Below, one piece after another: positions 1-64,000 of a stretch of DNA of 64,000 nucleotides. The notes under the pieces are model-generated. The model was not told where the DNA came from. It was given only the letters and a program-made list of their open reading frames with translations, and ran no database searches. Both the position numbers and the translations under genes were made by a program. This stretch comes from Psammoneis japonica. Its lineage: Eukaryota. Position 1 is the first letter of the stretch. Every line of letters starts with the position of its first letter. Location: assembly GCA_008632985.1 (NCBI GenBank), contig QPGO01000050.1:310001-374000 (forward strand), written 5' to 3'.

Positions 1-3000
1 ATGCACTGCCAGATCCAGCCATTCTAAATGCAAAGGGAGCGGATCACTTTTTTTCCGAGGCTCACTCGTGGTTGGCAAAGTTAGATGGGAAAGCCTTGAT
101 GACAAACAAGCTGAGCGAGGGATTGGCTGCTCAAGGAATGCCTGGGGTGGCTCTTCTTGACACAAACAAGACCACTTGTGGCACTCTTGATCTTCTGTGT
201 GACATGCTTTCAGCACAAAAGGCTTTGCGACTGTTTGAAATTTGCTTGACGGTGATGTGATGGTTCTGCTGCACAAGGATGGGCCGCACGGGGTTCTTGT
301 CAATTGACCCTTTAGCTGCGCTGATGACAGCCACCAAAGCACTCCATTGGAGCACAAGGCATGCCGCGCATCGACAGCTGCCATTCTAACCAACGTTTGC
401 TGTGGCCTCAAGGGACAGGCGTTCCTCTCTGTGGAGGACACCCACAACCTTTCCTCCTTCTGTGGCCACCACAGTCTGCACGCAACTTGGCCTGCCATCT
501 TGGTGCCAGCTTTGTGATGATTCGAAGTGGGCTTGATGGCGAGATGATGGTTGAGCTGTGCAAGGATGCACCGCGTGGGGTTCTCGTCAACAGACCGGTG
601 TGCTGCGCTGGTGACAGCCGCCAAAGCACTCCATTGGAGCACAAGGCACGCCACACATTGACAGCTGCTGTGCCAACCAACGTTTGCCGCGGCCTCAAGG
701 GAAAGGCACTCCTCTCTGTTGAGGAACATTTCGAAAATCGAGTTGCAAGTTCTCGAAATTGCTGTCCTGTTTTGGTGGAACACGAACGCCATGACGGAAC
801 ATTGGTTGCCAAAGTGAACTTTGAGGGGAAGAATGAACTGCTTTTCAAAGAAGTGAGGCATTTGAAGTGGCCAGGGCTTGAACGCAAGATTCCTCGTACG
901 CTGACTCTTGCATCCGAAGAATCCATGTCGTGCTGTCCTCCTGCCATTGACATCAAGAAGACCATGAGCTGTCACCACAGGAGCTGCAAATGAGTGGCTG
1001 TGCAAGTGCAACAAACTCATGGCAGCAAGACAAGAAGTTGTTGCATGACAGGACCAAGTCAATGCAAGAAATGCAAAAGGGAGGGTGTGTCATGTGCAAA
1101 ACAAAGACAGCCAACTGCTGCATGGGGTGTCACATGCATTGATGCAATTGCTCCTCCACAATGAAGGAAAGAGTGTGCAGGAGTTTGCCATGGGCCCCAT
1201 CCTTTGCCATTTGCAGCTGTGACAAACAATGCATCCAGCCCAGTTGCATGTGAATTTTCCACACCAAACTTTGGCACCAAAACAGAAAGAGAAGAAGTTC
1301 ACAGAACATTGGTGCCACAAAGCCAATGACTGTGCATCCATTCTAGATGCTTGCTTTGCTCAAGGGCACCACGCAGCTCTGCACCCAGATGCACAGCAGT
1401 GCCACAATGATTTTAAAGACAAGCAAACACACATGGGGCACCAGTTTTTTTAATTCAATGCAAACCCATCAAGAGTGTTGTCTTTTGCAGTTGGCTGCCT
1501 TTGCTTGGTGCAACCCCCCTGCACTTTCATTGCATTTTGGTTGGTTGCCATGCAAGGTTTGTGCAGCACTGCTGTGGACATGTGAAAAGCTGCTTTGGGG
1601 TCACATGCTGATGAGGATGACCAACAATGCACAAATTTTGAGGCAACTGTTTGGAAGAACTTAAAGAAATTGCCACATCAACTGCGACCCAACCCAACCA
1701 TCAACTGTGGCAACAGCCCCAGTTGAGCCAGTGCAATGCTGTGTGACAAGATGTGCAATGTGCAACAAATGCAAAAGTCATGAGAGGCATCAGAGCAAAA
1801 AAGAGGCAGCACAATTCTGCAACAATGGAAAGTGCTGCAGAGTTGCGTGCACAAGCCCTCTGACAGTTTCTCTGTGCATTTGCACAGATTTCACACAAGC
1901 AGCCTCCTCACAGGGGGGTCCCATTCACTGGCCCAAACAAACTCTTTCTTGGACACAAAATGTTTTTGACAATTGCCAGCTTGGCGGAGACAGGTTTGGA
2001 GAGGCAGGTTTTGCATGGTCCTTGATGGCTGCAATCAGGAAGGCCACCAGACCACCCACAACTTGCGTCAACCAGCGCAGAGACATTTCACTCAGCTGTC
2101 TGGTGGTGCTCCAGCCATGCTGGGGGCGGGGTCGGTCGGTCGAGGAGCACGAGAGCCAAAGTGAGCTGCAACATCAGCGCAGCCCTTCTGAGTTGCACTG
2201 CAAACATGATGAAGTTGGAGAGTGGTTCACGTGTCCTGCTTTTGTTGTTGTGATGCTTTTTGACCGCCGCTGCTCCCTCGTCCGGCAGCCGAACCCGGAA
2301 ACCTCGCAAGGCGTTGTTTCGTCACAAGCTTTGCCATTGGCCATTGCCCATTGCCAATGGTGGACTGCACTGTGTCTTGCTCGTGTTGCTCATGATCGCG
2401 ATGACACAGTGCCGCTTTGCCTTGCACTCTAGAGAGCAGACTCTAGAAGCAACGGGAGCATCCATTGGGGCTTGCAGTGCACTGATGCAAAGCAACCCAT
2501 TGCCCTGCGAAACCATGAGCTCAGCATCATCTGCGCTTGTCCGGGGGATGATCCCATCGTTGCTGTGAAGTCAAGCCTTCCAAAGTGCGAGAAGTGTTTC
2601 GCAAGGACGGCGTGACATCTGGGCATCCCAACCCACATTTCCCGGATTTTTCTTTTCTCCCATGCGAGACTTTGTTCTTGACCACTTTTGCTTCCCTCTT
2701 GGGAGAACAAAGCGATGCCATTGCTGCCCATGGGGTTTGTGTCATGCTGGCACCAGCATGGCTTGTGTGCAAAAAGAAGGTTGACAAAAATGACAACAAC
2801 AAAGACGGAGTGGGAAGCACGGCGAGGAACTCAATCACACATGTTGGGCCTTCCTCAAAGTTTCCAAAGTTCACGCCTCCGTCTGACATGCAAAGTGCTT
2901 TTGTTGGTGCCATTGCCTTGTGACGTGCAGTGCCATTTCAGATGTTGCATTGCGTCGGCTGCAATGACACCCCCAAGCAAATGAAAAAATGGTTCGAAGC

Positions 3001-5340
3001 CATGACGCAACTTGAAGCTTGCCTGTTTGGATGCATCTGGTGTGGGAGATGAGCTTGAAGAGGTTGAAGGTGAGCCAAGACATTGCATGGACAACAGAAG
3101 CTGACTCATTCCCGCTTTTTCAATTTTCAGGCCCTCATGAAACCCATGTTGCAAGGACGTTTGCTCGACAATGTGAAGATCTTGAACGACATCCAGGAGA
3201 AGAATGACGCTGATCGTTGCGAGAAGGCTTGGTCTCGCAATGTCATCAACATTGATGAAGAAGCCAAAGAATGAAATTGACACATGAGGTTCGACACAGC
3301 AGGCAAAGCGCGGATGCACACAAGTCTTCAATTGTGCTTGTCTGACTTTTGTTTGACTCACTCAACCGTCTCCAAAACTCGTGGACATTGCCAGTTTATG
3401 GAACCGAAATGATTCAGAGCGCCATTGCGAAGTGGTCGATCCAGAAGATTAAAAGACGGTGATTGCTCGTCACACCAAGATAAATGTCTCCTGAGGACAT
3501 GAAACTCTTGCGCACAAAAGACGACAGTGATGACTGCCATGTTCCACACCACTTTGCAGCTGTGGATGCAGAAAACGAGTCAACCGTGTGGTCATTGGGA
3601 GGTGCACTGTCAACACCTGGAGCCATCGTGGATGTTCAGGGCATGGAATGCAAGCAGCGGGCATTGCTCATGCTGCATTCTCACTGCAACAGGTCCAGAA
3701 CGAACCCCGTCAGGACAGGTGAAACCTGCAAAAAAGGAGTTTCAATGGCCTGTGCGCACAGCACGCACATGTTCTTGTTTGATTGTGTTCAGTGATCACT
3801 GTCACTTTTCACCAAGACTTTTCATATCCCGTTGGTTTTCTCAACCGCTCAGGCAACTGTGCAAGGCACACCTGAGCTTGGGGCATGGCCAAGATCCCGC
3901 CCCCAGGCATTCCATGCCGGTGTGTCAGGACAATCGCGAGCAAAACCAGTTCTCTCATTGCCAAGCTGCATTTCTTCCTGTTGTGAATCGAAGCCACCTG
4001 GACCAGGCAAAGGCAAGCCGGAGCACAGCCACAAGTCACTCATCTCTCATGCAGAGCAATGAGTCCTGGTGCACTGCCGAAACCAGGTGCCGCAGCACAA
4101 CAGCCGCAGCCAAGAAACTTCGACAGCAGGCACTTGCAGAATCATCTTAAAGCTCTTGATCAATGACATCGTTGTGATTTTTCCTGCGCTTGACATGTCA
4201 ACAGGTTGCGCACCTTTCGACAACAGCTTTGATTCTCTCCGCTTCACGAAAGACTGCTGAAGACAAGACGTCTGCTCACAAAAGCAACAGATCGTCGAAA
4301 ACAGCAGCGACGGCATCACAGCACCTTGCGCGAGAGCTACGACCATCAACGTGCGGAATGAATGGCGCACAAATGAAGATTGCTGTGCTGTGCTCTCAGT
4401 CTTTCCACTTCTCCATTGCAAAGGTTCAAAGTTTGTTTCGGATGTTTGAAACACGCCAATGTCAAAAGTTGACAGAAATCGGTCACGCAGGATGACATTG
4501 CCTCAAGAGTGCAATCAAAAGATGGCGCTCAAGCTTTTTCCCATTTTCGGGGTGGATGACCACCCCAAAAAAAAGAAAAAGGGGGGACGTGCTGCGGAGA
4601 CAGCAAGAGAATCTTGCGAGTCAACCGCGTGCCAAATCAACACTCCCTGCGAGTGAAGACTTGCCGCACCACGTCACTGATGCAATGGAACCCCAAACCC
4701 CACGTTCCGTCAACGGCATGATCTGCTTGGCGAGCTTTTGCTGCTTCGCAGATGAACACTGCTGTCTGTTTCAACAGCCGTGACCTGATGGGTCAAGCGA
4801 GCAGGCAACTTCCCATGGTCAAAGACACAGGAGTGACATGGACTCCAGGCCAGAGACACGCACTCGATTTGCCCCGACCTCCGGACTTAACTGCTGGCAA
4901 CACCTGCTCCACCGATTTCAACAGCACACTTGTGCTGAAGCAACTTTGACAAAAAAAAGAGACAAACCGCCAGCACTGGAGTCAAGCTCGAGGTGAATTG
5001 GGGAAAAAGAAGGATCAGATCACACCCAGCGGATGGTTCTGCGGGCAGTTGTTCGTCACGCTTCTCGAATGATGAAGCAAAAGAGAAGTGCTTGATCCTT
5101 CTCCACGGATGGAACACCAGCCTGAAACAGACGGTGTCGATGCTCCACAGGTGGGGTTCTTTGCACTTCTCTTCACCCATGTGCCATCATCGTTCCCGCA
5201 CCAATCACTGATGATTCCCTTGCGGCATTTGTGCGGAGAGGAACAGATTTTTGAAAACGGGCGGTCGTTTGAAAATGGAGGGAAATGATGTGGCTGGGAA
5301 ACCAACGGGTGTCTTTCACTGTCACATTTTGTGTGATTTG
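1..5340. mobile_element. TpA-depleted, hypermutated repeat/TE-derived block 1 (family not identified)
   Basis: I count 5 TA dinucleotides in bases 1-1020. TG/CA are abundant and CpG is partly retained. ORFs here are almost Tyr-free and Cys/His-rich. TE origin is inferred from the same composition in the LTR-containing block. Confidence 0.6.
259..715 (+). repeat. Diverged ~285-bp direct duplication inside a hypermutated ORF
   Basis: 'gctgcgctgatgacagccaccaaagcactccattggagcacaaggca...aaccaacgtttgc..ggcctcaaggga' at ~315-415 recurs at ~602-702. Confidence 0.8.
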
Positions 5341-5570
5341 TGCGAACCCCTATGACGTCAGCTGAACTTCAAACAGGGCGAGCTCCGAACTCCAGATTTC
5401 CTTGTCTCTCCACACTCCACATTGCCGGTGCAATGCGACAGCACTTCTGTCCATGCCCCGCACTGCCCATGGTGGACGGCGTTCGTCATCATGTCAATGT
5501 CGTGCTGAACTTCACCGGCATCATAACATGCTAAAAGCACCCTTAATCATAGGCTGAAGTAGGGATAAGA

Positions 5571-6410
5571 ATGTTTCATCTCATGAGATCGTATCGGTGT
5601 GGCGGATCAAAAGGTCGGCGACACCGATGGATGACAGGCAGATCGGCATCGAGTCGTCGAGATCGGCCCAATCCGTTGTTTGTCAATGCGAGCAACGCCC
5701 CGGATGACTTTGATCCATCCGGAGCTGTGGTTTACGACTCCTTTGTATCACATGAAGAAGGAGAATCTCTAGTGTCGGATATATTGGCTCGAATGCGTCG
5801 GTAAGTGACGTTAACTTCATACAGAAAAGTACCTTTTGCTCTGACCACACACTCACAACCTACTTCTTTCGATGCAACGCCACTAGACGTCGGTACGAAA
5901 AGGGACACTGGGATGCAGTCATTACGGACTACAAAGAAGTGGAGCTCTTGGATGAATCTGTACTTGGCGACGCTTCCAGAACTGCAATGGATCGTGTTCG
6001 AGAGCAATTGTTGACCCATCATTTGCCCACTTCCAGAGAAATTTCGTTTCTGCCGTGTCACGCGATTGATTTGAAAAAGGATGGCGAGCTCAAGGCTCAT
6101 GTCGACTCTATCAAATTCTCTGGAGATGTCGTTTCCGGCATTAGTCTTGTATCTTCCAGCATTATGAGACTCAGACCAGAAACAACGCAACAACGAGGCA
6201 ATGATTCAGAGGAGCAGTCGGAAGGATGGGTCGACTTGCATCTTCCACCCTTGTCACTCTATGTTTTATCAGGAGCGACTCGATATCATTACACCCACGA
6301 GCTACTTCCCTCTGGCTCTGGCTTTGAAGCGCCCGACGGAACAACTACGACTGTTAAAAGAAGTGCGTTTCTCTAGTTTTGTCAGAGAGGAAGAATCTTT
6401 CTTCAAAATT
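5571..6410 (+). CDS. ALKBH7: AlkB homolog 7-like 2OG-Fe(II) dioxygenase; intron 5801-5886; probable frameshift near the 3' end
   Basis: Spliced reading MRRRRYEKGHWDAVITDYKE. Also AHVDSIKFSG (HxD), GISLVSSSIMRL, SLYVLSGATRYHYTHELL. Intron gtaagt...cactag keeps the frame. The expected terminal RxS motif is in another frame. Confidence 0.85.
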
Positions 6411-6424
6411 CGCAAAAACAAAAA

Positions 6425-8065
6425 ATGACCTCCAAGGAAATTCCGCATGTCGACAAAATACCGTTGGAATCGAGCACGGAGGAATACAATGATCTCTTGA
6501 TGCAAGTCCGAGGACTCACGGTGGATGAAGCCAAGGAGGAGATTTTGGATTGTGCAAGGTACGGAGAGGTGGATGCGGTCCGTGCTATCCTTCAAATCTA
6601 CAGTCGTGATGGGGTTGTGGACACGACGGACGAGAGTGGAAGCACGCCTCTTCATAAAGCGTGTGCCAATGGGCATGTTTCAACGACTCGACTACTTATG
6701 CTCAGTGGTGCGCAACACGTACCAAACAAAAGCAGGTAATACGCCTCTTCATTGGGCGCCTGCTGCTGGTCATGATGAGATTGTAAAGCTGCTGTTGGAT
6801 CATGATCCTTTCAAAGCCGACATGGACGTTTTGCAAAAGAACAATTTTGGTCGGTCGTCCTTGACGGAAGGATTCTCGAGTAAAAATACCCAACTTGTTA
6901 AATTACTATTGGAACATGATTCTTCGACAGAAGAGAGACTTTTAAGCGGTGGAAAGGAAATAGATCAAGAGGATGACGGTGAGGAGGCTACTGGAAAGAC
7001 AAGCGAGGGCGATTCAGCCACAAACAAAAAAGTAAAGTCGTTGTTCACGAATTTTTTTTTGACTTTCGCATTCAGCCATCGATTGACACTGATGGAGATT
7101 CCAAACGAGAAGAAGTCTCACAAGAGCATGTTGACGAACTCGATAGAAATGATGAGCCACGCAAGAAGCTGCTAATTCGCGAACTCGTACGTTGGTCTCC
7201 TTACTACGTTACTTTCTTGTTAATCTGTCGACGTTGAATTCCACCTCACGCGGATTCGTGTATTGTTCTATATATTGTTTAGCCCATTGCCCACGCAGAT
7301 AATCCATTTGGCGACTCGGCGGTGGAAGATACGACAGGTTACGGCATTTGGTGCGCCTCTCTAGCCATGGCGAGGTGGATGGCAATGCCGGAAATGTGCT
7401 CTCGCTTTGCAGGGAAATCTGTTTTGGAACTTGGTGCGAGCTGTGGTGTGCCTGGTCTATCTGCAGCGCTGTACAGGTAAGTTGACGTGAGTTTAAGTAA
7501 CAAGTGAAGATCTCCGCATGATTTTCTGCAACCACTAAAACTCGCGCTATCTTATTCCGGTCGATTCAGCGACGCGCGGAGAGTATTCATTACAGATCTC
7601 AACCCGACGACAGCAAGAAATGCGCAATACAACATTGATTTGAATGCAGCTGAACTACAGACGTCTGGTAAAAATAACGGCAATGAACAGCGTGTTTTAG
7701 CCTTTGCAATCGACTGGGACGATGAAACGACGTGGCCGACCGAAAAGCTTGACTATGTGATTGGCTCGGACTTGATCTATCAATCGAGTATTGTTCCATT
7801 GTTGAAAAAGGTTGTGTTGGGTTTGCTAAAATCCGAAAAGGGACGATTCCTGTACGTGGCTCCGGATGATGGTCGAGACGGGCTTCCAGAGTTTATTGAA
7901 AGCATGAAAGTTGATGGTTGCCACCTTGTAAGCCAGCAAGTTGCCCCTTCGTCCTTTCACGCCAACCCTTTGTCTAACCAAGACGACGATGAGTGCTTTG
8001 TACATTTTCATGAGCTTGCATCTTCGACGTACATTCTCTATGAATTTGAGATTTTGCGAAGCTAG
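6425..8065 (+). CDS. Ankyrin-repeat (Yar1-like) + Methyltransf_16/METTL21-type SAM methyltransferase; introns ~7187-7281 and ~7477-7569; several frameshifts
   Basis: Ankyrin motifs ILDCARYGE, GSTPLHKACANGH, GNTPLHWA. Methyltransferase motifs DTTGYGIWCASLAMARW, LELGASCGVPGL, DYVIGSDLIY. Frame breaks at ~6730 and ~7055. Confidence 0.8.
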
Positions 8066-8083
8066 ATTATAAAAGATGCAAGT

Positions 8084-9600
8084 TTAAGAAATTTTCTTTT
8101 TGCTCTCGTCGTCTCGCTTTTCCGGCCAGACCTTCCTCCACCACCAAACAATACCGTATGACGTTGGATAATGCCGCTTACTATTCAGGTTGTTGATAAC
8201 TGAAGCGCAAAAGATCGCGATCGCATTTCCGAGTAACATCATTCCCATTTGAATCCATCCTTTTGAGCCATTGAAAACAAAAGTGCTGCTGCGCCTGCCG
8301 GAGGATGCGTGAAACCAAATTTTACCATACAGAAAATGGATAACGATGTGCCAAGAGATTGGCGAAGAAATACATCGAGGTCGTCCAAGTAGCCAATCCC
8401 AAGTGCAATGGAAAGCGAAATCGCCTGTCCCATGATTGCGTTCATTGGTTGTGACGCTGGAGCCGCGGTTAGCCCGTACTGAAGAGTCATCAATGCACCA
8501 AAGGGACCCAAGACAATGCTGTGATCTGATCCGTATGTTTCAGTTAAGCACTCGTTGAGCTTGGTCAGAATCAAAAGTGTGAGTAGGGCTCCGACAAATG
8601 ACCATAGGGCTTGCATCCAATCAAAAGCTGGTGGCGGTTGAACGCCTGGACCCTTCATCTTCTTCAGTGTTATGATAACCTTTGTTTTGGTGGTCAAAGC
8701 AAATTCTTTTAAAAACTCTGGGCAGCGACCGGTTGGTTCCTCCGTAAGCTCCACGGTTGCAACTTGTTCCACCTCAATCTTTTGACTCTCGATTTTATGA
8801 ACGTGATGTTTCAAACCTATTCCAAGTCTTGATAGGGCAATAAGTTTGGTGCGCATTCTTCTAATGGCAGCATCCCTTTCCATCATTCGTTCTTGAACAG
8901 CTGTTTGACGAGGACCTCTCATGGCCCACGCCGCACCAATGAGATCCGCTGCACTCTTCAAGTATGCTTCGTTGGACGGAGACCGCAGTTTTTGCACGTT
9001 TGTAGTTGCTCGCGCCATGTACGCAACTAGACCCTCTTGGCCACCAATTCGAAATCCAACGGAGGCGGCTAAGCCAATTCCAGCTTCTGCAATGACCTCA
9101 AGTCGCTCGTTGTATGGTTGGTCTGGATTCTGGATCATCTAACATGCTCTGCACATTCTTCCAAATAATTTTTCTGGAATCGGAAGCTTGCCTACCGTTC
9201 CTAGGCAAGACCGGAGTCGATAGCTCTGTAAACAACGAACCAGCTATTCCTTCGCCGATTGCAACTTTCTTCGCGGGGCAATAGTTGTCAACGGAGTTGT
9301 CCGTTAAACGACACACGGCACACGTGTTGTTTTCTTTTTCTCCTTTACAATTCTGATGAAACATCGGATCTAACCAATACCCTCCATCTGGGCGAAAGAG
9401 CGACGTGCCTTTACTGACCCATACTTCGACGTAAATAGTACCGTACGCCCAACGGCCAGCGTCGTGAATCGCACGTTGAAGTAAGTCGTCGTCAACACTT
9501 GAAGAATCTGCTGGAACTAAGCGTGGTTTTTCTTTGTTCTCAACAGCATCGTCCTTTATATCAAGCGCACAAATTCTTTCTCGTGCGGTGCCATTGATGA
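8084..9600 (-). CDS. HPP-family integral membrane protein with long N-terminal soluble region; frameshifts at ~8240 and ~9120; start approximate
   Basis: LGPFGALMTLQYGLTAAPASQP, THPPAGAAA, and C-terminal NNLNSKRHYPT in a shifted frame. Confidence 0.8.
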
Positions 9601-10085
9601 GAAGGTAGTCGGGGACTTTAACGCGTCTTTGGCGAGACCACAGATTGCACTTTCCGAAGGTTGTACAGGGTTTACCGTGTCAACAAACGAACAACATTGA
9701 ACAACTAACTTGCGAAGAAGGTGCGGAAGGCGGAAGTTGTCGATGGTTGGTTATTGTTGCGAGCGACACAAGTAACGCCACTAAAACGTCATTGACACGA
9801 CTGAAGCCACGTAGAATTAGTACCAAGGTTTCTGTTTTTGTTGGATGCAGTTTTGGAAGTTCGAAATCTTTCGTGCGTTTTGATTGGCCATCTCACTGAA
9901 TTATTCATCTACGACTCCGAAAAGCGAATAAAGGCAAAATCCGACTGATTCCAACAGATTTGGATTTTGACAATTAATTGACGATTGACGATGACGCGCA
10001 ATGACCAGTCAATGTCGGCGCCCCCTCCCATGCAGCGAGCTCACGCATTTCGGATGCGTTGAGCTGTTAGCCATATCGAATCAGG

Positions 10086-12676
10086 ATGGAACCGGAAGAA
10101 TGTGAAGGAAGCCTTGTGACGACCTTTGCTGGCGGCGAGGTGTCTTACGGAATTATTTTTGATGTGCAGACTTTGCGAAGTGCCGTGTCAATTGTGGGTA
10201 TGGATCTGCATATAGTAAACAACACTCAAGTCGTTTATGAGATATATACCAAACCCCGAAGTTTCCTTGATGACCCCATTGACGACATGGAAACGTGGAC
10301 GAGCCTAGTCAAGGGCGTCGTCATGGGTCTCGGTGAAGGAGTGGGAACGCCAGTAAACTTTAATTCTGTTTCAATGGGACCCGACGCGATTCGCTCTTTC
10401 TACGTGACGTTAACGAATCCAGGCCTTGCCTACACAATATCTGCTGACAGTGCTAACGATGATGAGCTGGAAATTCTCATTGGTATCGGTGTGGGAAGCT
10501 ACCCACTTGGTCAGAACGCCCAGTTGTTTCGCTCTCGTGTTTGGAACGGGCGTCTCTTTTATCAATTGCAAAGCTGCTTGCCTTCGACCCCTGTCCCAGT
10601 ACCCGGAACAGTAAAGCCCTCTTCAGTTGTTTACTCTGAACGAGAAGCTCTTGGGATATTCTTTCGAGCGACCGGCGGCATTCGCTGGAAGAACAAAGAA
10701 GGCTGGGTCCAGGATTCGGCCGATGTATGTACATGGTTTGGGATTGAGTGCGATTCTTCAGGATCAGTAATTTCAATTGTCCTGGTAAACAACACTATGG
10801 TAGGAAATACTCCACCAGAGCTGTTCTTTTTAGAATCCCTCGAACGAGTCGCGCTGGATAACAACGTTGTGGACTTCGGCTTTCAAGGAATCGGCACCGC
10901 GTCCTCTCTTCGTTCCATCAGTCTCAGTTATACTCGAACCACATCATTGGATGGGATATCTGATGCCGTTGCTCTTTCTGGCCTCAACCTTGGTAACACT
11001 GCTCTTTCTGGAGAACTGTCTAGAGAAATCTTTGCCGTGAGCACGTTGGCTTCTTTGGACCTGGGAGGGACCTCGTTGTCGTCAACAATCCCGCCTGAAA
11101 TCGGGCTTCTGACCAATCTGAGGGCCTTCTCGGCGCAGGTCGCCGGATTCGGTGGTCCCTTTCCGACAGAGATTTCCAATCTTGTCCAGCTCAGCTTCTT
11201 AGACTTGTCAAGCAACCGTTTGTCAGGTCCAGTTCCTACAGAGATTGCCAACCTTGTCCAGCTCAACGTCTTGAACCTGTCAAGAAACAGTTTATCAGGT
11301 ATGATACCGCCAGAGATAGCCTCAATGACAGGGTTGCAACAACTAATGTTGGCGCAGAACAAGCTTATTGGTCCTCTTCCGTCTTTTAGCTTCTCGACCG
11401 CTTTGCGGAACATAGACTTGGGCTTGAACATACTCGCCGGGCAGCTTCCGGTCGATTTATTGGCCGCTATCCAAGACAAGACGAGACTAGTCACTCTTAA
11501 TTTGACCTCCAACTCTATTACGGGTAGCATACCCTCTTTGTTTCGAGAATTTGATATGCTGGATATATACTTGTTGGACAACAGGATTGAAAGTATTCCA
11601 CGTGAACTATGCGGAAAATCAGCATGGATGGGAGGAGATGTCGGGCTCTATGGCTGCGATGCAATCCTCTGCCCACCAGGTACCTTTAAGTGTTGGACGA
11701 CAAGATGCTGCAGACAATCCATGCCGTATCTGCTCTGATGATTTGGATATCTTTGGCTCTACCTCTTGCCGCAGTGCACCGACGATGCCTCCATTATTGC
11801 GTCCGTCATTTGCTCCCACCTCAACCCTGGCTCCTGGAAGTCTTCTTTCGGAGGAAAAGGCGATGGAGCTCTTTTTCAACGTCACGGATGGCCCATCCTG
11901 GACCGACTCAAGAGGATGGCTTGTGGAAGGGGCCCCGGTATGCGAGTGGTTTGGCATTGCCTGCGACAGGAATGGCAAAGTTCTAACAATTTCTCTTGCC
12001 TCCAATGGCTTGATTGGAACAACACCACAAGAGCTATTTCATCTGCAATCATTGGAAATGTTCGGCTGAATGGTAACGAAGTCGACTTTACTTTTTCTGG
12101 AATTGAGGTCGCTCCGATTCTTCGAACCATCCAAATATCAGATACCATGACTAAATCTACTGAGGGTGTTGGTGGTGCGTAGCAGCCCACGTCCCTCAGT
12201 CTGGGTCGAACCCTGGTTACGGGTGAGACGGCTTGAGAGATATTCAATGTGAAGACTTTGGAAGTTTTGGAAATGGGCAACAACCAAATCAATCTAGAGC
12301 TACTCCCTTTCATGCTTGACGGCCTCCCCAACCTTCGTTCTTTTGCCGCGCCATCGGCTGGTATCTCTGGCGTTTTACCGAATGAGCTAACGAACTTAGC
12401 GGGACTGACATTCCTTGATCTCTCTAATAACAGAATGTCAGGGCCGCTTCCGTTTCAAATGAATCAGCTTGAGAGCCTCGAAACTTTGCGTCTGCGTTCA
12501 AATAGACTCGAAGGAGAACTTATTGGTTTTGAGGAGCAAATTGAGCTGAGAGATTTTGACTTGAGCAACAACTTGCTAGAAGGGGTTGTTCCAGACCACT
12601 TACTGCCGAACGTCGCTGCATCTGATAGGCAAATAAATATCGACCTGAGTTCAAACATGTTAACTGGGACAATGCA
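10086..12676 (+). pseudogene. Leucine-rich-repeat (receptor-like) protein with tandem LRRNT-LRR modules; 3' half frameshifted with in-frame stops and truncated
   Basis: Two CxWFGIxC caps and LxxLxLxxNxLxGxIP repeats. Frame breaks at ~11690 and ~12062, stops at ~12180 and ~12235. Ends abruptly in dynein sequence. Confidence 0.8.
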
Positions 12677-14080
12677 GGCGAGAGGCTTGGCATTCCTGAC
12701 AGCATGCGAATCTTGCTCAAGTCGACAGTCTCGCCCATGCTACGCCCGCGACTGTGTCTCGTAGCATAAAGGTGTGGTTTAGCGACGACACTGTTTCTAC
12801 CGAAATGTGTCTAGAACATCCGCTTGGGACCTTCGGATAAAAAGATTTCATCGGAGACAGAAGCAGTGTGGACGAGACCCCGGCACAAACGCAATTCCTG
12901 GAGAGTCTCAAACTCGCTAGACGTCTTTGCTCGTTGATGCTCTGGAGCTAGCCCTATCCGAATCTCACATTGTGCCACCGACGCGCGACCGTCCCCTTAC
13001 AACGTTGCTTGGTAGCTTTGCTCATTCAGGGCATCGAGCTCGCGATTGAATAGAGGAGAATCACCCTCATTTCCCGATGAGTTAAGACCATATGTACAAT
13101 TTTGCGAAGCGATGGTTACTGCACTCCTTGTCATGGTCGTTTGTAGGCAGCGCCTCTTGGTGGGTGCGGAAGAAATTTTTAATGACATGTTTCTTCGCAC
13201 AGGCGGGGTATGATACTCCTCCACGACAGCGACGTCTCGAGCCTTGCAGATTACAAGGAGCCGAAAGCCGCCGATTTTGTGTGGCCCACCGGGAAGCGGT
13301 AAAACGATGACTTTAGCCAGTGTCCTTCGATCCATTTAATGCATTGTGCTTGCGAGTTTGAATTTTTCAAGCTGAACCACCCCCGAAATCATTCTCTCGA
13401 CTTCCCACGCAGTATTGCACGTACGAAGGCGAGCAAGGATATCGTACTCGAGCCTGCCGATAATCTAGGAGCTCAAAGCTGGGTCGTTGACTTCTGTGAA
13501 GAGATCAATCTTCCTGAGGAAGACGCACACGGAACACAGGGGGTGATTGTGTTCATTGGGCAGCTCGTAGAGCAAGGAGGCTTCTAGAGAGAAGACAACG
13601 TTTGGGTAAAAATCAATCGCATCCAGTTTGTCCGCGAATGCAGCCCCCCCCAACTGTGCTGACCGTGTAGCAATGTTCCAGCGCTTCATGAGACACGCTC
13701 CCTTGCTTCTTGTTTATTTCCCAGCTGATGATGATTCGCTTGTGCAGATTTACGGCATGATGAAGCTTCTCCCGAGTCTCAAGGGAGAAACACAGGCAGT
13801 GACCGAGGCGATAGTGGAAGTTTACTCAGACTGCCAAAAGAAATATACGCCGGACATGCAAACGCAGTATTTCTTTTCGCCAAGTGAGCTTAGTCGTTGG
13901 GTAAGAGGCATCAATGAAGCTGTTGTGCGCATGGACCAAGGTCTGTCACGTGAAGAACTACGGCTATTCGGAGATCGACTTGTTGCGCAATCCGCCTGCG
14001 AATGGTGCGAAGAAAAATCGAAGAGACCGCGAAGAAATATTTCGCTGGCGCCAACTTGCTGCTACGGTATACTAAACGTC
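12677..14080 (+). pseudogene. DYNC1H1: Cytoplasmic dynein heavy chain relic, part 1 (end of AAA2, AAA3)
   Basis: GERLGIPDSMRILL..HATPATVSR..VWFSDD; P-loop [14 protein letters not shown] (~13275-13315); [57 protein letters not shown]. Many stops and frameshifts. Confidence 0.9.
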
Positions 14081-14190
14081 CAGCTTCCTTGAGAATTACC
14101 GTCGGAATCCATTTTCTAATAGTTCGTGTACAGGGTTTCATCATCAATATGCTTCCATTCCTTTTCTCTTCTTTTTGTTTCCAGCGCACG

Positions 14191-14847
14191 CTACTTGTTC
14201 TTTCCGGAACGATTCCTCTGTCTCGCCTCCAGTCTTGCCGCACTCTTGTTAACACAGAGACTTAGAGCCCGCTGAATATCACCACATGGGACAAAGCTTG
14301 TGTTCTGTTGGTCATAGGACGTCTCAGAAATGGCCAAGACTTGACTTTGATCGTATTGCTGAAAGCATTCCTTGAGTTGGACCAAATCTGCCGCACAACC
14401 TAATGCAATTGCTCGGCATGCCCATGTAGCGTGAGTTTCCTTTGCACAGCTCGTGCATGGTTCATCCAAAACAACGTGTGGTTGATATTTTGGTGAATCT
14501 ACTCGCTTGACTTCGTCCTTTGCTGTTTCTACTACTCCGCGTAATTGTTTTGAGGGACTCCTTACAAGCTTGTCGTCACTTTCCTCTGGCACCGCCGTCG
14601 CAAGTTCCTGCCGCCACCCAAAGTATTTCATCATGCGAATCGCACAAACATTTTCATCCATGGAGCTTACATGAGGCTTCTTCTTAATACGTGCCTCTTG
14701 ACACTTTTGTAGAATTGAATCAAGCTCTCTGCATTGCTTTAATCTTTCGATTCGCTGTGCATCGTTGAAGTCCGTCCACCACGAATTCCACCAGCTGCTT
14801 TTCGTACTGACTTGCTCCTCGGAATCGACGTTGGTGTTCTTCGCCAT
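14191..14847 (-). CDS. Hypothetical 218-aa protein with Cys pairs (CHCH/Cx9C-like spacing), inside the dynein interruption
   Basis: Uninterrupted ATG-stop ORF with normal composition: CRELDSILQKC, CAKETHATWACRAIALGCAADLVQLKEC, CGDIQRALSLC. Confidence 0.7.
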   Translation of the reverse strand: MAKNTNVDSEEQVSTKSSWWNSWWTDFNDAQRIERLKQCRELDSILQKCQEARIKKKPHVSSMDENVCAIRMMKYFGWRQELATAVPEESDDKLVRSPSKQLRGVVETAKDEVKRVDSPKYQPHVVLDEPCTSCAKETHATWACRAIALGCAADLVQLKECFQQYDQSQVLAISETSYDQQNTSFVPCGDIQRALSLCVNKSAARLEARQRNRSGKNK

Positions 14848-15108
14848 GATGATTCAAGAAGCACCAGAGACAATGAAGAGTTTAGAAATATGGATGCTAT
14901 TCGACTAGAGAGAGTCTAGCGCACAGCGTTGTAAACGGCACGGATCGATATTATTTTTTCTAGCTGAGGTGTCATGGTGCCGACTTACTATCGACCGACC
15001 GAAATTTGGCGGCCGTCCGCCGTCCGGCTTTCTCAAACCAGCACTGACCACACGCACCGCACTATGCACCGCAGACCAAGCGCAGACCGCGAAGAAATCT
15101 TCACACGG

Positions 15109-15825
15109 TAGAGTAGAACGCAATTTAAGGCCCGGCTAAGAACTCCATCTATGAAGACGACATAATGCGCGTGCATTTCGCACTTTTATGTGTTTATAAT
15201 ATGAAAGATCTCGTTGAACTTGTCAGAAAAAAAATTATTCCACTTTCTCAAATCCGTGTAGTTGATGAGTTTTGTCGCGGGAACCAAAATGTCCGAAGAG
15301 CGAGGATGATAGGATGGTCGTGATTTAAGGCCCTCCACGTCACATACGTAGAATTAGTACTACGTCCTACGTAGGATCCCACATCGCATCGATACGACAT
15401 AAACGATGCACCATGGCGCCGCCGAAGAAGCCTCCGAAGACGGAAGAATGTGCTCCATCATGTTTGTTGACTGTGTCATCTTTCTTTGTGAAGGTCAGTA
15501 CAATAAGGAGAAACTAGTTGTAATTTTCAAAAGCAAGAAGAGTTCAATGAGAGGCACCAGAGAAACAGAGGAGAGCCATGAGGAGCAAGTCAATGGATCC
15601 ATTGACTGCAGCGACGAAGTGGTGTAGTATTGTTCGTTTGGACCTCCATTTGTGGTGGCATGGTCATTTTTTTGCAGCTGCACTGCAGGTGGAAACGGCC
15701 GCTGACCATTCGTCGAGCACTGTTCTCGTGATGTTTTTGTGGAGCTCGTACCTCGAATCCATGATTTGAGCCTGATAGCACAAGGGCCTTAATTCACGCC
15801 GGGCCTTAAATTGCGTTCTACTCTA
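15109..15825. mobile_element. Non-autonomous Tc1/mariner(pogo)-type element or MITE, ~713 bp, 26-bp perfect TIRs, TA target duplication
   Basis: ta-gagtagaacgcaatttaaggcccggc at 15109-15136 and its exact reverse complement gccgggccttaaattgcgttctactc-ta at 15798-15825. Confidence 0.9.
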
Positions 15826-15829
15826 AAAA

Positions 15830-18800
15830 GAGCCGCGCTGTCAGCTGTCAGCCGGGAGGAGCTCAAGGATTTCCTTGGCGCAAGGCTTCGAGTGTTTTTA
15901 TGAAAAGGAGCATGACATTCCTCTTGTCCTTCGTCCTATTCGATGAAATTTTTTATCACGTACTCGAATTGGCATTGTTTGCTAGTCGGAGATGCCGGTG
16001 CAGGGGAAGACGGTTCTTTCCAAATTTGTCGCGTGAATGAATAATGGTCTCACTTATGATATGCCACCAGATAAAGGCGCATACTCTCGCTATGGCATCG
16101 AAGATTTCTACGAAGATTTACGTGGCATCATGCGTCGAGTTGGTATTGACGGCGACAAAAAAATGAGCTTCATCTTTGACGAAAGTAACGTTCCCTTGCT
16201 CCGGTTTCATTGAAGCGATGAATGCTCTGCTACTAAGCGAGCGGGGAAGTACCGGGAGTTTTTTAAAGGTGATGACTGCAATTCGCTAATGCGAATGAAT
16301 GCCTCTCGCGAGAGCGCAGCGCATGAGATGGAGTTATTGTCGACTGTGATGAAGAGCTCTGGAAGCGCTTCACCAGCATTGTGCAGCGAAACTTGCATGT
16401 TGTCTTCACGATGAGGTAGATTGACTTGGAACTTGGGGGGGACTACAGTAGCACTAGAGGGCAGGTTGGTAAAGAATTCACAAAGTCTCTCGACGTTGGG
16501 GATGCCGAAGCAGTCGGAGGACTCTGGGGTTTTGGAGATGGGAGCTTCTCATGCAGCGAGTTAGTGACCCCTTTGAAGGCATTACACCGGGTGGACTGCG
16601 ACAGGCACCTCTCACAGCACTTGTGGAACTCCACCAGATTTACAAGAGCGTTGCAGAATAGAGTACGTTGTCGAGGAGTATGCAGAGCCTTCATTTGTCC
16701 TCGAGACTACCTTGCTCTTATCCAGATTTTTGTACCATTTTAACGCGGGCTTGTCTACTTTAATTGCATCAGACACAAGAGAACGGCACTGTGCTGAAAC
16801 GGGACTAGAAGCAAAGATAAGAAGGCCGAGCTCCGCGAGAAGGAGACTCTGGCGAATGAGAAATTTCAGCAAATGGTGGCAGACCAGAATGTAGCCGAAC
16901 AGAGGAAAGAAGAAGCCGACAGAATTAATTTAGAAGTGGAAAACCAGCAAGTTGCCATAAATGCTCGCAAAGAAGAAGCGAACCGGCTCCGAAATCTGTA
17001 TAGGGCCCTAGGAGATTGTAACAGGGTTTAAGAAGCGAGACTTGGATGAAGTTCATAATTTGGCAAGGCCGCCGAACATCGTGAAACTGACACACGAATG
17101 CATTGCCATCATGCTTGGCGAAAAGAAAATCGAATGAGCGGACGTGAGCAAGCTCCTAAGCAAGAGTTATTTCATTTCAATCATTCTAAACTTTGATGCA
17201 GACAAACTACCACCAAAGCAAATCAAACCGGTGCAAGGCAGGCATAGAGTACTTCTTGGACGGCAACAGTGATCTGGCATAAAACGTTGCAAGGAGCGTC
17301 AAAGCTTGCGGTCCTCTGTACAGGTGGGCCGAGTCACAGATAAAGTCCTCGAGTGTGTACAATCGCGTACAGCCATAACCGGTAAGCGAAGAAGTCGAAA
17401 GGCTGGAGACCGAAGCCAAGGTTGTCAAGGATGAAAAGAAGAAGATCGGAGATGAAGTCAAAGAGCTCGAGTCTTCAATCGCGCAGTATAAGGCTGACTA
17501 CGCAAGCTTGATAAACGACTTTGAATCGCTGAAGAGCGAAATGGATGTTATATCTACGAAGGTAGACCGAGCACTTTTATTAAGAGTACGATGGTCGAAA
17601 AACTCCGAAGGTTTCCAGTGCATTTTCAGAATCTGGTCGGAGACGGCTAGATCCTTTGACTTTTCGAAGACAATATCTTGATGGACCGATGACAGAATAC
17701 TTCAGCCACGCTTGGTATTGAATAATATTAGGACCCTGGCCTTGTTGAGTCGCTTGGTGAGGCGTCGGAGAGGCTCTAGTGGAAAGAAGAAGGTCTTCCC
17801 GGTGATCAGCCGATCTTCGAAAGCGGCGTGATTCTGGATCACTGTGTGCGTTTCCCTTTCGTCATTGAACCATCAGGCCAAGCTATTGACTTTCTCATGC
17901 ACAGACACAAGACCAGAAGCTATTTTTCTCGAGAAAGCTTTCATGAAGATATGAGAGGAGATGTTAGATTCGGAGCCACCTTGTTGGTAGAAAATGTGGA
18001 AACGGTCGACCCCGTGCTCAATCCCGTTCTTAACAAAGAGATCCAGAGGGCTGGAGGAAACACCCTGTGAGAATTGGAACTGAAGACGTCGACTACAGCC
18101 CAAAACTCTCTACCGGCATCATTCTTGGTACCAAGAAACCTTCCGTTGAACTGACTCCCAATCTTTGCTCCAGGGTGACGCTTGTGAATTCTACTGTAAC
18201 CCCCGCCAGTCTCCAAAGTCACAGTATTGAGTAGGGTTGTAAAAGCCGAACGGATTGAGTCGAGACGAAGAGGAAGGATATTCTCAACGCGAGCAGAATG
18301 TGAAGTTGAGGGAGCTTGAAGACCAGATGTTAGCGAAGATTAGTGCTTGCGAAGGCAGTATCCTGGACGACGACCGTGTTGTCGAGGGAATGGATATTTT
18401 TGATGAAGGAACGGTCACAAGTCGAAGAGCAAATATCGCACAGTGCGGAGTATGGCTCAAGTGCACAGCTCGATCAGCAAGTTCGAGCCTTTCGGTCTTA
18501 CTTGTCGGAAGTTGTTCGTCCTACTCGAGGCAATGAGAGAGGTCATTGCCATGTATGAACCAGCGCTACATCGTTTATGTACATGCTTCACCACGTTCTC
18601 GAGAAGAACCAAGGTACAGAAGGGGGCACGAGCAGAGCAGAGAATTACTTCCCTTACTACCTCTCTGTACAGGGAGGTCGCAGCGAGAGTCGGGCGTAGC
18701 CTGATGATTGTAGATATCTTTGGTGCCTATCTCCCATGGCACGGACGGGGGCTGAATCCTGTTAAGGCGGTTATGGAAGACGAGATTGTTTCTACCGAAC

Positions 18801-19630
18801 CTCTGATGCTCTGTAGTGCTCCAAAGGTCACGATGTTAATTTCCGCATCGAGGAGTATATGGAGCGCGAAGGAAAGAAAGAGTTGTCTGCGATAGCCATG
18901 GGTTTGTGACAGCAGACAAGCTTGTCGCAGGTGTTTCCAAGCGTGGGACATGAGTGATGCTTGAAAATTGCCACTTGTGTTCCGATTGTTTCGCGAGACA
19001 TTCGTCAAAAAAGCTCAATCTTTGGGGGCCGGGACGCACCCAGACTTCCGGATCTTCATTACGTCTGAGATCAACCCAAAGCTCCCAACAGCTCTTTTCC
19101 GCATCAGCGACATAATTTTTGCGGGAAGCGCCAACTGGTGTCAAGGCGTCGCTGTCACGCTTCTTCACGAGCATCGCCAGCGAACGCTTCCAGCATCGGT
19201 ACGCAATCGCCTTTACCATTTCTTGGATGGGCTCGCGAGGTTGTCCGAGAAAGACTGCACTATGATCCTGTAGGGTGGACCGAAGCTTACGAATTCATGG
19301 AATCCAACGCCAGACATGGTTTGGATGTTATTGACTCTCTCGTGAACGAGGCGTCTAGAGGAAAGAAGCAACTCGACCCAGAAAAACTTTCTTGGGATGC
19401 CATGCACTCAACTCTCTGCACAGGAGTTTTCGGTGGAAGAATCACCAAGTCGGCGGACCAAGATGTGGTGGACAAGATTGTGAGCACTGTCTTTGTTTAA
19501 ATGTCAACTTTGAACTGGTTGATGCGGACAATGCCGCCTGTCTTACTGACGGAAGCTCGTACGAAGAATGCTTCAGTTGGATTGATTCGCTTCCCGACCA
19601 TGCCCCGCCAACATTGATCGGGATAGATGG
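15830..19630 (+). pseudogene. DYNC1H1: Cytoplasmic dynein heavy chain relic, part 2 (AAA4, stalk, AAA5, AAA6, C-terminal region) with internal deletions
   Basis: VSREELKDFLGARLRV; FIFDESNV..GFIEAMNALL; ALQNRV; RFPFVIEPSGQA; VENVETVDPVLNPVLNKE; LRELEDQML..EGSILDDDRVV; HPDFRIFITSEINPKLP; PVGWTEAYEF; GVFGGRI. Confidence 0.9.
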
Positions 19631-20064
19631 AGGGGCAAGAGGATTGCCGTTTTTTTCGTTAGCAAGTCTGTCGCGTACCGGTAGCCGAAGCGCGAGAGTT
19701 CCATCAAGGTTAGACACGGACGAGGCCGGGATCTACTACAGTATCAAAATCATAACCCAGTGCAGTGGAGTGCAGTCGAAATAAGCATCTATGCCTACTA
19801 CTGCGTAGTCGTTAGTGGAAAGAATCGTGATTCTTGTAACTCAGCTTCTTTCGATCTTACTTTTATTCATGACTGTTTTCCTTGTGAATTCAGATTCACT
19901 TTCGTCGACCAAGACGATAGCAGGAAGTAGGTTACTTTTAGCCAAGGCCTTTGCTCTAGCTTCATCAGTGCCACACACTGAGTTCCTAAGCGCGTCAAAC
20001 TTACGCTCGGCTTCTTCGCGTTGCTTCGTAAATCTCTTGACCTTACTTTGAGGCTTTGTTTGCA

Positions 20065-20132
20065 ATCTTATGCCTCTCTTAAAATTTGTGTCGAACGTAT
20101 CTTATGCCTCTCTTAAAATTTGTGTGGAACGT
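20065..20132. repeat. 34-bp tandem duplication
   Basis: atcttatgcctctcttaaaatttgtgt(c/g)gaacgt x2. Confidence 0.9.
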
Positions 20133-20880
20133 CATTTCTTTGTTTCCGATACTTTGCTGCCTCCTTATTCACTTCATCTCTTGATCGTGAGTAATCTTTT
20201 GCATCACGCAGTAGGCTCAGATTAAGGGCCGTCACTGCCCTCTTCTTCGATGAGCACACCTGGCTTTTTTGCACTGCCGGAAACCTTGTTTCTAGAGATG
20301 TGTGCTTTATTCTGTCTGTTGGAATATAATAGAAAGAAATTTCAGGCTGGCAAAGACAACACAGTCTTTGGGGCTCGCGGAAATTGTGAAGGCGAGATCT
20401 GCGAGTTTAATAAAATCTAAAACGATGAAGATTACTATTAGTGGAACATTCTTAGAAAACAGATACAATCAATTTCTATGAATTTTGTCGCAACGGACAG
20501 CAAGCATTTGGCCATTTCTGATTGGTCCAAACACTCGTGTGTTTCGCATGCAAGTAGTACCCGTAGCTTCGTACTTGAAGATAAAGATACCTTCATGTTC
20601 AGTTGGGTGGCGTTGGGGTGCGGGAAATGAATGAAAAAATGGGACGAGCCCAACGTCATCGATCGCAATCCTCACACATGCATTCACATCATCGCCTGAT
20701 GCCATTCCCATCACACAGCATCGATACCTGCGGCGAAGAGAAGGACAAAGACAAATTGGCAGTTGTGGAATTCTATTGAATAACATTTATTTGATCCTGC
20801 AAGACTCTGTGAAACAGTTTCGAGGACGAAAGGCCTAAATTTCATTGAAGAGCAACAATCACAAATAATTCAGTACGACG

Positions 20881-22261
20881 ATGAATGGGAAAAGAAGACT
20901 CGCGATGCGGGGTTCACATATACAAATGCAGCGAAGTATACTAGCTTCTCTGTGTTTTGTCTTTTCTTTGTCGAGGCCTATATTTGCATTTACTCAATCA
21001 TCGGCGTTCCAACAACGACAAACACAAAACAAACTAGCTTCCATGGACGGCGATGGATTCCGACGTCTGACGACCTTGTGTAAAGCAACCCCTTCGCCGC
21101 ATTCCAACCTAGCAGTCTCGCTAGATCAACCTCTCTTTTCTCCATTGGATACTCCATCTGCTACTTCTAAAGTCACGTCGAAAATATCTGGAAATTTCGT
21201 CAAGACGTCGCCGTTGGTGAAGGTGCTGGTTTCGGATGTTGCCAAGGCAGGTATTGTGGCGTTTTGTTTGGCAGTAGGTCTCTCAGTTCTTGCACGAACT
21301 TCGTTGTTAGAGTCCGTTCAGTCGAGAGCAATATCAGCATTCAAATTGGTGAGGGGGCGGATGCAGCGTTTCATGGAAAGGTTTCAAAAAGAAGAAAAAG
21401 GAGTACCAATGGCTTTCAACCCTGACGTTGGAGATGGATGGGAGCGCTGCACTTTGAGGGCGAAGCGAACTCTTGGGAAGACTTCTTTTGCTGAATACGA
21501 CTTTGATCTGCCGGCGCCAAATAATGTATTGGGGCTAGATTTAGGGCAAAAGCTGCACATGTGCTGTGTGGACAATGAAAACCGCATGGCAAAAGGAGAG
21601 TTCTTTCCGTACACAGATAAAAAGTCTGACTGTTCCTTCTCAATACTGGTTCCAAATCGATCAATTAAGGAGAATCAGATTGAAGTCGGGAGAGATGCTG
21701 CTAATTTTGTAAGTCACAATGGGGATTCGGTGTGAATCGAATTGGCTTTGCTGAGCTCACGTTGTTTTCCCGTGACCTTTCGCGCAGGCTCGCGTGTTGA
21801 GGGAGGACATGAAAGTCGGGGACGAGGTTGCATTGAAAGCAGGGGATCGGCGACTAAGTTACCGTGGTGAGTACTTGCCCGTGACAGATATGCTCTATAT
21901 TGCGAATGGTGTCGGGATCGTTCCTGTGATGGAGCAGGCAAGAACTGTTCTGAAGAGCCGATCGTCAAGTGTCAAGAGCGTTGAAGTGGTCTGGGTGAAC
22001 CGTGACACAAAAGACTTTGATGTCATAGCGGGGGAGCTGGAGAGTGAATACTACAAGCACTATAATAAGCTTTCTGTGCAATGCGTTGTCGACGACATAA
22101 GGTCACACGCACTGGAGCAAAATAGCGAATTGCAATCCGCTGTACCAAATTTCAGACCCGGCATAATGGCAGTAATTTCAGGACCGCCGGATATCTCTCA
22201 GAAGACGAAAATGTATTTGATAGATCGAGGATATCCAGAAGACTGTATTTGTGTGCTATGA
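20881..22261 (+). CDS. FNR/cytochrome b5 reductase-family FAD/NAD-binding oxidoreductase, likely plastid targeted; intron 21709-21787
   Basis: YDFDLP..VLGLDLGQ, MKVGDEVALKAG, MLYIANGVGIVPV, VISGPP. In-frame gtaagt...cgcag intron. Signal peptide ending FAF. Confidence 0.85.
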
Positions 22262-22469
22262 AGTGCGAGGGGCTAAATATATGTGAAAGTGAGAACTAGT
22301 GCAACTTTATGAACAAACAGCACCTCTGTCAAGTTTATGGCTTTAGCGTTTGTTTGGGACGAGGGAACTAAGCATGGTGTTGAGCGTTGCAATTGAAACA
22401 CCTGCGTTCTTTAACGCAATATAGCAGAGAATCCAAACGGTCTTTCTGCACGATGGCTACTGCTGACCT

Positions 22470-23684
22470 CTACACAAAGCTAGCTAGCAGTAACAACACC
22501 GACAGTTTGGCTTCATTCACGCTCTTGTCCAAAAGATTCCTGTCTTCTCCTCCCGTTCTGTAGACATTAAACGCACGTAGCAGCATAAGGCCGCTACCAA
22601 ATCCAGCCAGTAGCAGTCTCCTGTTGTGTCGCTCAAGTATCGGTCCGACCAACGCAAGCGCCGACATGTTCACAGTAAAGGCCAGCCCGATAGTTGCACC
22701 AAACTTTCGCCCGTACTTGACTGGAACGGTCCGAACACGATGAAGACGATCATCTGCAACATCATTTATATCCATAAATATCTCTCTTGCCATAAACCCC
22801 GAAAAGAGCATCCCAACCAATCGCCAAAGAGATGTTTTTTTGAGTAAGGGCTCTGTCGCACACGTCCCAGCCAAGAACATGGCGCCTGCCCCCGACGTGA
22901 TTGGTGCAAATGCCATGATGCTAGCACACACAAAGTTCTTAAGCCATGTAATGGGTTTCAGATGCTTTGTGTACCAATATGTCAACATCAAGGCCGCCAT
23001 GACAGAAAGACGAGACACGTTTCCAGGCATGACTGCGGCTCCCAAAAGCAAGAGGGCGTATTCATAGTTGAGAAACGCCCGCACCACTGACAGTGGCAGT
23101 TCTCCATCTACAAGAGCAGTGTGTTTCCTAGCGTCTACACCTGACTTTGCGTCATAGTAGTCGTTAATCACCATGGACGTAAAGCTCACTCCAATCAGGA
23201 CGAAAAGTGTCACAATCATTTGCGGCTTGACTAGTACTGGCCACAAGAGCGACTTATCTGATAGGGACAGATAGACTCCAAGGATATGGAGCAAACAGAC
23301 TCCCGGAAGATTTGATGGACGGCACATTTGAAAGAGAGATTTCATGCTGGAGGCAAAAGTCGGGTTGGTCTTGGACTGCGTCAGCTCCGAATTTGCTCCC
23401 GGAGAATGAACGACCGGTTCGATGCTTTCGACTCCTTCCGAAGATGCAATAAACACGTGCCGAGATTCTTCAGTGTCTTCATCCTTGATTTTTTCCTCGT
23501 CTTCTGCCAGTGACTCGCCACGGGTCGTGGACAATGCCGATCTCGTGTCAGCGGGTCGTCGTCGTCGAAATGAAACACTTGGGTATTTTTCCCATGATAT
23601 CGGAAGTCGTGCAGAAAACCCCAGCGTTCCTGAGACAACTGAAAGAAGGATTCCAAACACTTTCAGGTACCAACGTAGCGACAT
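22470..23684 (-). CDS. UbiA-family prenyltransferase (DGGGP-synthase-like), likely plastid targeted
   Basis: MCRPSN, INDYYDAKSGVD, REIFMDINDVADD..VRTVPVKYG; multiple TM helices. Confidence 0.9.
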   Translation of the reverse strand: MSLRWYLKVFGILLSVVSGTLGFSARLPISWEKYPSVSFRRRRPADTRSALSTTRGESLAEDEEKIKDEDTEESRHVFIASSEGVESIEPVVHSPGANSELTQSKTNPTFASSMKSLFQMCRPSNLPGVCLLHILGVYLSLSDKSLLWPVLVKPQMIVTLFVLIGVSFTSMVINDYYDAKSGVDARKHTALVDGELPLSVVRAFLNYEYALLLLGAAVMPGNVSRLSVMAALMLTYWYTKHLKPITWLKNFVCASIMAFAPITSGAGAMFLAGTCATEPLLKKTSLWRLVGMLFSGFMAREIFMDINDVADDRLHRVRTVPVKYGRKFGATIGLAFTVNMSALALVGPILERHNRRLLLAGFGSGLMLLRAFNVYRTGGEDRNLLDKSVNEAKLSVLLLLASFV

Positions 23685-24340
23685 GCTTGTGTTTCAATTA
23701 TCAATAACAGTGCCGCATTGCCTCCGTGTCGACAACAACAGAACAATGTCATACTCTCGAGTCTTGGAAGCGAATGAGCTTGGAACACTTCTTTTCCCGC
23801 GCAAAAAATGCTGTCAACGCTCGACCAATCAAAATGCATGATTCTCAAATTCCCTCCGACATGGATTTCGCACGAGAACAACGATGATAGAGACACAGAC
23901 AAACAGATTTCTTACCGGATACTTGGAATCAACTCCCGTACAAAGTTTCGTATGTAGGAATCAGTACAAAATGTACGCAAGCTGCTGCCCGCATGTTGAG
24001 CTCCGAGGCAGAACTGATTGTGTTGGGGTCTATCTCGAGGTGTGTATGGTGACCATGGCGTTAATTGCTGTTCATGACGAATTCAGTTTGTAGCGTTATT
24101 CGTTGATATGAGTGTTATGGTGATTATGGGGTGGAATAAAGAGTGATTGAATGTGGTGTGGAAGGCAGAATGGCATCGCGATTCACGCAAATATCCCATG
24201 GCGATGAAATGTGGTGGCGACGGACAAACGCATGCTCATCCGACATTGAACGTGATGAAGACACGGAGTAGCTGTGTCGTTGTGATAATAAATGGCTGAC
24301 TTTGCTGATTCTCTTTTTTCTTTTTCAGAATAAAATTACA

Positions 24341-24706
24341 ATGGTGAAGGCATACGAACTTCGATCCCAGTCCAAAGAGGAGCTCCTCAAGACTTTGGGC
24401 GACTTGCGCAAAGAGCTTTCTGAATTGGCCGTCGCAAAGGTGACCAATGGGGCTGCCGCCAAGATTGCCAAGATCAAGAGTGTGCGCAAGTCGATTGCTC
24501 GGGTATTGACTGTACACAACCAACAACAAAAGGAGGGACTTCGTAAGGCTGCCGCTGGTTCCAAATACATGCCAAAGGATTTGCGTGCCAAGAAGACACG
24601 TGCGATGCGCAGAGCTCTCACTAAGGCGGAACGCAACCAAAAGACTCTGAGGCAAGTCAAAAAGGAATTGGCATTCCCTAAGCGTAAATACGCAGTCAAG
24701 GCGTAA
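24341..24706 (+). CDS. RPL35: 60S ribosomal protein L35 (uL29); probable 5'UTR intron with acceptor at ~24328
   Basis: [49 protein letters not shown]. Confidence 0.97.
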
Positions 24707-24988
24707 CTTGGAAGTAATAAAAGTGTATGCCAATCTTTATTTCATGTTATTTTTGGGAGTTGATGCCTGTTCTTGTACCATCGCGGGACCAAAACTTGCC
24801 TCGTAGCGGTTGCATTTTGCGGTCTAGTGGGGAGTGCGAAAATGTGAAAGTGTACACTACTATTCTTTAGTCTTTTTAATTCAATATGGTTGTGCCGTCC
24901 TTCATGCAAACTATAGCATGTCATATGCAAACTACTACAGAATGAGAATTATAGCTCGTGATTCGCGATGCTCTCCATTCGCTGCAAC

Positions 24989-25894
24989 TTAGCAACTGCT
25001 AATAAGGCCACCTTCAGGATCCAACAAAACTTCGTATCCACCACTGCACGGGTTTTGGAAGTCGCCTGGGGCCGTCCAGAACACAGTGCCTGCACGGTCC
25101 GCAAATTGAGAAAGACTCTTGTCCAAGGTTCCGGTGTAGAGCCGTAACGTGTCTTCGTCCTCGTACAGATAGCAATCACCTCCATCACTTCGGCGGCTGT
25201 TGGAGCTCCAATAAACGGTTGGGTACTCTGGAAAATCTGCTTGGTCCATACCACGGAACTGGACAAGATTGCAATCATACTGAAGAAGCAGGGTGTGCGG
25301 GACCCAGATGCAATCGCCATTCACATCACACGGTAAGCACACATTCACGTGCATCATTTCACCTCTCTGAAGAAAGTTAGAAATGCCCGGGTTTCCTCCT
25401 AGTCCGCCCCGGTGGTTGTTTGTCCATACCATGTACTCTTCGCGGCGGATCTTGAGAATACATTCTTCATTGATCACCAGCTTGTAGTTCCTCGCTGGTG
25501 GAGTGACTAAGTCGTCTAGGGCTTCGGGGTCTCCATTATTCGAGGTGTACACGACGTCACCGTTTCCACGACGTATCTCCAAACTTCCATCATTTTCGTT
25601 GAGCTCCGCATGGTACGATCCTGCGCCCCCTGCTTTCGTGTGCCATGCCACATTGTAGAACTGGTAGTCTGGGTTTGGGGCGACAAGTCTTCGTACAACA
25701 AAATTGCCGTCCTCCTGCAAATGGACCTTGCAACGATTTTGGTGATACGTTCGCCTTTCCCTCATTTCAAATCTTTCGCGCCCCGACAAGATGACAGCCT
25801 CACTCGAATGAAAGGACAAACCGTGCGTGTCGGGATCAGGTGCGTATGCCTTGTGAAGGGAGAAGAGAAGCAGGAGTGCTTTTGGTAGAATCAT
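24989..25894 (-). CDS. Secreted protein with bulb-type (B-lectin-like) repeats
   Basis: Signal peptide; LQEDGNFVV and LQYDCNLVQF resemble the QxDxNxVxY lectin motif, each followed by W-x-[ST]. Confidence 0.7.
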   Translation of the reverse strand: MILPKALLLLFSLHKAYAPDPDTHGLSFHSSEAVILSGRERFEMRERRTYHQNRCKVHLQEDGNFVVRRLVAPNPDYQFYNVAWHTKAGGAGSYHAELNENDGSLEIRRGNGDVVYTSNNGDPEALDDLVTPPARNYKLVINEECILKIRREEYMVWTNNHRGGLGGNPGISNFLQRGEMMHVNVCLPCDVNGDCIWVPHTLLLQYDCNLVQFRGMDQADFPEYPTVYWSSNSRRSDGGDCYLYEDEDTLRLYTGTLDKSLSQFADRAGTVFWTAPGDFQNPCSGGYEVLLDPEGGLISSC

Positions 25895-27015
25895 AGTTAA
25901 GGACTTTGTTTGGTCTTGGTGTGTTTCAGTGGAAAAAGTATTTTATGGGGTCGGTTGGAAGGGGGGGAATGGTCGGGCTTCTCGTTCCGTAATCGCCGAA
26001 ATCGCGATAAAAAATCAATCACGCTGGAATGTTCGTGGGAGTCACGACAGATATGGGACAGAAAATTCTGCTACAGCCCTTCAGCGAGCAAGAATTTGAT
26101 CGGGCTTATGGCAGAGTCTCTCGCGTTTCCGAGTCCCACTTCTGAACGCGAAGCCAATCATCAAGAACGGGATGCGAACACTCGTGAACTGCCCCACATG
26201 TTTCTCCTGACAACTTTGCGCATGTATTGCTCTCCTTCGTAAGAAACACCTGCAATTGTGAAAGCTCTACTAGATGCACACGATCATTGTCAGCCGAAGA
26301 GGCGTGCTTCTATGGTTTCAACGTAGAACATGTTGGTGCCCAGCCATTCATTGGCATCAATTGGCTAATTGCGGAAAGAACTTAGTATACTCCAACGGTG
26401 TTTGCCAATGAAAGCGATGAAGTTGATCCTCGAGATGCTCCACATCATGCACCGTCGACCCAAAGGTATTTGTCAACTTTCCAAGAAAGCCGCAGGGGCT
26501 CGAGTTCATCTAGCTTGCCTTTACTGTCAACATCTCCGTCGATGAACAAGGTGACTGGCATATAGAGATGCTCCGCAGCCACAACTAGCAATCGCAAACT
26601 AGGCCAAGCTCGGGATGCAACATAACCTCGTGAAATGATCGATTCTTTGCTTTGGTTTTCGTGTGTCTTGGTTGAGGATGCTTTATGGGGCGGACGAAGC
26701 AAAGGTTTTCTCGTATGATGATTCTTCGTTGTCTTTCAAAGCGGGACGTTCGCGTGCATTTCGTGTTATATACTTGATCGTGTGAAGTTACATCATTCGT
26801 GCCGTGCCCCGCTTTAATATACTACCGAAAGGCCAGCAGACGCTACTGCAGTCGCCCATATGCTTGCACAAGAATTACCAATCGTACTTGGCACCAAAGG
26901 GCAGCGCAAAAATACCGATAGAGACACGCTGGCTTCGATACCTTAGTACTCTTTCCGACGGCATTCGCCTCCTAATGACATACGACATGCTCGAGTGATG
27001 AGTGCCGCCTCACAA

Positions 27016-28445
27016 TCATGACAATGACGCGAAGAAGTCGTCCAATTCTTCCGTCGCGTCTTGCACAATTTGTTGCTCATCCTTTCCAGCGGGAGCACCC
27101 GAGACTGGCGCATGTGACGACGAGCTGCGGCCCAAATCGGTGTCGAGCTTGTCCTTCTTATCCGTTGTCGAGGCTGGACCGTAGTATGACGAGTCTCCCG
27201 TATCAGTTGTAGTTGCACCACCATTCTTCGCAGAAGTACCTTGTTTAGCTTTGTATTCTGGATCTGCGGGTTCGACCTTTAGGACACTGCCACATGGCAG
27301 CTGTGCTCCGGTCATCTGCCATTACAAGATCGGTGAGGCTTCTCATACGTACGGACGGCACGGGAAAATAAACAAATACGCAGGAATTCCGCGATCACAG
27401 TACAAACGACGAAGAATCATCTGAAGTGATACACGCAGACTGCGGCAGGATCGCATCCTCTGTTCAAGTCCTGATCATCAATCTCCACCTAACTCACCTG
27501 AGAACATACCGTATCCAGAAATACCTGTCGTTTCTCCTTCGCTTCGTCTGCAGCTTCCAACCATTCGTAGACGACGAGTGCGTCACCCTTGAGTTGTCCC
27601 GTTGACTTGTTTCTGTATAAGTGCACCTTGAGAATTGTCCCGTACGCTGCAAACAAATCCCTGAGCGCGTTTGCCGTCATTGATCCATCCACAGGAAGAC
27701 CTGATAAATAAATAGCTAGGGATGAATCGTGATGCTTTCTTTGCTGCTGCTCTTTACGTTCCAATTTATTTCGCCGAGTAGTTCCAATCCCAGCCTTGGA
27801 GGATGCAATTGCTTTTTTCTGCAGCTCTTGACGCTGTTGTAATATTATAGAGTGGCTTTGATGCAATTGAGCTTCCACCTGTCGTGATTGCTGAATCTGT
27901 TGCAATTGCAGTTGTAAACGTTCTTCTTCTCGCCTTGCGACATGGGAAAAATTCTTCATCATGGCCTTGTGCAGTCGTTTGCGTTCTTCTTCAAAGTGCC
28001 GTTCACGGCGTTGCCTGTATTCAAACGGCGCTATTGTGCAAGTTTCAGATTCGTTACTGTCGACTTGGGAAGCAGCTTGTTGCTGCTGCTGTAACTGAAA
28101 CTTCTTGACTATTGCTCGTGCCTTGGCCATTGCCTGTTGTGCGGCATCGGCGGTACTTGGAATTGATGTGGGCGGAGGTTGCAGATCTGAAGGCTGGGGA
28201 GGAGGCATTTTTTCTTGTTGCATGGCCGATATAAATTGCGGCGGAGCGTCGGGCGCTACTGAATCATCTGGAACATGCTCCTGCATCAATTGTTGTTCAC
28301 CATGAAAGTCAAGACACTGCTGTAAGTAATGCTTCATCAACGCGTCGGTGGTGGCGCTGCTGCTGCTGTCGTTGTCAGAGGAAGGTATGTTCGAGTTGGC
28401 TGGCGAAGAAAAGCCCAGCCCAAACAATGGCGCCCCATCTTCCAT
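27016..28445 (-). CDS. RRM protein, Tat-SF1/HTATSF1-like RRM; exons 28445-27498 and 27315-27016
   Basis: IYLSGLP, KVHLYRNKSTGQLKGDALVVY, and the splice VCSQ|MTGAQLPCGSVLKVEPA via gtgagt...cag. Confidence 0.85.
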
Positions 28446-29035
28446 TGTTAACAGGAGAAAGAATGGATGCGTATGGCGACTAATGAGCGAAGTTCTTTAC
28501 GTAACACACCGAATGCGTTGCGGCAGAGGAGAAAGCTTGGATGAAAGAGCGAATCATCATCATCGCATCGCATCGATTGATTTTCGCGGCGCGGGCGGGA
28601 TCGATCTGGGTACGGTAGGATGCAGGGCAGACAGACGGAAAAATTGAAATCCGGCGGCGCGGCCGACTGACCGGCATTTTCTCGAAAAAGATGGACTCGT
28701 TGACGCTGTTGACCGTCGTGAGAAGCACTCTGAACTCTGACTCTCGTGTCTCAGGGACACACCAGTCAACATTGAATGGCAGGAAGAAAGTGTTTTGCAA
28801 GAGTCTCGAGTCAACTTGCCCGTCATCGCTGAGCATCACACACACTCCACTTGATTGACACTGAAACTGCATGCACGGTCAGTGCAAGAAGAACAGCACA
28901 CAGTGTTCCTGAGCATGTGCCAACCAGCTGGTGAGCCCATCATGTTACATTGCAGTGCTGCAGTCAGCAGCTGTGAGGAGAATGTCATGAGATGATGACT
29001 CTCTCCAACAAGGAAGAAAGGCGCACAAAGAGAGA

Positions 29036-29425
29036 GACGCGTTCCAGGTCTAGGTGGGACCTCGCACTACTGAACTGTGACATCGATGGTTTTTTGAGTC
29101 TCGTCGTATGTCGCGCACGTAGATTTCTACGTGATTTTTTTGATATTTTGTGTCATTTTACGGTACACTTATTGAGTGATCCGTGTAACAACTTTTGACA
29201 TTTTTTGTTACAGCGCGATTCTACAATGTCTTAAGAATCGCGTAGGGCAGGCGAAGTTGCAAAAACGTCGAGTGGTAAGAGGCATAATTGTACCACAAAC
29301 TTGGCCGTTTATTTGATGTTGAAGATAAATATATCCATTAATTAAATTCTCGTACTACGGAGCTCGCACGTAGAATTCTACGGGCCCAATGTCACACGGA
29401 GTCCCACCTAGGGCTGGAACGCGTC
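29036..29425. repeat. Inverted repeat pair (25 bp, 2 mismatches) with further patchy inward symmetry; MITE-like or two facing TE ends
   Basis: gacgcgttccaggtctaggtgggac (29036-29060) vs reverse complement of 29401-29425, gacgcgttccagccctaggtgggac. Confidence 0.7.
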
Positions 29426-31297
29426 GAGAGGGGCACACCCGCTGTTCTGTGTTTCCCAGCTGATGTGGGCAGGTTCTTGAGGTTGTCCCATGCCAACAGA
29501 CCTGGGCAATCTCTTTCAGACAAAAAAGTTGATGAGAGTGCTGGGTGGCCACATGGGCCATCCAGGATTTTGAGTGCGTGCTGTTTTGCTCTCATGAGGA
29601 CGAGACGACACAGGTGCAAGTCCGCGCACTTTCCCAAGTCCTCCCAAGGCGCAGCAGTGATGAACCCTGCAACCCTGCAAAACACCTCAACTTCAACCTT
29701 CAAAAAGCTCCATGGGCAGTGCATGGCATGGAACAAAACAGCTGAGCTGTGCACAAAAGTGCAGAGCAAGCAGCGTGTGTGGACATTTGCCCTGCCCAGC
29801 ACTGCCTCACCTCGTGAGAGAAGAAGGCCCAAAACTGGTGACAAACAATGCCAGGAGAGCAACCAAGCAAAACAAAACCAGTGTTGCTTCTTTGCCAAGC
29901 TTGCTGATGTGTGCAAGAACAAGTGCACCCATTTGCCAGTGTGTCACCTGCTGACTGAGACTCTGTGCTGGGCAACAAGAAGCTGCCCCCAAGAACTTGG
30001 CCAAGAAATTCTTCCAATGGCCATCATCTGGACAGCTGCCACATTTGGGAAGAAGAACCACAAGTCAAGCTCAGTGCAAACTTTGGCAGCTTTTCTCCCT
30101 CCCACAGTGTGTGCCCCCACACACCGGGTGCATCAAAGGCAGCAAGTTGATGCCACCAATGACTTTGGCAACCCAGCGGTCACAGCTGTCTGCAGCGCTG
30201 ACTGTGACACAGAGGACACAGATCTCTTGCTCTTGTTTTCCATGTGGGTGGTGATGTCTGTGCATGTGCAAGCTTGTTGAGCCACTGTGGAACACTTGAG
30301 TCAACAAGTCTGGGGCATCATTTTGGCCAAGAAACAAAGAGCCAGAAAAAGTCTCCAGCACAGAGCACTTTGCCTTTTGTTTGAGCCATTGACCGCAGCT
30401 TCAAAGCAGGAGGCAAGGGTTGAGCACTTTCCCACTTTCTTTGGTTGGTGTGCTCCTGCTTGATTCATTTGTGTTTTGTGGAGTGAGGGCAGCATCATCA
30501 AAAGTGAGCATCTTGCCTTGCCGCCACCTGACACGCAATGTTGGTGGTGGTTGCATGGTCCTCAAAGCACACAAGCTTGTTGCAAAAGACACCATCAAAA
30601 TGAAAGCTGTCCCCTTGTCATCTCCTCACTCTCAAAGCTGCCCCTCTTGCTGCTCTTGTCTGTGGGCATGCCACATTTCTGTGCAAGCACCCACTGGCAG
30701 CCCCTCCTGCACGCGTGTTTCTGTGTGTGCTTTTGCACTGAATTTCAGACGGCATTTTGCTGGGGGCCCCCGACACCCTTTTGGCCCTTTCTGCCATTGG
30801 TGCACCCCCTCATTTCACCATGATGTGCCACAATTTTCAGTCAAAAACAACTGGCATCGACGCCTTGTGGTGTTGCATGCTTGTTGTCTTGTTTGGCAAT
30901 TTTTTGCAGATTCAGTGCAGTTTTTACACAGAATCCAGTGCAAATTCTGCAAGCTTCTTCAGAAATGTCCAATGACAATCATGACATCTTACAATTTCTT
31001 TTGCTCCTTCTGGACACTGTCAAGTTCTTCACCTCATGTGGTGACAGCACTGTCCCTTTGGCAGCGGGCAGACATGCTGTTCGCGAATCATGCACGCATC
31101 ATCTTCTTCGCGTGTCATTCTGGATTCTGGAATTTGACATTGTGGCATGCACAATGATGCGGCTTCCGGAGCCGCTCGTCGCTCGTCCTTTTATCAACGC
31201 ACATGGGTTGCATCTCTAGAGAGAATCAAAGGCAGCACAATGCCCTCTCTTCACATTTTGTCTTCATGAAGCACAAACTGCGACAAGTGAGCACTTG

Positions 31298-32994
31298 ACT
31301 CAGAACACTGTACACTGCCCAACGAGTGCGGGAGGTTCTCAACAACCCAAGAGGCAAAGAAATTGCCACTCGGCCAATTGTTGAGTCCCTTCTCCGCACA
31401 CACATTTGGGCATGTGTTGTGCACAGCATCATCACACAGCATTCATCCAACTCTCCCTCTCGTCGCAGGATGGGGTGTCGCCTTGGGGCGCATCCGCACG
31501 GCGGACTTACGAATTTGACCATGCACTCCCTCTGATGGGCAGGATGGGTGGCGCCATGTGGCGCATCCGGCCAAGGGAGGAGTGGGTTCGAAGCCCAACC
31601 GCCCACCCCGGATGGGGTTGGAAAGGGGCAGGCCGAGAAAGAAAAGGAGGCTTGGATTTGAGGCCGACTCGAGCCAGCGACCTCAGGAAGCGTAAAGACT
31701 CACAACCACTCAGAATGCTGTACACTGCCCAACGAGTGCGGGAGGTTCTCAACAACCCAAGAGGCAAAGAAATTGCCACTCGGCCAATTGTTGAGTCCCT
31801 TCTCCGCACACACATTTAGGCATGTGTTGTGCACAGCATCATCACACAGCATTTGTCCAACTCTCCCTCTCGTCGCAGGATGGGGTGTCGCCTTGGGGCG
31901 CATCCGCACGGCGGACTTGCGAATTTGACCATGCACTCCCTCTGATGGGCAGGATGGGCAGCGCCATGTGGCGCATCCGGCCAAGGGAGGAGTGGGTTCG
32001 AAGCCCAACCGCCCACCCCGGATGGGGTTGGAAAGGGGCAGGCCGAGAAAGAAAAGGAGGCTTGGATTTGAGGCCGACTCGAGCCAGCGACCTCAGGAAG
32101 TGTAAAGACTCACAACCACTCAGAACACTGCACACTGCCCAACGAGTGCGGGAGGTTCTCAACAACCCAAGAGGCAAAGAAATTGCCACTCGGCTGATTG
32201 TTGAGTCCCTTCTCCGCACACACATTTGGGCATGTGTTGTGCACAGCATCATCACACAGCATTTGTCCAACTCTCCCTCTCGTCGCAGGATGGGGCATTG
32301 CCTTGGGGCGCATCCACACGGCGGACTTACGAATTTGACCATGCACTCCCTCTGATGGGCAGGATGGGTAGCGCCATGTGGCGCATCCGGCCAAGGGAGG
32401 AGTGGGTTCGAAGCCCAACCGCCCACCCCGGATGGGGTTGGAAAGGGGCAGGCCGAGAAAGAAAAGGAGGCTTGGATTTGAGGCCGACGACTCGAACCAG
32501 CGACCTCAGGAAGCGTAAAGACTCATAACCACTCAGAATGCTGCACACTGCCCAACGAGTGCGGGAGGTTCTCAACAACCCAAGAGGCAAAGAAATTGCC
32601 ACTCGGCCAATTGTTGAGTCCCTTCTCCGCACACACATTTAGGCATGTGTTGTGCACAGCATCATCACACAGCATTTATCCAACTCTCCCTCTCGTCGCA
32701 GGATGGGTTGTCGCCATGTGGCGCATCCGCACGGCGGACTTACGAAATTTTGACCATGCACTCCCTCTGATGGGCAGGCGGATGGGTCAGCGCCATGTGG
32801 CGCATCCGGCCAATGCCAAGGGAGGAGTGGGTTCGAAGCACTCAGAATGCTGCACACTGCCTGACGAGCACGGGAGGTTCTCAACAACCCAAGAGGCAAA
32901 GAAATTACCACTCGGCTAATTGTTGAGTCCCTTCTCCGCACACACATTCAGGCATGTGTTGTGCACAGCATCATCACACAGCATTTGTCCAACT
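31298..32994. repeat. Tandem array of a 410-bp unit (starts 31298, 31708, 32118, 32531, partial 32840)
   Basis: Near-identical units beginning actcagaa(ca/tg)ctg(ta/ca)cactgccc; the 4th unit is internally deleted (309 bp). Confidence 0.97.
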
Positions 32995-34696
32995 GCTTGC
33001 GATCGCGGGAGTTTGATGCTGTTTTCTTCTTGCAGTTCTTTGCGCTGTACGCTCTGCTGTGCTGGCATTTTCAGTCGCCCATTGAAATGCAAGGGGAACA
33101 AACAAAGGTTTCCACCAAACCCACTGCGAATGGAACAGCTTCCGCCTCATCCAGCACTTTGTTTCAATGTCGTCAAGCAAAATGATTCTTGGCCAGTGCA
33201 TCAACAGGACTTGGTCGCATGGGAGAGGTCCCTTGAAGCCTTTGATGGGACAAAATGGTGTCTTCTGCCACGACCTTGTCCCTTGGAAACAAGTGGACGA
33301 TTGAATCTTCCTCTGCAAAACACGTCACATTTGCCTTTCAGACACCAAAAAAATGTTGCGGCGGCCAATGTCTCCAACAACGTGAATTGTCTCGCACCTG
33401 CAACTCGTGGTGAATGTCCACGGCGGAACAATTTTGTCATGACCGACATGACAACAAGTCGACATGATGCGCATTACACACCGAGGCGGTGCCGAGCCAG
33501 CCACACACTGCAACACTCACTTGATTTGCCGACCCAAACCAACCTTTCAATGTCGGGTTTGACGCGATTGTGTGCACAGCAACACGAAGCATCGTCGGTC
33601 TGGCATCGAACAAGTCAAGAGGCACCGCCACAATGTGTGGCAGAGAGTTTGCCACAATGGCTCCGAAGCTCTGTCAGAACGTCCCAGCCACCGCCATTGC
33701 CAAACAAAGACAGCGAACCGGCATTGTCACCCGGAATGTCGGCGCCACCACCACGCCACCAGACACTTGTTGCGACCGCCAGCCAACAATGATTGTTGCC
33801 ATCCAATGGAAAACATTTCAACCATGTGATACAAGTCAGACAATGCCATCATTCCAACGTGAAAGAGATGCGAAAATTCAAGCCTTCGGACAGCTAAACT
33901 TGGTACAGCGTTGAAAGAAGTCTCTGAGAGAGAAAGAGTAATCTTGTGACGCGTCCGCGGTCTTCTCGCGCACTCGCAGCAACAGGGAGTCTGAGAATGA
34001 AGTGCACTAAATCAACTACAATCGAATGTAGACATAGCCGATTTTGCTAGAACAAGAACGCTGACGATTGGGATTCAGACATGGAGAGCTCGTTAGAAAG
34101 TGAGAAGGAATAAATGTACTCTGACTAAGACAATAGTTTTTCCGTACCAAAGAAGCTCGACGCAAGAAAGAGAGCTCCTGTGATCAAGGCATCCGTTCCG
34201 GCCAAAACAAGCTGACCTTGCGATGTCGAAGCAACCTACCAATGCCGATCCAGGACCTGCGCAGTCTGCAAATGATGGGATCTCCTGCGTCAACTAATTT
34301 GAGCAAGAAGAGTCCTTCAAAAGTGACTATCGAAGGTAGCGACTTCTCGCTCTGACGGAGACTTCCCCAAATTTTGCAGCGAAAAATGTGCGCCGTCATC
34401 GGTTCCCCCCGCGAGAAAGAAAGCCGCAGCAAAGATGGCGCCAGGAACCTTTGATGGAAGGCGGTTGTGTATCGCTCGAGTGACGATAGCAACGATTCTG
34501 GCCCTTCGGCAAGTCACTCGGATTCGTTGCCTGTCTCCTAATTAAATACCAGCATCTCGTGTTAGGGCCGGGCGCGGTCGACGGTGATTTATGCCTACAG
34601 TGTGGACATTGATAGCGTTGCCTCTGATTTTGAACGCATGGGATGACAACAATTAGTTCAGGAACACAAAGACCGACGACACGCACGAGAGATACT

Positions 34697-35495
34697 CAGC
34701 ATTTATATTCAGCATGTCGCTTGTAGCTACTTTGCCGCTCAAATCATTGTTGACTGGTTAGGGAGGGCAGTGTAGCCTTGGATGATTGAGCGTGGAACGC
34801 ATTCATTTGACGTTGACTTGAAGACATTACTTCTGTAGACAAGCGCGTTGGCCCATTTGCGCGACGCATTCATGAGATCGCCCTCAGAAACTTGATTCTT
34901 TTCTTTATTTTACGGAAAGCTGTAGTATCTCTCCAACAGATTGTACGAGATTTTGGTAATTTACCCTTTAAACAGGAGGCCCGGTTCTATTTTCGCCTGT
35001 TTTATCATGTACAGTACAGTAACCGCGACTGCTTCAGATTTTGCCACTACCTCGCAGATAACCTATCATTGCGATGTCTTCCGCCTATGTCTTTCACTAC
35101 GTTAGAGGCATGAGGGAACACGCTCCAGCGACATTCAGCATTTACGTTCAGCATGTCGCTGGCTACTATGCCACCCAAGTCATTGTTGACTGGTCAGGAA
35201 GGGCAATGTAGGCTTGAATAATTGGGCGTGAATAATCGCATCCAATAGACGTTGTTGACAACCGCGTTGACCCATTTGCGCGGCGTATTCATGGGATCGC
35301 CCACAGAAACTTGATTCTTTTGTTAATTTTACGGAAAGATCTAGTAGCTCTCCAACAGAGTGCAAGACATTTTGGTAGTTTACCCTTTCAACAGGAGGGC
35401 CGGTTCTATCATCCATTCGCATGTATTATCATGTACTGTACAGTAACCGCGACTGCTTCAGATTGAGCCACTACCTCGTAGATAACCTATTATTG
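34697..35495. repeat. Old diverged ~440-bp tandem duplication
   Basis: cagcattta..ttcagcatgtcgct..tcattgttgactggt..gatcgccc.cagaaacttgattcttt..tacagtaaccgcgactgcttcagatt..ccactacctcg.agataaccta at ~34697-35068 and ~35136-35490. Confidence 0.85.
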
Positions 35496-35575
35496 CAATC
35501 TCGGTCCTTCAGATAAGATTGAAAGAGGATACCCTCGAGTAGCTACCCGCGAAGGTCTCCCAATAACAAAGACGA

Positions 35576-36241
35576 TCAAAACCGTATTTTGGAAATAGTA
35601 ATTGGAACACCTTTGAATCTTTCATCATCGGGTGGTCCATCGAGTCCGAAAATGACTCTCCAGTAAAAGCCGCTTCCATACCAACCCAGCATGATACAGG
35701 GAAGCCACTCTCGGTGGACGAGACGTGCGGCAGCGACGGCTCCAGCACCAAATCCAATCGGCGGTTCAAAGATTAGTGGCAATGAAGTGCACTTGATGAT
35801 ACCTCTCAACATGACACCGTACAGCCAAACTAAGCGCGGTGTGTAACCCATACCAACGATTTTCCTTCGAAGTTCTGCACGAGTCGTGCGCTGCTTGACA
35901 ATTGCTCGTTCCCCCTCGTGTCGGATGCGATTGACAAGATCGGGATCTCGCACGGCCACCCACGAATTTGAATAGATGGACACGGATGCACCGCTTGAAT
36001 AATACAAAAACACCCCAAGTCGAAAGAGTCGAGCGTGTTTGTTCCAAAATCGTAAAAGATGCTCCCTGATTCGCACATGTCGAGGTGGAGGTGGAGGCGG
36101 AGATGTCACAACCGTTTTTTGTGCTGAAAAGTTTCCTAGCCGGTAGGGCACCTTCACGGGAGAGGAGGGAACGTTACAGTTCACCTGATGGCTTAGAAGG
36201 ATGAGACTAGTAAGGAATATCCTTGGAAATGAGACTGTCAT
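35576..36241 (-). CDS. Hypothetical membrane protein with signal peptide
   Basis: Intact 221-aa ATG ORF, hydrophobic N-terminus and TM-like segments. Confidence 0.65.
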   Translation of the reverse strand: MTVSFPRIFLTSLILLSHQVNCNVPSSPVKVPYRLGNFSAQKTVVTSPPPPPPRHVRIREHLLRFWNKHARLFRLGVFLYYSSGASVSIYSNSWVAVRDPDLVNRIRHEGERAIVKQRTTRAELRRKIVGMGYTPRLVWLYGVMLRGIIKCTSLPLIFEPPIGFGAGAVAAARLVHREWLPCIMLGWYGSGFYWRVIFGLDGPPDDERFKGVPITISKIRF

Positions 36242-36669
36242 GCTGTCATCAAGCTCAGAAACGTAAGCATGCGAATAAGGAAAAGTAAGCCAAAGATACT
36301 GCCGTCATCCGCCGTCATCATGGCGTGCAACGTGCCTCGTGCCTCGCGGCTCGCACCTCGCACCGTGAGTTGCGAGGTCTGAGGTCCAGACAAAAACCAT
36401 TGCCTGTGAGGTCGGACCTCGCGAAAAAAGCATTGGACCTCGTGGCGAACTCGCTCGCTATCTTCGACTCGGACGACTAAAACCAACCACGCACGCGTGC
36501 CTTTTGTTTTTTGGCGATGCACCAACCTGGGGCCCTACCGTTTGTGTGAGAATGAAGATGACAGAAAATCCATCAACACCCTCCTGTCACAACACATCAC
36601 TAACATTGCAGAACAAAAAGACGGTTTGAAATACACGATTTGGAATTTGATCGACTTAGTAGCGTTGAG

Positions 36670-38139
36670 ATGAAGTGCTGGGTTCCTTTGGTTGCTCTCG
36701 CGACCAGCGCCTCAATCAAAAAGGCCTCCGGACTTGCTCTGCCAAGGGGAGGTGTCGGCAAGTTCGCGTTCCGGAAACAGCCAGTGTCATTGGTAGTACT
36801 AGGTGCCAACGGCGACATCCAGTCTGGATTCAACTACGAGGAAACCAGTGACTTCGATTATGGCTACACACAACGAAAATCAGATCTTAAGCCTTATGGT
36901 ACGTTTGTTCTCATTCATCTTTCTCACTGCTGGCCATGCATCAGTCACTCAAACCCACGTCTCCCTCTACTTGAAGATTCGTCTCTCAAAATGACAAGAG
37001 TACCCTACAAATGTACAAAGCCTCCTGGAGCTTCTGACATCATAAATCACATTCTCGAACAGTATCCAATTTCGCCTGAGGTAGAAGAAGCAGAACCATC
37101 GACTTCAAAACCACTCATCCCTTCTCATACGACTGTTCAAGCAGGGACCGCGATCATGAGGTACGTGACGTTGGGTTTTTGTGTTTCTAAATCTTTTTAC
37201 TTTGGTTTGCATTGCTAATTCTGACGAGTATCTTGTTGTCCTACCGTTAGACCTAGTAAAGGCCATGCCGCACAAGAAACGAGCAGGGACAAAAGCGAAG
37301 TCTCCAATGGCCAGAAGACCCTATCGAGTAGCAACCGAATTGTTCCAGCTCAAAACCATGCCACTGCAAATGACCCTGTGCCTCCATCAACGCAAGTTGA
37401 TATCGACGATGCAATAAGTGATGCGAGAAATAGAATACGATCGGAAATGATGGAGATTGAAGTCGAGCTTGGTCGCGCTGAAAAGGAGATGCTGTCAAAC
37501 CAAGAAGCAATCGAACATTTAAAAGCTGCAATGGATAGGCTTTATCAAAAGCAGGACGAGGTAGAAAATGATATTGCTTTGTTAGAACAAAGCTTATCGA
37601 GGAAACTTATGGAACTTAAGGAGATTGAGAGAGCGGTAGCACGTTCGAACGCCATGACACAAAGCAGAAATCAACAAAGTACTTCTATCAGAGACACCCC
37701 AAGTACATCCATTGCCATGGCGAATGAACCCATCGTAGCTGTATCGAGAGCGGATGAACCCACCATAGCTGTATCGAGAGCGGATGAACCATCTGACAGT
37801 AAGGAGCTCCAAAGTGAAGCATTGGAAGAGGAGTCGAGCGGTGAAGATACGCTCATTCTCGTGGACTACAGCGTTGAATCCTTGGATACTGTTGCGGATG
37901 ACCTCGTGCTGACTGACATTGATGCGCTTTGTGAGGTCAAGAGTAAGGCGTCTTGGGGGAGAATATTCAAGGCTATGAAGCAACGTGGTCTTGAGGAAAA
38001 TAAAGAATTCAAGTTGCACAATGGTGAGGACACAATGATACAAGTCGACACACGGGACATTGATATGCAAAAATGCCGGGAACGAGCGCAAAAGTATTTG
38101 AATATTCCCGGCACCCTCCCGCGCGCAAAAAGCGAATAA
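36670..38139 (+). CDS. Hypothetical multi-exon coiled-coil protein, possibly organelle targeted; exon boundaries approximate
   Basis: Signal-like N-terminus. gtacgt donors at ~36899 and ~37161. Terminal exon has a coiled coil and a 30-bp tandem repeat (ADEPTIAVSR) at ~37720-37790. Confidence 0.6.
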
Positions 38140-38761
38140 AGCAATACCTACCAGTTGGTCCAGGTTGTAGACGGGCGTGGATTATTGTGTCAGGCTTTCA
38201 TCTCCTTGTGTTAGTGTGATCGAATTTCGGGGGAATTCGGATGTCGAGGGGGAATCAATCAAGATAGTACGTTTGAGTCAATGCTCGTACTATTTTGGGG
38301 GGCAAATTCATTCAATAATGTGTGCAGTACTTCTTCCACGTACCCGGAAACAATCCTTCAACGGGAGTGGTGGCAACTGGTCCATTAGACTCGTGGTCGG
38401 ACGGAGTCTTGAGGAATGAGGCACACATTCTAAATATAGAGAAGATACTTAGTATTAACAACGCAACATTTCCAGAAGCATCAATGCCGCCGCGATAAAC
38501 CTTCCCTTTAGCGCTTTTGATAGGAATCTGGATCTCGTGATGACGTATAGGAGATGTGAAAGGCGCAGCAATCGGTAGGTACATCGAGCGTTTTTTGTGT
38601 TCAGAACCAAATCCGTTCGCTGTCAGCGGTTCCGTGATTCACATGAACCATGCTACCGGTATTTGTTATCAGTGGGAGTAATATATGCATCGATCAAATG
38701 TAGCTCTGCTCTTGTCGTCATAGCAAATCCAACAGTTTGACAGATCAATCTCGTCACGTCA

Positions 38762-39493
38762 TTACGCTTTGTCCAATTGCAGAGCATGATCAAGAAATTC
38801 CAGCACTTGTCCGACACGCAATGCCCGTGTTGGAAACAAATGCCCTTGATCGTGAATTTCCAGAACACCATTTCCACCGTGCTCACACAAGGCCCGGGTC
38901 CGCTCCACGGGTACCATGTCGTCTCGCTCTCCAGCAAAGTGAAATTTTGGAATACTTAAGCCCTGCTCGTATTGACTGTCACTTTGTGCAATTTCTCTAG
39001 CCACTTGAAATGCTTCCTTTGTGTATGGCGCACCCGACGTAACAATCGCACGAACCCCAGGCACAGTTCCACTCAAGGAAAGAGCTGTTGCCAAGGTCCC
39101 TCCTTGTGAAAAGCCGATAATGGCATCATAGTGCTCGCCATGCGTTTGTTGTTGAATGTAATCAAATGCCTCTCGAACATACAAGTGGCGACCGGTATCT
39201 TCGTCGCGTTTCCACCACGCACAAGAACATTGTGGTGCGTTGCTGGCGCTGTTTGACTCCAAGACAATCGGCCCGTCGATAAAGTGCAAGTCGTAGACAC
39301 GTTCGATTTTTCTTCGAGCTCCAGCAATTTTGTTGGAAAAGGTTGAAGCTGACTGCATGGCACCGTGTAAGCAAAGAATCCGCATCTTGTCGTTTGTTCG
39401 GGTTGCAGCCGCCGTCGAAGACAAGGCTTTGACGCTCATCATAAAGCGCAGCAACAAAAATACAGGAGCCAAGAGGGTCCTTGTCGGCAGCAT
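38762..39493 (-). CDS. FSH1/OVCA2-family serine hydrolase
   Basis: RILCLHG, GFSQG nucleophile motif, GERDDMVP, HDQGHLFP. Confidence 0.92.
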   Translation of the reverse strand: MLPTRTLLAPVFLLLRFMMSVKALSSTAAATRTNDKMRILCLHGAMQSASTFSNKIAGARRKIERVYDLHFIDGPIVLESNSASNAPQCSCAWWKRDEDTGRHLYVREAFDYIQQQTHGEHYDAIIGFSQGGTLATALSLSGTVPGVRAIVTSGAPYTKEAFQVAREIAQSDSQYEQGLSIPKFHFAGERDDMVPVERTRALCEHGGNGVLEIHDQGHLFPTRALRVGQVLEFLDHALQLDKA

Positions 39494-41344
39494 GGATTAG
39501 TACCGTATCAAATTCCAATCTCTTCACGTTAATGTCTCTCTGATTGAGGCAGCAGCATAGACTCATGATGAAGAGTGGAGCAGCAGCAGCAGGCCATGGC
39601 AGTCGCATTCAAAGTCAGATGCGTGTGAAAAATTTCAAAAATCCGGAGCTCGGCGGCAGTTTTTTTTTACGGCTACCGTAAAGCGTACGTAGGAATTAGT
39701 AACAATTTTGACAGTACCGAGTTCCCACGAATGTTCTACATACGGAATCATGGCAACAATTCAACACAAATACACAAAAGTGATAGTGTTGAGAAATTTA
39801 GCAACGGTCACGACCCACCAAAATCTCTCGGAAAGCGCTCGATTTTCGCTCACAACTCGTCGTCTCGCACGATGTGTTTGTTGTTCGCCAAGCAACGAAT
39901 GCCACGATCGCCGAGGATGGCTCACCCTTCCCCTGGAATAGAAAGCTTGCTCTTGTTTGGCGTTCCACAGCTCGTTTTGCTTGCTGACGTGTTGTCGCTA
40001 GGTGGCGTAGGTGTTGCCAGTTACGTCCGGAGGTCGGGGCAAATCGAATGCGTGTCTCGAGCCTTGAGTCCATGTTACTCCTTTCCATCAGCTGTCCCGA
40101 ATTACCAACCAGTAAAGCCCCGTCGACTGACCATTCCACTCGGCCAGCTGATGTGATGACCAACCCTTCGACGGAGCCCTCGGCATTTCCCTCTGCAGCA
40201 CCACGTGCAGCTTACGTGCTATCAAAAGCACCATCAGCAGAACCAAGCAATATTATTTGGAAGCACTTCGTGCTGTGACGATGAACGTGAACGATGCATT
40301 GTAAGATGTACAAGGAAAGAAAAGAGGATCAAACCAAAGATGCACTTCGATGGGATGCACCATTGCTAGGAGCCACTGGACCGAACCATTTCTTTCCTTA
40401 TCATTTTGCGACATCTGTTCTCGTAAGTTGTTTTCCGGCTGCACTTTTCCCACTCCATCCCCGTCACCTGAAGATATATACAAGCTTGAGCTCCATCTTC
40501 TGATGGCACTTTTGAGGCAATTTGATCCTACGCAACCGTTTTAATAGCCACTTTTGACATTGGCGTGTTTCAATTTTTTGAAACATGCTTTGAACCTTTA
40601 CGAAAGAGGTAGACATACTAAAAGTACAGCATAGCAATCTTTATTGGCGTGTTATTCATTCCGTACGTACGTCAATGGACTACGATGACGGCCGTAGCGC
40701 TTGTGATGTCATTGCATACTTTGATGTAATGGTTTCTGTTTTCGTACCACACTGCTCTTTCTCTTTCTGGTGGGGTCCATGCTGGGGTATTCGTTACAGT
40801 ATTCCCCAAGGCTTGTCATCGATGTGTGCTAGACTATTTTGGCTCTGATCGCCTGCATATTTTATGGATTCGTCGCGGTTACTTGTTGTTAGGGAGTTTC
40901 AAGTGTTCTGCCGAAATAGCGGAGCACTAGAGAGTAGAAGAACGCCGACGACAAGGCCTCTGGGGGTTTATCCGAGCCATCTCAATTCTAAATTAGCTAG
41001 CTACAATGCCTCTAGAGAGAAAAGAAAGATTCGAATTTTGTGAGTTTTTTATTTCTCTGACGGTACCAAGCTCCGTTTATCCTTTTTCTGAGGTGAATAA
41101 TCACCTGGGTCTCTCCAAACGGAGTTCTCGAGCTTGTCTTTGAAGTTGGCATTGAGCGTGTCAATCGATGCACACGTCAAGGTCGAGTAGAGGCTGTGAG
41201 GCGAATCGAATTGACGGCTATGTTGAATATATTTGGCTTGTTGCGTCGCAATCTTTCCTCCCGCTTTTCTTAATTCCTCAGCAAAAGCTCTTCTGAACCA
41301 CTCTTTCGGCTACTCATAGAGTTGCTACGAGAGCGGCAGCCGGC

Positions 41345-43000
41345 ACTGCTCATGTCCAGGTACCTTGAACACCGGTGCCGCCCAATACAGTCCAATGCAA
41401 CAACGTTCTGACTACATCTGTAAAGAAGTGGCTAGACGCATGTCCAACGAAGAGTGGCCACCAAAAAGGCCTTCCAACTATGCCAGTGTCCAAGCTAAGG
41501 CCGGCAACGATGTTTTTGCAAAGTTGTGAAGCAGTACAGCCAACGCTGAACCTTGCTTCAATCGCAGCCGCATCTTGAGAATCAACCAAACAATAGCCAA
41601 AGGCAATGAGATAAGCGGTTGGTTCCCTTTTTGTCCAAGTACAGGAAGCGGTGTTCTGCCCTTGTCGATGAGGGTCTGAATCTGGGCTTCTCCCCAAAAA
41701 GAGTACATGCGGGACAAACACACTCGTAACGCCAGTGAAGAAACCGGCCAGTATCCCAGAAACGGCAGCTCGAGCTGGTTGATGCCGAATGCCACACATT
41801 CGTAATAGTCTGCTAGACGTGTTCATATCCTTTCCGAGAGACTCAAGCTCTTGTTCCCAGCCCTTTGAGTAATAACCGAGCTCGAAAGTATCAACGGCGT
41901 GCCTCCGTCGTCAGCCTCTTTCATGTTGCGAAAGGATTCTCGAGCCCAGTGTTTCCATTCTCAACGTCTCCAACAACATTTATCTTTTCGCTTTCCCCCC
42001 GACCTCCTCGTGCTCGATCTCGCAGTCATGTGTGACATTAAACCAATCATGCACCGTGATTTTGGGTTTCGTGATGGCATCGCAGTAAATCACTCCAACA
42101 ACAGTGCCGACAACGCCGTAAACCATGGCATTGTAATATATATGGCTGGGCAACGCCGTGGCAAGAAATGGATAGTTGTAGCACCGGTAGCCGTTGACAA
42201 CATTCCTCAGAATCATGCGGTTCACCAAAACGGCGACAATAGACGCAACAGTGGCAGGTGGAAGCGCTTCAATGTACTGCAAGCCCATTTGATGGGGTAC
42301 TTCCAGCACAAAGAGTGCTCCCCGAAATGGGAAATCCGAAGAAGCCAGCTACTGCCGCCAACAACGCAGACGTCAAGTTCATGGCTCTTGCAACTGACTG
42401 TCGCTTCATGACGCCCAAGTAGGAGCCAGTCATGCCACCAGTCAAAACAAGGGGAAGATCGGGTCCCAAGGATAGACCAGACACCATTCCGGCAGTCGGC
42501 AGAACAAGAGATTGACAAAGGTATCAGAGTCATGAACTCCCTTAGACGGCAGCGATTTGATCCATTCATTTGCCCCGGAATAGGTTTCGGTGAAAATACG
42601 AAGATGTAAGACAGAATCTACAACGCGATGCCAGCAGAGAGTAGAAGTAGTCGGTTAGATGCGCCAAGCCAAATAGACAGAATAACAACCCACCGATGCA
42701 AAGCAAGACTTACCCCGCCTCCCGCCAAGGATTCATGTGCAAAGCCAAACGTAGTGCGGAAGACGGAAATGCCCATCCAAAGTCGGCAAAGAATCCCATC
42801 GTGTACCGGTACAGCTGCTCAGATGTCGTCGTGGGCCAACACTGACTTTTTTGAGTGCTTGAATCCGTAGCATTTCCAATCTTGTCTTTTGTGATTAACT
42901 GCCACATGGCGACTCTCGAGATGAATTCGACGACGCAAGTAGCATAGCGATTCGCAGACTTGAAACATGATAACGCCTACCTGTATTCATTCCTGTTGCA
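41345..43000 (-). pseudogene. CLC voltage-gated chloride channel family relic (stops and frameshifts)
   Basis: SLGPDLPLVLTGGMTGS, VAGFFGFPISG, LEVPHQMGLQYIEAL, FWGEAQIQTLIDKG, spread over different frames. Confidence 0.8.
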
Positions 43001-43640
43001 AGGTCAGTTGAAAAGATTTGACATGTCGCCAATATAATCGGGATTATTTGCTTGGAAGGTGTTGGCATTGGCTCTGTGTGGATGCCGGAGTTATTCACAG
43101 GAGAGCTCAGAGCTGAAGAGTTTGATGTTTGATTTCTCTTTTTGCCCGTCATCGTGAATTGCTGATACGCCAGGTTGTCCATAATGCTATCACTAATCAT
43201 CTTGATATGAATGATGCTCAAATTCTAATTGCTACTGCTATTGTCGCCGCTGCTGTCGCGCTTGCTCTTGTAATAATCGCGTTGTAGCTTTTCTTTAGAG
43301 GCGACAATCGCTTCAGGTTTCTCGTGAGAAAACAAATCGTGTCCTCGCTTCTCACTCTTTCCGTTCACAGGAATGGCACAAAGGCCAAGAAATATGCTAG
43401 ACGCCACAAATACTTGTGTGCGAGGTCCTCCCGGAAATCTTCTTGACTGCGCAGAAAGTAGATGAATGAGAGAATGGTGAGACGGACGAAAGAAGATAGA
43501 GCAGCGTCTCACAATCCTTCCAAGCAAAATAACTTACTCAATGCTTCAAGCCCCATATGTATCGGTTGCGTTGGTTGGTTGCTGTTTTAGGTAACAGCAT
43601 ACAGCATTGGGAGCGGGTGTGTTTTGTGGTTTGGTCATGG

Positions 43641-43684
43641 TACCGTATCAGGGACATAAATATATTTATGTCCCTGTACCGTAT
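43641..43684. mobile_element. 28-bp perfect palindrome flanked by 8-bp direct repeats (hAT-like micro-element or footprint)
   Basis: taccgtat-CAGGGACATAAATA|TATTTATGTCCCTG-taccgtat. Confidence 0.75.
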
Positions 43685-43719
43685 GTACCAATGGTGAACC
43701 TCCTCCATTCGTCTGTCTG

Positions 43720-46700
43720 CGCTGCCTGTGCACGCTAATCACGCGCAAGGCGCCAGCCTTCAGCTCTCCACCCGGAAAACCCCCCATCTTCCGAGCAAAC
43801 CCTCAGCACCACACCCTGCTTTCAACGCACGAGGAGTTTGGTTCTGCCACTTGTTTTCTCCAAAAACTTATGACAAGCAAAGTCATTTGTCACAGATTTG
43901 GCACAAATTCTTCATGTCAGCACAAAGTGCACAGACCGTGGTCAGCCAAGAACTCGTCGCTCAGATCACACCCCGGGAAAAGAAAGTGGCCGGAGCAAAT
44001 TCCTTGCATGTCAAAAGGGGTCAAGCAATGGGGGTTTGTTCAGATGACAGGGTTTGAGTGGGAGATGTGATCATTGAGACATGTCCCTCTGCCAAATTGT
44101 TTGGTGGCTGTGCCCCAGAAAGTTGGCCATGGCACTGCTGCTGCTCGCAATGCAGGGCTTTGATGCCCATTCTCAACATGAAGAGCCCATCACATTTGGC
44201 TTGATCTGGCACTCACACATGGACAAACTGGTGCCATCTTCCTGCTGAGGATGTTTCCTGGCACTTGTCTAAGAGGATGGGATGAGCGAGCCTTGCAGGC
44301 AAAGATGGGTTGCCCTCGCTGTCCTGATGCTGCTCACTCACTGCACTGACAAAGCTGCACACTTCAAAGCGCAGCTTTTGCCATTTGTCTGCCAGCCATG
44401 CTCTGCCATCATCACATGCAGGGCTGCCACAAATGGTGTGAGGCAATGATGTTGCTCAAGGCACGTGGATTGAAGTGTTTGTGTTTTTTCTTTTTTTCAC
44501 AGTCTGGCAGAAGAACCTGTTTTGTTGGTGCTTTGGACAAGCATGACTTGGCATGTTGGCATCAGCCACTCTTTCCCACCAGCCACAAACTGAGATGCCT
44601 CCATGGTCACCTTCTTCTCTTGACTTCTGTGAGCACTTGCAGCTGCACTCAGCAAAACATGCCATTGGGTTGGCTTTTGCTGGCAAATCTTTTTGTTGTG
44701 TTGCAAAATGACTGGCCTGCCATTCTGTTTGTGCCAAATAGAATGTTCTTGGGGAGATGAGCTTGTGCCAATGTCCACATCACACAATGCTTGGAAAACC
44801 CCTGCTCTGACACAACCACTGATTTTGTGTCTTCAGTTGTGAGCCTCTCCAAGATGCCCATGGATTTTTTGTCCACATCTGTCTTGAGTTTAATCTGGAC
44901 CAGCTGCAGCTGGGAATGTGGTCTGTGGTGATTTGTCTTTTGTCCAGGAGCCAAGATTGTCTGAAGTGTTAGCCCACCCCTCAGATTCTGTGCAAGTTGT
45001 CAACAAGCACACCCAACAAGCACACCCAACAAGCAGATGAGCAACCCCTGCTTTTTGCTGACTCTGCTGAAATCTGAGATTGGCCACTTTTGACCTCAAA
45101 TCCCTGGGAAATGATTGGTGCATGGCACCAGAGATGTGCACATCACATCATCAGATAACACAGCACTCTTGCCAACATGCCAAAGTTGCCAGAAATGGCT
45201 CACCTGGGCACTGTGGGTCTCTCAGATGAGAAGTTGCAGGAGATCCTTGGAGTGTTGTGTCAGCAAGTGGGGTCTGATGCCTGGCAAGAAATCTTGGTGC
45301 ATTTTTTGACCAGAGGCAGATTCTTTTTCATGAGCCCCATCTTGGTCATCTGGTGTGCAGCCATTTTTCACAGTGATTGAGCAGCGCTGTTTCAACCTCC
45401 TCTTTGTCTGGGTTTTGTTTGTCAGTGCCTGTCAGAACATTTTTGGGGCCAGAGGCAGTTTGTCAGGATAGACAAACAATGCTGCAGTGCAAGACACACT
45501 GATGATTGTGGACAATGTGGTGAATTTGCACTCACAACTTGGGTTGTGTTGTGGCTCTGGTTTGGTTCTCACTTTTTGGCTTCTGCACCTGGTTTGCATG
45601 GCAATGGTGGTCAATGGCAATGGGAACATGTTTGCAAACCACAAGGGGAGCTCAGGGTTGGTGAGACCATGTGAACATGCCAGTGGATGAGCCACAAAAC
45701 TCCAACAGCTGCAGAAGCCAAAAGGTCACTGCACAAGACACTGGATGACCTGTCATCAAACCAAGTTCTCACCTCAACAAGTCACAGATTTCAGTCCCAA
45801 GAAGTGCAAACATGAAGTCAAGACTCAATGGTTGGCATGGGAGAAATTTTCATTCCCATGAATGAAGATTCCCCAGCAACCTGACAGTGCCACAGCAGTT
45901 GACACAGGGCAGGCTTGGGAAATTTAAAGACTGAAGCCCAACTCCAAGGCTGCAATGCACAACACAGATGGTCACAGCATTGTCAACAATGTTCAACATC
46001 AACAGTTGACTTTGGTGCACAAAATTGAATTCACCAAGTGCAACATTTGCAGCCAAATGATGACAAAGCCTGGTTCCATCTCTGTCCACTGGGGGTCTGA
46101 CAATTTCATGCACAAATGCATGAAAGACTCTGACTCACAGGACCAAGTGTGACAGTTGGCAAGCCAAAATGCTCCAATGTTGGTCTGGAAAATGTGGGCA
46201 AGGACACAGCTGAGCACAGGAGCACACAGGATTTAAAAAAGTGGGTGCACAACACCGTTGCCAAGTTGGGGTGAAAGGCAGATGTTTGCATGGAAGCCAC
46301 AAAGAAGATTGGCCGCGAGCATGTTGGGACAATGTTTGGGCAGGAGATGCAGGTGCTGGTGTGTCTCTGAGGCAGGAGAGCATGCCAAGAAAAGAGCTGG
46401 AGCATCCATCAGGAGACACTGCACATCAGGAAGGACAAAGAAATCTGGGACAAGCAATGCAGTCAATCATGATGTGAAACAGAGTGAAATCTGCAAGATG
46501 CAGAAGGCAAGGCACTGAGCACAATTGTGGAACACAATGTGCAAAGGCCACTCATCACAAGATGATCATCAAAGGAGTGATGGAGTTCATGAGAGTCATG
46601 AAGGAGTGGAGCATGGTGGTGTTGTTGGAAATTCTCAAGTTGATCTTGTTTGATGAAAATGAGAAGATGTGCTTGCCAGAGGTGCACAAAGCATCTGTTG

Positions 46701-49700
46701 TCATCTGCACATGCACATTTGCACACTCATCATGCACACAAATGAAAAATGATGAGATGGTTGTTTGTCACCAGCCAGCAAGTTGATTGTGTGCATCAGG
46801 CAACAACATGCAATTCATGCACCACCTCTGGAACTCACATGTTCAGGTGGTCAGAGCTTGGAAACAGCTGGCACTCATTTGTCAAGACAAAGGAGAGGTG
46901 CACTTCAAGATTCTTGTTGTCACAACTGGCTGATGACACCTTCTGGAACAAGGAAAAAGACAAATTGTCAGCAGCAATGCTGATGGAAGGCAAAAAGGAA
47001 TGTCGGCAATGGGAGATGACAATTGCCCCAATTTGGCTGAGGAGGCACTGCAGGGATTGGACACGTGTGAAGCCAACAAGAAGCCCAAGGGCACAAGCTT
47101 TGTGCCAAATGAGAAAAAGCAGCTCAAGCACTGGGAATGCAATGAGGTTGGGCATGTGAAAATGGATTGCCCTGACATGATCATTTGTCAGCGGTGCAGA
47201 GTTGGATGATGTGGGCCAGCCCACAGCAATCAGCAGAGCAGTCAAAGTGGTGTTGGATGACATGGCTCCCAAGTGTCATCCTCCCATGCTTGATGCACAT
47301 GAGGCCAATCAATTGACAGCTCATGTGAAGGAGTGTGTTGAAACATTGGGGTTGGAGGCAGTTTTTGCAGGACAGACAGACAATTTTGCAGTGTAAGATG
47401 CACCAACAATTTTGGACAATGTGGTGAATTTGCACTCACAACTTGGGTTGGGTTGTGGGTCTGGTGTTCACTTTTTAGCTTCTGCACCCAGTTGACACCG
47501 GCAACAGTGGTTGGCAGCAATGGGAGCATGTTTGCAAACCACACGGTGAGTTTGTGGGGTGGTGAGACCAAAGCAACACATGCCAGTCGGCAAGCCACGA
47601 ACTCCAACAGTGCCATCTTCTTGCTGTTTCTCCAACAGCTCAGTTGCAATGAGGTGTGTTGAGGAGTCTCCAACATCTGGTTGATCATTTGCCATCTTCT
47701 GCAGTTTTTGTGACCAAGTCATTTTGCTGCACATTTGGCAAGGTCCTCCAGCCAAGCTGAGCAAGAGCAGCAGCCAGCGTTGCTCTGGTCTCTCAGAGGT
47801 GTCTTCAATGCTGAGTGCAGATGGCCCCAGCTTCCAGCTTGCTCCTGCATGGTTCTTGGCATGCTGCAGCCATGAGTTGTCTAGAGTGCAGCATGCCAAC
47901 TTTTTGTTGGAACCTTGTTCAAGCCCATCATTCCCAACACCCATGAGATTGTTGCCTTTGGTCTTTGCTCAGTGTCTGGCTCATGCTGTTGCCGTGCAAG
48001 GAGTGCTTGTTGTGAGTGTTGCATGCTGCAGAAATGCTGAGGTTGGAAAGTTCCTTTCAGCTGCTGAAACAAAGAGCTTGGGGGCGGTGCTGTTTGTGTT
48101 CAGCCATTCTCCAAAACTGACCAGTTTGGTCTGTGCAAAGTGCCCAATGTGTTTGTTCTGGTCTGCTCTGAAAACACTTTTGTTCTTGTGATCCTCATCT
48201 TTTCTGGAAATCTGTTGACCTTCTGGAGCACAGCTTGGAGAATTGAGCAAGGTTTGTCAATGGCTTGGGGGGGGGGGGGTGTAAACAGCTTGGGGGGGCA
48301 CAGTCTTTGTGAAATTTGGCATTGCTGCTGTGGACCAGCAAGATGACCCCTGTTCTTTGTCTTCCTCAGTGGTTGCCTCTCTGCTCTGAGAGACCATGCA
48401 GTTGCCTGCTGCAGCTCCTCTCTGCATGGGCCACTTGCCCTCACCCCTGCCAAGTCCTGCAGCTGAACAGCTTGAGCAGACTCAACGCTGTTTTGTGGAT
48501 GGGGGTTGCAACTCTCCACTCTCCTCCCTGCACAACATGGCAACAGTGCTGGAAACAATCTGCCTTTCGCTGAGGTCTCATTGCCATCATTTGTTCTGTG
48601 CCCTGGATGGGCACATTGTTTGTCAAATGTCATGGCATCATTGTTGGCTGTTTTGTTGTTGGGGGGAAGTTGGCTTGACATTCTCATGATCTTGCATCTC
48701 CTTGTTGCTGAGACAAAGGGCTGAAACTTGCTGTCTTTGGAAGGTTCTTCAGAGCCACTGGAGCTCCAAGAGGTGGGCAAGTTGGAAGAGGCACACTGGA
48801 AGAGCTGCAAGAGAAGCTTGGAGCAGATTGTGTGGAGCAAGACTTTTTGCCACATGCTGCTTTCTCCTGCATTGCCTGCCCTGGCCACAGCCTTGACATT
48901 CTTTTCTTCTTCTTGGGACTGTTTTCTTTCATTTTTTTGTTTTCCAGAAAATCATGGTGTCAGCCAGAGTGTTCACAACAATGAGTTGTTCTGTGAGCCA
49001 ATCATTGGATGACTTGTTGTGTTGTCCTGAGACACATCATGGTCACCCTGCCACCCCCATTGTCAAGAACCTCAAACACAATGTTTTTGGTTGCCACTCG
49101 CCTTGTTTGGCCAGAAGAGAAATTGCTGAGTGAGCTGACATTCATTGTCATCAGGCTGGGCATGGGTGGCCACCATCTTCTTTGCCTTGGCAGCATTCTT
49201 GGGATGAGTTTTGAGCTTGTCAACAATGCCCACTGCGTCGCTGCTGCTGTTTTGATGTTTTTCATTCATGTCTCAGCAGTCTGCACTGTTTTTTTGTTTT
49301 CAAGACCTTTTGAACTCCTTGCCATTGTGCTGCTTTGGATCAGATGTTTTTTGTTTGTTTTTTCTGAAGAGAGCATCAATCTTGCCTTGGGTGTCTGTCT
49401 TCTTGTGAGTGCCCTCCTGTGTGTTTGGCATTGCAGAGGGAGGCTCTGGGTGCTTTTCATGTCTGTCATGCGGCAAAAATTGGTGCTGGTGCTGTGTGAC
49501 AGTGTGGGGCTGCCAGCACCTCTTTCACACACTGATGCATCACATGCATGATGCTGGAAAAGTTTTTTGCTGATCCTCCACCCCACAGCATTTCTTTTTC
49601 ATCAGTTTTGTGTTGGACATGTCACCATTTGGTGTCACACCGTGCTCTCTTGTCCTCTGTTTGAGCTTTTCTGCTGTGCAGCACCACTTGTGACTGGAAG

Positions 49701-49900
49701 AGGTCTTCAAGTGCACTCTTGCTCGTCATTCTTGCCAGGAGCAAAGCCCTTGTTGGCTGCTTTCTTGTTCGACAGCCATTTTCAATTTGATCTTTCCTCA
49801 CATGTCTGGTTTCCTTGTCTTTCCTCATCTGGCTGAGAGGAACCCTGTGATCGAAAACCCTCCCCGACACTGCACGCACAGCAGACACGTGTCACACAAT
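43720..49900. mobile_element. TpA- and CpG-depleted hypermutated block 3 (unidentified host element carrying a nested LTR element)
   Basis: About 2 TA and about 5 CG counted in 47700-48700; Tyr-free ORFs. Confidence 0.75.
45430..47609 (+). mobile_element. Gag-only copia (CoDi-like) LTR retroelement: LTRs 45430-45707 and 47336-47609, TSD GTGCC
   Basis: TGT...AACA LTR pair. GTGCC at 45425-45429 and 47610-47614. Purine tract gaaggagtg before the 3' LTR. Gag remnant MGDDNCP..GTSFV with degenerate zinc knuckle WECNEVGHVKMDCP (~47130-47175). Confidence 0.9.
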
Positions 49901-50430
49901 GGATCATTGAGTCATGACCGGGTGAGTCATGATGATCGTCAGTCCCGAATCATCAGAATTCGCGCAAGCTGGCGTATGTACGTCCGGTCTTCTGGCGGCG
50001 TCAATAATTACTTCTTTGTCAGAACAACGTCACACCATAAATAAAAAATTCAAAATGATGCATTCTCGTCGAATCAGAATGGCCGACAGCCATCAATCTG
50101 GTTCAGTATACTGAAGCTCCTGTAGAAATCTACGTAGCAATGCTCCAACGCGACTGCGCTCGCTCCAACGACGTCGCTCCTTCCGCCACCGATCATCTGC
50201 GTGCATGCATTTTCGACGTTGGCGACATCGACACATATGATACACCGCATGCACACATCACAAACGAAGTGAATTCTGATTGTCTGACTCTGATTTCAAA
50301 CGGAAGATACACTTCTTGACTCAACCTTTCGAGTCAACAAGCTGTTTTGAAGTCAGGAAAGCAACTACGTTTGCTCACAATTCCCACACCTTCCGTTTCA
50401 ACAACAACGATTCAAGCATACCGTTTCACC

Positions 50431-51186
50431 ATGATGTCGGCATCAACCACAAGAACTTTCTCCATCATATCGCTCCTCTTGTCTTGCAGCTATTACGGAG
50501 TCGATTCGTTTGCTCCAATGTTTGCTACAAGACACTCTTCTGGTCGAAGAAATCAAGCTGCCTTTTCCTCTACGGCTACTACTCTGGAACCGGCCGCAGC
50601 AACGATGAGACACGCCGACATGAATACATCACGTCGGTATTCAGAAGACCGACAAATGCCTGCTCAACCTTTTGAAAAACGAATGAGAGATTTAGTGCAG
50701 GGCAAGCCTAAGAAGAGGACAGCCAACAGCAGAGCAAATCCGATGAGACCGCCCAATGTACAAGAAGTTCTGACTCTAGAAGAATACAAAAAGGCTGTTG
50801 CTGATGTGGACGACAAGCTCGTGGTTGTAAGGTTCTATGCAAAGTGGTGTAAGGCGTGCCGGGCTATTGCTCCCTACTTTTACAAAATGGCTAGAGAATA
50901 TGAGGACGTGGCTGTCTTTGTCGAGTTGCCAGTGACGGAGAACAATGCAAATGTTCATCAGGGACTCGGGGTGCCGACCATACCGTTTGGGCACATTTAC
51001 CACCCACAAGCTGGGCTTGTTGAAGAGCGGCTAATGGTAAGAAAGGCATTTCCTCGTTTTCTTCAAGTCTTCAAAACGTACGTCAACGGATCGTGTGAAC
51101 TGCTGTCGGACGGGCTCTGCTCCAACCCATATGCCGATGAGGCGTACGCAGCAAAGGTCGATGGAGAGAAGGACACAGCCATATAG
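50431..51186 (+). CDS. Thioredoxin-domain protein (atypical WCKAC), plastid targeted
   Basis: Signal peptide + SFAP; LVVVRFYAKWCKACRAIAP; LGVPTIPF. Confidence 0.9.
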   Translation: MMSASTTRTFSIISLLLSCSYYGVDSFAPMFATRHSSGRRNQAAFSSTATTLEPAAATMRHADMNTSRRYSEDRQMPAQPFEKRMRDLVQGKPKKRTANSRANPMRPPNVQEVLTLEEYKKAVADVDDKLVVVRFYAKWCKACRAIAPYFYKMAREYEDVAVFVELPVTENNANVHQGLGVPTIPFGHIYHPQAGLVEERLMVRKAFPRFLQVFKTYVNGSCELLSDGLCSNPYADEAYAAKVDGEKDTAI

Positions 51187-51484
51187 ATGCTAATATCACC
51201 TGCTAAGTAACAATAGAGCCAACTATATAGAGAAACAAAAACTGCTATTGATAAAAATCAATTGAAACTGTACTGTAGGTCGTTGTCTTCAACCATCGCG
51301 AGGACGAACAAAAGGGGCGGATGAGAACCAACAACTCGTCTCGAAGTTGAAGCCTTCCAGTCATCAGATTTCGTGACCAGCCTCTGAAATCGCAAGTTCG
51401 AATGAAACACGGTACTTAACTTACACACTAAAGCTACAACTCATCATATCTAAACAATACAGTACTTCATCATCCTCTGAAGGC

Positions 51485-53460
51485 CTACAATTCTTCCTTG
51501 ACACTTCCGTCATCAGAAGGGAAAGACGAATTATCCTTTGAGAACACTTCTGCCCAATTCACATCCACAATACCGCACAATTGGTTACCAGGTCGTTTGA
51601 TGGTGCTCTGAATGGCCATTCTCCTTCGATTAGCACCAGAGCATGGGACGAACTCCAGCTCGCACATGGCTTCTTCACAAGTGGCAGCCGTGATGGTATC
51701 CACTCCCACTTGAAAGTTGGCAAACGTGTTGATCATGTTGGACTGGATAAAGATAAAGGCGCAATGACCGCGTGCGCAGAAGATATCCTCGGTCCAACAT
51801 TCAGCGCACTTTCCCGAAAAGCCGATTGGTTCCTCTCCCAAACACTTAAGAACAGCTTCGCGTCCGCCCCAGAGCGACTTGCGAGCACACCTTGCAGATT
51901 CTTTCGCCAGGTACTCTCTCGTGGTGTATTGCAACCTAAGGTTATGCCAGTCAGAGCAGGCTCCACAAGCACCACAGTGAGCTATCTTGTATCCAGCATT
52001 ATGGGCAGCTTCCTTTGAATCAAAAGTGGAAATGTCGCCTCCGAGTTTGTCGAACGCGCAAACAGGCCCCACTTCCATGTGGCCGTACAGAGTCTCGTGG
52101 ACACTATGGAAATGTTCTCGGAACGACGTTCATTTGGGCAGTGGCGAATACGTTCACAATCGTCACAAAGAGGGAGAGGGCGCTGATGACACACAGAACG
52201 TACACGTCGGCTTTGGAAAAAATGACAAGCTGGGAGGGGGTAGACCACCTCATTTTGACAAGCTCCCAAGTTGATCGCTCGTGCTCTGGATCATAGTCTT
52301 CTTTATCCTCGTCCCCTTCCTCCTCTCTTCTTCTTCTTCTTCCTCCTCTTCTTCCTCGGAGATTTTTTCCATCGCCTCAAGTTCTTGAACCGTTTTGAAC
52401 ATGGTCGAACCGAATACGTGAGAGTAGATCAAGCTCATCGCCATTCGTTCCCTCTTATCGTGGACTGAAAAGCGTTTCTGAGACGCCATCCTTTTCTCCG
52501 TCTCGCGCCATTGACTGTAATGAGAAAAGAGATTGCCCAAAAAATAAGATGAGAAAGTCACCAACGCCAATCCCGACTCGTTCTGCCAAATCCTGGTGCC
52601 CCAGACTTGTTGTATGAAATGCCACCCATCAGCAAACATGAAGGAAGAAATCACCGCAAACGCAAAGGACATGGAAAGAGCAATACGAGCCTGCTGCTTT
52701 GCATTCCTTTTCCGCGAGAACTTGATGGCTCCCTCGATCACGAAGCCAATGAGGAAACCGACTACAGCAGATTTTGGCCTTCCACAAAATGGCAGCAATA
52801 AGCAATAGACAAAGAAAAAGTACTGACAGATACTCCAGGTCACATTAAACCGAAGAGCCTTCATGCCTCGGCCAACGTGCTTGATGCGCCATTGCTTATC
52901 GGGGCTGTAGTAAACACCTATCCACCGAGGAGTCTTTGTAGACACCACAAACCATAACCAAGCAGCTTCCAGTCGAGAAAGCCCTTCGAGTACCAGCTTC
53001 ATGCGCCAGTCAATATCTCTAATCAGATATGACACAATAGTTGCAGAAGCAGTGATCAAGCACATCATGATGGCGACAACCTTTAACGCCGTTCGATTCA
53101 CGGCCTTGCGTGCCAGCCGCTGCTTCCTCGCGTCAGTGCTTGTCCAACTCTCGTCAATTGCGCGATGGTATTCTCCAATCTCGGTACTCACGTCGAGCAA
53201 GACTAGGGTCGCTATGGCTGTCGATGCCCACGACAAATGGGGATTCTCGGGGAGCATGGGAATCGAGCTCGTCATGGTGGTTGCAATCTACCGGAATTGA
53301 GAATGCTTAAAGACTGCGGGAACTTCGCCATGATATGTATGTTCTGATGGATCTTCAAAGACGCTGGAGGGGTGCGCGTTGCTTTGCTGGATGCGGGGGA
53401 GTTCGGAGCTCGCGTTGTCTGACGTCAACCTCCGCACTCCGCACTCAGAAGGAATTCTTA
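51485..53460 (-). pseudogene. Multi-TM membrane protein with Cys-rich C-terminal domain; frameshifts ~52110-52290, in-frame stop ~53288, 5' end abuts a TE block
   Basis: 341-aa TM-rich ORF plus 197-aa Cys-rich ORF (IAHCGACGACS..CSGANRRR) joined across frames. Confidence 0.65.
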
Positions 53461-53461
53461 C

Positions 53462-55110
53462 ATGGACTTCCATGACAAAAATTGGGCAAAAAAAGGAGGG
53501 ATGAACAAAATGCCAAAAGTGAAAGACATGAGGCTGTTTTATGGGCTCCAAAAGTGGGTAGCCAAGATGCTCTTCAGCCAGCAGCACAGCCAGCCAATCC
53601 TGGGCTCGCTTTCCAATTTTGCCAAACAAGCACAAGCTCTTGGGTTGCTCAAGCGATGCTCACAGCCGCGCATCTTGCAAAGTGTTTTCAACACTTGCTG
53701 GTGTGTTCCAGCTGACACCTGTCTTGTGGCAATGCATTTTAACACTTGCCATCTCTGACTGCACAGAGCTGTTGTGTTGAAGAGAGCTTGCCGACATGTG
53801 TCGCTGTGTTGAAAAGAGCCGCGTCCATCAACTGCAAAGAAGCACGCCACTCTGTCTTTGCAGAGCCAAGACAATTTGCAAATTCTCCACAGAGCACTTT
53901 GTGTGCTGCAACTCTGTCTGGGAAACATCGTGAGGCAACAAAAAATCTGTTGGCTGCAACTCTGTCTGGGGAACATCATGGCAACAAAAAATCTGCTGAG
54001 AACATGCAGCCAGCATTGCTCGCTGTCCCTGGCAATTCTCTGCACACTCAACTGAATTTGCCTGAACAACCTTTGGGTCATGTTGCAGCTTGCTTTCATC
54101 TCAATTGCAAGCTCCTGATCATGTGAAACTGGCTTCTTTGCATGCACTGCTTGACCCACACAATCTTTTTGCCTCTGCACAGTTGGTCTGTGTTGGCAAC
54201 AATGGCAGTGCTTGTTCCCTCATTTTTTGCCTGTCTTTCCCAATCAGCTGGCACCAAAACATGCTTTGCCATTCACAACTCTCACAACAACAAATTTGCA
54301 GAGTCATCTGTTTTTTTTTCAAACATCTTTTGGCAGCACCCAAGGTTGCTTCAACAATGAAGCAGTGTGCTGCTGGCATTCTTTGTCTGAGAGGTTGTGG
54401 ATTTTGCAGGGCCAAAAGTGCAAGTGAGTCCTGACCAAAATCAAAAGGTTCCAAGATTGGGGCCAAAGCCAACCTCAGCTCACAAAGAAAAGAAAAGTGA
54501 AATCCATTGAAGATGGAAGCAGAGGATGAGTTGGGAGTTGGGGCAAGGGTGATTGGGCACAAGATTGATTTAAAATGATGGCAAGAAAAGTGATCAAGCA
54601 GAGCACATCACTGCAGCTTGATGAGAGAGAAAGATTTGAAAGTGCACCCAGCCACACATTTTGCCATGCTGTCAATTCTTGACAGCCAGTGCTGCTGGTC
54701 ATTTGGATGCACACACTCAATTGCCATCATGAGAAGCAACCTCAATGAGATGGCCCTTCTTCCCCCCCCCCCCCCCCCAAATTGCTCCAATGAGACCAAG
54801 CGTGCCGCCAGCGCCAGCGGGACTCCTGTCCCTTGTGCACTTGATCACAAGCTCATTCTGAGACATTGGGGGTGCACCTTTCATGGAGGAAGTTGCCACC
54901 ATCACAGTGTCATGACAAGTGTGTTCTTGTGGAGAGCACCATCAATTTTGGAGGAATGCATCCTGCACTTTGTGGGCATGTGCCAAGAGAATTTCGAGAC
55001 ATTTGTCCAGATGCCCATTGCACTGAACTCACCCAACACATTTTGTTGCGTTTGTTGGCATTGTGTCAAGCAACAACAGGTTGCCATCATCCACCATTGA
55101 AACAATTGGG
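53462..55110. mobile_element. TpA/CpG-depleted hypermutated block 4, with a ~48-bp tandem duplication at ~53905-53998
   Basis: Composition as in block 3; gctgcaactctgtctggg.aacatc.tg..gcaacaaaaaatctg x2. Confidence 0.6.
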
Positions 55111-55345
55111 CAATTTATTTAGGACGACTTATGAGCTACAAATCTGCTACCGGCATTTTCGAAGTCTCCTCTTGAGAGATTCGAGAATGCTTCGAAAGAC
55201 AAAAAGTGTAGTAGGTCTACCACCACGTGCTCTAGAAAATTCTTAGTGTACCGCAGACAATTCATGATGTTTCTTCAGATGATAAAGTAGTGTGGAATTT
55301 GTAAGCCTTGACTCGAGCAGTATCTCAAGGTAGCCAAAAACTGCG

Positions 55346-56353
55346 CTAGGATCCGTACTTCTCGTCGTCCCCTGGCATGCCAAACTTGCTGCCATCAAGG
55401 ACTTCCATAGTGCCAAGTAAGTCACTCCAGCGCGGTTGTCCAGTTGCACGACGCAAGACGCGTCCATTCTTTTTCAAAATAATATTGAATCCTTTTGAAA
55501 TAACATCGAATCCTTGGCCTGTTGCAGTTTCTACTTCGGATTTCAAGCAGTCGGCCCACTGGTTGTTCCCTCGCGGGAAAGCAATAACTTTACTTGAGCG
55601 ATCGACATCAAAGTTACGGTCTGTATCTTCCGAAACCGTGGTCGCCCAAGCCGATGCCGTGTCACCAACAGTCGTGCCGTCAGCTTCGAGTAAAACGGGG
55701 ACGACAATCATGTCTGCTGCGGCGATAGCGGATGGGATGTTGTTCTCATCTACCAGTTGGTCAGCATTGAGGCTGCGGCACAGACTCGAGATGTATTCTT
55801 TTCCTCCTGCTGCTATTAGGACACGCGAATTCCGCCGATAGTCTTTCAATGTAGCTGCCTTCACCGTTGTGTCGGCTGGGGACACGACAAGTGATGCAAG
55901 CGCACCACCTTTGGCAATACGCGCCAAGTTTGCTTCTCCTGCTTTCCAGTCTCTAAAAGTGATGAATCCACAGAGCGCCACAGCCCCAATATTGATTGCG
56001 CAAGATTGGAGAGCTTCATCCAAGGGTGGTGCGTCAGACCATCCGCCAGTGTAAGCCTTAATTGTGCTCAACAACGAAAAATACAGTGCCACAAACGCAG
56101 AAATCGTTGAGAAACCAAAAAAGTAAAGCCTCACAGTCCGGAAAGGCGATTCCACCTCCTCTCGAAGACGTTGTTTCACTGTGTATCCACCAAACTTCTT
56201 TTCGAGACCGTCGTCATCGGACATGAGAAGAGGGCTGACGCTGGTCCTAGACCTGCTCAAATTCGGACTACTTCTGGGGGAGTGCCGAATGGCGCGAGGC
56301 GCAAACGGCGCTGCTAATCCAAAAGACAGCGCCAACAAACCCAAGACTCTCAT
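55346..56353 (-). CDS. LPA1: LOW PSII ACCUMULATION 1-like (DUF3493) plastid protein
   Basis: Signal + APFAP; RLREEVESPFRTVRLYFF; LKDYRRNSRVLIAAG; LKKNGRVLRRATGQPRW. Confidence 0.85.
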   Translation of the reverse strand: MRVLGLLALSFGLAAPFAPRAIRHSPRSSPNLSRSRTSVSPLLMSDDDGLEKKFGGYTVKQRLREEVESPFRTVRLYFFGFSTISAFVALYFSLLSTIKAYTGGWSDAPPLDEALQSCAINIGAVALCGFITFRDWKAGEANLARIAKGGALASLVVSPADTTVKAATLKDYRRNSRVLIAAGGKEYISSLCRSLNADQLVDENNIPSAIAAADMIVVPVLLEADGTTVGDTASAWATTVSEDTDRNFDVDRSSKVIAFPRGNNQWADCLKSEVETATGQGFDVISKGFNIILKKNGRVLRRATGQPRWSDLLGTMEVLDGSKFGMPGDDEKYGS

Positions 56354-56689
56354 CGCTTGATTTTGATATGTTTCAGCGGGGGATCATGAGTATTGAGCAC
56401 CACCGGTGTAGAGGAGGGAACAACTCATTGTTACACGTTTTACAGTACGTTTCACACAGTTCGCACACTCAGTTTCATCGTGTGACGTGTTATGATCCTT
56501 GATCCTTGCTGCGTGGAAAAACGTCCTGACTTATTGTGGCTTCCGCTTCCTGTACGTTGGCGGCAAAGAAATCTTGGAGTTCGGAGCTCGCAATGCTCGT
56601 ACGGTGTGTTTGACTGACGTGTTAGAATGGAGTAGACTCTACCAGCAGTGGCTCTAGCTGCTAGAGTGGTTGTTAGTTGTAGTTCGTTC

Positions 56690-58720
56690 GCAAAAAAACA
56701 AAAAAACCCAAGATTATTGACACTGTCTGCACTCTGTGGGGCCCTTTGTACAAAACACGTGATGGTGAAAAAACAAAAAAAAACCGTTGGTTTGCTGCTG
56801 CCACATTTTCGAAAATTTTGAAGCTGGCTGCAAGCCCGAGACAAGTGAGTTTCCAAGCACTTTTGCTCATTGTTGTTGTTGCACGGAGCACACAAATTTG
56901 CCATTCGACCTTTTGAAACACATCGCTCCTGTTTTCATTGCCACGGCTGTTTCACTTCTTTGCTGAAGGTGATTCGATCACCTCGTTCTTGCTGCGAATT
57001 GGATCTGCCAGAGTCAAGTCATTGAATGTTGTCTGCACACGATTGCCATGAAAACTGCAGACCTGAAAAGAGGCTTGGGTCATTGACACTTTTCCTCCAT
57101 GTGCATTTGAGGCAGGTTGGCTGGTTGACCACACAAAAACACACAAAAATTGCAGTTTGAAGATTGGCGCCTGCTGCCTGGACCACCAGCATGTCAGGCC
57201 ACACTCTGGGCTGCTTTCTGCACCTGAAAATTGCCAATGAGCTGCTCAGAGTGTTGCATGTCAAGCATGGACAACACAGAATCAGGAGATGAACTTTTGA
57301 AGTTGTGTGGTGAGACTTGCGGTGCTGCAGCCAGGAGTCTCAGCCTTGTCTCAGCTTTGTCCTGACCATCAAACATGGAGCCAAATTGCACTCAAAAGCA
57401 ACTCTGGCCACCAAGCCTTTCTGTGTTCCTCATGAGTGCACATCCTAAATCCAAACAATGTGCATGCACACACGCAACTTGAGCCCAGTGTCAATGTTTG
57501 CATCCACTGTGGGAATCACCCACAACAGAGAAGCTCTCCAAGTGATTGACCCCGGATTGTGGTGTGTCCTCTTCTTCCTTGAACTCATCGTGCATCACCG
57601 TTGCAAACAGCTCACATCTCACGTGCATCCTTTTCCATGACTGGCATGTCATTGCCACTTTCTTTGACTTGCTGTGTCAGAATCCTCTGCAGAATGGCTG
57701 GAACTCATCATTGTCTGCTGTCTCTTGACCGTTGGAGTCTTTCAAAGTTCTTGGTGCTGGAGAAACACATCGAACAATTCTTGAGCCTTCTTTGTCTCTT
57801 CACAAAATGGATGAGCATCTTCTTCAAGCACCTCTGTCTCTTCTCCACTCTCCATCACTTCATGCTTGAGACCCTCAAAGAACAACTGGAACTCATCATT
57901 GTCCAACGCACAGCCATTGCCACATGGCATTTTGTGTTGCATTTTTTCAATGCTCTGTGAGCGAATCATGAAACACAATCCAGCATGAGTTGGAATTGGA
58001 AAAAGAACAGCCATGCATGAAAAACTGCTTTGTTGTTCCTTTCATCCTCCTGCCGAAAATGTGCTCATAAAGGCAAGCCACAATCAAGAGCTAGAGAGGC
58101 AAAGATCAACGCAACATGCAACATCATTTTTGTTGTGAAAAAAGCTGAAACATTCTTCCAGAAGATGTCAAGAGGAAATGTGGCAAAACACTGATGATCA
58201 CAAGTTTGGAAATGTCAAAGATCTGCATCTGAGGTGCGCCCGCAAAGATCTGATGACTGGACTGGCCGCAGCGTGCGACCAGCGACAGGAGGCCTTGCTC
58301 TTGTGTCTCTTGATTGACCAATCACATTGAATTTTATTTGCTGTGGTTGCCTCTTGTTCAAGGAGAAAATCATCATTTGAGACCACCAAGACAGGCAGAA
58401 CAGCTTTCACCAAGCTCAAACTTTCTGACAAACAAAAGAGCGGACAATTTGCAGCACGCCGGTTTGCACATTCGTTGATGGAGTTGTGAGGTTGCACTGC
58501 ATGTTGAGAACACTTGAGGTTGAAACAAACTTGTGAGACAAACAAAATGTGGTGCTGTGGCATTGCATGCTTTGTTTTGCTGAGGACTGCAGATTTTCAA
58601 ATGCGTGGTGGTTTTGGCAAAAGCAGTGTGCACGTGAATGACAAGCATGCGTTCGAGTCACCTTCACCAGCCGCCAGTGAAACTTGGACGAGCTGCTTCT
58701 TGGAAAAAGGTTCTACGAGT
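56690..58720. mobile_element. TpA-depleted hypermutated block 5
   Basis: Near absence of TA, Tyr-free ORFs, gradual return of TA/CG at the edges. Confidence 0.6.
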
Positions 58721-59147
58721 GCGCTCTTTCATGCGGACTTATTCGTGTAACACCTTCAACAGCGTTGTCGTGTTGTTGCGCAAATTTTTCGTTTGCAAAG
58801 GATTTCCGTTGCTGCCGTTTGCCACTCTTCACAAAGCTGCTGCAGTGAAACGCACAAAGCCGTTGACGAGGCGTGATTGGTTTGAGCATGCCTTGCGATC
58901 CCAGAAGCGATGCTGGCCCAATAATTCACGAAACCAACCCGTGCTCCAGGGCGGGGCACTTTCCATTCCCGTTGCCGAAACCCGTCGCAAACCAGAATTT
59001 TGTGAGCTCCGACGTGGTCGTAGAGTCTACGTAGCCTCAGTACGAAAGCCCTTCTCACGCAAAGTCTGAACATCAGCGCGAAGCGCTAGCACGAACTCTC
59101 ATCAGCGAGACACAATATAAGACCATTGTCGTCTTTGTACAACAGCA

Positions 59148-60686
59148 ATGAAATTCTCTTCGACCGTCGTTACCGTCCTCTCTGCTGCTATCATCTCTGG
59201 TGGTGTCGTTGCTTTGACCCGCAACGATCCTCTTGCCGCCGTTTCCGTCTTGACCTTTCTCGCGTTGAAGGCAAACTCGAATCGTATTGACGATGAAGAA
59301 GCGGACACGATTCAAGACGTTGTTGCCACGCCGACAAAAGAGACTCTGTCGATTGTTGTGCATGAGAGCTCCACCCGCAAGTCGTACGAGGCGTGGCTCA
59401 GAGGCTGCGTCGAGGAACTTGTTCGTTACGCCTCGAAATCCCAGGTCGAGCGTATTCACCAGCTTCCGATCATTCCCAATTTCGGACTCTCCCAAGCCCT
59501 TGGCAAAGTCCGTCCCTTCAATATGCCTTTAAAGGCTGTCAATTTTATCGTTGACTTGAAGAAAGTATTTCCCGCTTGCGCTCCAACCTCCGTTTGTGTC
59601 GGGATTGAGTTCAAATCCTGCACGACCAACGTGAGCCAAATAGAGTCTTTCGTTACCAAAGCCCTCAAAAACTTCCGCATGACCTCCAATCTGAACGTCC
59701 GTGGAAAGTTTTTACTTAAGTTTGACAACACGAGTGCCAGTCCCTCGGTTTTGGCTGCGGCGATCTTCGAGTTCCCGCTTTCAAACGATTATCCAACGCC
59801 GGGAAACATGCCAATGCCTCCCACGCGCGTCAAAGCGCCTACTCCTACGAAGCTGCTCACGGTTGATGCAGTGCATTCTATTTTATCAATTACGAATGCT
59901 CAATGCATGGAAATTGCACCCCGTATCGGACTAAACGATGACATAGACCGTTTCCGTCTGGCCCTTCCACTCGTCCTTGCGACGCCACTGTGTCGGAAAA
60001 AACGACAAGGTCTGCAGTTTCCGTCCAGCTGTCCACTCCTTGTGGCGCCCCTGTGTCAGACGAAACCACAACATCGACCGCCTCCGTCCAGCTTTCCACT
60101 CCTTGTTATGGCACCCCTGTGCAATCTAGCACCCCGTGGTGAACCAAACAACGGAGTCCCCGAGCCCCTGCACAACCAAGTGCCTCGTGGCGAAGAAGAC
60201 AACGGAGAGTTAGACGACCTGGTTGAACGTTTTAGACGAAAGGAAATTTCATCCCAAGCAGAACAAGACAAGGCAGACATTGAGGAACTAACTGACCTTT
60301 TTGGACGCATGCAAATCACGACTGGAGGGGAACTGACCAAGCCCGCCAAGAAGCTTGTAAATACAACAGCCTCTGAAACACCAGCTCCAGATGAACCAAG
60401 CATTGCTTCCACAGAAGAATCGCGTTTCACAGCTTCCTCAACAACTCCATTGGAAAGGAGTGAGGAGGCACCTGTCATGAAAATGCCTGCCAAGCTAGTC
60501 GTCTCTTCAAAGATTGCAAATCTTGTGGCCGTCATGGAGCGACTGATGCGTGCTCCACGACGCCGTCCGGCCTTCCCACGCCCAAACCCCAGAAAGAGGC
60601 CGTCAAGTGACTGCCAAATAGTTTGGCGGAATCTCCTACAAAAAGGCGAAAGGCAAACGAAATGGATGAATTGGCTGCCCTTTTAG
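59148..60686 (+). CDS. Hypothetical intronless 512-aa protein with N-terminal hydrophobic segment and ~57-bp degenerate internal repeats (~59965-60125)
   Basis: Long ATG ORF; PLVLATPLC / PLLVAPLC / PLLVMAPLC repeats. Confidence 0.6.
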   Translation: MKFSSTVVTVLSAAIISGGVVALTRNDPLAAVSVLTFLALKANSNRIDDEEADTIQDVVATPTKETLSIVVHESSTRKSYEAWLRGCVEELVRYASKSQVERIHQLPIIPNFGLSQALGKVRPFNMPLKAVNFIVDLKKVFPACAPTSVCVGIEFKSCTTNVSQIESFVTKALKNFRMTSNLNVRGKFLLKFDNTSASPSVLAAAIFEFPLSNDYPTPGNMPMPPTRVKAPTPTKLLTVDAVHSILSITNAQCMEIAPRIGLNDDIDRFRLALPLVLATPLCRKKRQGLQFPSSCPLLVAPLCQTKPQHRPPPSSFPLLVMAPLCNLAPRGEPNNGVPEPLHNQVPRGEEDNGELDDLVERFRRKEISSQAEQDKADIEELTDLFGRMQITTGGELTKPAKKLVNTTASETPAPDEPSIASTEESRFTASSTTPLERSEEAPVMKMPAKLVVSSKIANLVAVMERLMRAPRRRPAFPRPNPRKRPSSDCQIVWRNLLQKGERQTKWMNWLPF

Positions 60687-61474
60687 CGCGAATGACGGTT
60701 TGAGTTTACACGATACTTGCGGCCTCGGGACTACTTACCGTAAAGATTCGGTATTGAGTGACAGTAACTAACCCATCGGATGTATGAATGCAAGGACGCG
60801 TCCAGAATTAGAAAAACAAAACAAAAAATATAACAATACATGTTCAAAATCCCAAAATGTACTGTACCGTGCATTCCTCGTATCCCGAGGCATATAAGAC
60901 TAGCTCCTTTTTGAGGACTTCCCGTATTGAACGCCTCTGCCGGAGCTTGTCAAGCTCTTTGCAATGGTCAACGCGAGGTGTTCCTTTCCTGCTGTAGCCC
61001 CAAAGTTTACAGTATTACGATCATGCTCATTGTATGACCCACTAAGAGGAGAAGACATTTCTTCGTTGTCAAGTTATTGGATAGTACCGGCAGCAGAATG
61101 TGTACCGTCAAAAACTAGCTCAATTGAGCTGTTGTCAGCTTCTTCTTTAGAGCCCAACCAATCGACCCACTTGTAATAATTCCTACATGATAAACGACAG
61201 GAATCTGTGAGCATTACACGAGAAAAGCATAATCAAGCAGGCATTCAGAGGCAAACATACCCATTGGCTCTTTTTCGTATTCATTCCAGACCTGCGCATG
61301 TCGGTATGTGCGGCCATCTTCAATTATTCCTTGGCAAGTTGTCGACGATGAATCCGATGGGAACAACAAAGGATGATGGCGAGGATGAGGATGATTATAG
61401 CCGCCTTCAAAGTTGGTGATATGATGACTTCGCATGGACAGGGGTGATGGTGAGCCCTACCCGTCCAGAACGCA

Positions 61475-62219
61475 TCATGAAGTGTTCAGCTGGTAACGTG
61501 CAATAGACGCGGGATCCCAACCATGAGAAGCACCTTCATGAAACGATAAAATATAACGCATCGTTTCATGTTTGTCGACTGTAAGAGCAGACCTGTCTAC
61601 TTTCGGCCGAGTTATCCATTTCCTCAGCGTTCTATCAAAGACGTACTCATCTTCTGGCTCCGGTGACCGTAGATGCGACGCTGCTTGTCTCGCCCTCAAG
61701 AACCCGAGCAAAGCCGTAGTTTTGCAGCAACAGCAATAACAACACGAGCCAATCAGAAACTCGAAGACGGCACCGCAGTCGAAGTTCACCTATTCTCACA
61801 ACGGCATTCCCAAGCTTCAGAGGCAAGCATTTCAAGCCAAGCATAATAGCTGTGTATCGTTTCAAGCCCGTACACGAGTCACGTTGGTCGTGCTTCCTCT
61901 TGAATGGGACGCGCCAAGCTTCCAACTGCAAGCTAAGTTGACTTATGCCAGGGAAAGTAGCAAAGTGTTGATATATTTCGACTTACTTTGGTTCTTCAGA
62001 TTGACATTCGGAGCACTTTGGCTTCGATGATGATGGTGGTTCAGTAGGTTTGTTACGACCGTGTTGATATTGTCGACGAGGACGACCACGACGGGAGTGT
62101 TTGTTATTAGGGTGACTGTGACGACGTTTTCTTTGTTTCTTTTGGTTTTGCAGAGACGCTTGGTGCGGAGCTGGTGGTTTCGTAGCTTCGGACATGGTTT
62201 GTGGGTAGCGGGTGGTCAT
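61475..62219 (-). pseudogene. Possible zf-HIT-like gene, downstream part degraded
   Basis: Basic N-terminus then KCSECQSEEPK followed by a gtaagt donor (~61986); the next exon does not restore the Cys pattern. Confidence 0.3.
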
Positions 62220-63638
62220 TCTATTCTAGTAAACGTGTATTGTACGTTATCCCAACAACGCGTTCACACAGTTAGTTGCCCCACGAGTATCCATGTCGGT
62301 CTTGCGTGCTTTGATCTTTCACACCTTGTACTTTCACCTTAGCAGTGGTGCTTTCTGCACCGCCATTTTGGGTGTTTTGGAGTGTGTCGACCTTGCGTTT
62401 TGCCCTGTGGTCTGTGGTACTTGCACGCCGCTGGCCCATCGCGCGTGATAATCGCCGTAATGCGGCGCATGGTAACCAAGCTGAACGCAACTTGCTTCAC
62501 AAAGGATGTTGTCTACAAACGAGCCTCTCGTTCCTCCTAACCGATATAAGTTGACGGCCTATGAAAGCTGGTTTCGCTTCTAACGGAGATTCTCAAAGGA
62601 GACTGGGGTTAGCCTAGGCGGGAACAGAGCGGCCGCGCCTCGAAGTGCAATTTCTTTCGACCTACAAACTTCCTGGATTCCATGACGACAGTCGAGCAAT
62701 TGTTTGTGCTCGTACCAGTACTGTAGTATACTACTTTGAACTTTTGTCTCAATCTCGTCGCGCTTCTTGGCCCCAATGTCGTTAACCAAAATTGCGAAAA
62801 CGAGGCCTCCTTTTCCGTGAAGCTCTCGTAAGCCTCGTCGTGCGATTGGGTCTTCATTTTTGGATGAGTTCATGGATCCAATGATTTTGATAGTAACAAA
62901 TAATACTATCAGGCATTTTCTGACAATCAGTCTCCTACTTCTTTCGCTGTTCTTCGTTCAAGCGCAGCACGACGATTCCAATCGACCCAACCATAGAGGT
63001 TGTGTATCCTTCTCTCATCTGCCGCTGTTTAAATAGAACTTGTTGGTGTCGGAAGAGACTCTTGTCAGGGTCTCTCATTCCTTTAGTGCTGGGGGAATGA
63101 CGCCAAGCAGGGCAAGCTCAATGCACATCTCCCGGGCAATGCATGTTAGCCATCCAGGGAGTTCCCGTGCCAAACTCCTACTCCCCTACGCGGATGAAAG
63201 CATCACTCTCCGTGGTCGCTTTGAGCGCGACATACCGGATCAATTTCCGATTCCTTGCGCCTCGGTTAACGACATTGTTGCTATATTGGAGCACTTCTCG
63301 CCTCTGAGACGACGTACAGATTCAATTCGCCAACGCCACCTTCTCGTGTCAACGACGCCACTGTGTCTTTCCTGGATAAAAAGTGTGAATTCCTCTTCTG
63401 GTTGAACCTACTAGAGGTCATCTGATCTCTGACCTTTCCACATCTAAGCAAATATCTCGACTGCACTGCTGTCCATGGAGAGACACCAGCTTTCGTTCCT
63501 GTTTGTTCTGTCCGGGAGAGCTCTTGATGTAGATCAACTCACACAGCACTCTGAAGTTGTGTCACGTAATGGCTGGTTTCGTTCGATTTGCCACTCAATA
63601 GGTCTATTCAAACTTTCTATGCTGCCACGATCATGCCA

Positions 63639-64000
63639 TCAACAGTATCGCTCGCTGAATGAGGTGACAACTGAGAATTCTTTGTAAATTCGAACCGATA
63701 TGCGGCAGAAGTCATCCTTCACGACTACACCTTCGCGAGGGCCTGTCCATCTTGCATGCCCAGGAGCTGGGTATGGGTCAGGTGCTACTGTTGTTACAAA
63801 TTCAACGCCCCTTTCGCCTTCTGGAAGTGGCCCTACGTACGCCTGCACTTGAGGAATGTCAGATCCCCAGCGAGCGCGACCCCATATTTCTTGCGACTTC
63901 ATCTGGAGCTCAGCCACATCACTTGACTGGGTCAGCGACTGGAGACGATGAAACGGCCCATACTCAATCCGAATCTGGGGTGACTCGGTTCCTCCGTCTG
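63639..64000 (-). CDS. 3' end of a gene with a bacterial-like small domain (open to the window edge)
   Basis: Frame stays open to 64000: IEYGPFHRLQSLTQSSDVAELQMKSQEIWGRARWGSDIPQVQAYVGPLPEGERGVEFVTTVAPD. Confidence 0.7.
   Translation of the reverse strand, partial: DGGTESPQIRIEYGPFHRLQSLTQSSDVAELQMKSQEIWGRARWGSDIPQVQAYVGPLPEGERGVEFVTTVAPDPYPAPGHARWTGPREGVVVKDDFCRISVRIYKEFSVVTSFSERYC

Follow-up and report, generated by a model that had tools for sequence, protein, structure and literature searches.

The window (the whole stretch of DNA analysed, 64,000 nucleotides) contains genes separated by six non-coding blocks that nearly lack the dinucleotide TA, and these blocks make up about a third of its 64 kb. 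One protein encoded in the window had diatoms as its best named relatives (47% and 41% identity). Block coordinates were set from TA-free gaps, and composition is given as observed/expected (obs/exp) ratios. Five such domains had been described from the letters alone (hereafter, the sequence-only reading), of which one, at 28.7-33.9 kb, proved to be two (D2a and D2). Features are listed below and are unstranded unless a strand is given.

1 to ~5400: TA desert D1, running off the window start; 19 TA in 5,400 nt (TA 0.06, TG 1.70, CA 1.59).
28620-28945: small TA desert D2a (326 nt); no TA (obs/exp 0.00), 330-nt TA-free gap.
28946-29409: TA-rich normal island (464 bp) dividing D2a from D2; 28 TA in 29001-29500.
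29410 to ~33900: TA desert D2; TA obs/exp 0.09, 1,516-nt TA-free gap at 29409-30925.
31298-33000, plus strand: tandem array in D2 of five 410-bp units, the last two partial.
40001-40744, minus strand: unmutated paralogue of D1 positions 4296-5050, within normal DNA; gives the direction of change.
43740-49975: TA desert D3; 13 TA in 6,236 nt (TA 0.03, CG 0.14), 1,693-nt TA-free gap.
45000-48000: high-copy diverged repeat core of D3, from summed Logan depth.
45443-45708, plus strand: direct repeat copy 1 in D3 (putatively LTR-like); 81.5% identity to copy 2 over 260 aligned nt.
47346-47610, plus strand: direct repeat copy 2 in D3, pairing with 45443-45708.
53460-55115: TA desert D4; 4 TA in 1,656 nt, depth 61.6 in sequencing run X1.
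56750-58920: TA desert D5; 7 TA in 2,171 nt, depth 116-334 in run X1.

Composition and borders of the blocks

The six blocks (20,280 nt) held 66 TA where ~802 were expected at the outside rate (Poisson P = 3e-250), and the rest of the window (43,720 nt) held 1,726. The domains of the sequence-only reading were therefore real, and its counts of 5 TA in 1-1020 (positions 25, 82, 313, 387 and 897) and about 2 in 47700-48700 (47882 and 48282) were exact. Pooled TA was 0.05 in the blocks vs. 0.58 outside, CG 0.40 vs. 1.00, TG 1.71 vs. 1.16, and CA 1.72 vs. 1.12. Summed over the four YR steps (TA+CG+TG+CA), obs/exp was constant (3.88 in blocks, 3.86 outside), which is the prediction of conversion of TA and CG to TG/CA by transitions. 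Per block, TA ranged from 0.00-0.09 and TG/CA from 1.5-2.0 (flanks: TA 0.58, TG/CA about 1.14), and 500-bp intervals held 0-7 TA in flagged stretches and 8-35 elsewhere. The longest stretch without TA (1,693 nt; P ~8e-30 for a single such gap given the TA rate outside) lies in D3, the most saturated block. D2 consists of a CpG-poor core (29.4-30.9 kb) followed by the tandem array (31.3-33.0 kb), which is less saturated (TA 0.14-0.26). Depletion was found in 16 of 16 NTAN contexts, with inside/outside ratios of 0.00-0.30.

Counts of TG and CA were close block by block (542/565, 404/500, 755/676, 180/192, 241/220), and their order along the blocks gave z from -1.2 to +1.9, with no strand runs in this low-power test. 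Both strands were affected about equally. RNA editing of the ADAR type fixed by retrotransposition (sense-strand A>G only) was rejected, as TG and CA were balanced in each block and without runs.

Borders were exact to tens of bp at 43736, 49975, 55116 and 56749, and graded across 100-300 bp at 53338-53740, 58335-58922 and 5351-5524. Palindromes of the ACGTAGA..TCTACGT type sit 40-175 bp outside six desert borders and are candidate boundary elements, and the normal island at 28946-29409 holds two GTAGA..TCTAC palindromes and one CGGAGCTCGC motif. Such sharp borders, with an untouched 464-bp island, are unlike a diffusely spreading chromatin mark. They would also be explained by change before integration, in which an inserted virus, cDNA or episome was edited off the chromosome (e.g., ADAR-like dsRNA editing, then reverse transcription) and arrived TA-free.

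Copy number, assembly support and content of the blocks

Depth and copy number were taken from Logan contigs of run X1 (likeness at least 80%, single-copy depth ~61); the run is possibly of the same sample as the window, and its library type is not on record. Contigs at depth ~61 span 43531-45051, 48291-54778 and 54762-58940, of which the first was identical to the window and the others differed at 17 and 10 letters. The probability of an assembly, base-calling or contamination artefact is practically negligible, as these independently assembled contigs carry the same deserts, bridge five desert/gene borders at the depth of the flanking genes, and show just 27 letter differences from the window over 10.6 kb; no support for this reading was found. 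A contaminant or chimera, the alternative named in the sequence-only reading, was rejected on the same uniform depth of single contigs across desert/gene junctions. A CA/TG double variant between D5 and run X1 was seen at 57463-57464, for which derivation from CG is equally possible.

Summed Logan depth at 45.0-48.0 kb was 238-2,040 vs. ~61-65 in the flanks, and 393 of 765 X1 contigs were less than 90% alike. The right 2 kb of D3 (48.0-49.98 kb) and all of 53.4-55.2 kb (D4) were at single-copy depth and as saturated as the core. As these stretches are single-copy, and the 40-kb paralogue was spared, repetition alone is not the targeting rule.

Among 138 ORFs there were no curated-threshold matches to transposable element (TE) or viral protein families, and searches for protein relatives and viral-contig relatives of the blocks found none. 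The D3 core was considered as an LTR retrotransposon and rejected: its ~266-bp direct repeats lie 1.9 kb apart, but the six frames read through across 44.9-48.2 kb matched no Pfam family, gag-pol, reverse transcriptase and integrase included. An imperfect zinc-knuckle-like stretch was seen in the core. The proposal that the domains are TE DNA had partial support: 45.0-48.0 kb is a high-copy diverged repeat, but 48.0-49.98 kb and D4 are single-copy, and these searches gave no TE or viral family in any block; the opposing case, single-copy domains without repeat overlap, applied to part of the blocks. With part of the blocks single-copy, TpA obs/exp is better taken to mark a targeted DNA class than to be a plain index of TEs.

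Direction of change and loss of CpG

The 750-bp paralogue of D1 at 40.0-40.7 kb was compared with D1 over segments 4349-4536 and 4829-4913 (268 aligned nt). Its 15 TA were TG (7), CA (5), TA (1) or other (2) in the D1 copy, with 12 transitions and 2 transversions at these sites, while 13 of 16 TG and 13 of 20 CA were retained. From paralogue to D1, changes were A>G (13) and T>C (10) vs. G>A (3) and C>T (2). The 410-bp tandem units were 95.6-98% identical, with ~19 real variable sites, of which 12 were of the TA/TG/CA family, 3 of the CG/TG/CA family and ~4 other; TA persists in at least one unit at 8 of the 12 TA-family sites, and all three states occur at 4. TpA changes went on after local duplications.

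Double differences between CA and TG numbered 9 in the D3 direct-repeat pair (45443-45708 vs. 47346-47610, 260 nt) and 0-3 in each of six tandem-unit comparisons (3 in four of the six), and there were none in a control repeat pair from normal DNA (377 nt). Among the paralogues compared, they were confined to desert ones. The numbers are small (15 TA sites, ~19 variable sites, 9 double differences); taken together, the paralogue direction, the three-state tandem sites and the double differences are best read as in-place, TpA-specific A:T>G:C hypermutation of both strands, with a separate CpG decay. That the changes are A>G/T>C transitions limited to TpA, with both strands affected, is borne out by 12 of 15 TA sites, 12 of ~19 variable sites and AA/TT that were not depleted. 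Essentially every TpA of the blocks was changed to TpG or CpA by transition (A:T>G:C on either strand), and the genes flanking the deserts were untouched.

Native composition or selection, by which a donor or a function avoided TA and CG and this genome saw no hypermutation, is extremely improbable. Joint under-representation of UpA and CpG with an excess of UpG/CpA is described as common in viruses (PMC2707012), but no such bias comes near the TA obs/exp of 0.00-0.09 seen in these non-coding blocks, and the conversions seen in the paralogue and tandem units contradict it. ORF lengths were those of TA-free random DNA (200 shuffles, five blocks): the longest ORF was under the shuffle maximum in all five, and above the 95th percentile in two (D1, 363 aa vs. 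312; D3, 283 vs. 271). The data support a context-specific mutator as the better account of the blocks, and the sequence-only reading of one that is confined to domains and close to saturation agrees with the paralogue comparisons and a TA loss of ~91%.

For the same signature, 80 metagenome loci (621 kb) were screened with cut-offs of TA < 0.2 and TG/CA > 1.45. Windows with the joint signature were confined to three eukaryote-like contigs (L005, L033 and L034). L033 and L034 were 99.89% identical over 2,706 nt, all 3 differences lay inside the desert, and 2 of the 3 were TG/TA and CA/TA.

These data bear on change before integration, which we consider very unlikely. Reverse transcription of an edited sense RNA would leave its mark on a single strand, but in each block TG was as frequent as CA; TA>TG and TA>CA changes arose independently among the tandem units of a single locus; single-copy blocks match the repeat core in saturation; and L033 and L034, from another organism, show TA/TG and TA/CA differences at a single locus. 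One 190-nt stretch, in which TA fates were five TG followed by five CA, was locally strand-coordinated as this reading would have it (about P = 0.008, post hoc). Direct counter-evidence is limited to how the units of the tandem array differ, to a single CA/TG difference of X1 from the window (to which CG could equally have given rise) and to the two L033/L034 polymorphisms.

CG obs/exp inside the blocks was uneven (0.00 to 0.95 per 500 nt). It was 0.00-0.2 in the cores of D1-D5, with TpG/CpA gain; D1 has a CpG-dead core at ~1001-2000 and 0.44-0.84 in the remainder. A second, slower and patchier process stripped CpG (CpG>TpG/CpA) from sub-blocks. It was probably deamination of methylated cytosine: the sub-block decay fits methylation, the depletion was accompanied by TpG/CpA gain as expected of 5-methylcytosine decay, and CG/TG/CA variable sites were present in the tandem array. 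TA and CG depletion were weakly correlated (Spearman 0.36, P = 0.02), and TA was gone where CpG was nearly intact (e.g., 4001-5400: TA 0.04-0.06, CG 0.69-0.84). Polymerase-eta-type mutation of A:T pairs at WA motifs is the second phase of immunoglobulin somatic hypermutation, and recurrent repair of deaminated 5-methylcytosine could recruit such an enzyme. The weak correlation of the two losses in the same blocks favors this, but AA/TT were not depleted (1.23/1.29 in blocks vs. 1.16/1.16 outside) although WA includes AA, TA changes were 12 transitions vs. 2 transversions, and TA was lost at near-intact CpG, so that only a slight probability, lower than for change before integration, is left to error-prone repair.

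Proposed mechanism and comparison with known systems

Most probably, the blocks are non-genic intergenic filler of a compact, diatom-like nuclear genome, part high-copy and part single-copy, hypermutated in place at a dinucleotide. The process may be of the same kind as one reported for Bigelowiella natans, the closest known case, in which integrated giant-virus and virophage DNA is hypermutated from TpA to TpG/CpA, as measured in mutation-accumulation lines (Mettrop et al., 2026, bioRxiv 10.64898/2026.01.13.699255). It would be enzymatic and aimed at a silenced or foreign DNA class, and the effect on an invader would be missense scrambling and loss of TA-containing signals, with no stop-codon creation. 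The most likely chemistry would be a TadA/ADAT2-like deaminase acting on DNA adenine preceded by T. A U-A step (U33-A34 of tRNA) is likewise what TadA/ADAT2-like enzymes act on in nature.

As TpA is self-complementary, modification of thymine is not distinguishable from change of adenine by sequence alone, and the composition, paralogue, NTAN and tandem-unit results fit equally a process in which the thymine of TpA was the target. A TET/JBP-type enzyme at work in silenced DNA would oxidise or otherwise modify T, to 5-hydroxymethyl- or 5-formyl-uracil, and the product would mispair with G and give T>C, read as A>G on the other strand. Mispairing with G is a property of 5-substituted uracils, and in dinoflagellates TpA and TpC are the steps at which 5-hydroxymethyluracil is enriched. 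TpC was not depleted in the blocks, however (TC 0.96 vs. 1.12 outside, with no rise of CC, 0.87 vs. 0.88), and the only experimental precedent, the B. natans preprint, favors adenine deamination, itself without proof. Thymine as the target is thus unlikely.

Tentatively, and with considerable doubt, diatom-like algae, a chlorarachniophyte and at least one mat-dwelling eukaryote may share an enzyme-driven, in-place, TpA-specific editing defence, in which chosen inserts are brought to full TpA loss and the reach is set within tens of bp by boundary elements. If so, an 'anti-RIP' would be old within SAR, and its effector would be a DNA adenine deaminase, either TadA/ADAT2-like or of a kind still unknown. 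Hardly any case is known in which chromosomal DNA is edited A:T>G:C in a natural, targeted way, and the sole report found is the 2026 preprint on one rhizarian alga; a TpA signature saturated across a third of a gene-dense window in a second, unrelated algal lineage would argue for a real, possibly widespread genome defence and against a one-strain oddity. TpA with CpA+TpG obs/exp would then be a simple index to map targets across diatom genomes, part of the diatom 'dark' intergenic DNA without recognisable genes would be accounted for, and a natural double-strand-context adenine-editing activity, relevant to base-editing enzymology, would be indicated. Repeat and single-copy targets, a spared paralogue and bp-sharp borders make the targeting rule testable.

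Repeat-induced point mutation (RIP) of filamentous fungi changes C:G>T:A at CpA, creates TpA and stop codons, and needs duplicated sequence. The chemistry and direction here are opposite, with A:T>G:C destroying TpA, and the effect on an invader would be the mirror image. RIP was rejected, as TpA was lost and CpA/TpG gained, and as single-copy D4 and 48-50 kb were mutated and the 40.0-40.7 kb paralogue spared, in place of all duplicated copies being hit. Shared with RIP are dinucleotide-context transitions as a genome defence, acting region by region and detectable by a dinucleotide index (PMC2621366). With CpG decay of methylated TEs (for TE methylation in diatoms, see PMC9998398), the blocks share the CpG fall to 0.00-0.2 with TpG/CpA gain in sub-blocks; this explains the CpG part only, as TA loss was complete even at near-normal CpG. 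ADAR/APOBEC hypermutation of animal viruses and retroelements (PMC4866542) shares enzyme-driven editing of invaders, and ADAR prefers U before the edited A (as cited in bioRxiv 10.64898/2026.01.13.699255). The substrates of both enzymes are RNA or single-stranded cDNA, with a signature on one strand alone, and APOBEC alters C, not A, whereas here chromosomal DNA was changed and its two strands were hit alike.

B. natans is a chlorarachniophyte and the host here is diatom-like (stramenopile). In the B. natans preprint, mutation rate was measured, the targets were integrated foreign DNA (virus, virophage, transposon), TA obs/exp was 0.45 in the NCLDV region (cluster cut-off ≤0.43), and the word CpG is absent from the main text; here the end state only was seen, in DNA without recognisable viral or TE genes, with far stronger depletion (0.03-0.09) and CpG decay alongside. 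As to a mutation rate raised by orders of magnitude in living lines, the tandem-unit differences and the L033/L034 polymorphisms are hints. Likenesses to the system as the preprint describes it are transitions that hit TpA alone, on either strand, in certain parts of a nuclear genome whose background is normal; a long-term signature in which clustered windows lose TpA and gain CpA+TpG; and gene-annotation-poor targets in a marine SAR-group alga. By this comparison, the blocks look like a saturated case of TpA hypermutation in a second lineage after B. natans.

TA-depleted blocks, their borders and genomic setting

TA dinucleotides were counted per 500 nt across the window, with 0-7 found in the flagged stretches vs. 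8-35 elsewhere. Limits of the TA-depleted blocks (deserts) were set from TA-free gaps and border sequences, and dinucleotide observed/expected ratios (obs/exp) were calculated for the pooled blocks and for the rest of the window (normal DNA).

TA-depleted blocks and pooled composition
D1: 1 to ~5400, open at the window start
D2a: 28620-28945, 326 nt
D2: 29410 to ~33900
D3: 43740-49975
D4: 53460-55115
D5: 56750-58920
Inside blocks: 20,280 nt, 66 TA; obs/exp TA 0.05, CG 0.40, TG 1.71, CA 1.72
Outside blocks: 43,720 nt, 1,726 TA; obs/exp TA 0.58, CG 1.00, TG 1.16, CA 1.12

The blocks would be expected to hold 802 TA at the rate seen outside them (P = 3e-250), which confirms the TA deserts described by the sequence-only reading; its spot TA counts were reproduced exactly. 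The second block it had drawn is two deserts, D2a and D2, with a 464-bp island of ordinary DNA, rich in TA (28946-29409), between them. The longest TA-free gap was 1,693 nt, and saturation was lower in a tandem array of 410-bp units at 31.3-33.0 kb (TA obs/exp 0.14-0.26). Desert borders are unusually sharp: those at 43736, 49975, 55116 and 56749 were sharp to tens of bp, and others were graded across 100-300 bp. The deserts occupy intergenic spaces and end ~175-400 bp short of the neighbouring ORFs.

Products of the flanking ORFs (ankyrin, HPP, LRR, UbiA, RRM, FSH1 hydrolase, thioredoxin and LPA1/Rep27-type, DUF3493) identify the host as a photosynthetic eukaryote with a compact genome. For the UbiA protein, even the best relatives were only 47-53% identical, and those with source names were diatoms (Grammatophora transcriptome, 47%; Epithemia, 41%), so that the lineage appears diatom-like on these protein relatives.

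The blocks were matched to Logan contigs from X1, a public sequencing run of one sample (runs X1-X3, one study) that is possibly the window's own source sample. Contigs with a k-mer depth of ~61 covered 43531-45051, 48291-54778 and 54762-58940, the latter two with 17 and 10 letters different from the window, and traversed five desert/gene borders at a depth equal to that of the flanking genes. Because independent contigs cross the borders at flanking-gene depth, the blocks are part of this genome and their junctions are not chimeric; an assembly artefact or contaminant is contradicted by these bridging contigs, and its probability is practically nil. Eleven of the 20 checked window-X1 differences at depth ~61 (40 differences listed) fall in one 280-nt stretch of normal DNA (50823-51102), within an ORF (50347-51186) whose product matches Pfam Thioredoxin; this cluster may represent haplotype divergence.

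Two motifs were found near the borders. The palindrome GTAG-N3-7-CTAC (mostly [AC]GTAGA-N1-3-TCTACG) occurs 7 times in the window vs. 0.72 expected, and 6 of the 7 copies sit beyond a desert border at a distance of 40-175 bp; this zone makes up 4.4% of non-desert DNA (P ~5e-8, post hoc). The palindrome may mark a boundary or a promoter, or reflect a preferred insertion site. Each copy of an exact 15-mer, GAGTTCGGAGCTCGC, lies 50-160 bp from a desert border, is oriented toward the desert and has CTGACGT 5-35 nt further on; ~60-70 bp around it are common to D1 and D5. A 43-bp TA-rich palindrome (43641-43683, ~91% self-complementary) was also observed to the left of D3, 55-100 bp from its border.

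Motif copies near desert borders
GTAG-N3-7-CTAC: 29119-29130
GTAG-N3-7-CTAC: 29370-29381
GTAG-N3-7-CTAC: 50122-50133
GTAG-N3-7-CTAC: 55208-55220
GTAG-N3-7-CTAC: 56632-56642
GTAG-N3-7-CTAC: 59020-59030
GTAG-N3-7-CTAC: 62723-62734 (the one copy not in the border zone)
15-mer: 5378-5392, minus strand
15-mer: 53399-53413, plus strand
15-mer: 56577-56591, plus strand

Direction and motif of the changes

Summed obs/exp of the pyrimidine-purine steps (TA+CG+TG+CA) was 3.88 inside vs. 3.86 outside the blocks, ranging from 3.83-3.96 in the five main blocks, with 4.02 in D2a (326 nt). The blocks resemble the genome's ordinary DNA after transitions have turned TA and CG into TG/CA. Direction was read from a duplicated segment.

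Paralogue pair used for direction of change
4296-5050: desert copy, 750 bp, in D1
40001-40744: paralogue in normal DNA, opposite strand

Over 268 well-aligned nt, the 15 TA of the normal copy became TG (7), CA (5), TA (1) or other (2) in the desert copy, and 13 of 16 TG and 13 of 20 CA were unchanged. From normal to desert, 13 A>G and 10 T>C changes were counted vs. 3 G>A and 2 C>T. A composition native to the blocks is contradicted and scarcely credible.

The D2 tandem array comprises five 410-bp units with 95.6-98% identity. With misaligned array ends and one indel omitted, ~19 variable sites were counted, of which 12 were TA/TG/CA, 3 CG/TG/CA and ~4 other; TA persists in one or more units at 8 of the 12, and 4 show all three states. 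If one ancestral TA (or CG) is converted independently on different strands, an adjacent CA<->TG double difference is expected. Nine of these were found in a 260-nt D3 repeat pair and 0-3 between tandem units (3 in 4 of 6 comparisons), vs. none in a control 377-nt repeat pair of normal DNA. The control pair is a tandem duplication (34679-35502; period ~420-436 bp, 79-90% identical) in TA-rich normal DNA immediately to the right of D2. Paralogue, tandem-unit and double-difference data together indicate that the changes were directional (TA>TG/CA), on both strands and ongoing after local duplication, i.e. in chromosomal DNA.

All 16 NTAN contexts were depleted (ratios 0.00-0.30). TTA/TAA were over-represented among surviving TA (47/66 inside vs. 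687/1,724 outside), which suggests, on small numbers, that TA followed by a pyrimidine was hit more efficiently. As AA/TT were without depletion, the motif is TA, not WA. TpA-specific A:T>G:C transitions have thus occurred on both strands, in place, within limited regions and near saturation. The same would be seen if the thymine of TpA were modified (5hmU-type), since TpA is self-complementary and sequence alone cannot tell this from an adenine change; that reading was considered rather unlikely.

A runs test gave no strand runs in TG/CA order, with low power because most TG/CA are native. At 4352-4488, successive TA fates relative to the normal paralogue were five TG, then five CA, and non-TA sites in the two stretches also show extra A>G, then T>C; this order, a pattern absent elsewhere, hints at short strand-coordinated editing tracts. 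Editing before integration would account for that single order and for the sharp borders, but is at odds with strand symmetry (in the low-power test), with the differences between tandem-array units and with the saturation of blocks that are single-copy, and is quite improbable.

CpG loss, copy number and content of the blocks

CpG was also depleted inside the blocks, unevenly (obs/exp 0.00-0.95 per 500 nt), and CpG-dead cores sit within the wider TA deserts.

CpG-dead cores
D1: 1.0-2.0 kb
D2: 29.9-30.9 kb
D3: 44.2-50.0 kb
D4: 54.0-55.1 kb
D5: 57.25-58.25 kb

At 4001-5400, TA was 0.04-0.06 with CG nearly intact (0.69-0.84), and full TA loss at near-intact CpG is read as two processes. A fast TpA change would saturate everywhere in the blocks, and a slower CpG decay would follow from 5-methylcytosine deamination; methylation of the blocks is plausible. 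Repair of the polymerase-eta type, as a source of the TA loss, is very unlikely given that AA was without depletion and that TA loss did not require CpG loss.

Copy number was estimated by summed Logan contig depth in X1, covering D3, D4 and D5. A high-copy diverged family occupies 45.0-48.0 kb (summed depth 238-2,040), with 393 of 765 X1 contigs <90% alike and differences that were mostly transitions (four transition classes, 116-149 each, vs. eight transversion classes, 16-41 each). Depth was that of a single copy at 48.0-49.98 kb and in the entire D4, and intermediate in D5. An exact 37-mer of the D3 repeat had 0 matches in JGI metagenomes. The mutator and its saturation, as proposed from the first reading, stood; the assignment of the blocks to TE DNA was only partly supported, with 45.0-48.0 kb high-copy and D4 and 48.0-49.98 kb single-copy. 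The unmutated paralogue at 40 kb indicates that repetition of sequence alone is not the targeting rule. Two stretches, 59148-60686 and 42000-43800, have normal TA yet a summed X1 depth 3-5x single copy, so multi-copy DNA is not always desert; in the former, TA drops to 0.29 at 60001-60500, and a 105-bp repeat lies within it.

Coding content was searched by several routes. None of 138 stop-to-stop ORFs (>=78 aa) in the blocks reached the curated Pfam cut-off, and translation of the D3 core (44.9-48.2 kb) in six read-through frames matched 0 Pfam families. No relatives were found by word-index protein search (queries 1-1089, minus strand, and 46746-47156, plus strand) or in IMG/VR viral-contig scans (29342-30277, plus strand, and 53542-54219, minus strand); a full HMMER search with 48103-48951 (minus strand) gave 0 hits, the ESM Atlas protein search no usable hit, and a tRNA scan and Rfam 0 matches in the whole window. 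Sub-threshold Pfam matches to APOBEC2 (1347-1661; 16.5 bits vs. cut-off 26.8), a rhabdovirus glycoprotein domain, thyroglobulin and RCDG1 were dismissed as noise, which we attribute to TG/CA-rich DNA translating to Cys/His-rich peptides. The longest ORF exceeded the 95th percentile of 200 shuffles in 2 of 5 blocks (D1, 363 aa vs. 312; D3, 283 vs. 271) and was below the shuffle maximum in all 5; block ORF lengths match TA-free random DNA. The blocks showed no homology to one another in a self-comparison reduced to purines and pyrimidines, a coding that hides transitions. In the D3 high-copy core, ~47079-47123 (plus strand) translates to H-x2-C-x4-H-x4-C-P, an imperfect retroviral-type zinc knuckle with His replacing the first Cys and no Pfam match. 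The core also carries ~266-bp direct repeats 1.9 kb apart and is at most a candidate LTR element.

Similar stretches and precedent

Metagenome sequence surrounding UbiA relatives (80 loci, 621 kb) was scanned for windows with TA<0.2 and TG/CA>1.45, which were present in only 3 loci, all eukaryote-like contigs (Pfam).

Desert-like stretches in metagenome contigs
L005: ~7.0-8.25 kb
L033: 1-1.5 kb (coordinates 1-1500)
L034: 4.5-6.0 kb; also 250-1000

These 1-1.5-kb stretches (TA 0.05-0.3, CG 0-0.5, TG/CA 1.4-2.1) adjoin UbiA-family genes; CG in the windows that passed the scan was 0.04-0.60, and their saturation is below that of the window's blocks. The same locus is represented by L033 and L034, each from a different assembly, at 99.89% identity across 2,706 nt, and their three differences, all in the desert part, are TG/TA, CA/TA and one A/T. 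These differences suggest that TpA change may be continuing in a second organism; the numbers are too small to stand on their own.

An enzyme directed at a silenced or foreign DNA class would drive the TpA change. The natural substrate of ADAT/TadA is A34 with U33 before it.

Judged by title and abstract, none of the papers listed in literature searches pointed to TpA-desert blocks in diatoms, and 'TpA', 'hotspot' and 'transpos' were all absent from the text of a diatom mutation-rate paper (PMC6604790). The closest precedent comes from mutation-accumulation lines of Bigelowiella natans, where, according to the preprint text, 230 of 231 mutations in two integrated viral regions were A>G or T>C, all of them on TpA and at ~1000x the background rate, and an ADAT2-like DNA adenine deaminase was proposed (Mettrop et al., bioRxiv 10.64898/2026.01.13.699255, 2026). 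Such a deaminase would fit the window's blocks too. The main text of that preprint makes no mention of diatoms, stramenopiles or CpG. The blocks are most likely a saturated instance, in an apparently diatom-like lineage, of the TpA hypermutation newly described in this chlorarachniophyte, a very young known kind to which they would add a member.

Follow-up and report, generated by a model that had tools for sequence, protein, structure and literature searches.

The question raised by this locus is why homologous sites in the units of a tandem array should read TA in some copies and TG or CA in others. The array (31298–32994, no strand assigned) belongs to a family that is present at high copy in the genome, and it lies in a stretch of 64,000 nucleotides (the window) from a diatom-like host, as seen from the LPA1 ORF, which is 55–71% identical to named diatom proteins. 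The array was located with TRF, which called a 410-bp unit at 31298–32813 with 3.7 copies and 95% matches, and the five units were then aligned to each other, their starts falling at 31298, 31708, 32118, 32531 (a unit of 309 bp) and 32840 (a partial unit of 155 bp). No credible tRNA was detected in the unit by ARAGORN, despite the presence of B-box-like motifs, Rfam gave nothing credible at the gathering threshold or at E ≤ 5, and a degenerate 35-base pattern derived from the unit had 0 matches when metagenomes were scanned for it.

Thirty-seven columns of the unit alignment are variable, 13 of which were dropped: seven (within 158–170) belong to the non-homologous end of unit 5, three (178, 186 and 189) to a conversion tract in unit 4, and three (253, 254 and 257) to alignment shifts next to the unit-4 indel. 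The 24 clean columns that are left are all transitions, and 23 of them are found in YpR dinucleotide columns, which account for 196 of the 425 positions (binomial P = 2.5e-7), while the non-YpR columns show a background of 1 clean substitution per 894 cells. Among the 93 YpR columns, CA is conserved in 36, TG in 21, CG in 20 and TA in 1, and 15 are variable, 12 of these with only TA, TG or CA and no CG in any copy. All the examples for which the initial annotation had given coordinates were confirmed, namely TG/CA/TA at 31549/31959/32369, CA/TG/TG/TA at 31444/31854/32264/32677, TG/TA/TG/TA/CA at 31407/31817/32227/32640/32949 and CA/TG/TA at 31375/32195/32917. Its remark that CG occurs in none is true for the sites which it listed; elsewhere, three of the 15 variable YpR columns are CG/TG or CG/CA. 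It had also described the CpGs of the array as abundant and mostly shared, in agreement with the alignment, in which 20 of the 23 CG columns are invariant.

The relative rates of these changes were estimated with a star-tree likelihood on the array, in which gene conversion within the family (perhaps tens to hundreds of copies) is ignored. When the TA-loss rate was freed, lnL rose from –236.1 to –202.9 (delta-AIC 64.5), with a fitted TA loss of 0.66 per direction versus 0.0075 for other YpR changes; TA loss exceeds the other YpR changes by a factor of about 90 and the non-YpR background by one of about 1000, the latter value being based on one background event. Under the same model, no gain in lnL was obtained by freeing either the CpG-decay rate or a RIP-like TA-gain rate. 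The array taken by itself is nevertheless weaker evidence than the initial annotation held, since a model built on hot CpG sites fits nearly as well. The decay of 5-methyl-CpG, as in vertebrates, plants and diatom transposons, gives the same products, TpG and CpA, but it acts on CpG, not on TpA. Were it the only process, the hot sites would be ancestral CpGs, and TA would have arisen by later C→T change or by short-patch repair during gene conversion. A mixture with a hyper-labile subset of ancestral CpGs and a moderate TA flux reaches lnL –201.6 with 8 parameters (AIC 419.1), compared with AIC 415.7 (TA-decay) and 413.6 for the TA models, than which it is worse by 3.4–5.6 AIC units; the three array sites with CG/TG or CG/CA, and the methylation of repeats documented in diatoms (in the accessible part of PMC9998398), are also in its favor. 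The lack of any gain in likelihood when CpG decay alone is freed speaks against it, as does the stability of the CG columns in the array, where 12 of the 13 TA-involving columns are variable and only 1 is invariant.

The surroundings of the array carry more weight. The array is part of a larger TpA-depleted island, one among five, which together make up 19.2 kb, or about 30% of the 64-kb window, and none of which has a strand assigned. Island 1, whose left edge is beyond the window, spans 1–5350 (TA 18 vs 324 expected; CG 189 vs 343); island 2, which contains the array, spans 29410–33829 (TA 21 vs 242; CG 172 vs 311) and includes a 1515-bp TA-free stretch (29410–30924) as well as single-copy TA-free flanks; island 3, the most extreme, spans 43870–49974 (TA 12 vs 403; CG 43 vs 357), with a 1692-bp stretch devoid of TA; island 4 spans 53741–55115 (TA 1 vs 95; CG 13 vs 77) and island 5 spans 56750–58713 (TA 4 vs 143; CG 41 vs 104). 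In the pooled islands, 56 TAs are observed versus 1208 expected (O/E 0.05) and 458 CGs versus 1193 (O/E 0.38), with CA and TG at O/E 1.73 and 1.72, compared with 0.57 (TA), 1.00 (CG), 1.13 (CA) and 1.17 (TG) outside; the remaining 12 dinucleotides are alike inside and outside. The surplus of CA and TG, about 1380, is matched by the missing TA (about 630) and the missing CG (about 735) taken together, relative to the composition of the host itself: the composition of the islands is the normal one with TA and CG turned into CA/TG. In the array TA O/E is 0.19, and across kilobases of the islands it falls to 0.01–0.06. Composition is bimodal along the window, island or rest, and the borders are sharp, within tens of bases, TA-free runs of up to 1692 bp giving way to normal TA density over only a few bases; outside the islands the gap between TAs has a mean of 25.8 bp and a maximum of 330 bp. 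As a control, TA O/E is 0.60–0.74 in eight stretches (12.3 kb) that contain no ORF and lie outside the islands, and in 77 diatom-like metagenome loci (284 kb) no TA-free stretch exceeded 15.4 expected TAs.

Such a composition might also come about with no mutator at all, if the islands had been imported from a viral or otherwise foreign source or were kept as they are by selection against TpA and CpG, with the array reflecting drift. Sharp island borders do resemble insertion borders, the islands are without detectable homologues or domains, and certain viruses reportedly suppress both CpG and UpA. Of the 198 island ORFs that reach 58 aa or more (78 + 120), none gave a Pfam match at E ≤ 0.001 and none showed a viral or transposon domain; among the 78, three Pfam matches had E values of 0.002–0.009, all below their cut-offs, and one long island ORF had 2 weak matches only among 1.84 billion protein representatives. 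In TA-free DNA, TGA is the sole stop codon and long false ORFs are therefore expected in annotation. The islands, however, have no coding capacity left on which selection could act, their TA depletion is far below the suppression in the control DNA examined, and the balance between the CA+TG surplus and the TA+CG deficit is struck against the composition of the host. Moreover, a search of the edges of the four fully contained islands for terminal direct or inverted repeats gave none above shuffled controls, in either the plain or the R/Y alphabet. Together with the duplicates described below, these observations make an origin without a mutator highly improbable.

The duplicated sequences of the window give the polarity of the change. 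A dispersed repeat has one copy in island 1 (4349–4913, + strand) and the other outside the islands (40001–40668, – strand; TA O/E 0.64). The outside copy bears 14 aligned TAs; at 13 of these sites the island copy has TG (7) or CA (6), at 1 the TA is kept, and there are 0 sites with the reverse arrangement. Differences at CG in the same pair run both ways (3 vs 2), so that the 13:0 asymmetry concerns TA and not CG, and it is the host paralogue outside the islands which bears the TAs, a point against import or selection. The pair could in principle mean TA gain outside; the composition of the domains alone speaks against it. Within island 3, two copies on the + strand (45443–45709 and 47346–47611) differ by 10 CA↔TG double swaps per 260 aligned bases and share 0 CG and 0 TA; had each copy undergone its own, independent conversion of some 25 ancestral sites, TA and CG together, about 12.5 swaps would be expected, a number close to that observed and again hard to reconcile with the absence of a mutator. 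A tandem duplicate outside the islands (34678–35499, + strand; copies 34678–35075 and 35117–35499) served as a control; its copies have 16 TAs in common and differ by 23 transitions and 26 transversions, with no YpR effect. Self-comparison of the window in a purine/pyrimidine alphabet gave no pairs beyond the BLASTN set, except one marginal 63-base match. As a predictor of whether TG or CA results, the flanking base was in the predicted direction at 4 of the 9 informative sites, nine sites being the whole sample.

Support for the sequence itself was sought in Logan contigs (contigs, not raw reads) of one public run, possibly the sample of the assembly itself. Over the array and its flanks, 101 of 381 contigs are at least 99% alike and parts are reproduced exactly; a 106-base contig with a depth of 947 matches 32565–32670 with 0 differences and spans the TA at 32640, and the right border of island 2 is bridged by one contig of the same run. 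Two further public runs (X2 and X3) gave 3 and 0 contigs. An assembly or sequencing artefact was rejected, as contigs agree with the TA-free flanks of single-copy depth at every base over lengths of 205, 166 and 300 bases. The same data bear on the role of repetition, because contig depth in island 2 separates the array bins (218–17095) from the single-copy flanks (about 60). The single-copy segments 31088–31281 and 33028–33600 (depth about 60) are as TA-free as the island of the array, and 33049–33829 has 0 TA versus about 45 expected. The initial annotation had regarded the process as directed to repeats; repeat targeting is not supported, since the single-copy parts of island 2, the island covered by the depth data, are equally TA-free. 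In this single-copy flank, at 33354–33355 (+ strand), the window has TG where a public-run contig has CA at full depth (60.7).

These data also bear on fungal-type RIP, or any other repeat-directed C→T change that converts CpA into TpA. Such a process would suit an array that is repeated and differs by transitions only, and diatoms carry DNMT4, a relative of the fungal RID protein (PMC9998398, accessible part). As in the RIP of ascomycete fungi, the changes are transition-only, dinucleotide-specific and restricted to domains, they degrade non-genic DNA and they leave a strong compositional footprint. RIP, however, makes TpA from CpA, while TpA is destroyed here, and the dependence on repeats is unsupported at this locus, where single-copy flanks are equally affected. 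In 1-kb bins wholly inside the islands the RIP indices are inverted, TpA/ApT being 0.01–0.21 and (CpA+TpG)/(ApC+GpT) 1.46–2.37, and the low TA O/E of the array and the useless TA-gain rate point the same way, so that a RIP-like origin is hardly conceivable. That the direction is opposite to that of RIP, as first proposed, is borne out by the depletion of TpA and by the TA in the outside copy at 13 sites versus 0 in reverse.

As stated above, CG is also depleted in the islands, and methyl-CpG decay appears from the sequences to co-occur there. Upstream of the array there is a further repeated segment (30700–31087, no strand assigned; summed contig depth 461–2013), whose genomic copies differ from one another mostly through transitions in neighboring Y/R pairs, and at many of its sites the window reads CA and other copies read CG; in the part at 30843–30940, the many sites with CA in the window have CG in 42–79% of the contig depth. 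These sites are ordinary CpG decay, and CpG loss thus contributes to the CA/TG variation in the islands. The island-1 duplicate shows 15 CG/TG or CG/CA differences as well. The extent of this loss is variable, with CpG O/E ranging from 0.02 (in island 3) to 0.88, while TpA loss is uniform. As the only process, methyl-CpG decay draws support from the CpG depletion of the islands and from this neighboring repeat with its many CA/CG/TG sites, for which CG is common among genomic copies. It cannot, on the other hand, remove TpA, of which the islands have lost nearly all, and the segment 33049–33829 is TA-free at CpG O/E 0.75–0.88; with the TA-specific asymmetry of the dispersed pair added, this reading is very unlikely.

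Taken together, these observations suggest that the array is probably the still-diverging part of a discrete domain under TpA-specific A:T→G:C hypermutation, whose signature, direction, domain restriction and sharp borders can be read in the standing sequence. According to this model, TpA would become TpG by A→G change on the strand read, or CpA by A→G change on the other strand. Conversion would be independent in each copy, so that after duplication homologous sites would read TA, TG or CA. The process would be confined to sharply bounded islands and be near completion there, genes and other non-coding DNA being left untouched, and 5-methyl-CpG decay to TpG/CpA would act within the islands as a second process of variable extent. 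The core of the initial proposal, an unstable TA that is turned into TG or CA through A→G change on either strand and independently in each copy, is thereby upheld by the likelihood models, the composition of the islands, the 13:0 polarity and a recent precedent.

This precedent was absent from the initial annotation, which knew of no description of such a process. In a 2026 preprint (Mettrop et al., bioRxiv 10.64898/2026.01.13.699255), the accessible part of which reports that giant-virus and virophage DNA integrated in the genome of the chlorarachniophyte Bigelowiella natans undergoes TpA→TpG/CpA hypermutation, two hypermutable regions gained 231 mutations in mutation-accumulation lines, of which 230 were A→G or T→C; the authors state that those A→G/T→C mutations all hit TpA, with a local excess of about 1000-fold. 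[quoted passage not shown] The footprint reported here is of the same kind. For diatoms, literature searches turned up neither TpA hypermutation nor TpA-free islands, and in the one mutation-accumulation study of a diatom (PMC6604790) the accessible text gives a GC→AT bias and mutagenic contexts CG, CC and TG, the term TpA being absent from it.

The likeness to B. natans, so far as the preprint's accessible part describes it, extends to the target and products, to the discrete regions within an otherwise normal genome, to the long-term footprint, clusters of 1-kb windows poor in TpA and rich in CpA+TpG, and to a rate excess of similar order to that of the array. Clusters as defined in the preprint are found here at 1–4000 (4 windows) and 44001–50000 (6 windows), when the mean of CA and TG O/E is used, from which the combined Rho of the preprint may differ slightly; taken singly, 14 of the 64 1-kb windows qualify, and the array windows (31001–33000) are just short on CpA+TpG (1.51 and 1.45). 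There are differences as well. In B. natans the mutations were measured in lines, while here the footprint is known from standing sequence; the host is a rhizarian there and diatom-like here; the footprint here is much nearer to completion, TA O/E being 0.05 across the islands, compared with a Rho of 0.45 in their NCLDV region; and the affected DNA is far denser, with about 30% of the window versus 124 clusters in the whole genome. The targets are viral there, while here 0 of 198 ORFs have viral or transposon domains and a high-copy tandem repeat is included, and CpG is co-depleted here but is not mentioned in the accessible part of the preprint.

As for the chemistry, the islands show no shortage of AA or TT (1.22 and 1.29, respectively, versus 1.16 and 1.16 outside), and therefore the target is TpA and not WA. 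Mutagenesis of the Pol-eta type at WA motifs gives A→G at both TA and AA, and it was rejected on these values. A tentative candidate is an ADAT2/TadA-type deaminase that would turn adenine in DNA into hypoxanthine; the tRNAs on which such enzymes naturally act always present U33-A34. Adenine deamination is also favored, without proof, by the authors of the B. natans study, and DNA editing by amphioxus ADAT2 is cited by them (10.64898/2026.01.13.699255, in the part accessible). The ADAR and ADAT/TadA editors make a plausible enzyme family, with their A→G change and their preference for a 5' U/T; their substrate, however, is RNA, or else DNA with no domain targeting known, while the change here is heritable, in genomic DNA, on both strands of the same copy and over kilobase domains. 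ADARs prefer a 3' G, which does not match the TAA/TAG enrichment of the TAs that survive in the islands, where survival follows a YTAR pattern. No deaminase gene was found within the 64-kb window. The APOBEC3 enzymes are a further parallel, as a deaminase-based defense that leaves context-specific transition footprints in integrated copies, but they deaminate cytosine (G→A/C→T) on single-stranded replication intermediates, with strand bias and a rise in AT content, in contrast to the A:T→G:C change at TpA on both strands seen here.

TpA hypermutation might instead use another chemistry, in which a TET/JBP-like oxygenase modifies the thymine of TpA to a base of the 5-hydroxymethyl- or 5-formyl-uracil type and this base then pairs wrongly with G, or an error-prone repair polymerase is at work. 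Oxidized thymines mispair with G, and T→C at TpA cannot be told in sequence from A→G on the opposite strand; TG and CA products are both present in the same copies, and CpG and TpA, both lost in the islands, are the two YpR steps with a 5-methylpyrimidine on both strands. TpG, in which T also precedes a purine, accumulates instead of decaying, the WA motif of a Pol-eta-like polymerase is not supported by the undepleted AA and TT, and adenine deamination is the chemistry favored, if unproven, in the sole measured case (10.64898/2026.01.13.699255, accessible part), so that a different chemistry is on balance unlikely.

Returning to TpA-specific hypermutation as such, the islands would be marked as silent or foreign chromatin, and the process may function as a genome defense. 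It is possible, if rather doubtful, that diatoms and chlorarachniophytes share an old, enzyme-driven DNA-editing defense, based on a TpA-specific adenine deaminase or a T-modifying equivalent that is guided to silent or foreign chromatin, and which would here be saturated over a large non-genic fraction, alongside cytosine methylation, as a SAR-wide mirror image of fungal RIP.

A shared defense of this sort, if real, would amount to an A-to-G editor of nuclear DNA that occurs in nature and is specific for sequence context. There is so far one experimental description of targeted A:T→G:C hypermutation at TpA, in a rhizarian alga, and comparing the genomes of two such distant hosts could narrow the search for the enzyme; a DNA adenine deaminase, if that is what it is, would be of interest to base editing. 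The 410-bp array keeps a natural record of accumulated mutations: at 95–97% overall identity, each copy has lost about three quarters of its ancestral TAs. The sharp borders of the islands can be set against maps of methylation, small RNAs and histones. The process, which can reshape a large share of non-genic DNA and is not limited to recognizable viral inserts, may be widespread in one major group of marine primary producers.

In 1-kb bins the composition of the window is bimodal, and five sharply bounded TpA-depleted stretches, here called islands, stand out when borders are placed from TA-free runs: island 1 (1–5350, its left edge outside the window), island 2 (29410–33829), which contains the tandem array of 410-bp units, island 3 (43870–49974), the most extreme, island 4 (53741–55115) and island 5 (56750–58713). 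Over the 19,214 bp of islands, 56 TAs are observed against 1208 expected (observed/expected ratio, O/E, 0.05) and 458 CGs against 1193 (0.38), with CA at 1.73 and TG at 1.72; over the 44,786 bp outside, TA is 1736/3033 (0.57), CG 2568/2574 (1.00), CA 1.13 and TG 1.17, and islands and outside barely differ in the remaining 12 dinucleotides or in base composition. By arithmetic on dinucleotide counts, the island surplus of CA and TG (~1380) equals the summed deficits of TA (~630) and CG (~735), so that island DNA resembles the ordinary DNA of this genome with TA and CG rewritten to CA/TG. The longest TA-free run covers 1692 bp (103 TAs expected), and island 3 ends abruptly at 49974, the following TAs lying at +1, +5, +31 and +35. 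TA gaps outside the islands average 25.8 bp and do not exceed 330 bp. TpA loss is uniform across islands (0.01–0.21 per 1-kb bin) and CpG loss uneven (0.02 to 0.88), and at 33049–33829 TA is absent and CpG kept at 0.75–0.88; to judge from these values, CpG decay co-occurs with TpA loss in the islands and is separable from it. The array makes up a minor portion of this wider phenomenon. Outside the nominal islands, 28616–28946 and 53001–53740 are partially depleted (TA O/E 0.27–0.44, 1-kb bins) and may be small or young islands. TG exceeds CA in the right-hand portion of island 3 (47870–49974; skew +0.16 to +0.33, AT skew –0.27) and CA exceeds TG over the array and its right flank (30910–33829; skew down to –0.27), an asymmetry that may come from strand-biased conversion or from the ancestral sequence.

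Four kinds of evidence indicate that TA is the state being lost, and the direction proposed in the initial annotation, TpA to TpG/CpA and opposite to that of fungal repeat-induced point mutation (RIP, CpA to TpA), was read correctly. The first is a dispersed repeat with one copy in island 1 (4349–4913) and one outside all islands (40001–40668): at the 14 aligned sites with TA in the outside copy, the island copy has TG (7), CA (6) or TA (1); no site shows the opposite arrangement (13:0), and CG differences run both ways (3 vs 2). Secondly, the two copies of a duplicate within island 3 (45443–45709/47346–47611) share neither CG nor TA and have 10 CA/TG double swaps over 260 aligned bases; at outside-island densities ~10 TA and ~15 CG would originally be expected, and independent conversion predicts ~12.5 swaps. 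Thirdly, the RIP indices of the islands (1-kb bins) are the inverse of RIP. The fourth is a likelihood analysis of the array, fitted to its pyrimidine-purine (YpR) columns on a star tree that ignores shared ancestry and gene conversion in a large family: freeing the TA-loss rate alone raised lnL from –236.1 to –202.9, whereas freeing CpG decay or RIP-like TA gain left it at –236.1 and CpG gain gave –227.7. Fitted rates are 0.66 per direction for TA loss vs 0.0075 for other changes, and TA would have occupied ~12% of array YpR sites (~12 per unit), near the outside-island density. For the array only, a mixture of a small class of instantly decaying ancestral CpGs with moderate exchange of TA with TG/CA fits almost as well (lnL –201.6, 8 parameters, AIC 419.1) as the TA models (AIC 415.7 and 413.6); the array alone is not decisive on TA decay.

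The array itself was detected by TRF at 31298–32813 (410 bp, 3.7 copies, 95% matches), and five units can be aligned on the unit start, at 31298, 31708, 32118, 32531 (309 bp) and 32840 (155 bp, to 32994). Among 37 variable columns, 13 were set aside (7 where the end of unit 5 is not homologous, 3 alignment shifts next to an indel, and 3 in which the first box of the internal duplication of unit 4 has taken on the sequence of the second). The 24 clean columns are all transitions, and 23 fall in YpR columns (196 of 425 positions; P = 2.5e-7), with 1 clean substitution in 894 non-YpR cells. The 93 YpR columns comprise 78 invariant ones (36 CA, 21 TG, 20 CG and only 1 TA) and 15 variable ones, 12 of which switch among TA, TG and CA without CG, the other 3 being CG/TG or CG/CA. 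The YpR variation is thereby confirmed as real and far from chance; the coordinate examples first listed were all correct, and the claim that CG occurs in none holds for the sites listed with it. Each unit (31460–31580 and the same part of the others) has an internal duplication containing the palindrome GCGCCATGTGGCGC, and in unit 4 (32700–32730) three changes make the first box identical to the second, which suggests a short gene-conversion tract. A B-box-like motif, GGTTCGAAGCC, at 31585–31600 and homologous positions, with a similar motif on the opposite strand, hints that the repeat may derive from a tRNA; neither ARAGORN nor Rfam found anything in it, and a metagenome scan for further copies of the unit was empty.

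Support for island 2 was sought in the public run X1, as Logan contigs rather than raw reads, which hold 71% of the sampled words of 30700–33600. The contigs show 0 differences from the single-copy flanks over 30700–30904, 30884–31049 and 31028–31327, and a contig of 106 bases (depth 947) is identical to 32565–32670, including TA at 32640. An assembly artefact is ruled out by these matches. Parts of the array and its flanks are reproduced, in contigs of one run that is possibly the assembled sample itself, so that the support is not independent biological replication. Summed depth is ~60 in the flanks, 218–17095 in array bins and 461–2013 over 30700–31087, which makes the array and this upstream segment multi-copy families; 34 of 39 variant places listed from the contigs are transitions. 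Several upstream-family sites are CA in the window and CG in 42–79% of contig depth, which reads as ordinary CpG decay. In single-copy TA-free DNA, at 33354–33355, the window has TG and the contig CA at full depth, the kind of difference expected if an ancestral TA were converted differently in two lineages or haplotypes.

By contig depth, the single-copy parts of island 2 are TA-free to the same degree as its repeats, so dependence on repetition, central to the hypermutation first proposed as repeat-targeted, is not shown, and the array is not alone in carrying the signal. Outside the islands, a two-copy duplicate (34678–35499) retains 16 shared TAs and differs by 26 transversions vs 23 transitions. 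Eight ORF-free stretches outside (12.3 kb) have TA O/E of 0.60–0.74 and CG of ~1, so islands are not explained by a lack of coding. No TA-free stretch with more than 15.4 expected TAs was present in 77 diatom-like metagenome loci around LPA1 homologues (284 kb).

These patterns, as far as sequence can tell, show a TpA-specific, transition-only process limited to sharply bounded domains, with both strands hit, since TG and CA products occur within single copies. AA and TT are unaffected by dinucleotide O/E, which argues against a WA-motif polymerase. An enzyme of the ADAT2/TadA type, for which the tRNA substrates invariably offer U33-A34, would deaminate the adenine; some mark would set the islands apart, possibly for defence. 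A modified thymine mispairing with G is the alternative, and it is not separable from adenine deamination by sequence alone. Surviving island TAs outside the array are YTAR in 24 of 41 cases vs 320 of 1740 outside islands, and the base 3' of A, counting both strands, is a purine in 62/82 vs 1542/3480 (Fisher P = 1.5e-8), and survival across the three context classes is roughly multiplicative. Such a pattern is consistent with A being lost faster in 5'-TAY-3' and could equally reflect the sites where new TAs arise; in the island 1 repeat pair, the TG or CA outcome agreed with that predicted from the flanking base at 4 of 9 informative sites.

The initial annotation knew of no description of such a process, but one exists in another lineage, the alga Bigelowiella natans. 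In the available part of the preprint by Mettrop et al. (bioRxiv 10.64898/2026.01.13.699255), two regions of mutation-accumulation lines, an integrated giant virus and a virophage, mutate at ~1000x the rate of the remaining genome, 230 of 231 mutations in these hypermutable regions are A to G or T to C, all on TpA according to the authors and yielding TpG or CpA, 124 clusters of TpA-depleted, CpA+TpG-enriched 1-kb windows are reported, and the authors put forward an ADAT2-like protein as a candidate DNA adenine deaminase; none of the words diatom, CpG, tandem and trinucleotide appears there. Its cluster criterion, as given in that part, picks out 1–4000 and 44001–50000 here, and 14 of 64 windows singly. 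The present islands differ in their more extreme footprint, host lineage, unannotatable and repetitive targets and co-depletion of CpG, and from fungal RIP they differ in direction. Literature searches yielded no diatom report of TpA hypermutation; the only diatom mutation-accumulation study describes a GC to AT bias and, in its accessible text, never mentions TpA (PMC6604790), and diatoms possess DNMT4, which is related to RID, the protein of fungal RIP, and is itself described as being of unknown function (PMC9998398). The signal is real and unusual, and can be placed with the very recently described B. natans type.

Genes outside the islands encode, among others, LRR, UbiA prenyltransferase, LPA1/Rep27, HPP, thioredoxin and RRM proteins. 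The LPA1 ORF is 55–71% identical to proteins named from Fistulifera, Amphora, Phaeodactylum, Seminavis and Chaetoceros, and the best match of the UbiA ORF is a Grammatophora transcript (47%), which makes the window diatom-like, not Bigelowiella. Islands 4 and 5 are separated by 1.6 kb of normally composed DNA that carries LPA1/Rep27 (55346–56383, minus strand); the ORF ends come within 230 and 367 bp of the island borders, so genic DNA is protected very locally. No origin can be recognised for the island sequences: 198 ORFs (≥58 aa) gave no Pfam match at E ≤ 0.001, and a search of the edges of islands 2–5, which lie wholly inside the window, turned up no terminal repeats. An ORF in island 1 (1347–1661, plus strand) has a sub-threshold match to APOBEC2 (E 0.0087; 16.5 bits vs a cut-off of 26.8), most likely noise from a spurious ORF. 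Because TA-free DNA holds no TAA or TAG, long gene-like ORFs of 283–363 codons lacking Pfam matches run through the islands at 1–1089 (minus), 29411–30277 (plus), 32920–33789 (plus; 2 weak matches only among 1.84 billion representative proteins) and 48103–48951 (minus), and TA-free islands are a trap for gene callers.

Follow-up and report, generated by a model that had tools for sequence, protein, structure and literature searches.

RIP, known from Neurospora and other fungi, changes C:G to T:A mainly at CpA, and both TpA and many stop codons are made by it. ADAR hyper-editing acts on double-stranded RNA; it makes A->G changes (through inosine) and prefers a U or T as the 5' neighbour. CpG decay, the deamination of 5-methylcytosine in methylated transposons, yields TG and CA. 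According to the preprint's account of mutation-accumulation lines of Bigelowiella natans, TpA was changed only to TpG or CpA, in integrated viral DNA (Mettrop et al., bioRxiv 10.64898/2026.01.13.699255). The same account describes transitions that are almost exclusively A->G or T->C, only at TpA, with TpG or CpA as the product depending on the strand, and with integrated NCLDV and virophage DNA as the targets. The TpA-poor, CpA- and TpG-rich coding sequences of this organism are described there as enriched in reverse transcriptase and DDE endonuclease domains. The word 'diatom' does not occur in the preprint (10.64898/2026.01.13.699255), and no description of a TpA signature in diatoms was found in the literature searched. 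Among the retrotransposons of diatoms, the CoDi groups are described as Ty1/copia LTR elements (Maumus et al. 2009, PMC2806351).

The locus examined in this paper lies in a window of 64,000 nucleotides, the whole stretch of DNA that was analysed. As judged from the sequence, positions 46194-47176 are likely to be a dead gag gene left by an LTR retrotransposon of the copia type, inside a 6.1-kb block nearly free of TpA, and a TpA-specific A:T->G:C process is likely to have acted on both of its strands. The features of the block are as follows.

43870..49975, no strand: TA-free block holding the gag remnant; 12 TA vs 403 expected from base composition
45443..45708, + strand: upstream copy of the flanking direct repeat, 78% identity to 47346-47610
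46194..47176, + strand: gag remnant; 262 codons aligned to profile columns 0-309 of the 12-member family
46194..46196, + strand: GTG at the position of the family's initiator Met, preceded by T
46272..46274, + strand: in-frame TGA, opposite a Lys/Arg-type column
46679..46840, + strand: 54-codon insertion relative to the family, holding a TGA at 46784
47129..47170, + strand: degenerate zinc knuckle H-x2-C-x4-H-x4-C; the first Cys (12/12 relatives) is His (CAC) in the window
47346..47610, + strand: downstream copy of the flanking direct repeat, paired with 45443-45708

In a phmmer search of 1.84 billion representatives, the best relative of the remnant was P0002 (E 4e-12), to which it is 41% identical. 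The family HMM and alignment were built from 12 intact, full-length relatives, and against the frames of the window this HMM gave E 6.6e-14 for profile positions 4-126 and E 9.8e-9 for positions 247-312. An earlier note had named this gene a gag; the phmmer match and the 12-relative HMM now establish it by homology. The note had given the interval 46540-47180, and the remnant begins earlier than that. Each of these 12 closest relatives is a separate protein (323-386 aa) encoded on a short contig, and look-alike clusters of the family in the Atlas are mostly Bacillariophyta. The family also matches residues 35-401 of P0018 (E 1.7e-15; hhalign probability 98.7%, E 2.6e-16), a distant polyprotein with its domains in copia order: zf-CCHC at 377-392, integrase SH3-like (SH3_retrovirus) at 822-873 and RVT_2 at 1210-1435. 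The remnant is homologous to the gag part of such a polyprotein (gag, integrase, RVT_2). Pfam matched only zf-CCHC on the remnant (E 0.062, 13.9 bits, under the cut-off of 20.8). No adjacent pol was seen, with no Pfam match among the 86 stop-to-stop ORFs of 43900-50100 and nothing better than E 0.27 from a tblastn of P0018 against the window. CoDi grouping is based on pol and RT; the remnant carries no RT and hence has no CoDi placement.

This copy is heavily damaged, with about 8 frame changes, two TGA codons, the 54-codon insertion and deletions. An intact knuckle would read C-x2-C-x4-H-x4-C, and its degenerate state is expected since the copy is dead. The change of the first knuckle Cys to His (CAC) requires two steps and counts against the proposed process. 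GTG at the initiator position is consistent with a change of T|ATG to T|GTG. The direct repeat that brackets the gag may be the remnant of a pair of LTRs. Between its two copies, 10 of the 20 adjacent double mismatches are TG<->CA; these were counted as change after duplication, and they could have come from a CG ancestor as well as from TA.

The composition of the block is altered in a narrow way. Observed/expected ratios are 0.03 for TA, 0.12 for CpG, 1.73 for TG and 1.99 for CA, and those of AA (1.18), AT (0.84) and TT (1.19) are normal, so that depletion is limited to TA and CG. In other words, TpA was lost, TpG and CpA were gained and other dinucleotides stayed unchanged, apart from the loss of CpG, which represents a second process. 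In 46540-47180 alone there are 0 TA, 2 CG, 79 TG and 78 CA. The GC content of the block (0.484) matches that of TA-normal DNA (0.476). Five TA-poor blocks are found in the window between TA-normal stretches (TA o/e about 0.58), and these stretches encode ordinary host domains (dynein, UbiA, ribosomal L29, thioredoxin). It can be seen that the loss of TA is confined to blocks beside TA-normal genes. The selfish origin of the gag block alone is demonstrated by its homology, and blocks 1-5000 and 30001-34000 contain repeats that suggest a similar origin. A paralog pair outside the gag points in the same direction: the TA-poor fragment 4349-4536 has 0 TA and its TA-normal paralog 40482-40668 has 12, and 10 of their 39 mismatches are TA in the normal copy and TG or CA in the poor one, with 0 in the reverse sense.

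Along the reading path through the gag remnant there is no Tyr in 326 codons, and none in the 262 aligned codons, where the relatives have 10-19. The absence of Tyr noticed earlier is therefore real on the gag path, but it is not a special feature of it. All six frames of 44000-49999 contain only 0-4 Tyr per about 2000 codons because the block as a whole has hardly any TA (12 in 6106 bases), and Cys (5.7-6.9%) and His (4.7-5.5%) are both raised. Since every frame of TA-free DNA is nearly without Tyr, the absence by itself is uninformative. It becomes informative only through alignment to the relatives, in which the excess of Cys and His on Tyr columns is far beyond chance.

The check proposed in the earlier note, to compare the residues opposite conserved Tyr, was run on this alignment. 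Tyr is present in at least 7 of the 12 relatives at 16 aligned columns, at which the window has Cys 6 times, His 4 times, Phe 4 times, Met once, Ser once and Tyr never; 2 further Tyr-majority columns are deleted in the window. Cys or His thus occupies 10/16 Tyr-majority columns vs 9/237 Tyr-less columns (Fisher p 2.4e-9). Restricting the columns to those where 10 or more of the 12 relatives have Tyr gives 8/11 (Fisher p 1.1e-8), and restricting them to invariant Tyr gives 6/7 (Fisher p 1.2e-7). Among the 10 aligned Cys of the window, 6 stand on Tyr columns, 3 on invariant Cys columns and 1 on an Arg column; 4 of its 9 aligned His stand on Tyr columns. The homologs carry Tyr at the converted sites and not the Cys, His or Arg that would have spoken against the reading, and even the distant P0018 has Tyr at 6 of the 10. 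The peptides MGDDNCP and LDTCEAN, quoted in the note, are present (ORF 47000-47209, + strand, translates as MSAMGDDNCPNLAEEALQGLDTCEANKKPKGTSFVPNEKKQLKHWECNEVGHVKMDCP...) and both lie on Tyr columns. The motif G-x-D-x-Y-P, which the note placed ahead of GTSF and the zinc knuckle in diatom CoDi gags, agrees with the family's LGxxxYP. The ten converted sites are listed below.

46248..46250, + strand: CAC (His); Tyr in 12/12 relatives
46287..46289, + strand: TGC (Cys); Tyr in 12/12 relatives
46320..46322, + strand: CAT (His); Tyr in 12/12 relatives
46403..46405, + strand: CAT (His); Tyr in 9/12 relatives, PEYP opposite LEHP, in a frame-shifted stretch covered by the P0002 tblastn match
46458..46460, + strand: TGC (Cys); Tyr in 12/12 relatives
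46492..46494, + strand: TGC (Cys); Tyr in 12/12, in the frameshift-aware alignment only and less secure
46670..46672, + strand: TGC (Cys); Tyr in 10/12 relatives
46901..46903, + strand: CAC (His); Tyr in 11/12 relatives, local alignment weak
47024..47026, + strand: TGC (Cys) of MGDDNCP; Tyr in 12/12 relatives, in the YP motif (LGxxxYP)
47066..47068, + strand: TGT (Cys) of LDTCEAN; Tyr in 7/12 relatives, and P0018 also has Tyr

The remaining Phe (four TTY codons), Met and Ser on Tyr-majority columns are not products of TA loss; the simplest view of them is that Tyr and Phe were exchanged earlier or that the alignment is noisy there. Relatives also have Phe at 3 of the 4 Phe columns of the window; the other, column 176, is Tyr in 12/12.

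The direction of change follows from the genetic code. Only TAY encodes Tyr, so the ancestral codons contained TA and no CpG, and the conversion ran from TA to TG or CA. The claim of the earlier note that TAY to TGY or CAY means loss of TA is supported in this way by the relatives' Tyr at all ten sites. TAY to TGY is A->G on the coding strand, and TAY to CAY is T->C, that is, A->G on the other strand. With TA->TG at 6 sites (Tyr to Cys) and TA->CA at 4 (Tyr to His), the A:T->G:C change of an ancestral TA is seen on both strands, with TpG as well as CpA outcomes. The relatives were compared as proteins, and the window holds no TA-normal sister copy of the gag.

It is proposed that A:T->G:C transitions specific to TpA struck both strands about equally until saturation, and that the gag alignment reads them out. 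We infer, indirectly, the timing and the DNA-level mode: once an element has integrated, its resident DNA would be mutated by an activity that targets domains of repeat or silenced DNA. As in the proposal made for Bigelowiella natans, the chemistry may be deamination of adenine at TpA. When every codon context is enumerated, no sense codon is turned into a stop by TA->TG/CA. Because such a process cannot make stop codons, elements would be disabled by missense only. The suggestion of the note that inactivation proceeds by missense and not by new stops holds as logic, but in this particular copy there are frameshifts, two TGA codons and indels as well.

The rival explanation that survives best, though still very improbable, is RNA-level A-to-I editing, in which an ADAR-like activity favouring a 5' U would have edited the transcript before reverse transcription, and the copy would have integrated already mutated. 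The element is a retrotransposon and hence has an RNA intermediate, and A->G after T resembles the neighbour preference of ADAR, as the B. natans preprint discusses (10.64898/2026.01.13.699255). However, editing of the sense RNA gives only Tyr to Cys, whereas 4 of the 10 converted codons are His and TG and CA are equally frequent in the gag interval. The TA-free state also extends over 6.1 kb, including sequence without detectable element protein, the flanking repeat copies differ in outcome (TG vs CA) at the same sites, and the non-gag fragment 4349-4536 is TA-free while its paralog is not.

Still less probable is that the Tyr<->Cys/His differences represent lineage-specific protein divergence, alignment artefact or chance. 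Even the nearest relative is distant, Cys and His are abundant in any frame of the block, and the alignment depends partly on where frameshifts are placed: 3 of the 10 Cys/His calls (46403, 46492, 46901) rest on frame changes from a frameshift alignment with a lenient penalty, and a stricter penalty altered the middle part of the alignment. Against this, the contrast between Tyr-majority and Tyr-less columns is very strong, and at the 8 Tyr columns that HMMER placed identically the window has 7 Cys/His and 1 Phe. The negative BLOSUM62 score of Tyr/Cys means that the aligner does not favour such pairing, and Tyr is wholly absent from the aligned codons. Ordinary divergence is nevertheless the larger part of what separates the sequences. 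Conservation in 9 or more of the 12 relatives is seen at 130 aligned columns. The window agrees with 70 of them; a single TA-loss step separates it from 14, a single CpG-loss step from 7, and other changes from the remaining 39. Of the 60 differences, 39 are thus of neither type, and at 41% identity to P0002 the greater share of the divergence is ordinary.

CpG decay alone, which could give a TG/CA excess and Cys/His by changes such as Arg CGY to TGY or CAY, is hardly credible as the explanation. It did act on this copy, as did indels of the ordinary kind, since the relatives have Arg opposite Cys 46880 (TGT) and Arg, Lys or Gln opposite His 46553 (CAT); the low CpG ratio of the block and the one-step CpG losses at conserved columns (7/60 differences) agree with it. 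Yet it is already contradicted by the ten Cys/His on Tyr columns, whose TAY codons contain no CpG, and it leaves TA in place. Moreover, 2001-5000 (TA o/e 0.04-0.06, CpG 0.61-0.77) and 31001-34000 (TA o/e 0.10-0.21, CpG 0.63-0.87) lost TA yet keep much of their CpG. Equally hard to credit, in place of a TpA-specific mutator, is a drive from AT to GC in general, for example by GC-biased gene conversion, or else selection that disfavours TA: the net changes are indeed A:T->G:C, but AA, AT and TT are normal, GC content is matched to TA-normal DNA, and codon-level selection is unlikely because the copy is dead.

The TpA-specific process on DNA can now be compared with the known systems. With CpG decay it shares its products, and decay accounts for about 7 of the 60 conserved-column differences, but TAY codons and TA are beyond the reach of decay, whose footprint in the window is unlike that of TA loss. 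With ADAR it shares A->G beside a 5' U or T; ADAR acts on RNA, is described in the B. natans preprint for metazoans and lacks strict dinucleotide specificity, whereas here both DNA strands and flanks outside the element are affected. The gag itself resembles the diatom Ty1/copia (CoDi) type in its CCHC knuckle and its homology to the N-terminal part of a copia-order polyprotein, and differs in lacking pol and RT and in having stand-alone proteins as its 12 closest relatives.

The likeness to RIP lies in dinucleotide-context transition hypermutation of both strands, and perhaps in its limitation to repeated or selfish DNA, with neighbouring genes intact. The direction is reversed, for here TpA is lost, the local GC content goes up and stop codons cannot arise. 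Fungal RIP itself was rejected as a candidate, TpA being about 30-fold depleted instead of enriched.

A broader proposition, for which we see the balance as even, is that a probable diatom nuclear genome possesses a TpA-specific, two-strand A:T->G:C mutator directed against retrotransposon and repeat domains, saturating and missense-only, a mirror image of RIP and of the same kind as in Bigelowiella. If true, this would represent an undescribed genome defence of the DNA adenine-deaminase type, widespread in the SAR supergroup (the rhizarian Bigelowiella and this genome). As far as the B. natans account goes, the TpA->TpG/CpA transitions are the same and occur on both strands. The rate was measured directly there and TpA in NCLDV regions is only 1.8-fold below the genome, whereas here the loss is saturated and its direction is taken from protein outgroups. 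The target there is integrated viral DNA and here an LTR-retrotransposon relic, and the host here appears to be a different alga, the look-alikes of its gag being mostly from Bacillariophyta.

The gag block (43870-49975, 6.1 kb) contains 12 TA dinucleotides against the 403 predicted by its base composition, with a CpG observed/expected ratio (o/e) of 0.12 and TG and CA each at o/e 1.7-2.0. AA, AT and TT are normal there, and the GC content (0.484) is that of the flanking DNA (0.476). Inside the block, the interval 46540-47180 has no TA, 2 CG, 79 TG and 78 CA. All six frames of the block are nearly devoid of Tyr (0-4 in some 2000 codons each) and have raised Cys and His. Without an alignment, the absence of Tyr at the protein level is no more than a restatement of TA loss at the nucleotide level. 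Composition alone is also mute on direction, since an excess of TG and CA can arise from CpG decay as well; it is the conserved Tyr positions that are informative.

The peptides MGDDNCP and LDTCEAN, on which the earlier note had commented, were both found in the ORF 47000-47209. When the stop-to-stop ORFs of five TA-poor blocks were searched with Pfam (86 ORFs in the gag block; 130/153 further), none gave a match above the cut-offs. The sole relevant match among the 86, zf-CCHC (E 0.062), also lay below its cut-off, and therefore Pfam alone could not confirm a gag. The frame 46478-47206 was then read through, with X at three TGA codons, and used as a phmmer query against 1.84 billion representatives. 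Four matches were obtained, the best being P0002 (343 aa, E 4e-12), whereas those remaining covered the knuckle only, or repeats. Eleven further full-length relatives of P0002 (323-386 aa, 39-59% identity to it) were collected, most of them with zf-CCHC. An HMM of the 12 relatives matched the window frames with E 6.6e-14 (profile 4-126) and E 9.8e-9 (profile 247-312), with two shorter matching segments in between. P0018 (1758 aa, E 1.7e-15), recovered when longer forms were sought, is a distant polyprotein with zf-CCHC (377-392), an integrase SH3-like domain (822-873) and RVT_2 (1210-1435), which is the copia order. The gag family was aligned with residues 35-401 of this protein (hhalign probability 98.7%). 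The homology of the family to a polyprotein of copia order indicates that the stretch is a copia-type gag remnant, and the label "gag" of the earlier note is thus borne out by the phmmer match, the family HMM and the P0018 alignment. The clusters that resemble P0002 by language model are of zf-CCHC "hypothetical protein" type; the known phylum most frequent among them is Bacillariophyta, taken as a lead only. No pol remnant downstream of the gag was found by tblastn of P0018 against the window, and no reverse transcriptase was detected in the gag block by Pfam on its 86 ORFs or by the same tblastn.

The profile of the relatives was aligned to the DNA with frame changes allowed, using BLOSUM62 scores averaged across all 12 relatives, with no bonus for Tyr/Cys or Tyr/His. 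The gag was placed at 46194-47176 (262 codons aligned, profile columns 0-309), with 41% identity to P0002 and 40% to another relative, P0006. The path includes eight frame changes, some of them less secure, and the following features.

Features of the gag remnant and its surroundings (the first three from the frameshift-aware alignment)
46679-46840, plus strand: insertion of 54 codons
Profile columns 193-214, 229-241 and 274-282: deleted in the remnant
46272 and 46784, plus strand: TGA codons on the path
45443-45708 and 47346-47610: direct repeat bracketing the gag, copies 78% identical

An alignment with stricter penalties misplaced the middle of the gag, setting MQFMHHLWN against the DYYKRF region; this placement was dropped because HMMER and the identity to P0006 favour QVVRAWKQL = QAVKAWKQL, and the two His residues of MQFMHHLWN were left out of the tally of Tyr columns. 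The sole TA remaining in the remnant lies in a TTA Leu codon (46233-46235), at a column where the family has an invariant Leu. The first Cys of the knuckle, invariant in 12/12 relatives, is a His (CAC, 47129-47131), a change that requires two base substitutions and lies beyond any single step of TA loss or CpG loss.

In the family, 18 columns have Tyr in at least 7 of the 12 relatives; 2 of these are deleted in the window and 16 are aligned. Cys or His stands at 10 of the 16 and Tyr at none. Columns without any Tyr (237 aligned, Cys/His at 9) served as the comparison set in one-sided Fisher tests.

Window residues on the 16 aligned Tyr columns (codon starts, plus strand) and enrichment of Cys/His
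Cys, n = 6: 46287, 46458, 46492, 46670, 47024, 47066
His, n = 4: 46248, 46320, 46403, 46901
Other residues: Phe 4, Met 1, Ser 1, Tyr 0
Tyr in at least 7/12 relatives: 16 columns aligned, Cys/His at 10, p 2.4e-9
Tyr in at least 10/12 relatives: 11 columns aligned, Cys/His at 8, p 1.1e-8
Tyr in 12/12 relatives: 7 columns aligned, Cys/His at 6, p 1.2e-7

Over the aligned columns each relative carries 10-19 Tyr, compared with 0 in the window. The Cys of MGDDNCP corresponds to the Tyr of LGxxxYP, present in 12/12 relatives, and that of LDTCEAN to a Tyr present in 7/12. The 10 aligned Cys of the window fall on Tyr columns in 6 cases, on invariant Cys in 3 and on an Arg column in 1 (TGT, 46880). Its 9 aligned His fall on Tyr columns in 4 cases; of the other five, two are in the knuckle (one at the invariant His, one at the invariant first Cys), and one each lies on an Arg/Lys/Gln, a His/Asn and a variable column. 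The in-frame alignments of HMMER place 8 of the Tyr columns identically (Cys/His at 7, Phe at 1), and column 66 additionally falls within the tblastn match to P0002; columns 92 and 175 are placed by the frameshift-aware alignment only. The outgroup P0018 has Tyr at 6 of the 10 converted sites. One relative, P0009, itself shows Cys/His at 5 of 17 columns with Tyr in at least 7 of the 11 others, compared with 0-2 in the remaining members, and may be a copy, from a different record, in which TpA has been partly mutated.

Tyr has only the codons TAT and TAC, from which a single transition leads to either TGY or CAY. Because Tyr is conserved in the 12 relatives and in P0018, the ancestral codons held TA and no CpG. 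Therefore every Tyr column occupied by Cys or His records a dated and strand-resolved event, TA to TG at six sites (A to G on the coding strand) and TA to CA at four (T to C on the coding strand). The earlier note had proposed loss of TA as the polarity, and these ten codons support it. CpG decay has also acted on the remnant, accounting for 7 one-step losses among 60 differences at conserved columns, but it cannot be the source of Cys and His at the ten Tyr sites, since TAY contains no CpG. Another 14 of the 60 are one-step TA losses and 39 are ordinary divergence. Nine of the 14 coincide with Tyr sites, and five do not: Val to Ala (GCA), Ile to Thr (ACA), Leu to Ser (TCA), Lys to Glu after T, and a GTG after T at the initiator position. 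The Tyr read-out thus gives TA as the ancestral state, with both strands hit and conversion complete, and the gag remnant is a clean, strand-resolved proof of polarity for a rare mutational process.

The suggestion that this process inactivates elements by missense rather than by new stops holds as a property of the process: enumeration of all codons with their neighbours indicates that TA to TG/CA turns no sense codon into a stop, and that it changes TAA and TAG into TGA, CAA, TGG or CAG. In this particular remnant missense may or may not have come first, since it coexists there with two TGA codons, frameshifts and large indels. A TpA mutator cannot create stops and even removes TAA and TAG, so mutated elements retain long open frames when function is lost, which is relevant to annotating transposons and predicting genes where such a mutator operates.

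Elsewhere in the window, 2001-5000 and 31001-34000 have TA o/e of 0.04-0.21, yet CpG o/e of 0.61-0.87. Loss of TA can thus be separated, as a process, from loss of CpG. The TA-free zone of the gag block reaches beyond its CpG-poor zone at either end (43870-44470; 49640-49975). On the left, the last TA is at 43869, with CpG still dense until about 43991 and not thin before about 44470. To the right, dense CpG resumes at about 49641 and TA is absent until 49975, with a thioredoxin-domain gene downstream (50320-51183). Two other observations were made in TA-poor blocks: a tandem array at 31298-32994 (period about 410 bases, copies 92-95% identical), and an ORF at 1347-1661 (plus strand) whose Pfam match to APOBEC2 is weak (E 0.0087, 16.5 bits vs a cut-off of 26.8) and probably due to chance. 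The TA-normal DNA between blocks (5700-28500, 34300-43800, 50300-53300) encodes ordinary eukaryotic host domains (dynein heavy-chain lid, UbiA, ribosomal L29, RRM, FSH1 hydrolase, thioredoxin), and DUF3493 (LPA1/Rep27-like) is encoded at 55349-56383. The domain set of the TA-normal DNA is consistent with a photosynthetic eukaryote's nuclear genome. In a search of sequencing runs, one DNA run was listed, probably the source sample, and no RNA run.

The preferred reading is a TpA-specific A:T to G:C mutator that would act at the DNA level, on targeted domains and after integration; adenine deamination would be its obvious chemistry. The Cys:His ratio of 6:4 and the equal counts of TG and CA indicate that both DNA strands were affected, which argues against editing of the sense transcript prior to reverse transcription. 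Comparisons of repeats also bear on the favoured DNA-level mutator. The copies flanking the gag oppose TG to CA at 10 of 20 adjacent double mismatches, indicating separate resolution of one ancestral dinucleotide, which could be TA or CG, after the copies diverged. Segments 4349-4536 and 4829-4913 match 40001-40668 (minus strand), 36 kb apart, with 78-87% identity. Here the fragment 4349-4536 is free of TA, its paralog at 40482-40668 (minus strand) is TA-normal with 12 TA, and among their 39 mismatches TA in the normal copy faces TG/CA in the poor one 10 times, the reverse 0 times. Thus, not all repeat copies were mutated.

Fungal RIP runs in the opposite direction and has the opposite effect on stop codons. 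RIP and APOBEC behave differently from the mutator proposed for this window, whose type makes no stop codons. Full-text literature searches turned up no account of diatom transposons losing TpA, and the one relevant paper was a 2026 preprint on the chlorarachniophyte Bigelowiella natans. The words "dinucleotide" and "hypermutation" are absent from the CoDi paper (PMC2806351) and from a 2025 diatom TE preprint. The B. natans preprint reports that in mutation-accumulation lines, within two integrated viral regions, 230 of the 231 mutations were A to G or T to C, all at TpA, and that TpA-poor coding sequences were enriched for reverse-transcriptase and DDE domains (Mettrop et al., bioRxiv 10.64898/2026.01.13.699255); its text makes no mention of diatoms. 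The signature of the gag block matches this TpA hypermutation, so that the remnant adds one more case of what has been published for another alga. Should the host be a diatom, the process described in 2026 from a chlorarachniophyte is no peculiarity of that one species.

Follow-up and report, generated by a model that had tools for sequence, protein, structure and literature searches.

The two long terminal repeats (LTRs) of a retrotransposon in the analysed window, a stretch of 64,000 nucleotides of diatom DNA, were very probably mutated independently of each other by two processes, both acting after insertion. The first one, directly demonstrated, is a fast and domain-limited A:T>G:C change at TpA, on both strands and with a preference for a pyrimidine after the A. 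It would convert each TA into either TG or CA, leaving no further target. The second would be a slower decay of CpG to TpG or CpA, whose mutation pattern was observed and for which CG methylation is the presumed cause. The element would thus be an old and short one, with both LTRs mutated separately within one silenced domain. Because both processes would be close to saturation, sites that were once TA and sites that were once CG would alike give rise to TG<->CA swaps between the LTRs, and a few further swaps may have arisen where a TG or CA had passed briefly through TA or CG.

The focal LTR pair is genuine, as evidenced by the swap excess described below and by the GTGCC target-site duplication found at both outer edges of the repeats (45425–45429 and 47610–47614; this and all stranded features are on the plus strand). 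The 5' LTR (45430–45707, 278 bp) and the 3' LTR (47336–47609, 274 bp) have the form TG...CA; the former has one TA and no CG, and the latter two TA and four CG. The internal region (45708–47335), which many sister copies share, is broken in all six frames, and the element is probably non-autonomous. A purine-rich tract preceding the 3' LTR (47327–47335) is, from its position, a putative polypurine tract. The gag/pol evidence consists of a weak match to a degenerate gag-like zinc knuckle at 47129–47170 (zf-CCHC, E 0.062, under the cut-off), which does not fix the superfamily as Copia or Gypsy. The element lies in a TA-erased domain, to which no strand is assigned, with 13 TA in 6.2 kb (43737–49974). 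CG is depleted in the element along with TA, and the CG-poor core (about 44.0–49.6 kb) is narrower than the TA-erased domain by a few hundred bases per side. The observed/expected ratio of TpA was 0.01–0.1 in TA-poor blocks vs about 0.45–0.75 in gene regions.

The pairwise alignment and classification of differences proposed in the sequence-only reading of this DNA, all of whose quoted strings were present where it had placed them, gave 38 transitions and 12 transversions over 269 ungapped columns. Twelve TG<->CA swaps were identified, representing 24 of the 50 substitutions, although the swap at 45653 is alignment-dependent and a multiple alignment gives 11. The other dinucleotide steps were three of TA vs TG or CA and one of CG vs TG. 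Random placement of the same number of transitions yielded a mean of 1.35 swaps and a maximum of 6 in 20,000 trials. The swap excess noticed in that reading is therefore real, but swaps make up only about half of the substitutions and the LTRs do not differ largely by them. An assembly or base-calling artefact as the source of the pattern is highly improbable. Contigs of short-read run X1 showed no differing letter from the assembly over 45075–45511 and 45517–46078, and in the 3' LTR, among the rows listed, no substitution and a single 1-base deletion at 47555, so that long-read miscalls are unlikely. Moreover, the pattern is age-graded and context-specific. In favour of an artefact, X1 is the sole short-read run compared, its library type is unrecorded and it may come from the same sample as the assembly.

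The origin of the swap sites was judged from sister LTRs. Two DNA searches for relatives of the focal family, which scored 40 out of 148 candidates and 40 out of 218, gave 50 sister LTRs. An intact member was not found among the candidates scored, the maximum being four TA in any sister LTR, and origins were consequently read from residual states. The LTRs were identical at insertion, as had been assumed, but the ancestral sequence that this was expected to supply is not at hand. From these residual states, about five of the 12 swaps look TA-derived and three CG-derived, two lie at near-fixed TG sites and two are unassigned; TA is the largest class, although probably not the majority. A TA origin was not supported for some of the swaps given as examples: at 45590 (cacc-gtt) and 45503, CG was present in 10/48 and 5/48 sister LTRs, respectively, far above the background of 24/1,469, and therefore both look CG-derived, whereas 45500 is TG in 44/49. 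The TAs that had been regarded as survivors were of two kinds. Those at 47394 and 47476, shared by 9/32 and 23/49 sister LTRs, look like true survivors, but the one at 45469, where the family has CA in 35, TG in 3, TA in none and CG in 1, is probably new. A mixture estimate assigned 19% of 42 variable columns to the CG class, a floor since fully decayed CG sites would pass as TA-type.

The independent resolution of TA was examined in a young Copia family of the same genome, using three little-changed real copies as reference. From 25 copies, two without two LTRs and then seven of 23 with mismatched target sites were excluded. In the remaining 16 target-matched pairs, 90 of 175 LTR differences were at TA and 22 at CG, and the 10 TG<->CA swaps fell seven times at TA, three times at TG or CA and never at CG. 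Among eight copies, 496 swaps were counted over 28 non-independent pairs: 367 were at sites with TA in all three references, 100 with TA in some, 29 with TG, CA or TT, and none with CG. Independent TA resolution thus produces TG<->CA swaps in this genome, as had been proposed, even though TA is probably not the origin of most swaps in the focal pair. In addition, the contexts of surviving TA in the focal family anticorrelated with the loss rates of the young family (rho −0.78, p 0.0075, 10 contexts; 17 hand-picked TA-poor loci of 28), and on this contextual evidence the same TpA process acted on the focal family.

These data make it improbable that all the swaps of the focal pair came from decay of methylated CpG without any role of TA. 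Such an origin would agree with the loss of CG from the element beside that of TA, with the excess of CG in sister LTRs at 3 of the 12 swap columns, and with the CG methylation of diatom transposons by DNMT5a described in PMC9998398. However, CG was absent from 31–48 sister LTRs at each of five swap columns, whereas marked CG columns retain it in 10–24%; no CG origin was found among the young-family swaps; and CG decay is expected to make TA from CA or TG, not to remove it. As far as that account of DNMT5-methylated transposons goes, CpG decay of this type accounts for the missing CG and for no fewer than 3 of the 12 swaps, but it proceeds about 15-fold more slowly than TpA loss in hot zones and cannot remove TA.

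The specificity of the TpA process was evident in the hot zones, the first 2.5 kb of the four most-hit Copia copies. There, TpA had changed to G at 333 of 768 strand-sites, vs 16/1,041 at ApA, 16/1,320 at CpA and 6/1,360 at GpA; that is, A sites outside TpA had changed at 38/3,721. CpG had changed at 33/1,170, about 10-fold above the cold zone, and CpA>TpA at 3/1,336. In the cold zone of eight copies the figures were 8/1,468 for TpA, whose loss was about 80-fold higher in hot zones, and 4/1,448 for CpG. The preferred base 3' of TpA was C (.38), followed by T (.32), G (.18) and A (.14). No strand bias was detected, sense exceeding antisense in 7/16 contexts and palindromic contexts giving 183 TG vs 169 CA, nor was selection on TpA loss (synonymous 273/1,791 vs non-synonymous 554/3,429). 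CpG decay trails TpA loss more slowly: in 15 copies with 0.1–0.6% background divergence, TA loss was 5–73% and CG loss 1–7%; at 3.5%, 232/256 TA and 101/356 CG had been lost; and at 6%, 227/250 and 187/345.

Error-prone repair synthesis in methylated domains, by a polymerase-eta-like enzyme changing A to G after A or T, is an unlikely source of this TpA loss, although CpG transitions are raised in the same zones, ApA>G ranks second among the changes of A and both strands are affected. Polymerase eta produces many ApA changes and transversions; here, TpA exceeded ApA 28-fold and transversions at TpA numbered 3 vs 333 transitions. Somewhat less likely still is a modified base at TpA that decays or mispairs, whether a modified adenine or an oxidised thymine, of which 5hmU is an example. 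Dinoflagellate 5hmU silences transposons, with a preference for TA and TC in the account of PMC11572971. However, T>C at TpC was the rarest A:T transition in hot zones (6/1,360), and a search of the genome, run without a positive control, gave no Tet_JBP match.

The distribution of losses along the elements agrees with the earlier claim that the LTR differences post-date insertion. In the 16 Copia pairs, 89 TA were lost from 5' LTRs vs 35 from 3' LTRs. Alteration of the element before insertion, by RNA editing or reverse-transcription error, predicts identical LTRs and A>G on the sense strand only. Although ADAR-type enzymes prefer U before A, as noted in bioRxiv 10.64898/2026.01.13.699255, this explanation is scarcely credible and, for the LTR differences, it is refuted by the unequal 5'/3' loss and the equal hitting of both strands. 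In the young family, TA loss peaks inside the element, in the 5' internal part, although 2 of 15 young copies were affected at the 3' end and a copy of another family (L077) retains TA in its first 1.5 kb. Copy number was rejected as the cause of this peak, the gag part (35 candidates) and the pol part (39) having similar counts. Spread from an adjacent TA-free block was also rejected as the only trigger in this family: the copies on C103, C5 and C153 have 23–36 TA per 750 bp upstream, yet 105–158 of about 262 TA were lost inside, and the C16 copy adjoins a TA-free block, yet only 8/280 TA had changed. The domain may be founded inside the element and then spread, sometimes reaching flanking DNA.

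Fungal repeat-induced point mutation (RIP) makes C:G>T:A transitions that create TpA, and hits both copies of a duplicate via homology pairing. The diatom process resembles it in its dense transitions on repeats, on both strands, with flank leakage and distorted LTR ages. However, it erases TpA instead of making it, as the rarity of CpA>TpA in hot zones also indicates, and its target is not set by homology alone: one of two identical LTRs was often hit alone (in 11 Copia copies, 66 TA were lost from 5' LTRs and 6 from 3' LTRs), and a tandem duplicate at 34.7–35.5 kb retains 16 shared TA. RIP was ruled out by both TpA erasure and these one-sided hits.

The closest known system is the TpA hypermutation reported for viral DNA integrated in Bigelowiella natans (bioRxiv 10.64898/2026.01.13.699255, a 2026 preprint), for which an approximately 1000-fold higher rate per generation is described in some lines only. 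As there presented, it shares with the diatom process the TpA>TpG/CpA change on both strands of chromosomal DNA, in local domains of foreign or mobile DNA, and almost exclusively as A:T>G:C transitions. Its unevenness between lines has a counterpart here between copies (5% to 73% TA loss), a comparison of sequences and not of rates. Unlike in that rhizarian, the host here is a stramenopile, the targets are multicopy LTR retrotransposons instead of viral DNA, loss is near saturation with co-located CpG decay, and post-insertion change of DNA was proved by LTR pairs. The main text of the preprint contains none of the words diatom, LTR, CpG or stramenopile. No report of TpA hypermutation in diatoms, and no paper on LTR dating under TpA-type mutation, was found in the literature searched, which is thin on subscription journals. 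Among metagenome relatives (best 80 of 218) no TA erasure was detected, the lowest TpA observed/expected ratio being 0.36 and the lowest 800-bp window 0.24; the tyrosine-containing search patterns favour intact copies.

For the mutagen, we give about even odds to an adenine deaminase of the TadA/ADAT2 type that would act on DNA, its product inosine being read as G. As described in PMC12027372 and PMC12296453, these enzymes have a strong preference for U/T before A, UAC as the natural site of TadA and an A>G outcome, but the natural ones act on tRNA, and activity on DNA in a diatom is hypothetical. According to the same literature, UAG was the site on which the engineered TadA8.20 worked best in one of the reporters; unlike this, the TAG loss rate was low in the young Copia family. 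ADAT2-like (L130) and TadA-like (L127) candidate genes are present in the genome, which says little because both are housekeeping tRNA enzymes. An ADAT2 candidate exists in B. natans as well, the enzyme's role being putative in both organisms as far as that preprint describes it.

For the dating of insertions, LTR comparison makes such elements look too old because both ends have been rewritten after insertion. The earlier prediction of overestimated ages was borne out, with an inflation of about 2.25-fold for young copies compared with 1.5-fold for the focal pair; one young LTR pair went from a divergence of 0.027 unmasked to 0.000 masked. LTR ages in such genomes are consequently inflated and mis-ordered. 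In addition, long open frames in repeats are no proof of an intact element, since the process removes TA-containing stop codons. More tentatively, and as a possibility that we hold less likely than its contrary, a genome defence based on adenine editing may be common to diatoms and chlorarachniophytes, as the mirror image of RIP in the SAR supergroup. A TadA/ADAT2-type deaminase would be recruited to a site inside a retrotransposon that has just been silenced, within the domain that also carries CG methylation, and would spread on both strands, rewriting nearly every TpA with less than 1% change in the rest. If this were true, a GC-directed, TpA-specific mutator known from one alga would also disable retrotransposons in one diatom; the enzyme could be searched for directly, because gene knock-out tools exist for diatoms, and the existence in nature of an enzyme that deaminates adenine in DNA would be important to base editing as well as to the understanding of genome defence.

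The two repeats on which the sequence-only reading was based, at 45430–45707 and 47336–47609, were present in the window sequence as described. Both begin with TG and end with CA, and GTGCC lies on either outer side, so they are the LTRs of a single 2,180-bp insertion. Their alignment (269 columns) contained 12 transversions and 38 transitions, and 12 TG<->CA swaps accounted for 24 of the 50 substitutions, whereas random placement gave a mean of 1.35 and a maximum of 6 swaps in 20,000 trials. Assembly and short-read contigs agreed throughout the 5′ LTR and the latter listed zero substitutions in the 3′ LTR, the reads possibly coming from the assembly's own sample. The swap pattern of the pair is a real feature. 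The older repeat hosting the element probably has a paralogue, seen as a half-depth short-read contig that connects 45257 to 47677 and bears CA/TG swaps. The insertion, whose internal region is broken and gave a weak zinc-knuckle match as sole domain signal, lies within a 6.2-kb block holding 13 TA; in gene regions TpA observed/expected was about 0.45–0.75 and that of CpG near 1. A neighbouring gene had 41 matches, Epithemia among them, and the best named one begins with "Gram", which we take to be Grammatophora. The host is a diatom.

The swaps had been explained as independent resolution of ancestral TA in each LTR, some possibly arising from CG. DNA searches, in which 40 of 148 and 40 of 218 candidates were scored, revealed many copies of the family at 71–83% identity. 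Taking pairs regardless of target sites, four other full-length LTR pairs carried 13–18 swaps apiece and two partial pairs 2 and 8, so the pattern is family-wide. No intact member was found among 50 sister LTRs, and the two-base state of each column was therefore tallied across them, the CG background at near-fixed columns being 24/1,469. CG exceeded this background at columns 45590 (10 of 48 sisters), 45672 (10/42) and 45503 (5/48), which look CG-derived; columns 45450, 45495, 45605, 45612 and 45688 varied between TG and CA with CG absent and look TA-derived, and 45615 and 45653 fell clearly into neither class. Because columns 45433 (TG 43, CA 1, TA 1) and 45500 (TG 44, CA 3, CG 2) are nearly fixed for TG, their swaps probably went through a transient TA or CG. 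The TA at 47476 was found in 23 of 49 sisters and that at 47394 in 9 of 32; the one at 45469 occurred in none and its context normally loses TA fast, so it is probably new. A two-class fit assigned 19% of 42 variable columns to CG, a floor value. The proposed direction of change was thus right, but this pair is too old and saturated for a clean test, and the interpretation is partly supported here and well supported genome-wide.

A reverse-transcriptase search located a young Copia family; its members are about 99% alike, and their TA content is normal. Among 25 copies fetched, 23 had two LTRs and 16 matching target sites; a copy with identical LTRs served as site reference. These 16 pairs showed 175 differences, 90 at TA sites and 22 at CG sites, and their swaps fell at TA (7), TG/CA (3) and CG (0). 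Pairwise comparison of the bodies of eight copies, in which pairs are non-independent, gave 496 swaps, 467 at sites that were TA in at least one of three little-changed copies and none mapping to CG. A second family agrees: one copy had lost 71 of 84 TA (to TG 38, CA 32, CG 1) and 15 of 95 CG. Flanking 5-mers of the young copies on contigs C118, C244, C444, C332, C27 and C334 of this genome (G000) were shared across contigs, which may reflect inter-copy recombination, allelic contigs or assembly chimeras.

In strongly changed (hot) zones of young copies, A to G at TpA reached 333/768, compared with 16/1,041 at ApA, 16/1,320 at CpA and 6/1,360 at GpA, and CpG>A was 33/1,170; barely changed zones gave 8/1,468 for TpA and 4/1,448 for CpG. 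In this family a pyrimidine was favoured 3′ of the A, and neither strand bias nor avoidance of amino-acid-changing sites was found. With age, TA was lost early and CG later. The focal element is linked to this process by the contexts of TA surviving in its old family, which mirrored the loss rates of the young family (rho −0.78). The last 1.3 kb was almost untouched in 13 of 15 young copies, and in most the peak of TA loss lay inside the element, at about 0.7–2.6 kb, also in copies whose upstream flank retained TA; two young copies and another family were exceptions. Upstream of the young copy at locus L081 (contig C44), TA fell from 10–18 to 1–2 per 250 bp nearing the 5′ LTR with CG intact, so the loss had leaked some 1 kb beyond the element.

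The tandem array at 31294–32990 (410-bp units) is TA-poor (3–5 per unit) with CG retained (20–23), and neighbouring young units differ at 13–14 sites, three TG/CA swaps being included in each comparison; it is a second record of TA resolution inside the window. In the dispersed inverted pair 4349–4551 and 40467–40668, the copy in gene-like DNA retains its TA, and at several of these positions the other copy, in a TA-free block, reads TG or CA. The tandem duplicate at 34679–35520 retains 16 shared TA and 17 shared CG, so duplication by itself is no trigger. Several Copia families (loci L032–L038 and L051–L060) are TA-poor with normal CG and long open frames, up to 2,279 codons among the matches listed; the alternatives are erasure of stop codons and transposition of lineages that were already TA-poor.

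The data demonstrated a TpA-specific transition acting after insertion on both strands. The co-located CpG decay, together with DNMT5a work in Phaeodactylum (PMC9998398, available text), suggests a link with CG methylation. Near-zero transversions, the dominant T before the A, the favoured TAC and the natural UAC site of TadA (available text of PMC12027372 and PMC12296453) make an adenine deaminase our best guess for the mutagen, with roughly an even chance of being right; that TpA is lost through error-prone DNA synthesis seems unlikely, and through a modified base more doubtful still. The deaminase reading carries a caveat, as the ADAT2-like and TadA-like genes among nine deaminase matches in the genome belong to housekeeping families. 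At L129 (313–1785, minus strand), a deaminase domain most like guanine deaminase shares its frame with a 2OG-Fe(II) dioxygenase resembling fungal thymine dioxygenase; it probably serves nucleobase salvage.

RIP was considered as the process and rejected. According to the available text of one preprint (bioRxiv 10.64898/2026.01.13.699255), TpA>TpG/CpA hypermutation was measured in Bigelowiella natans, on viral DNA integrated into its genome, and transposon-like genes there carry the footprint; the diatom process works like it in every feature testable here. No report of TpA hypermutation in diatoms was found in the literature searched. The diatom process belongs with this recently described hypermutation.

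The expectation that LTR dating overestimates age in this genome was borne out, as unmasked distances exceeded masked ones in both young and focal pairs. Masking TA and CG sites lowered the p-distance of the young target-matched pairs from 0.0315 to 0.0140, and masking the family's variable columns lowered the focal K2P from 0.22–0.24 to 0.154–0.158. We found no literature on LTR dating under such mutation. The error is greatest in young elements and plateaus at saturation, and ages are therefore both inflated and mis-ordered.
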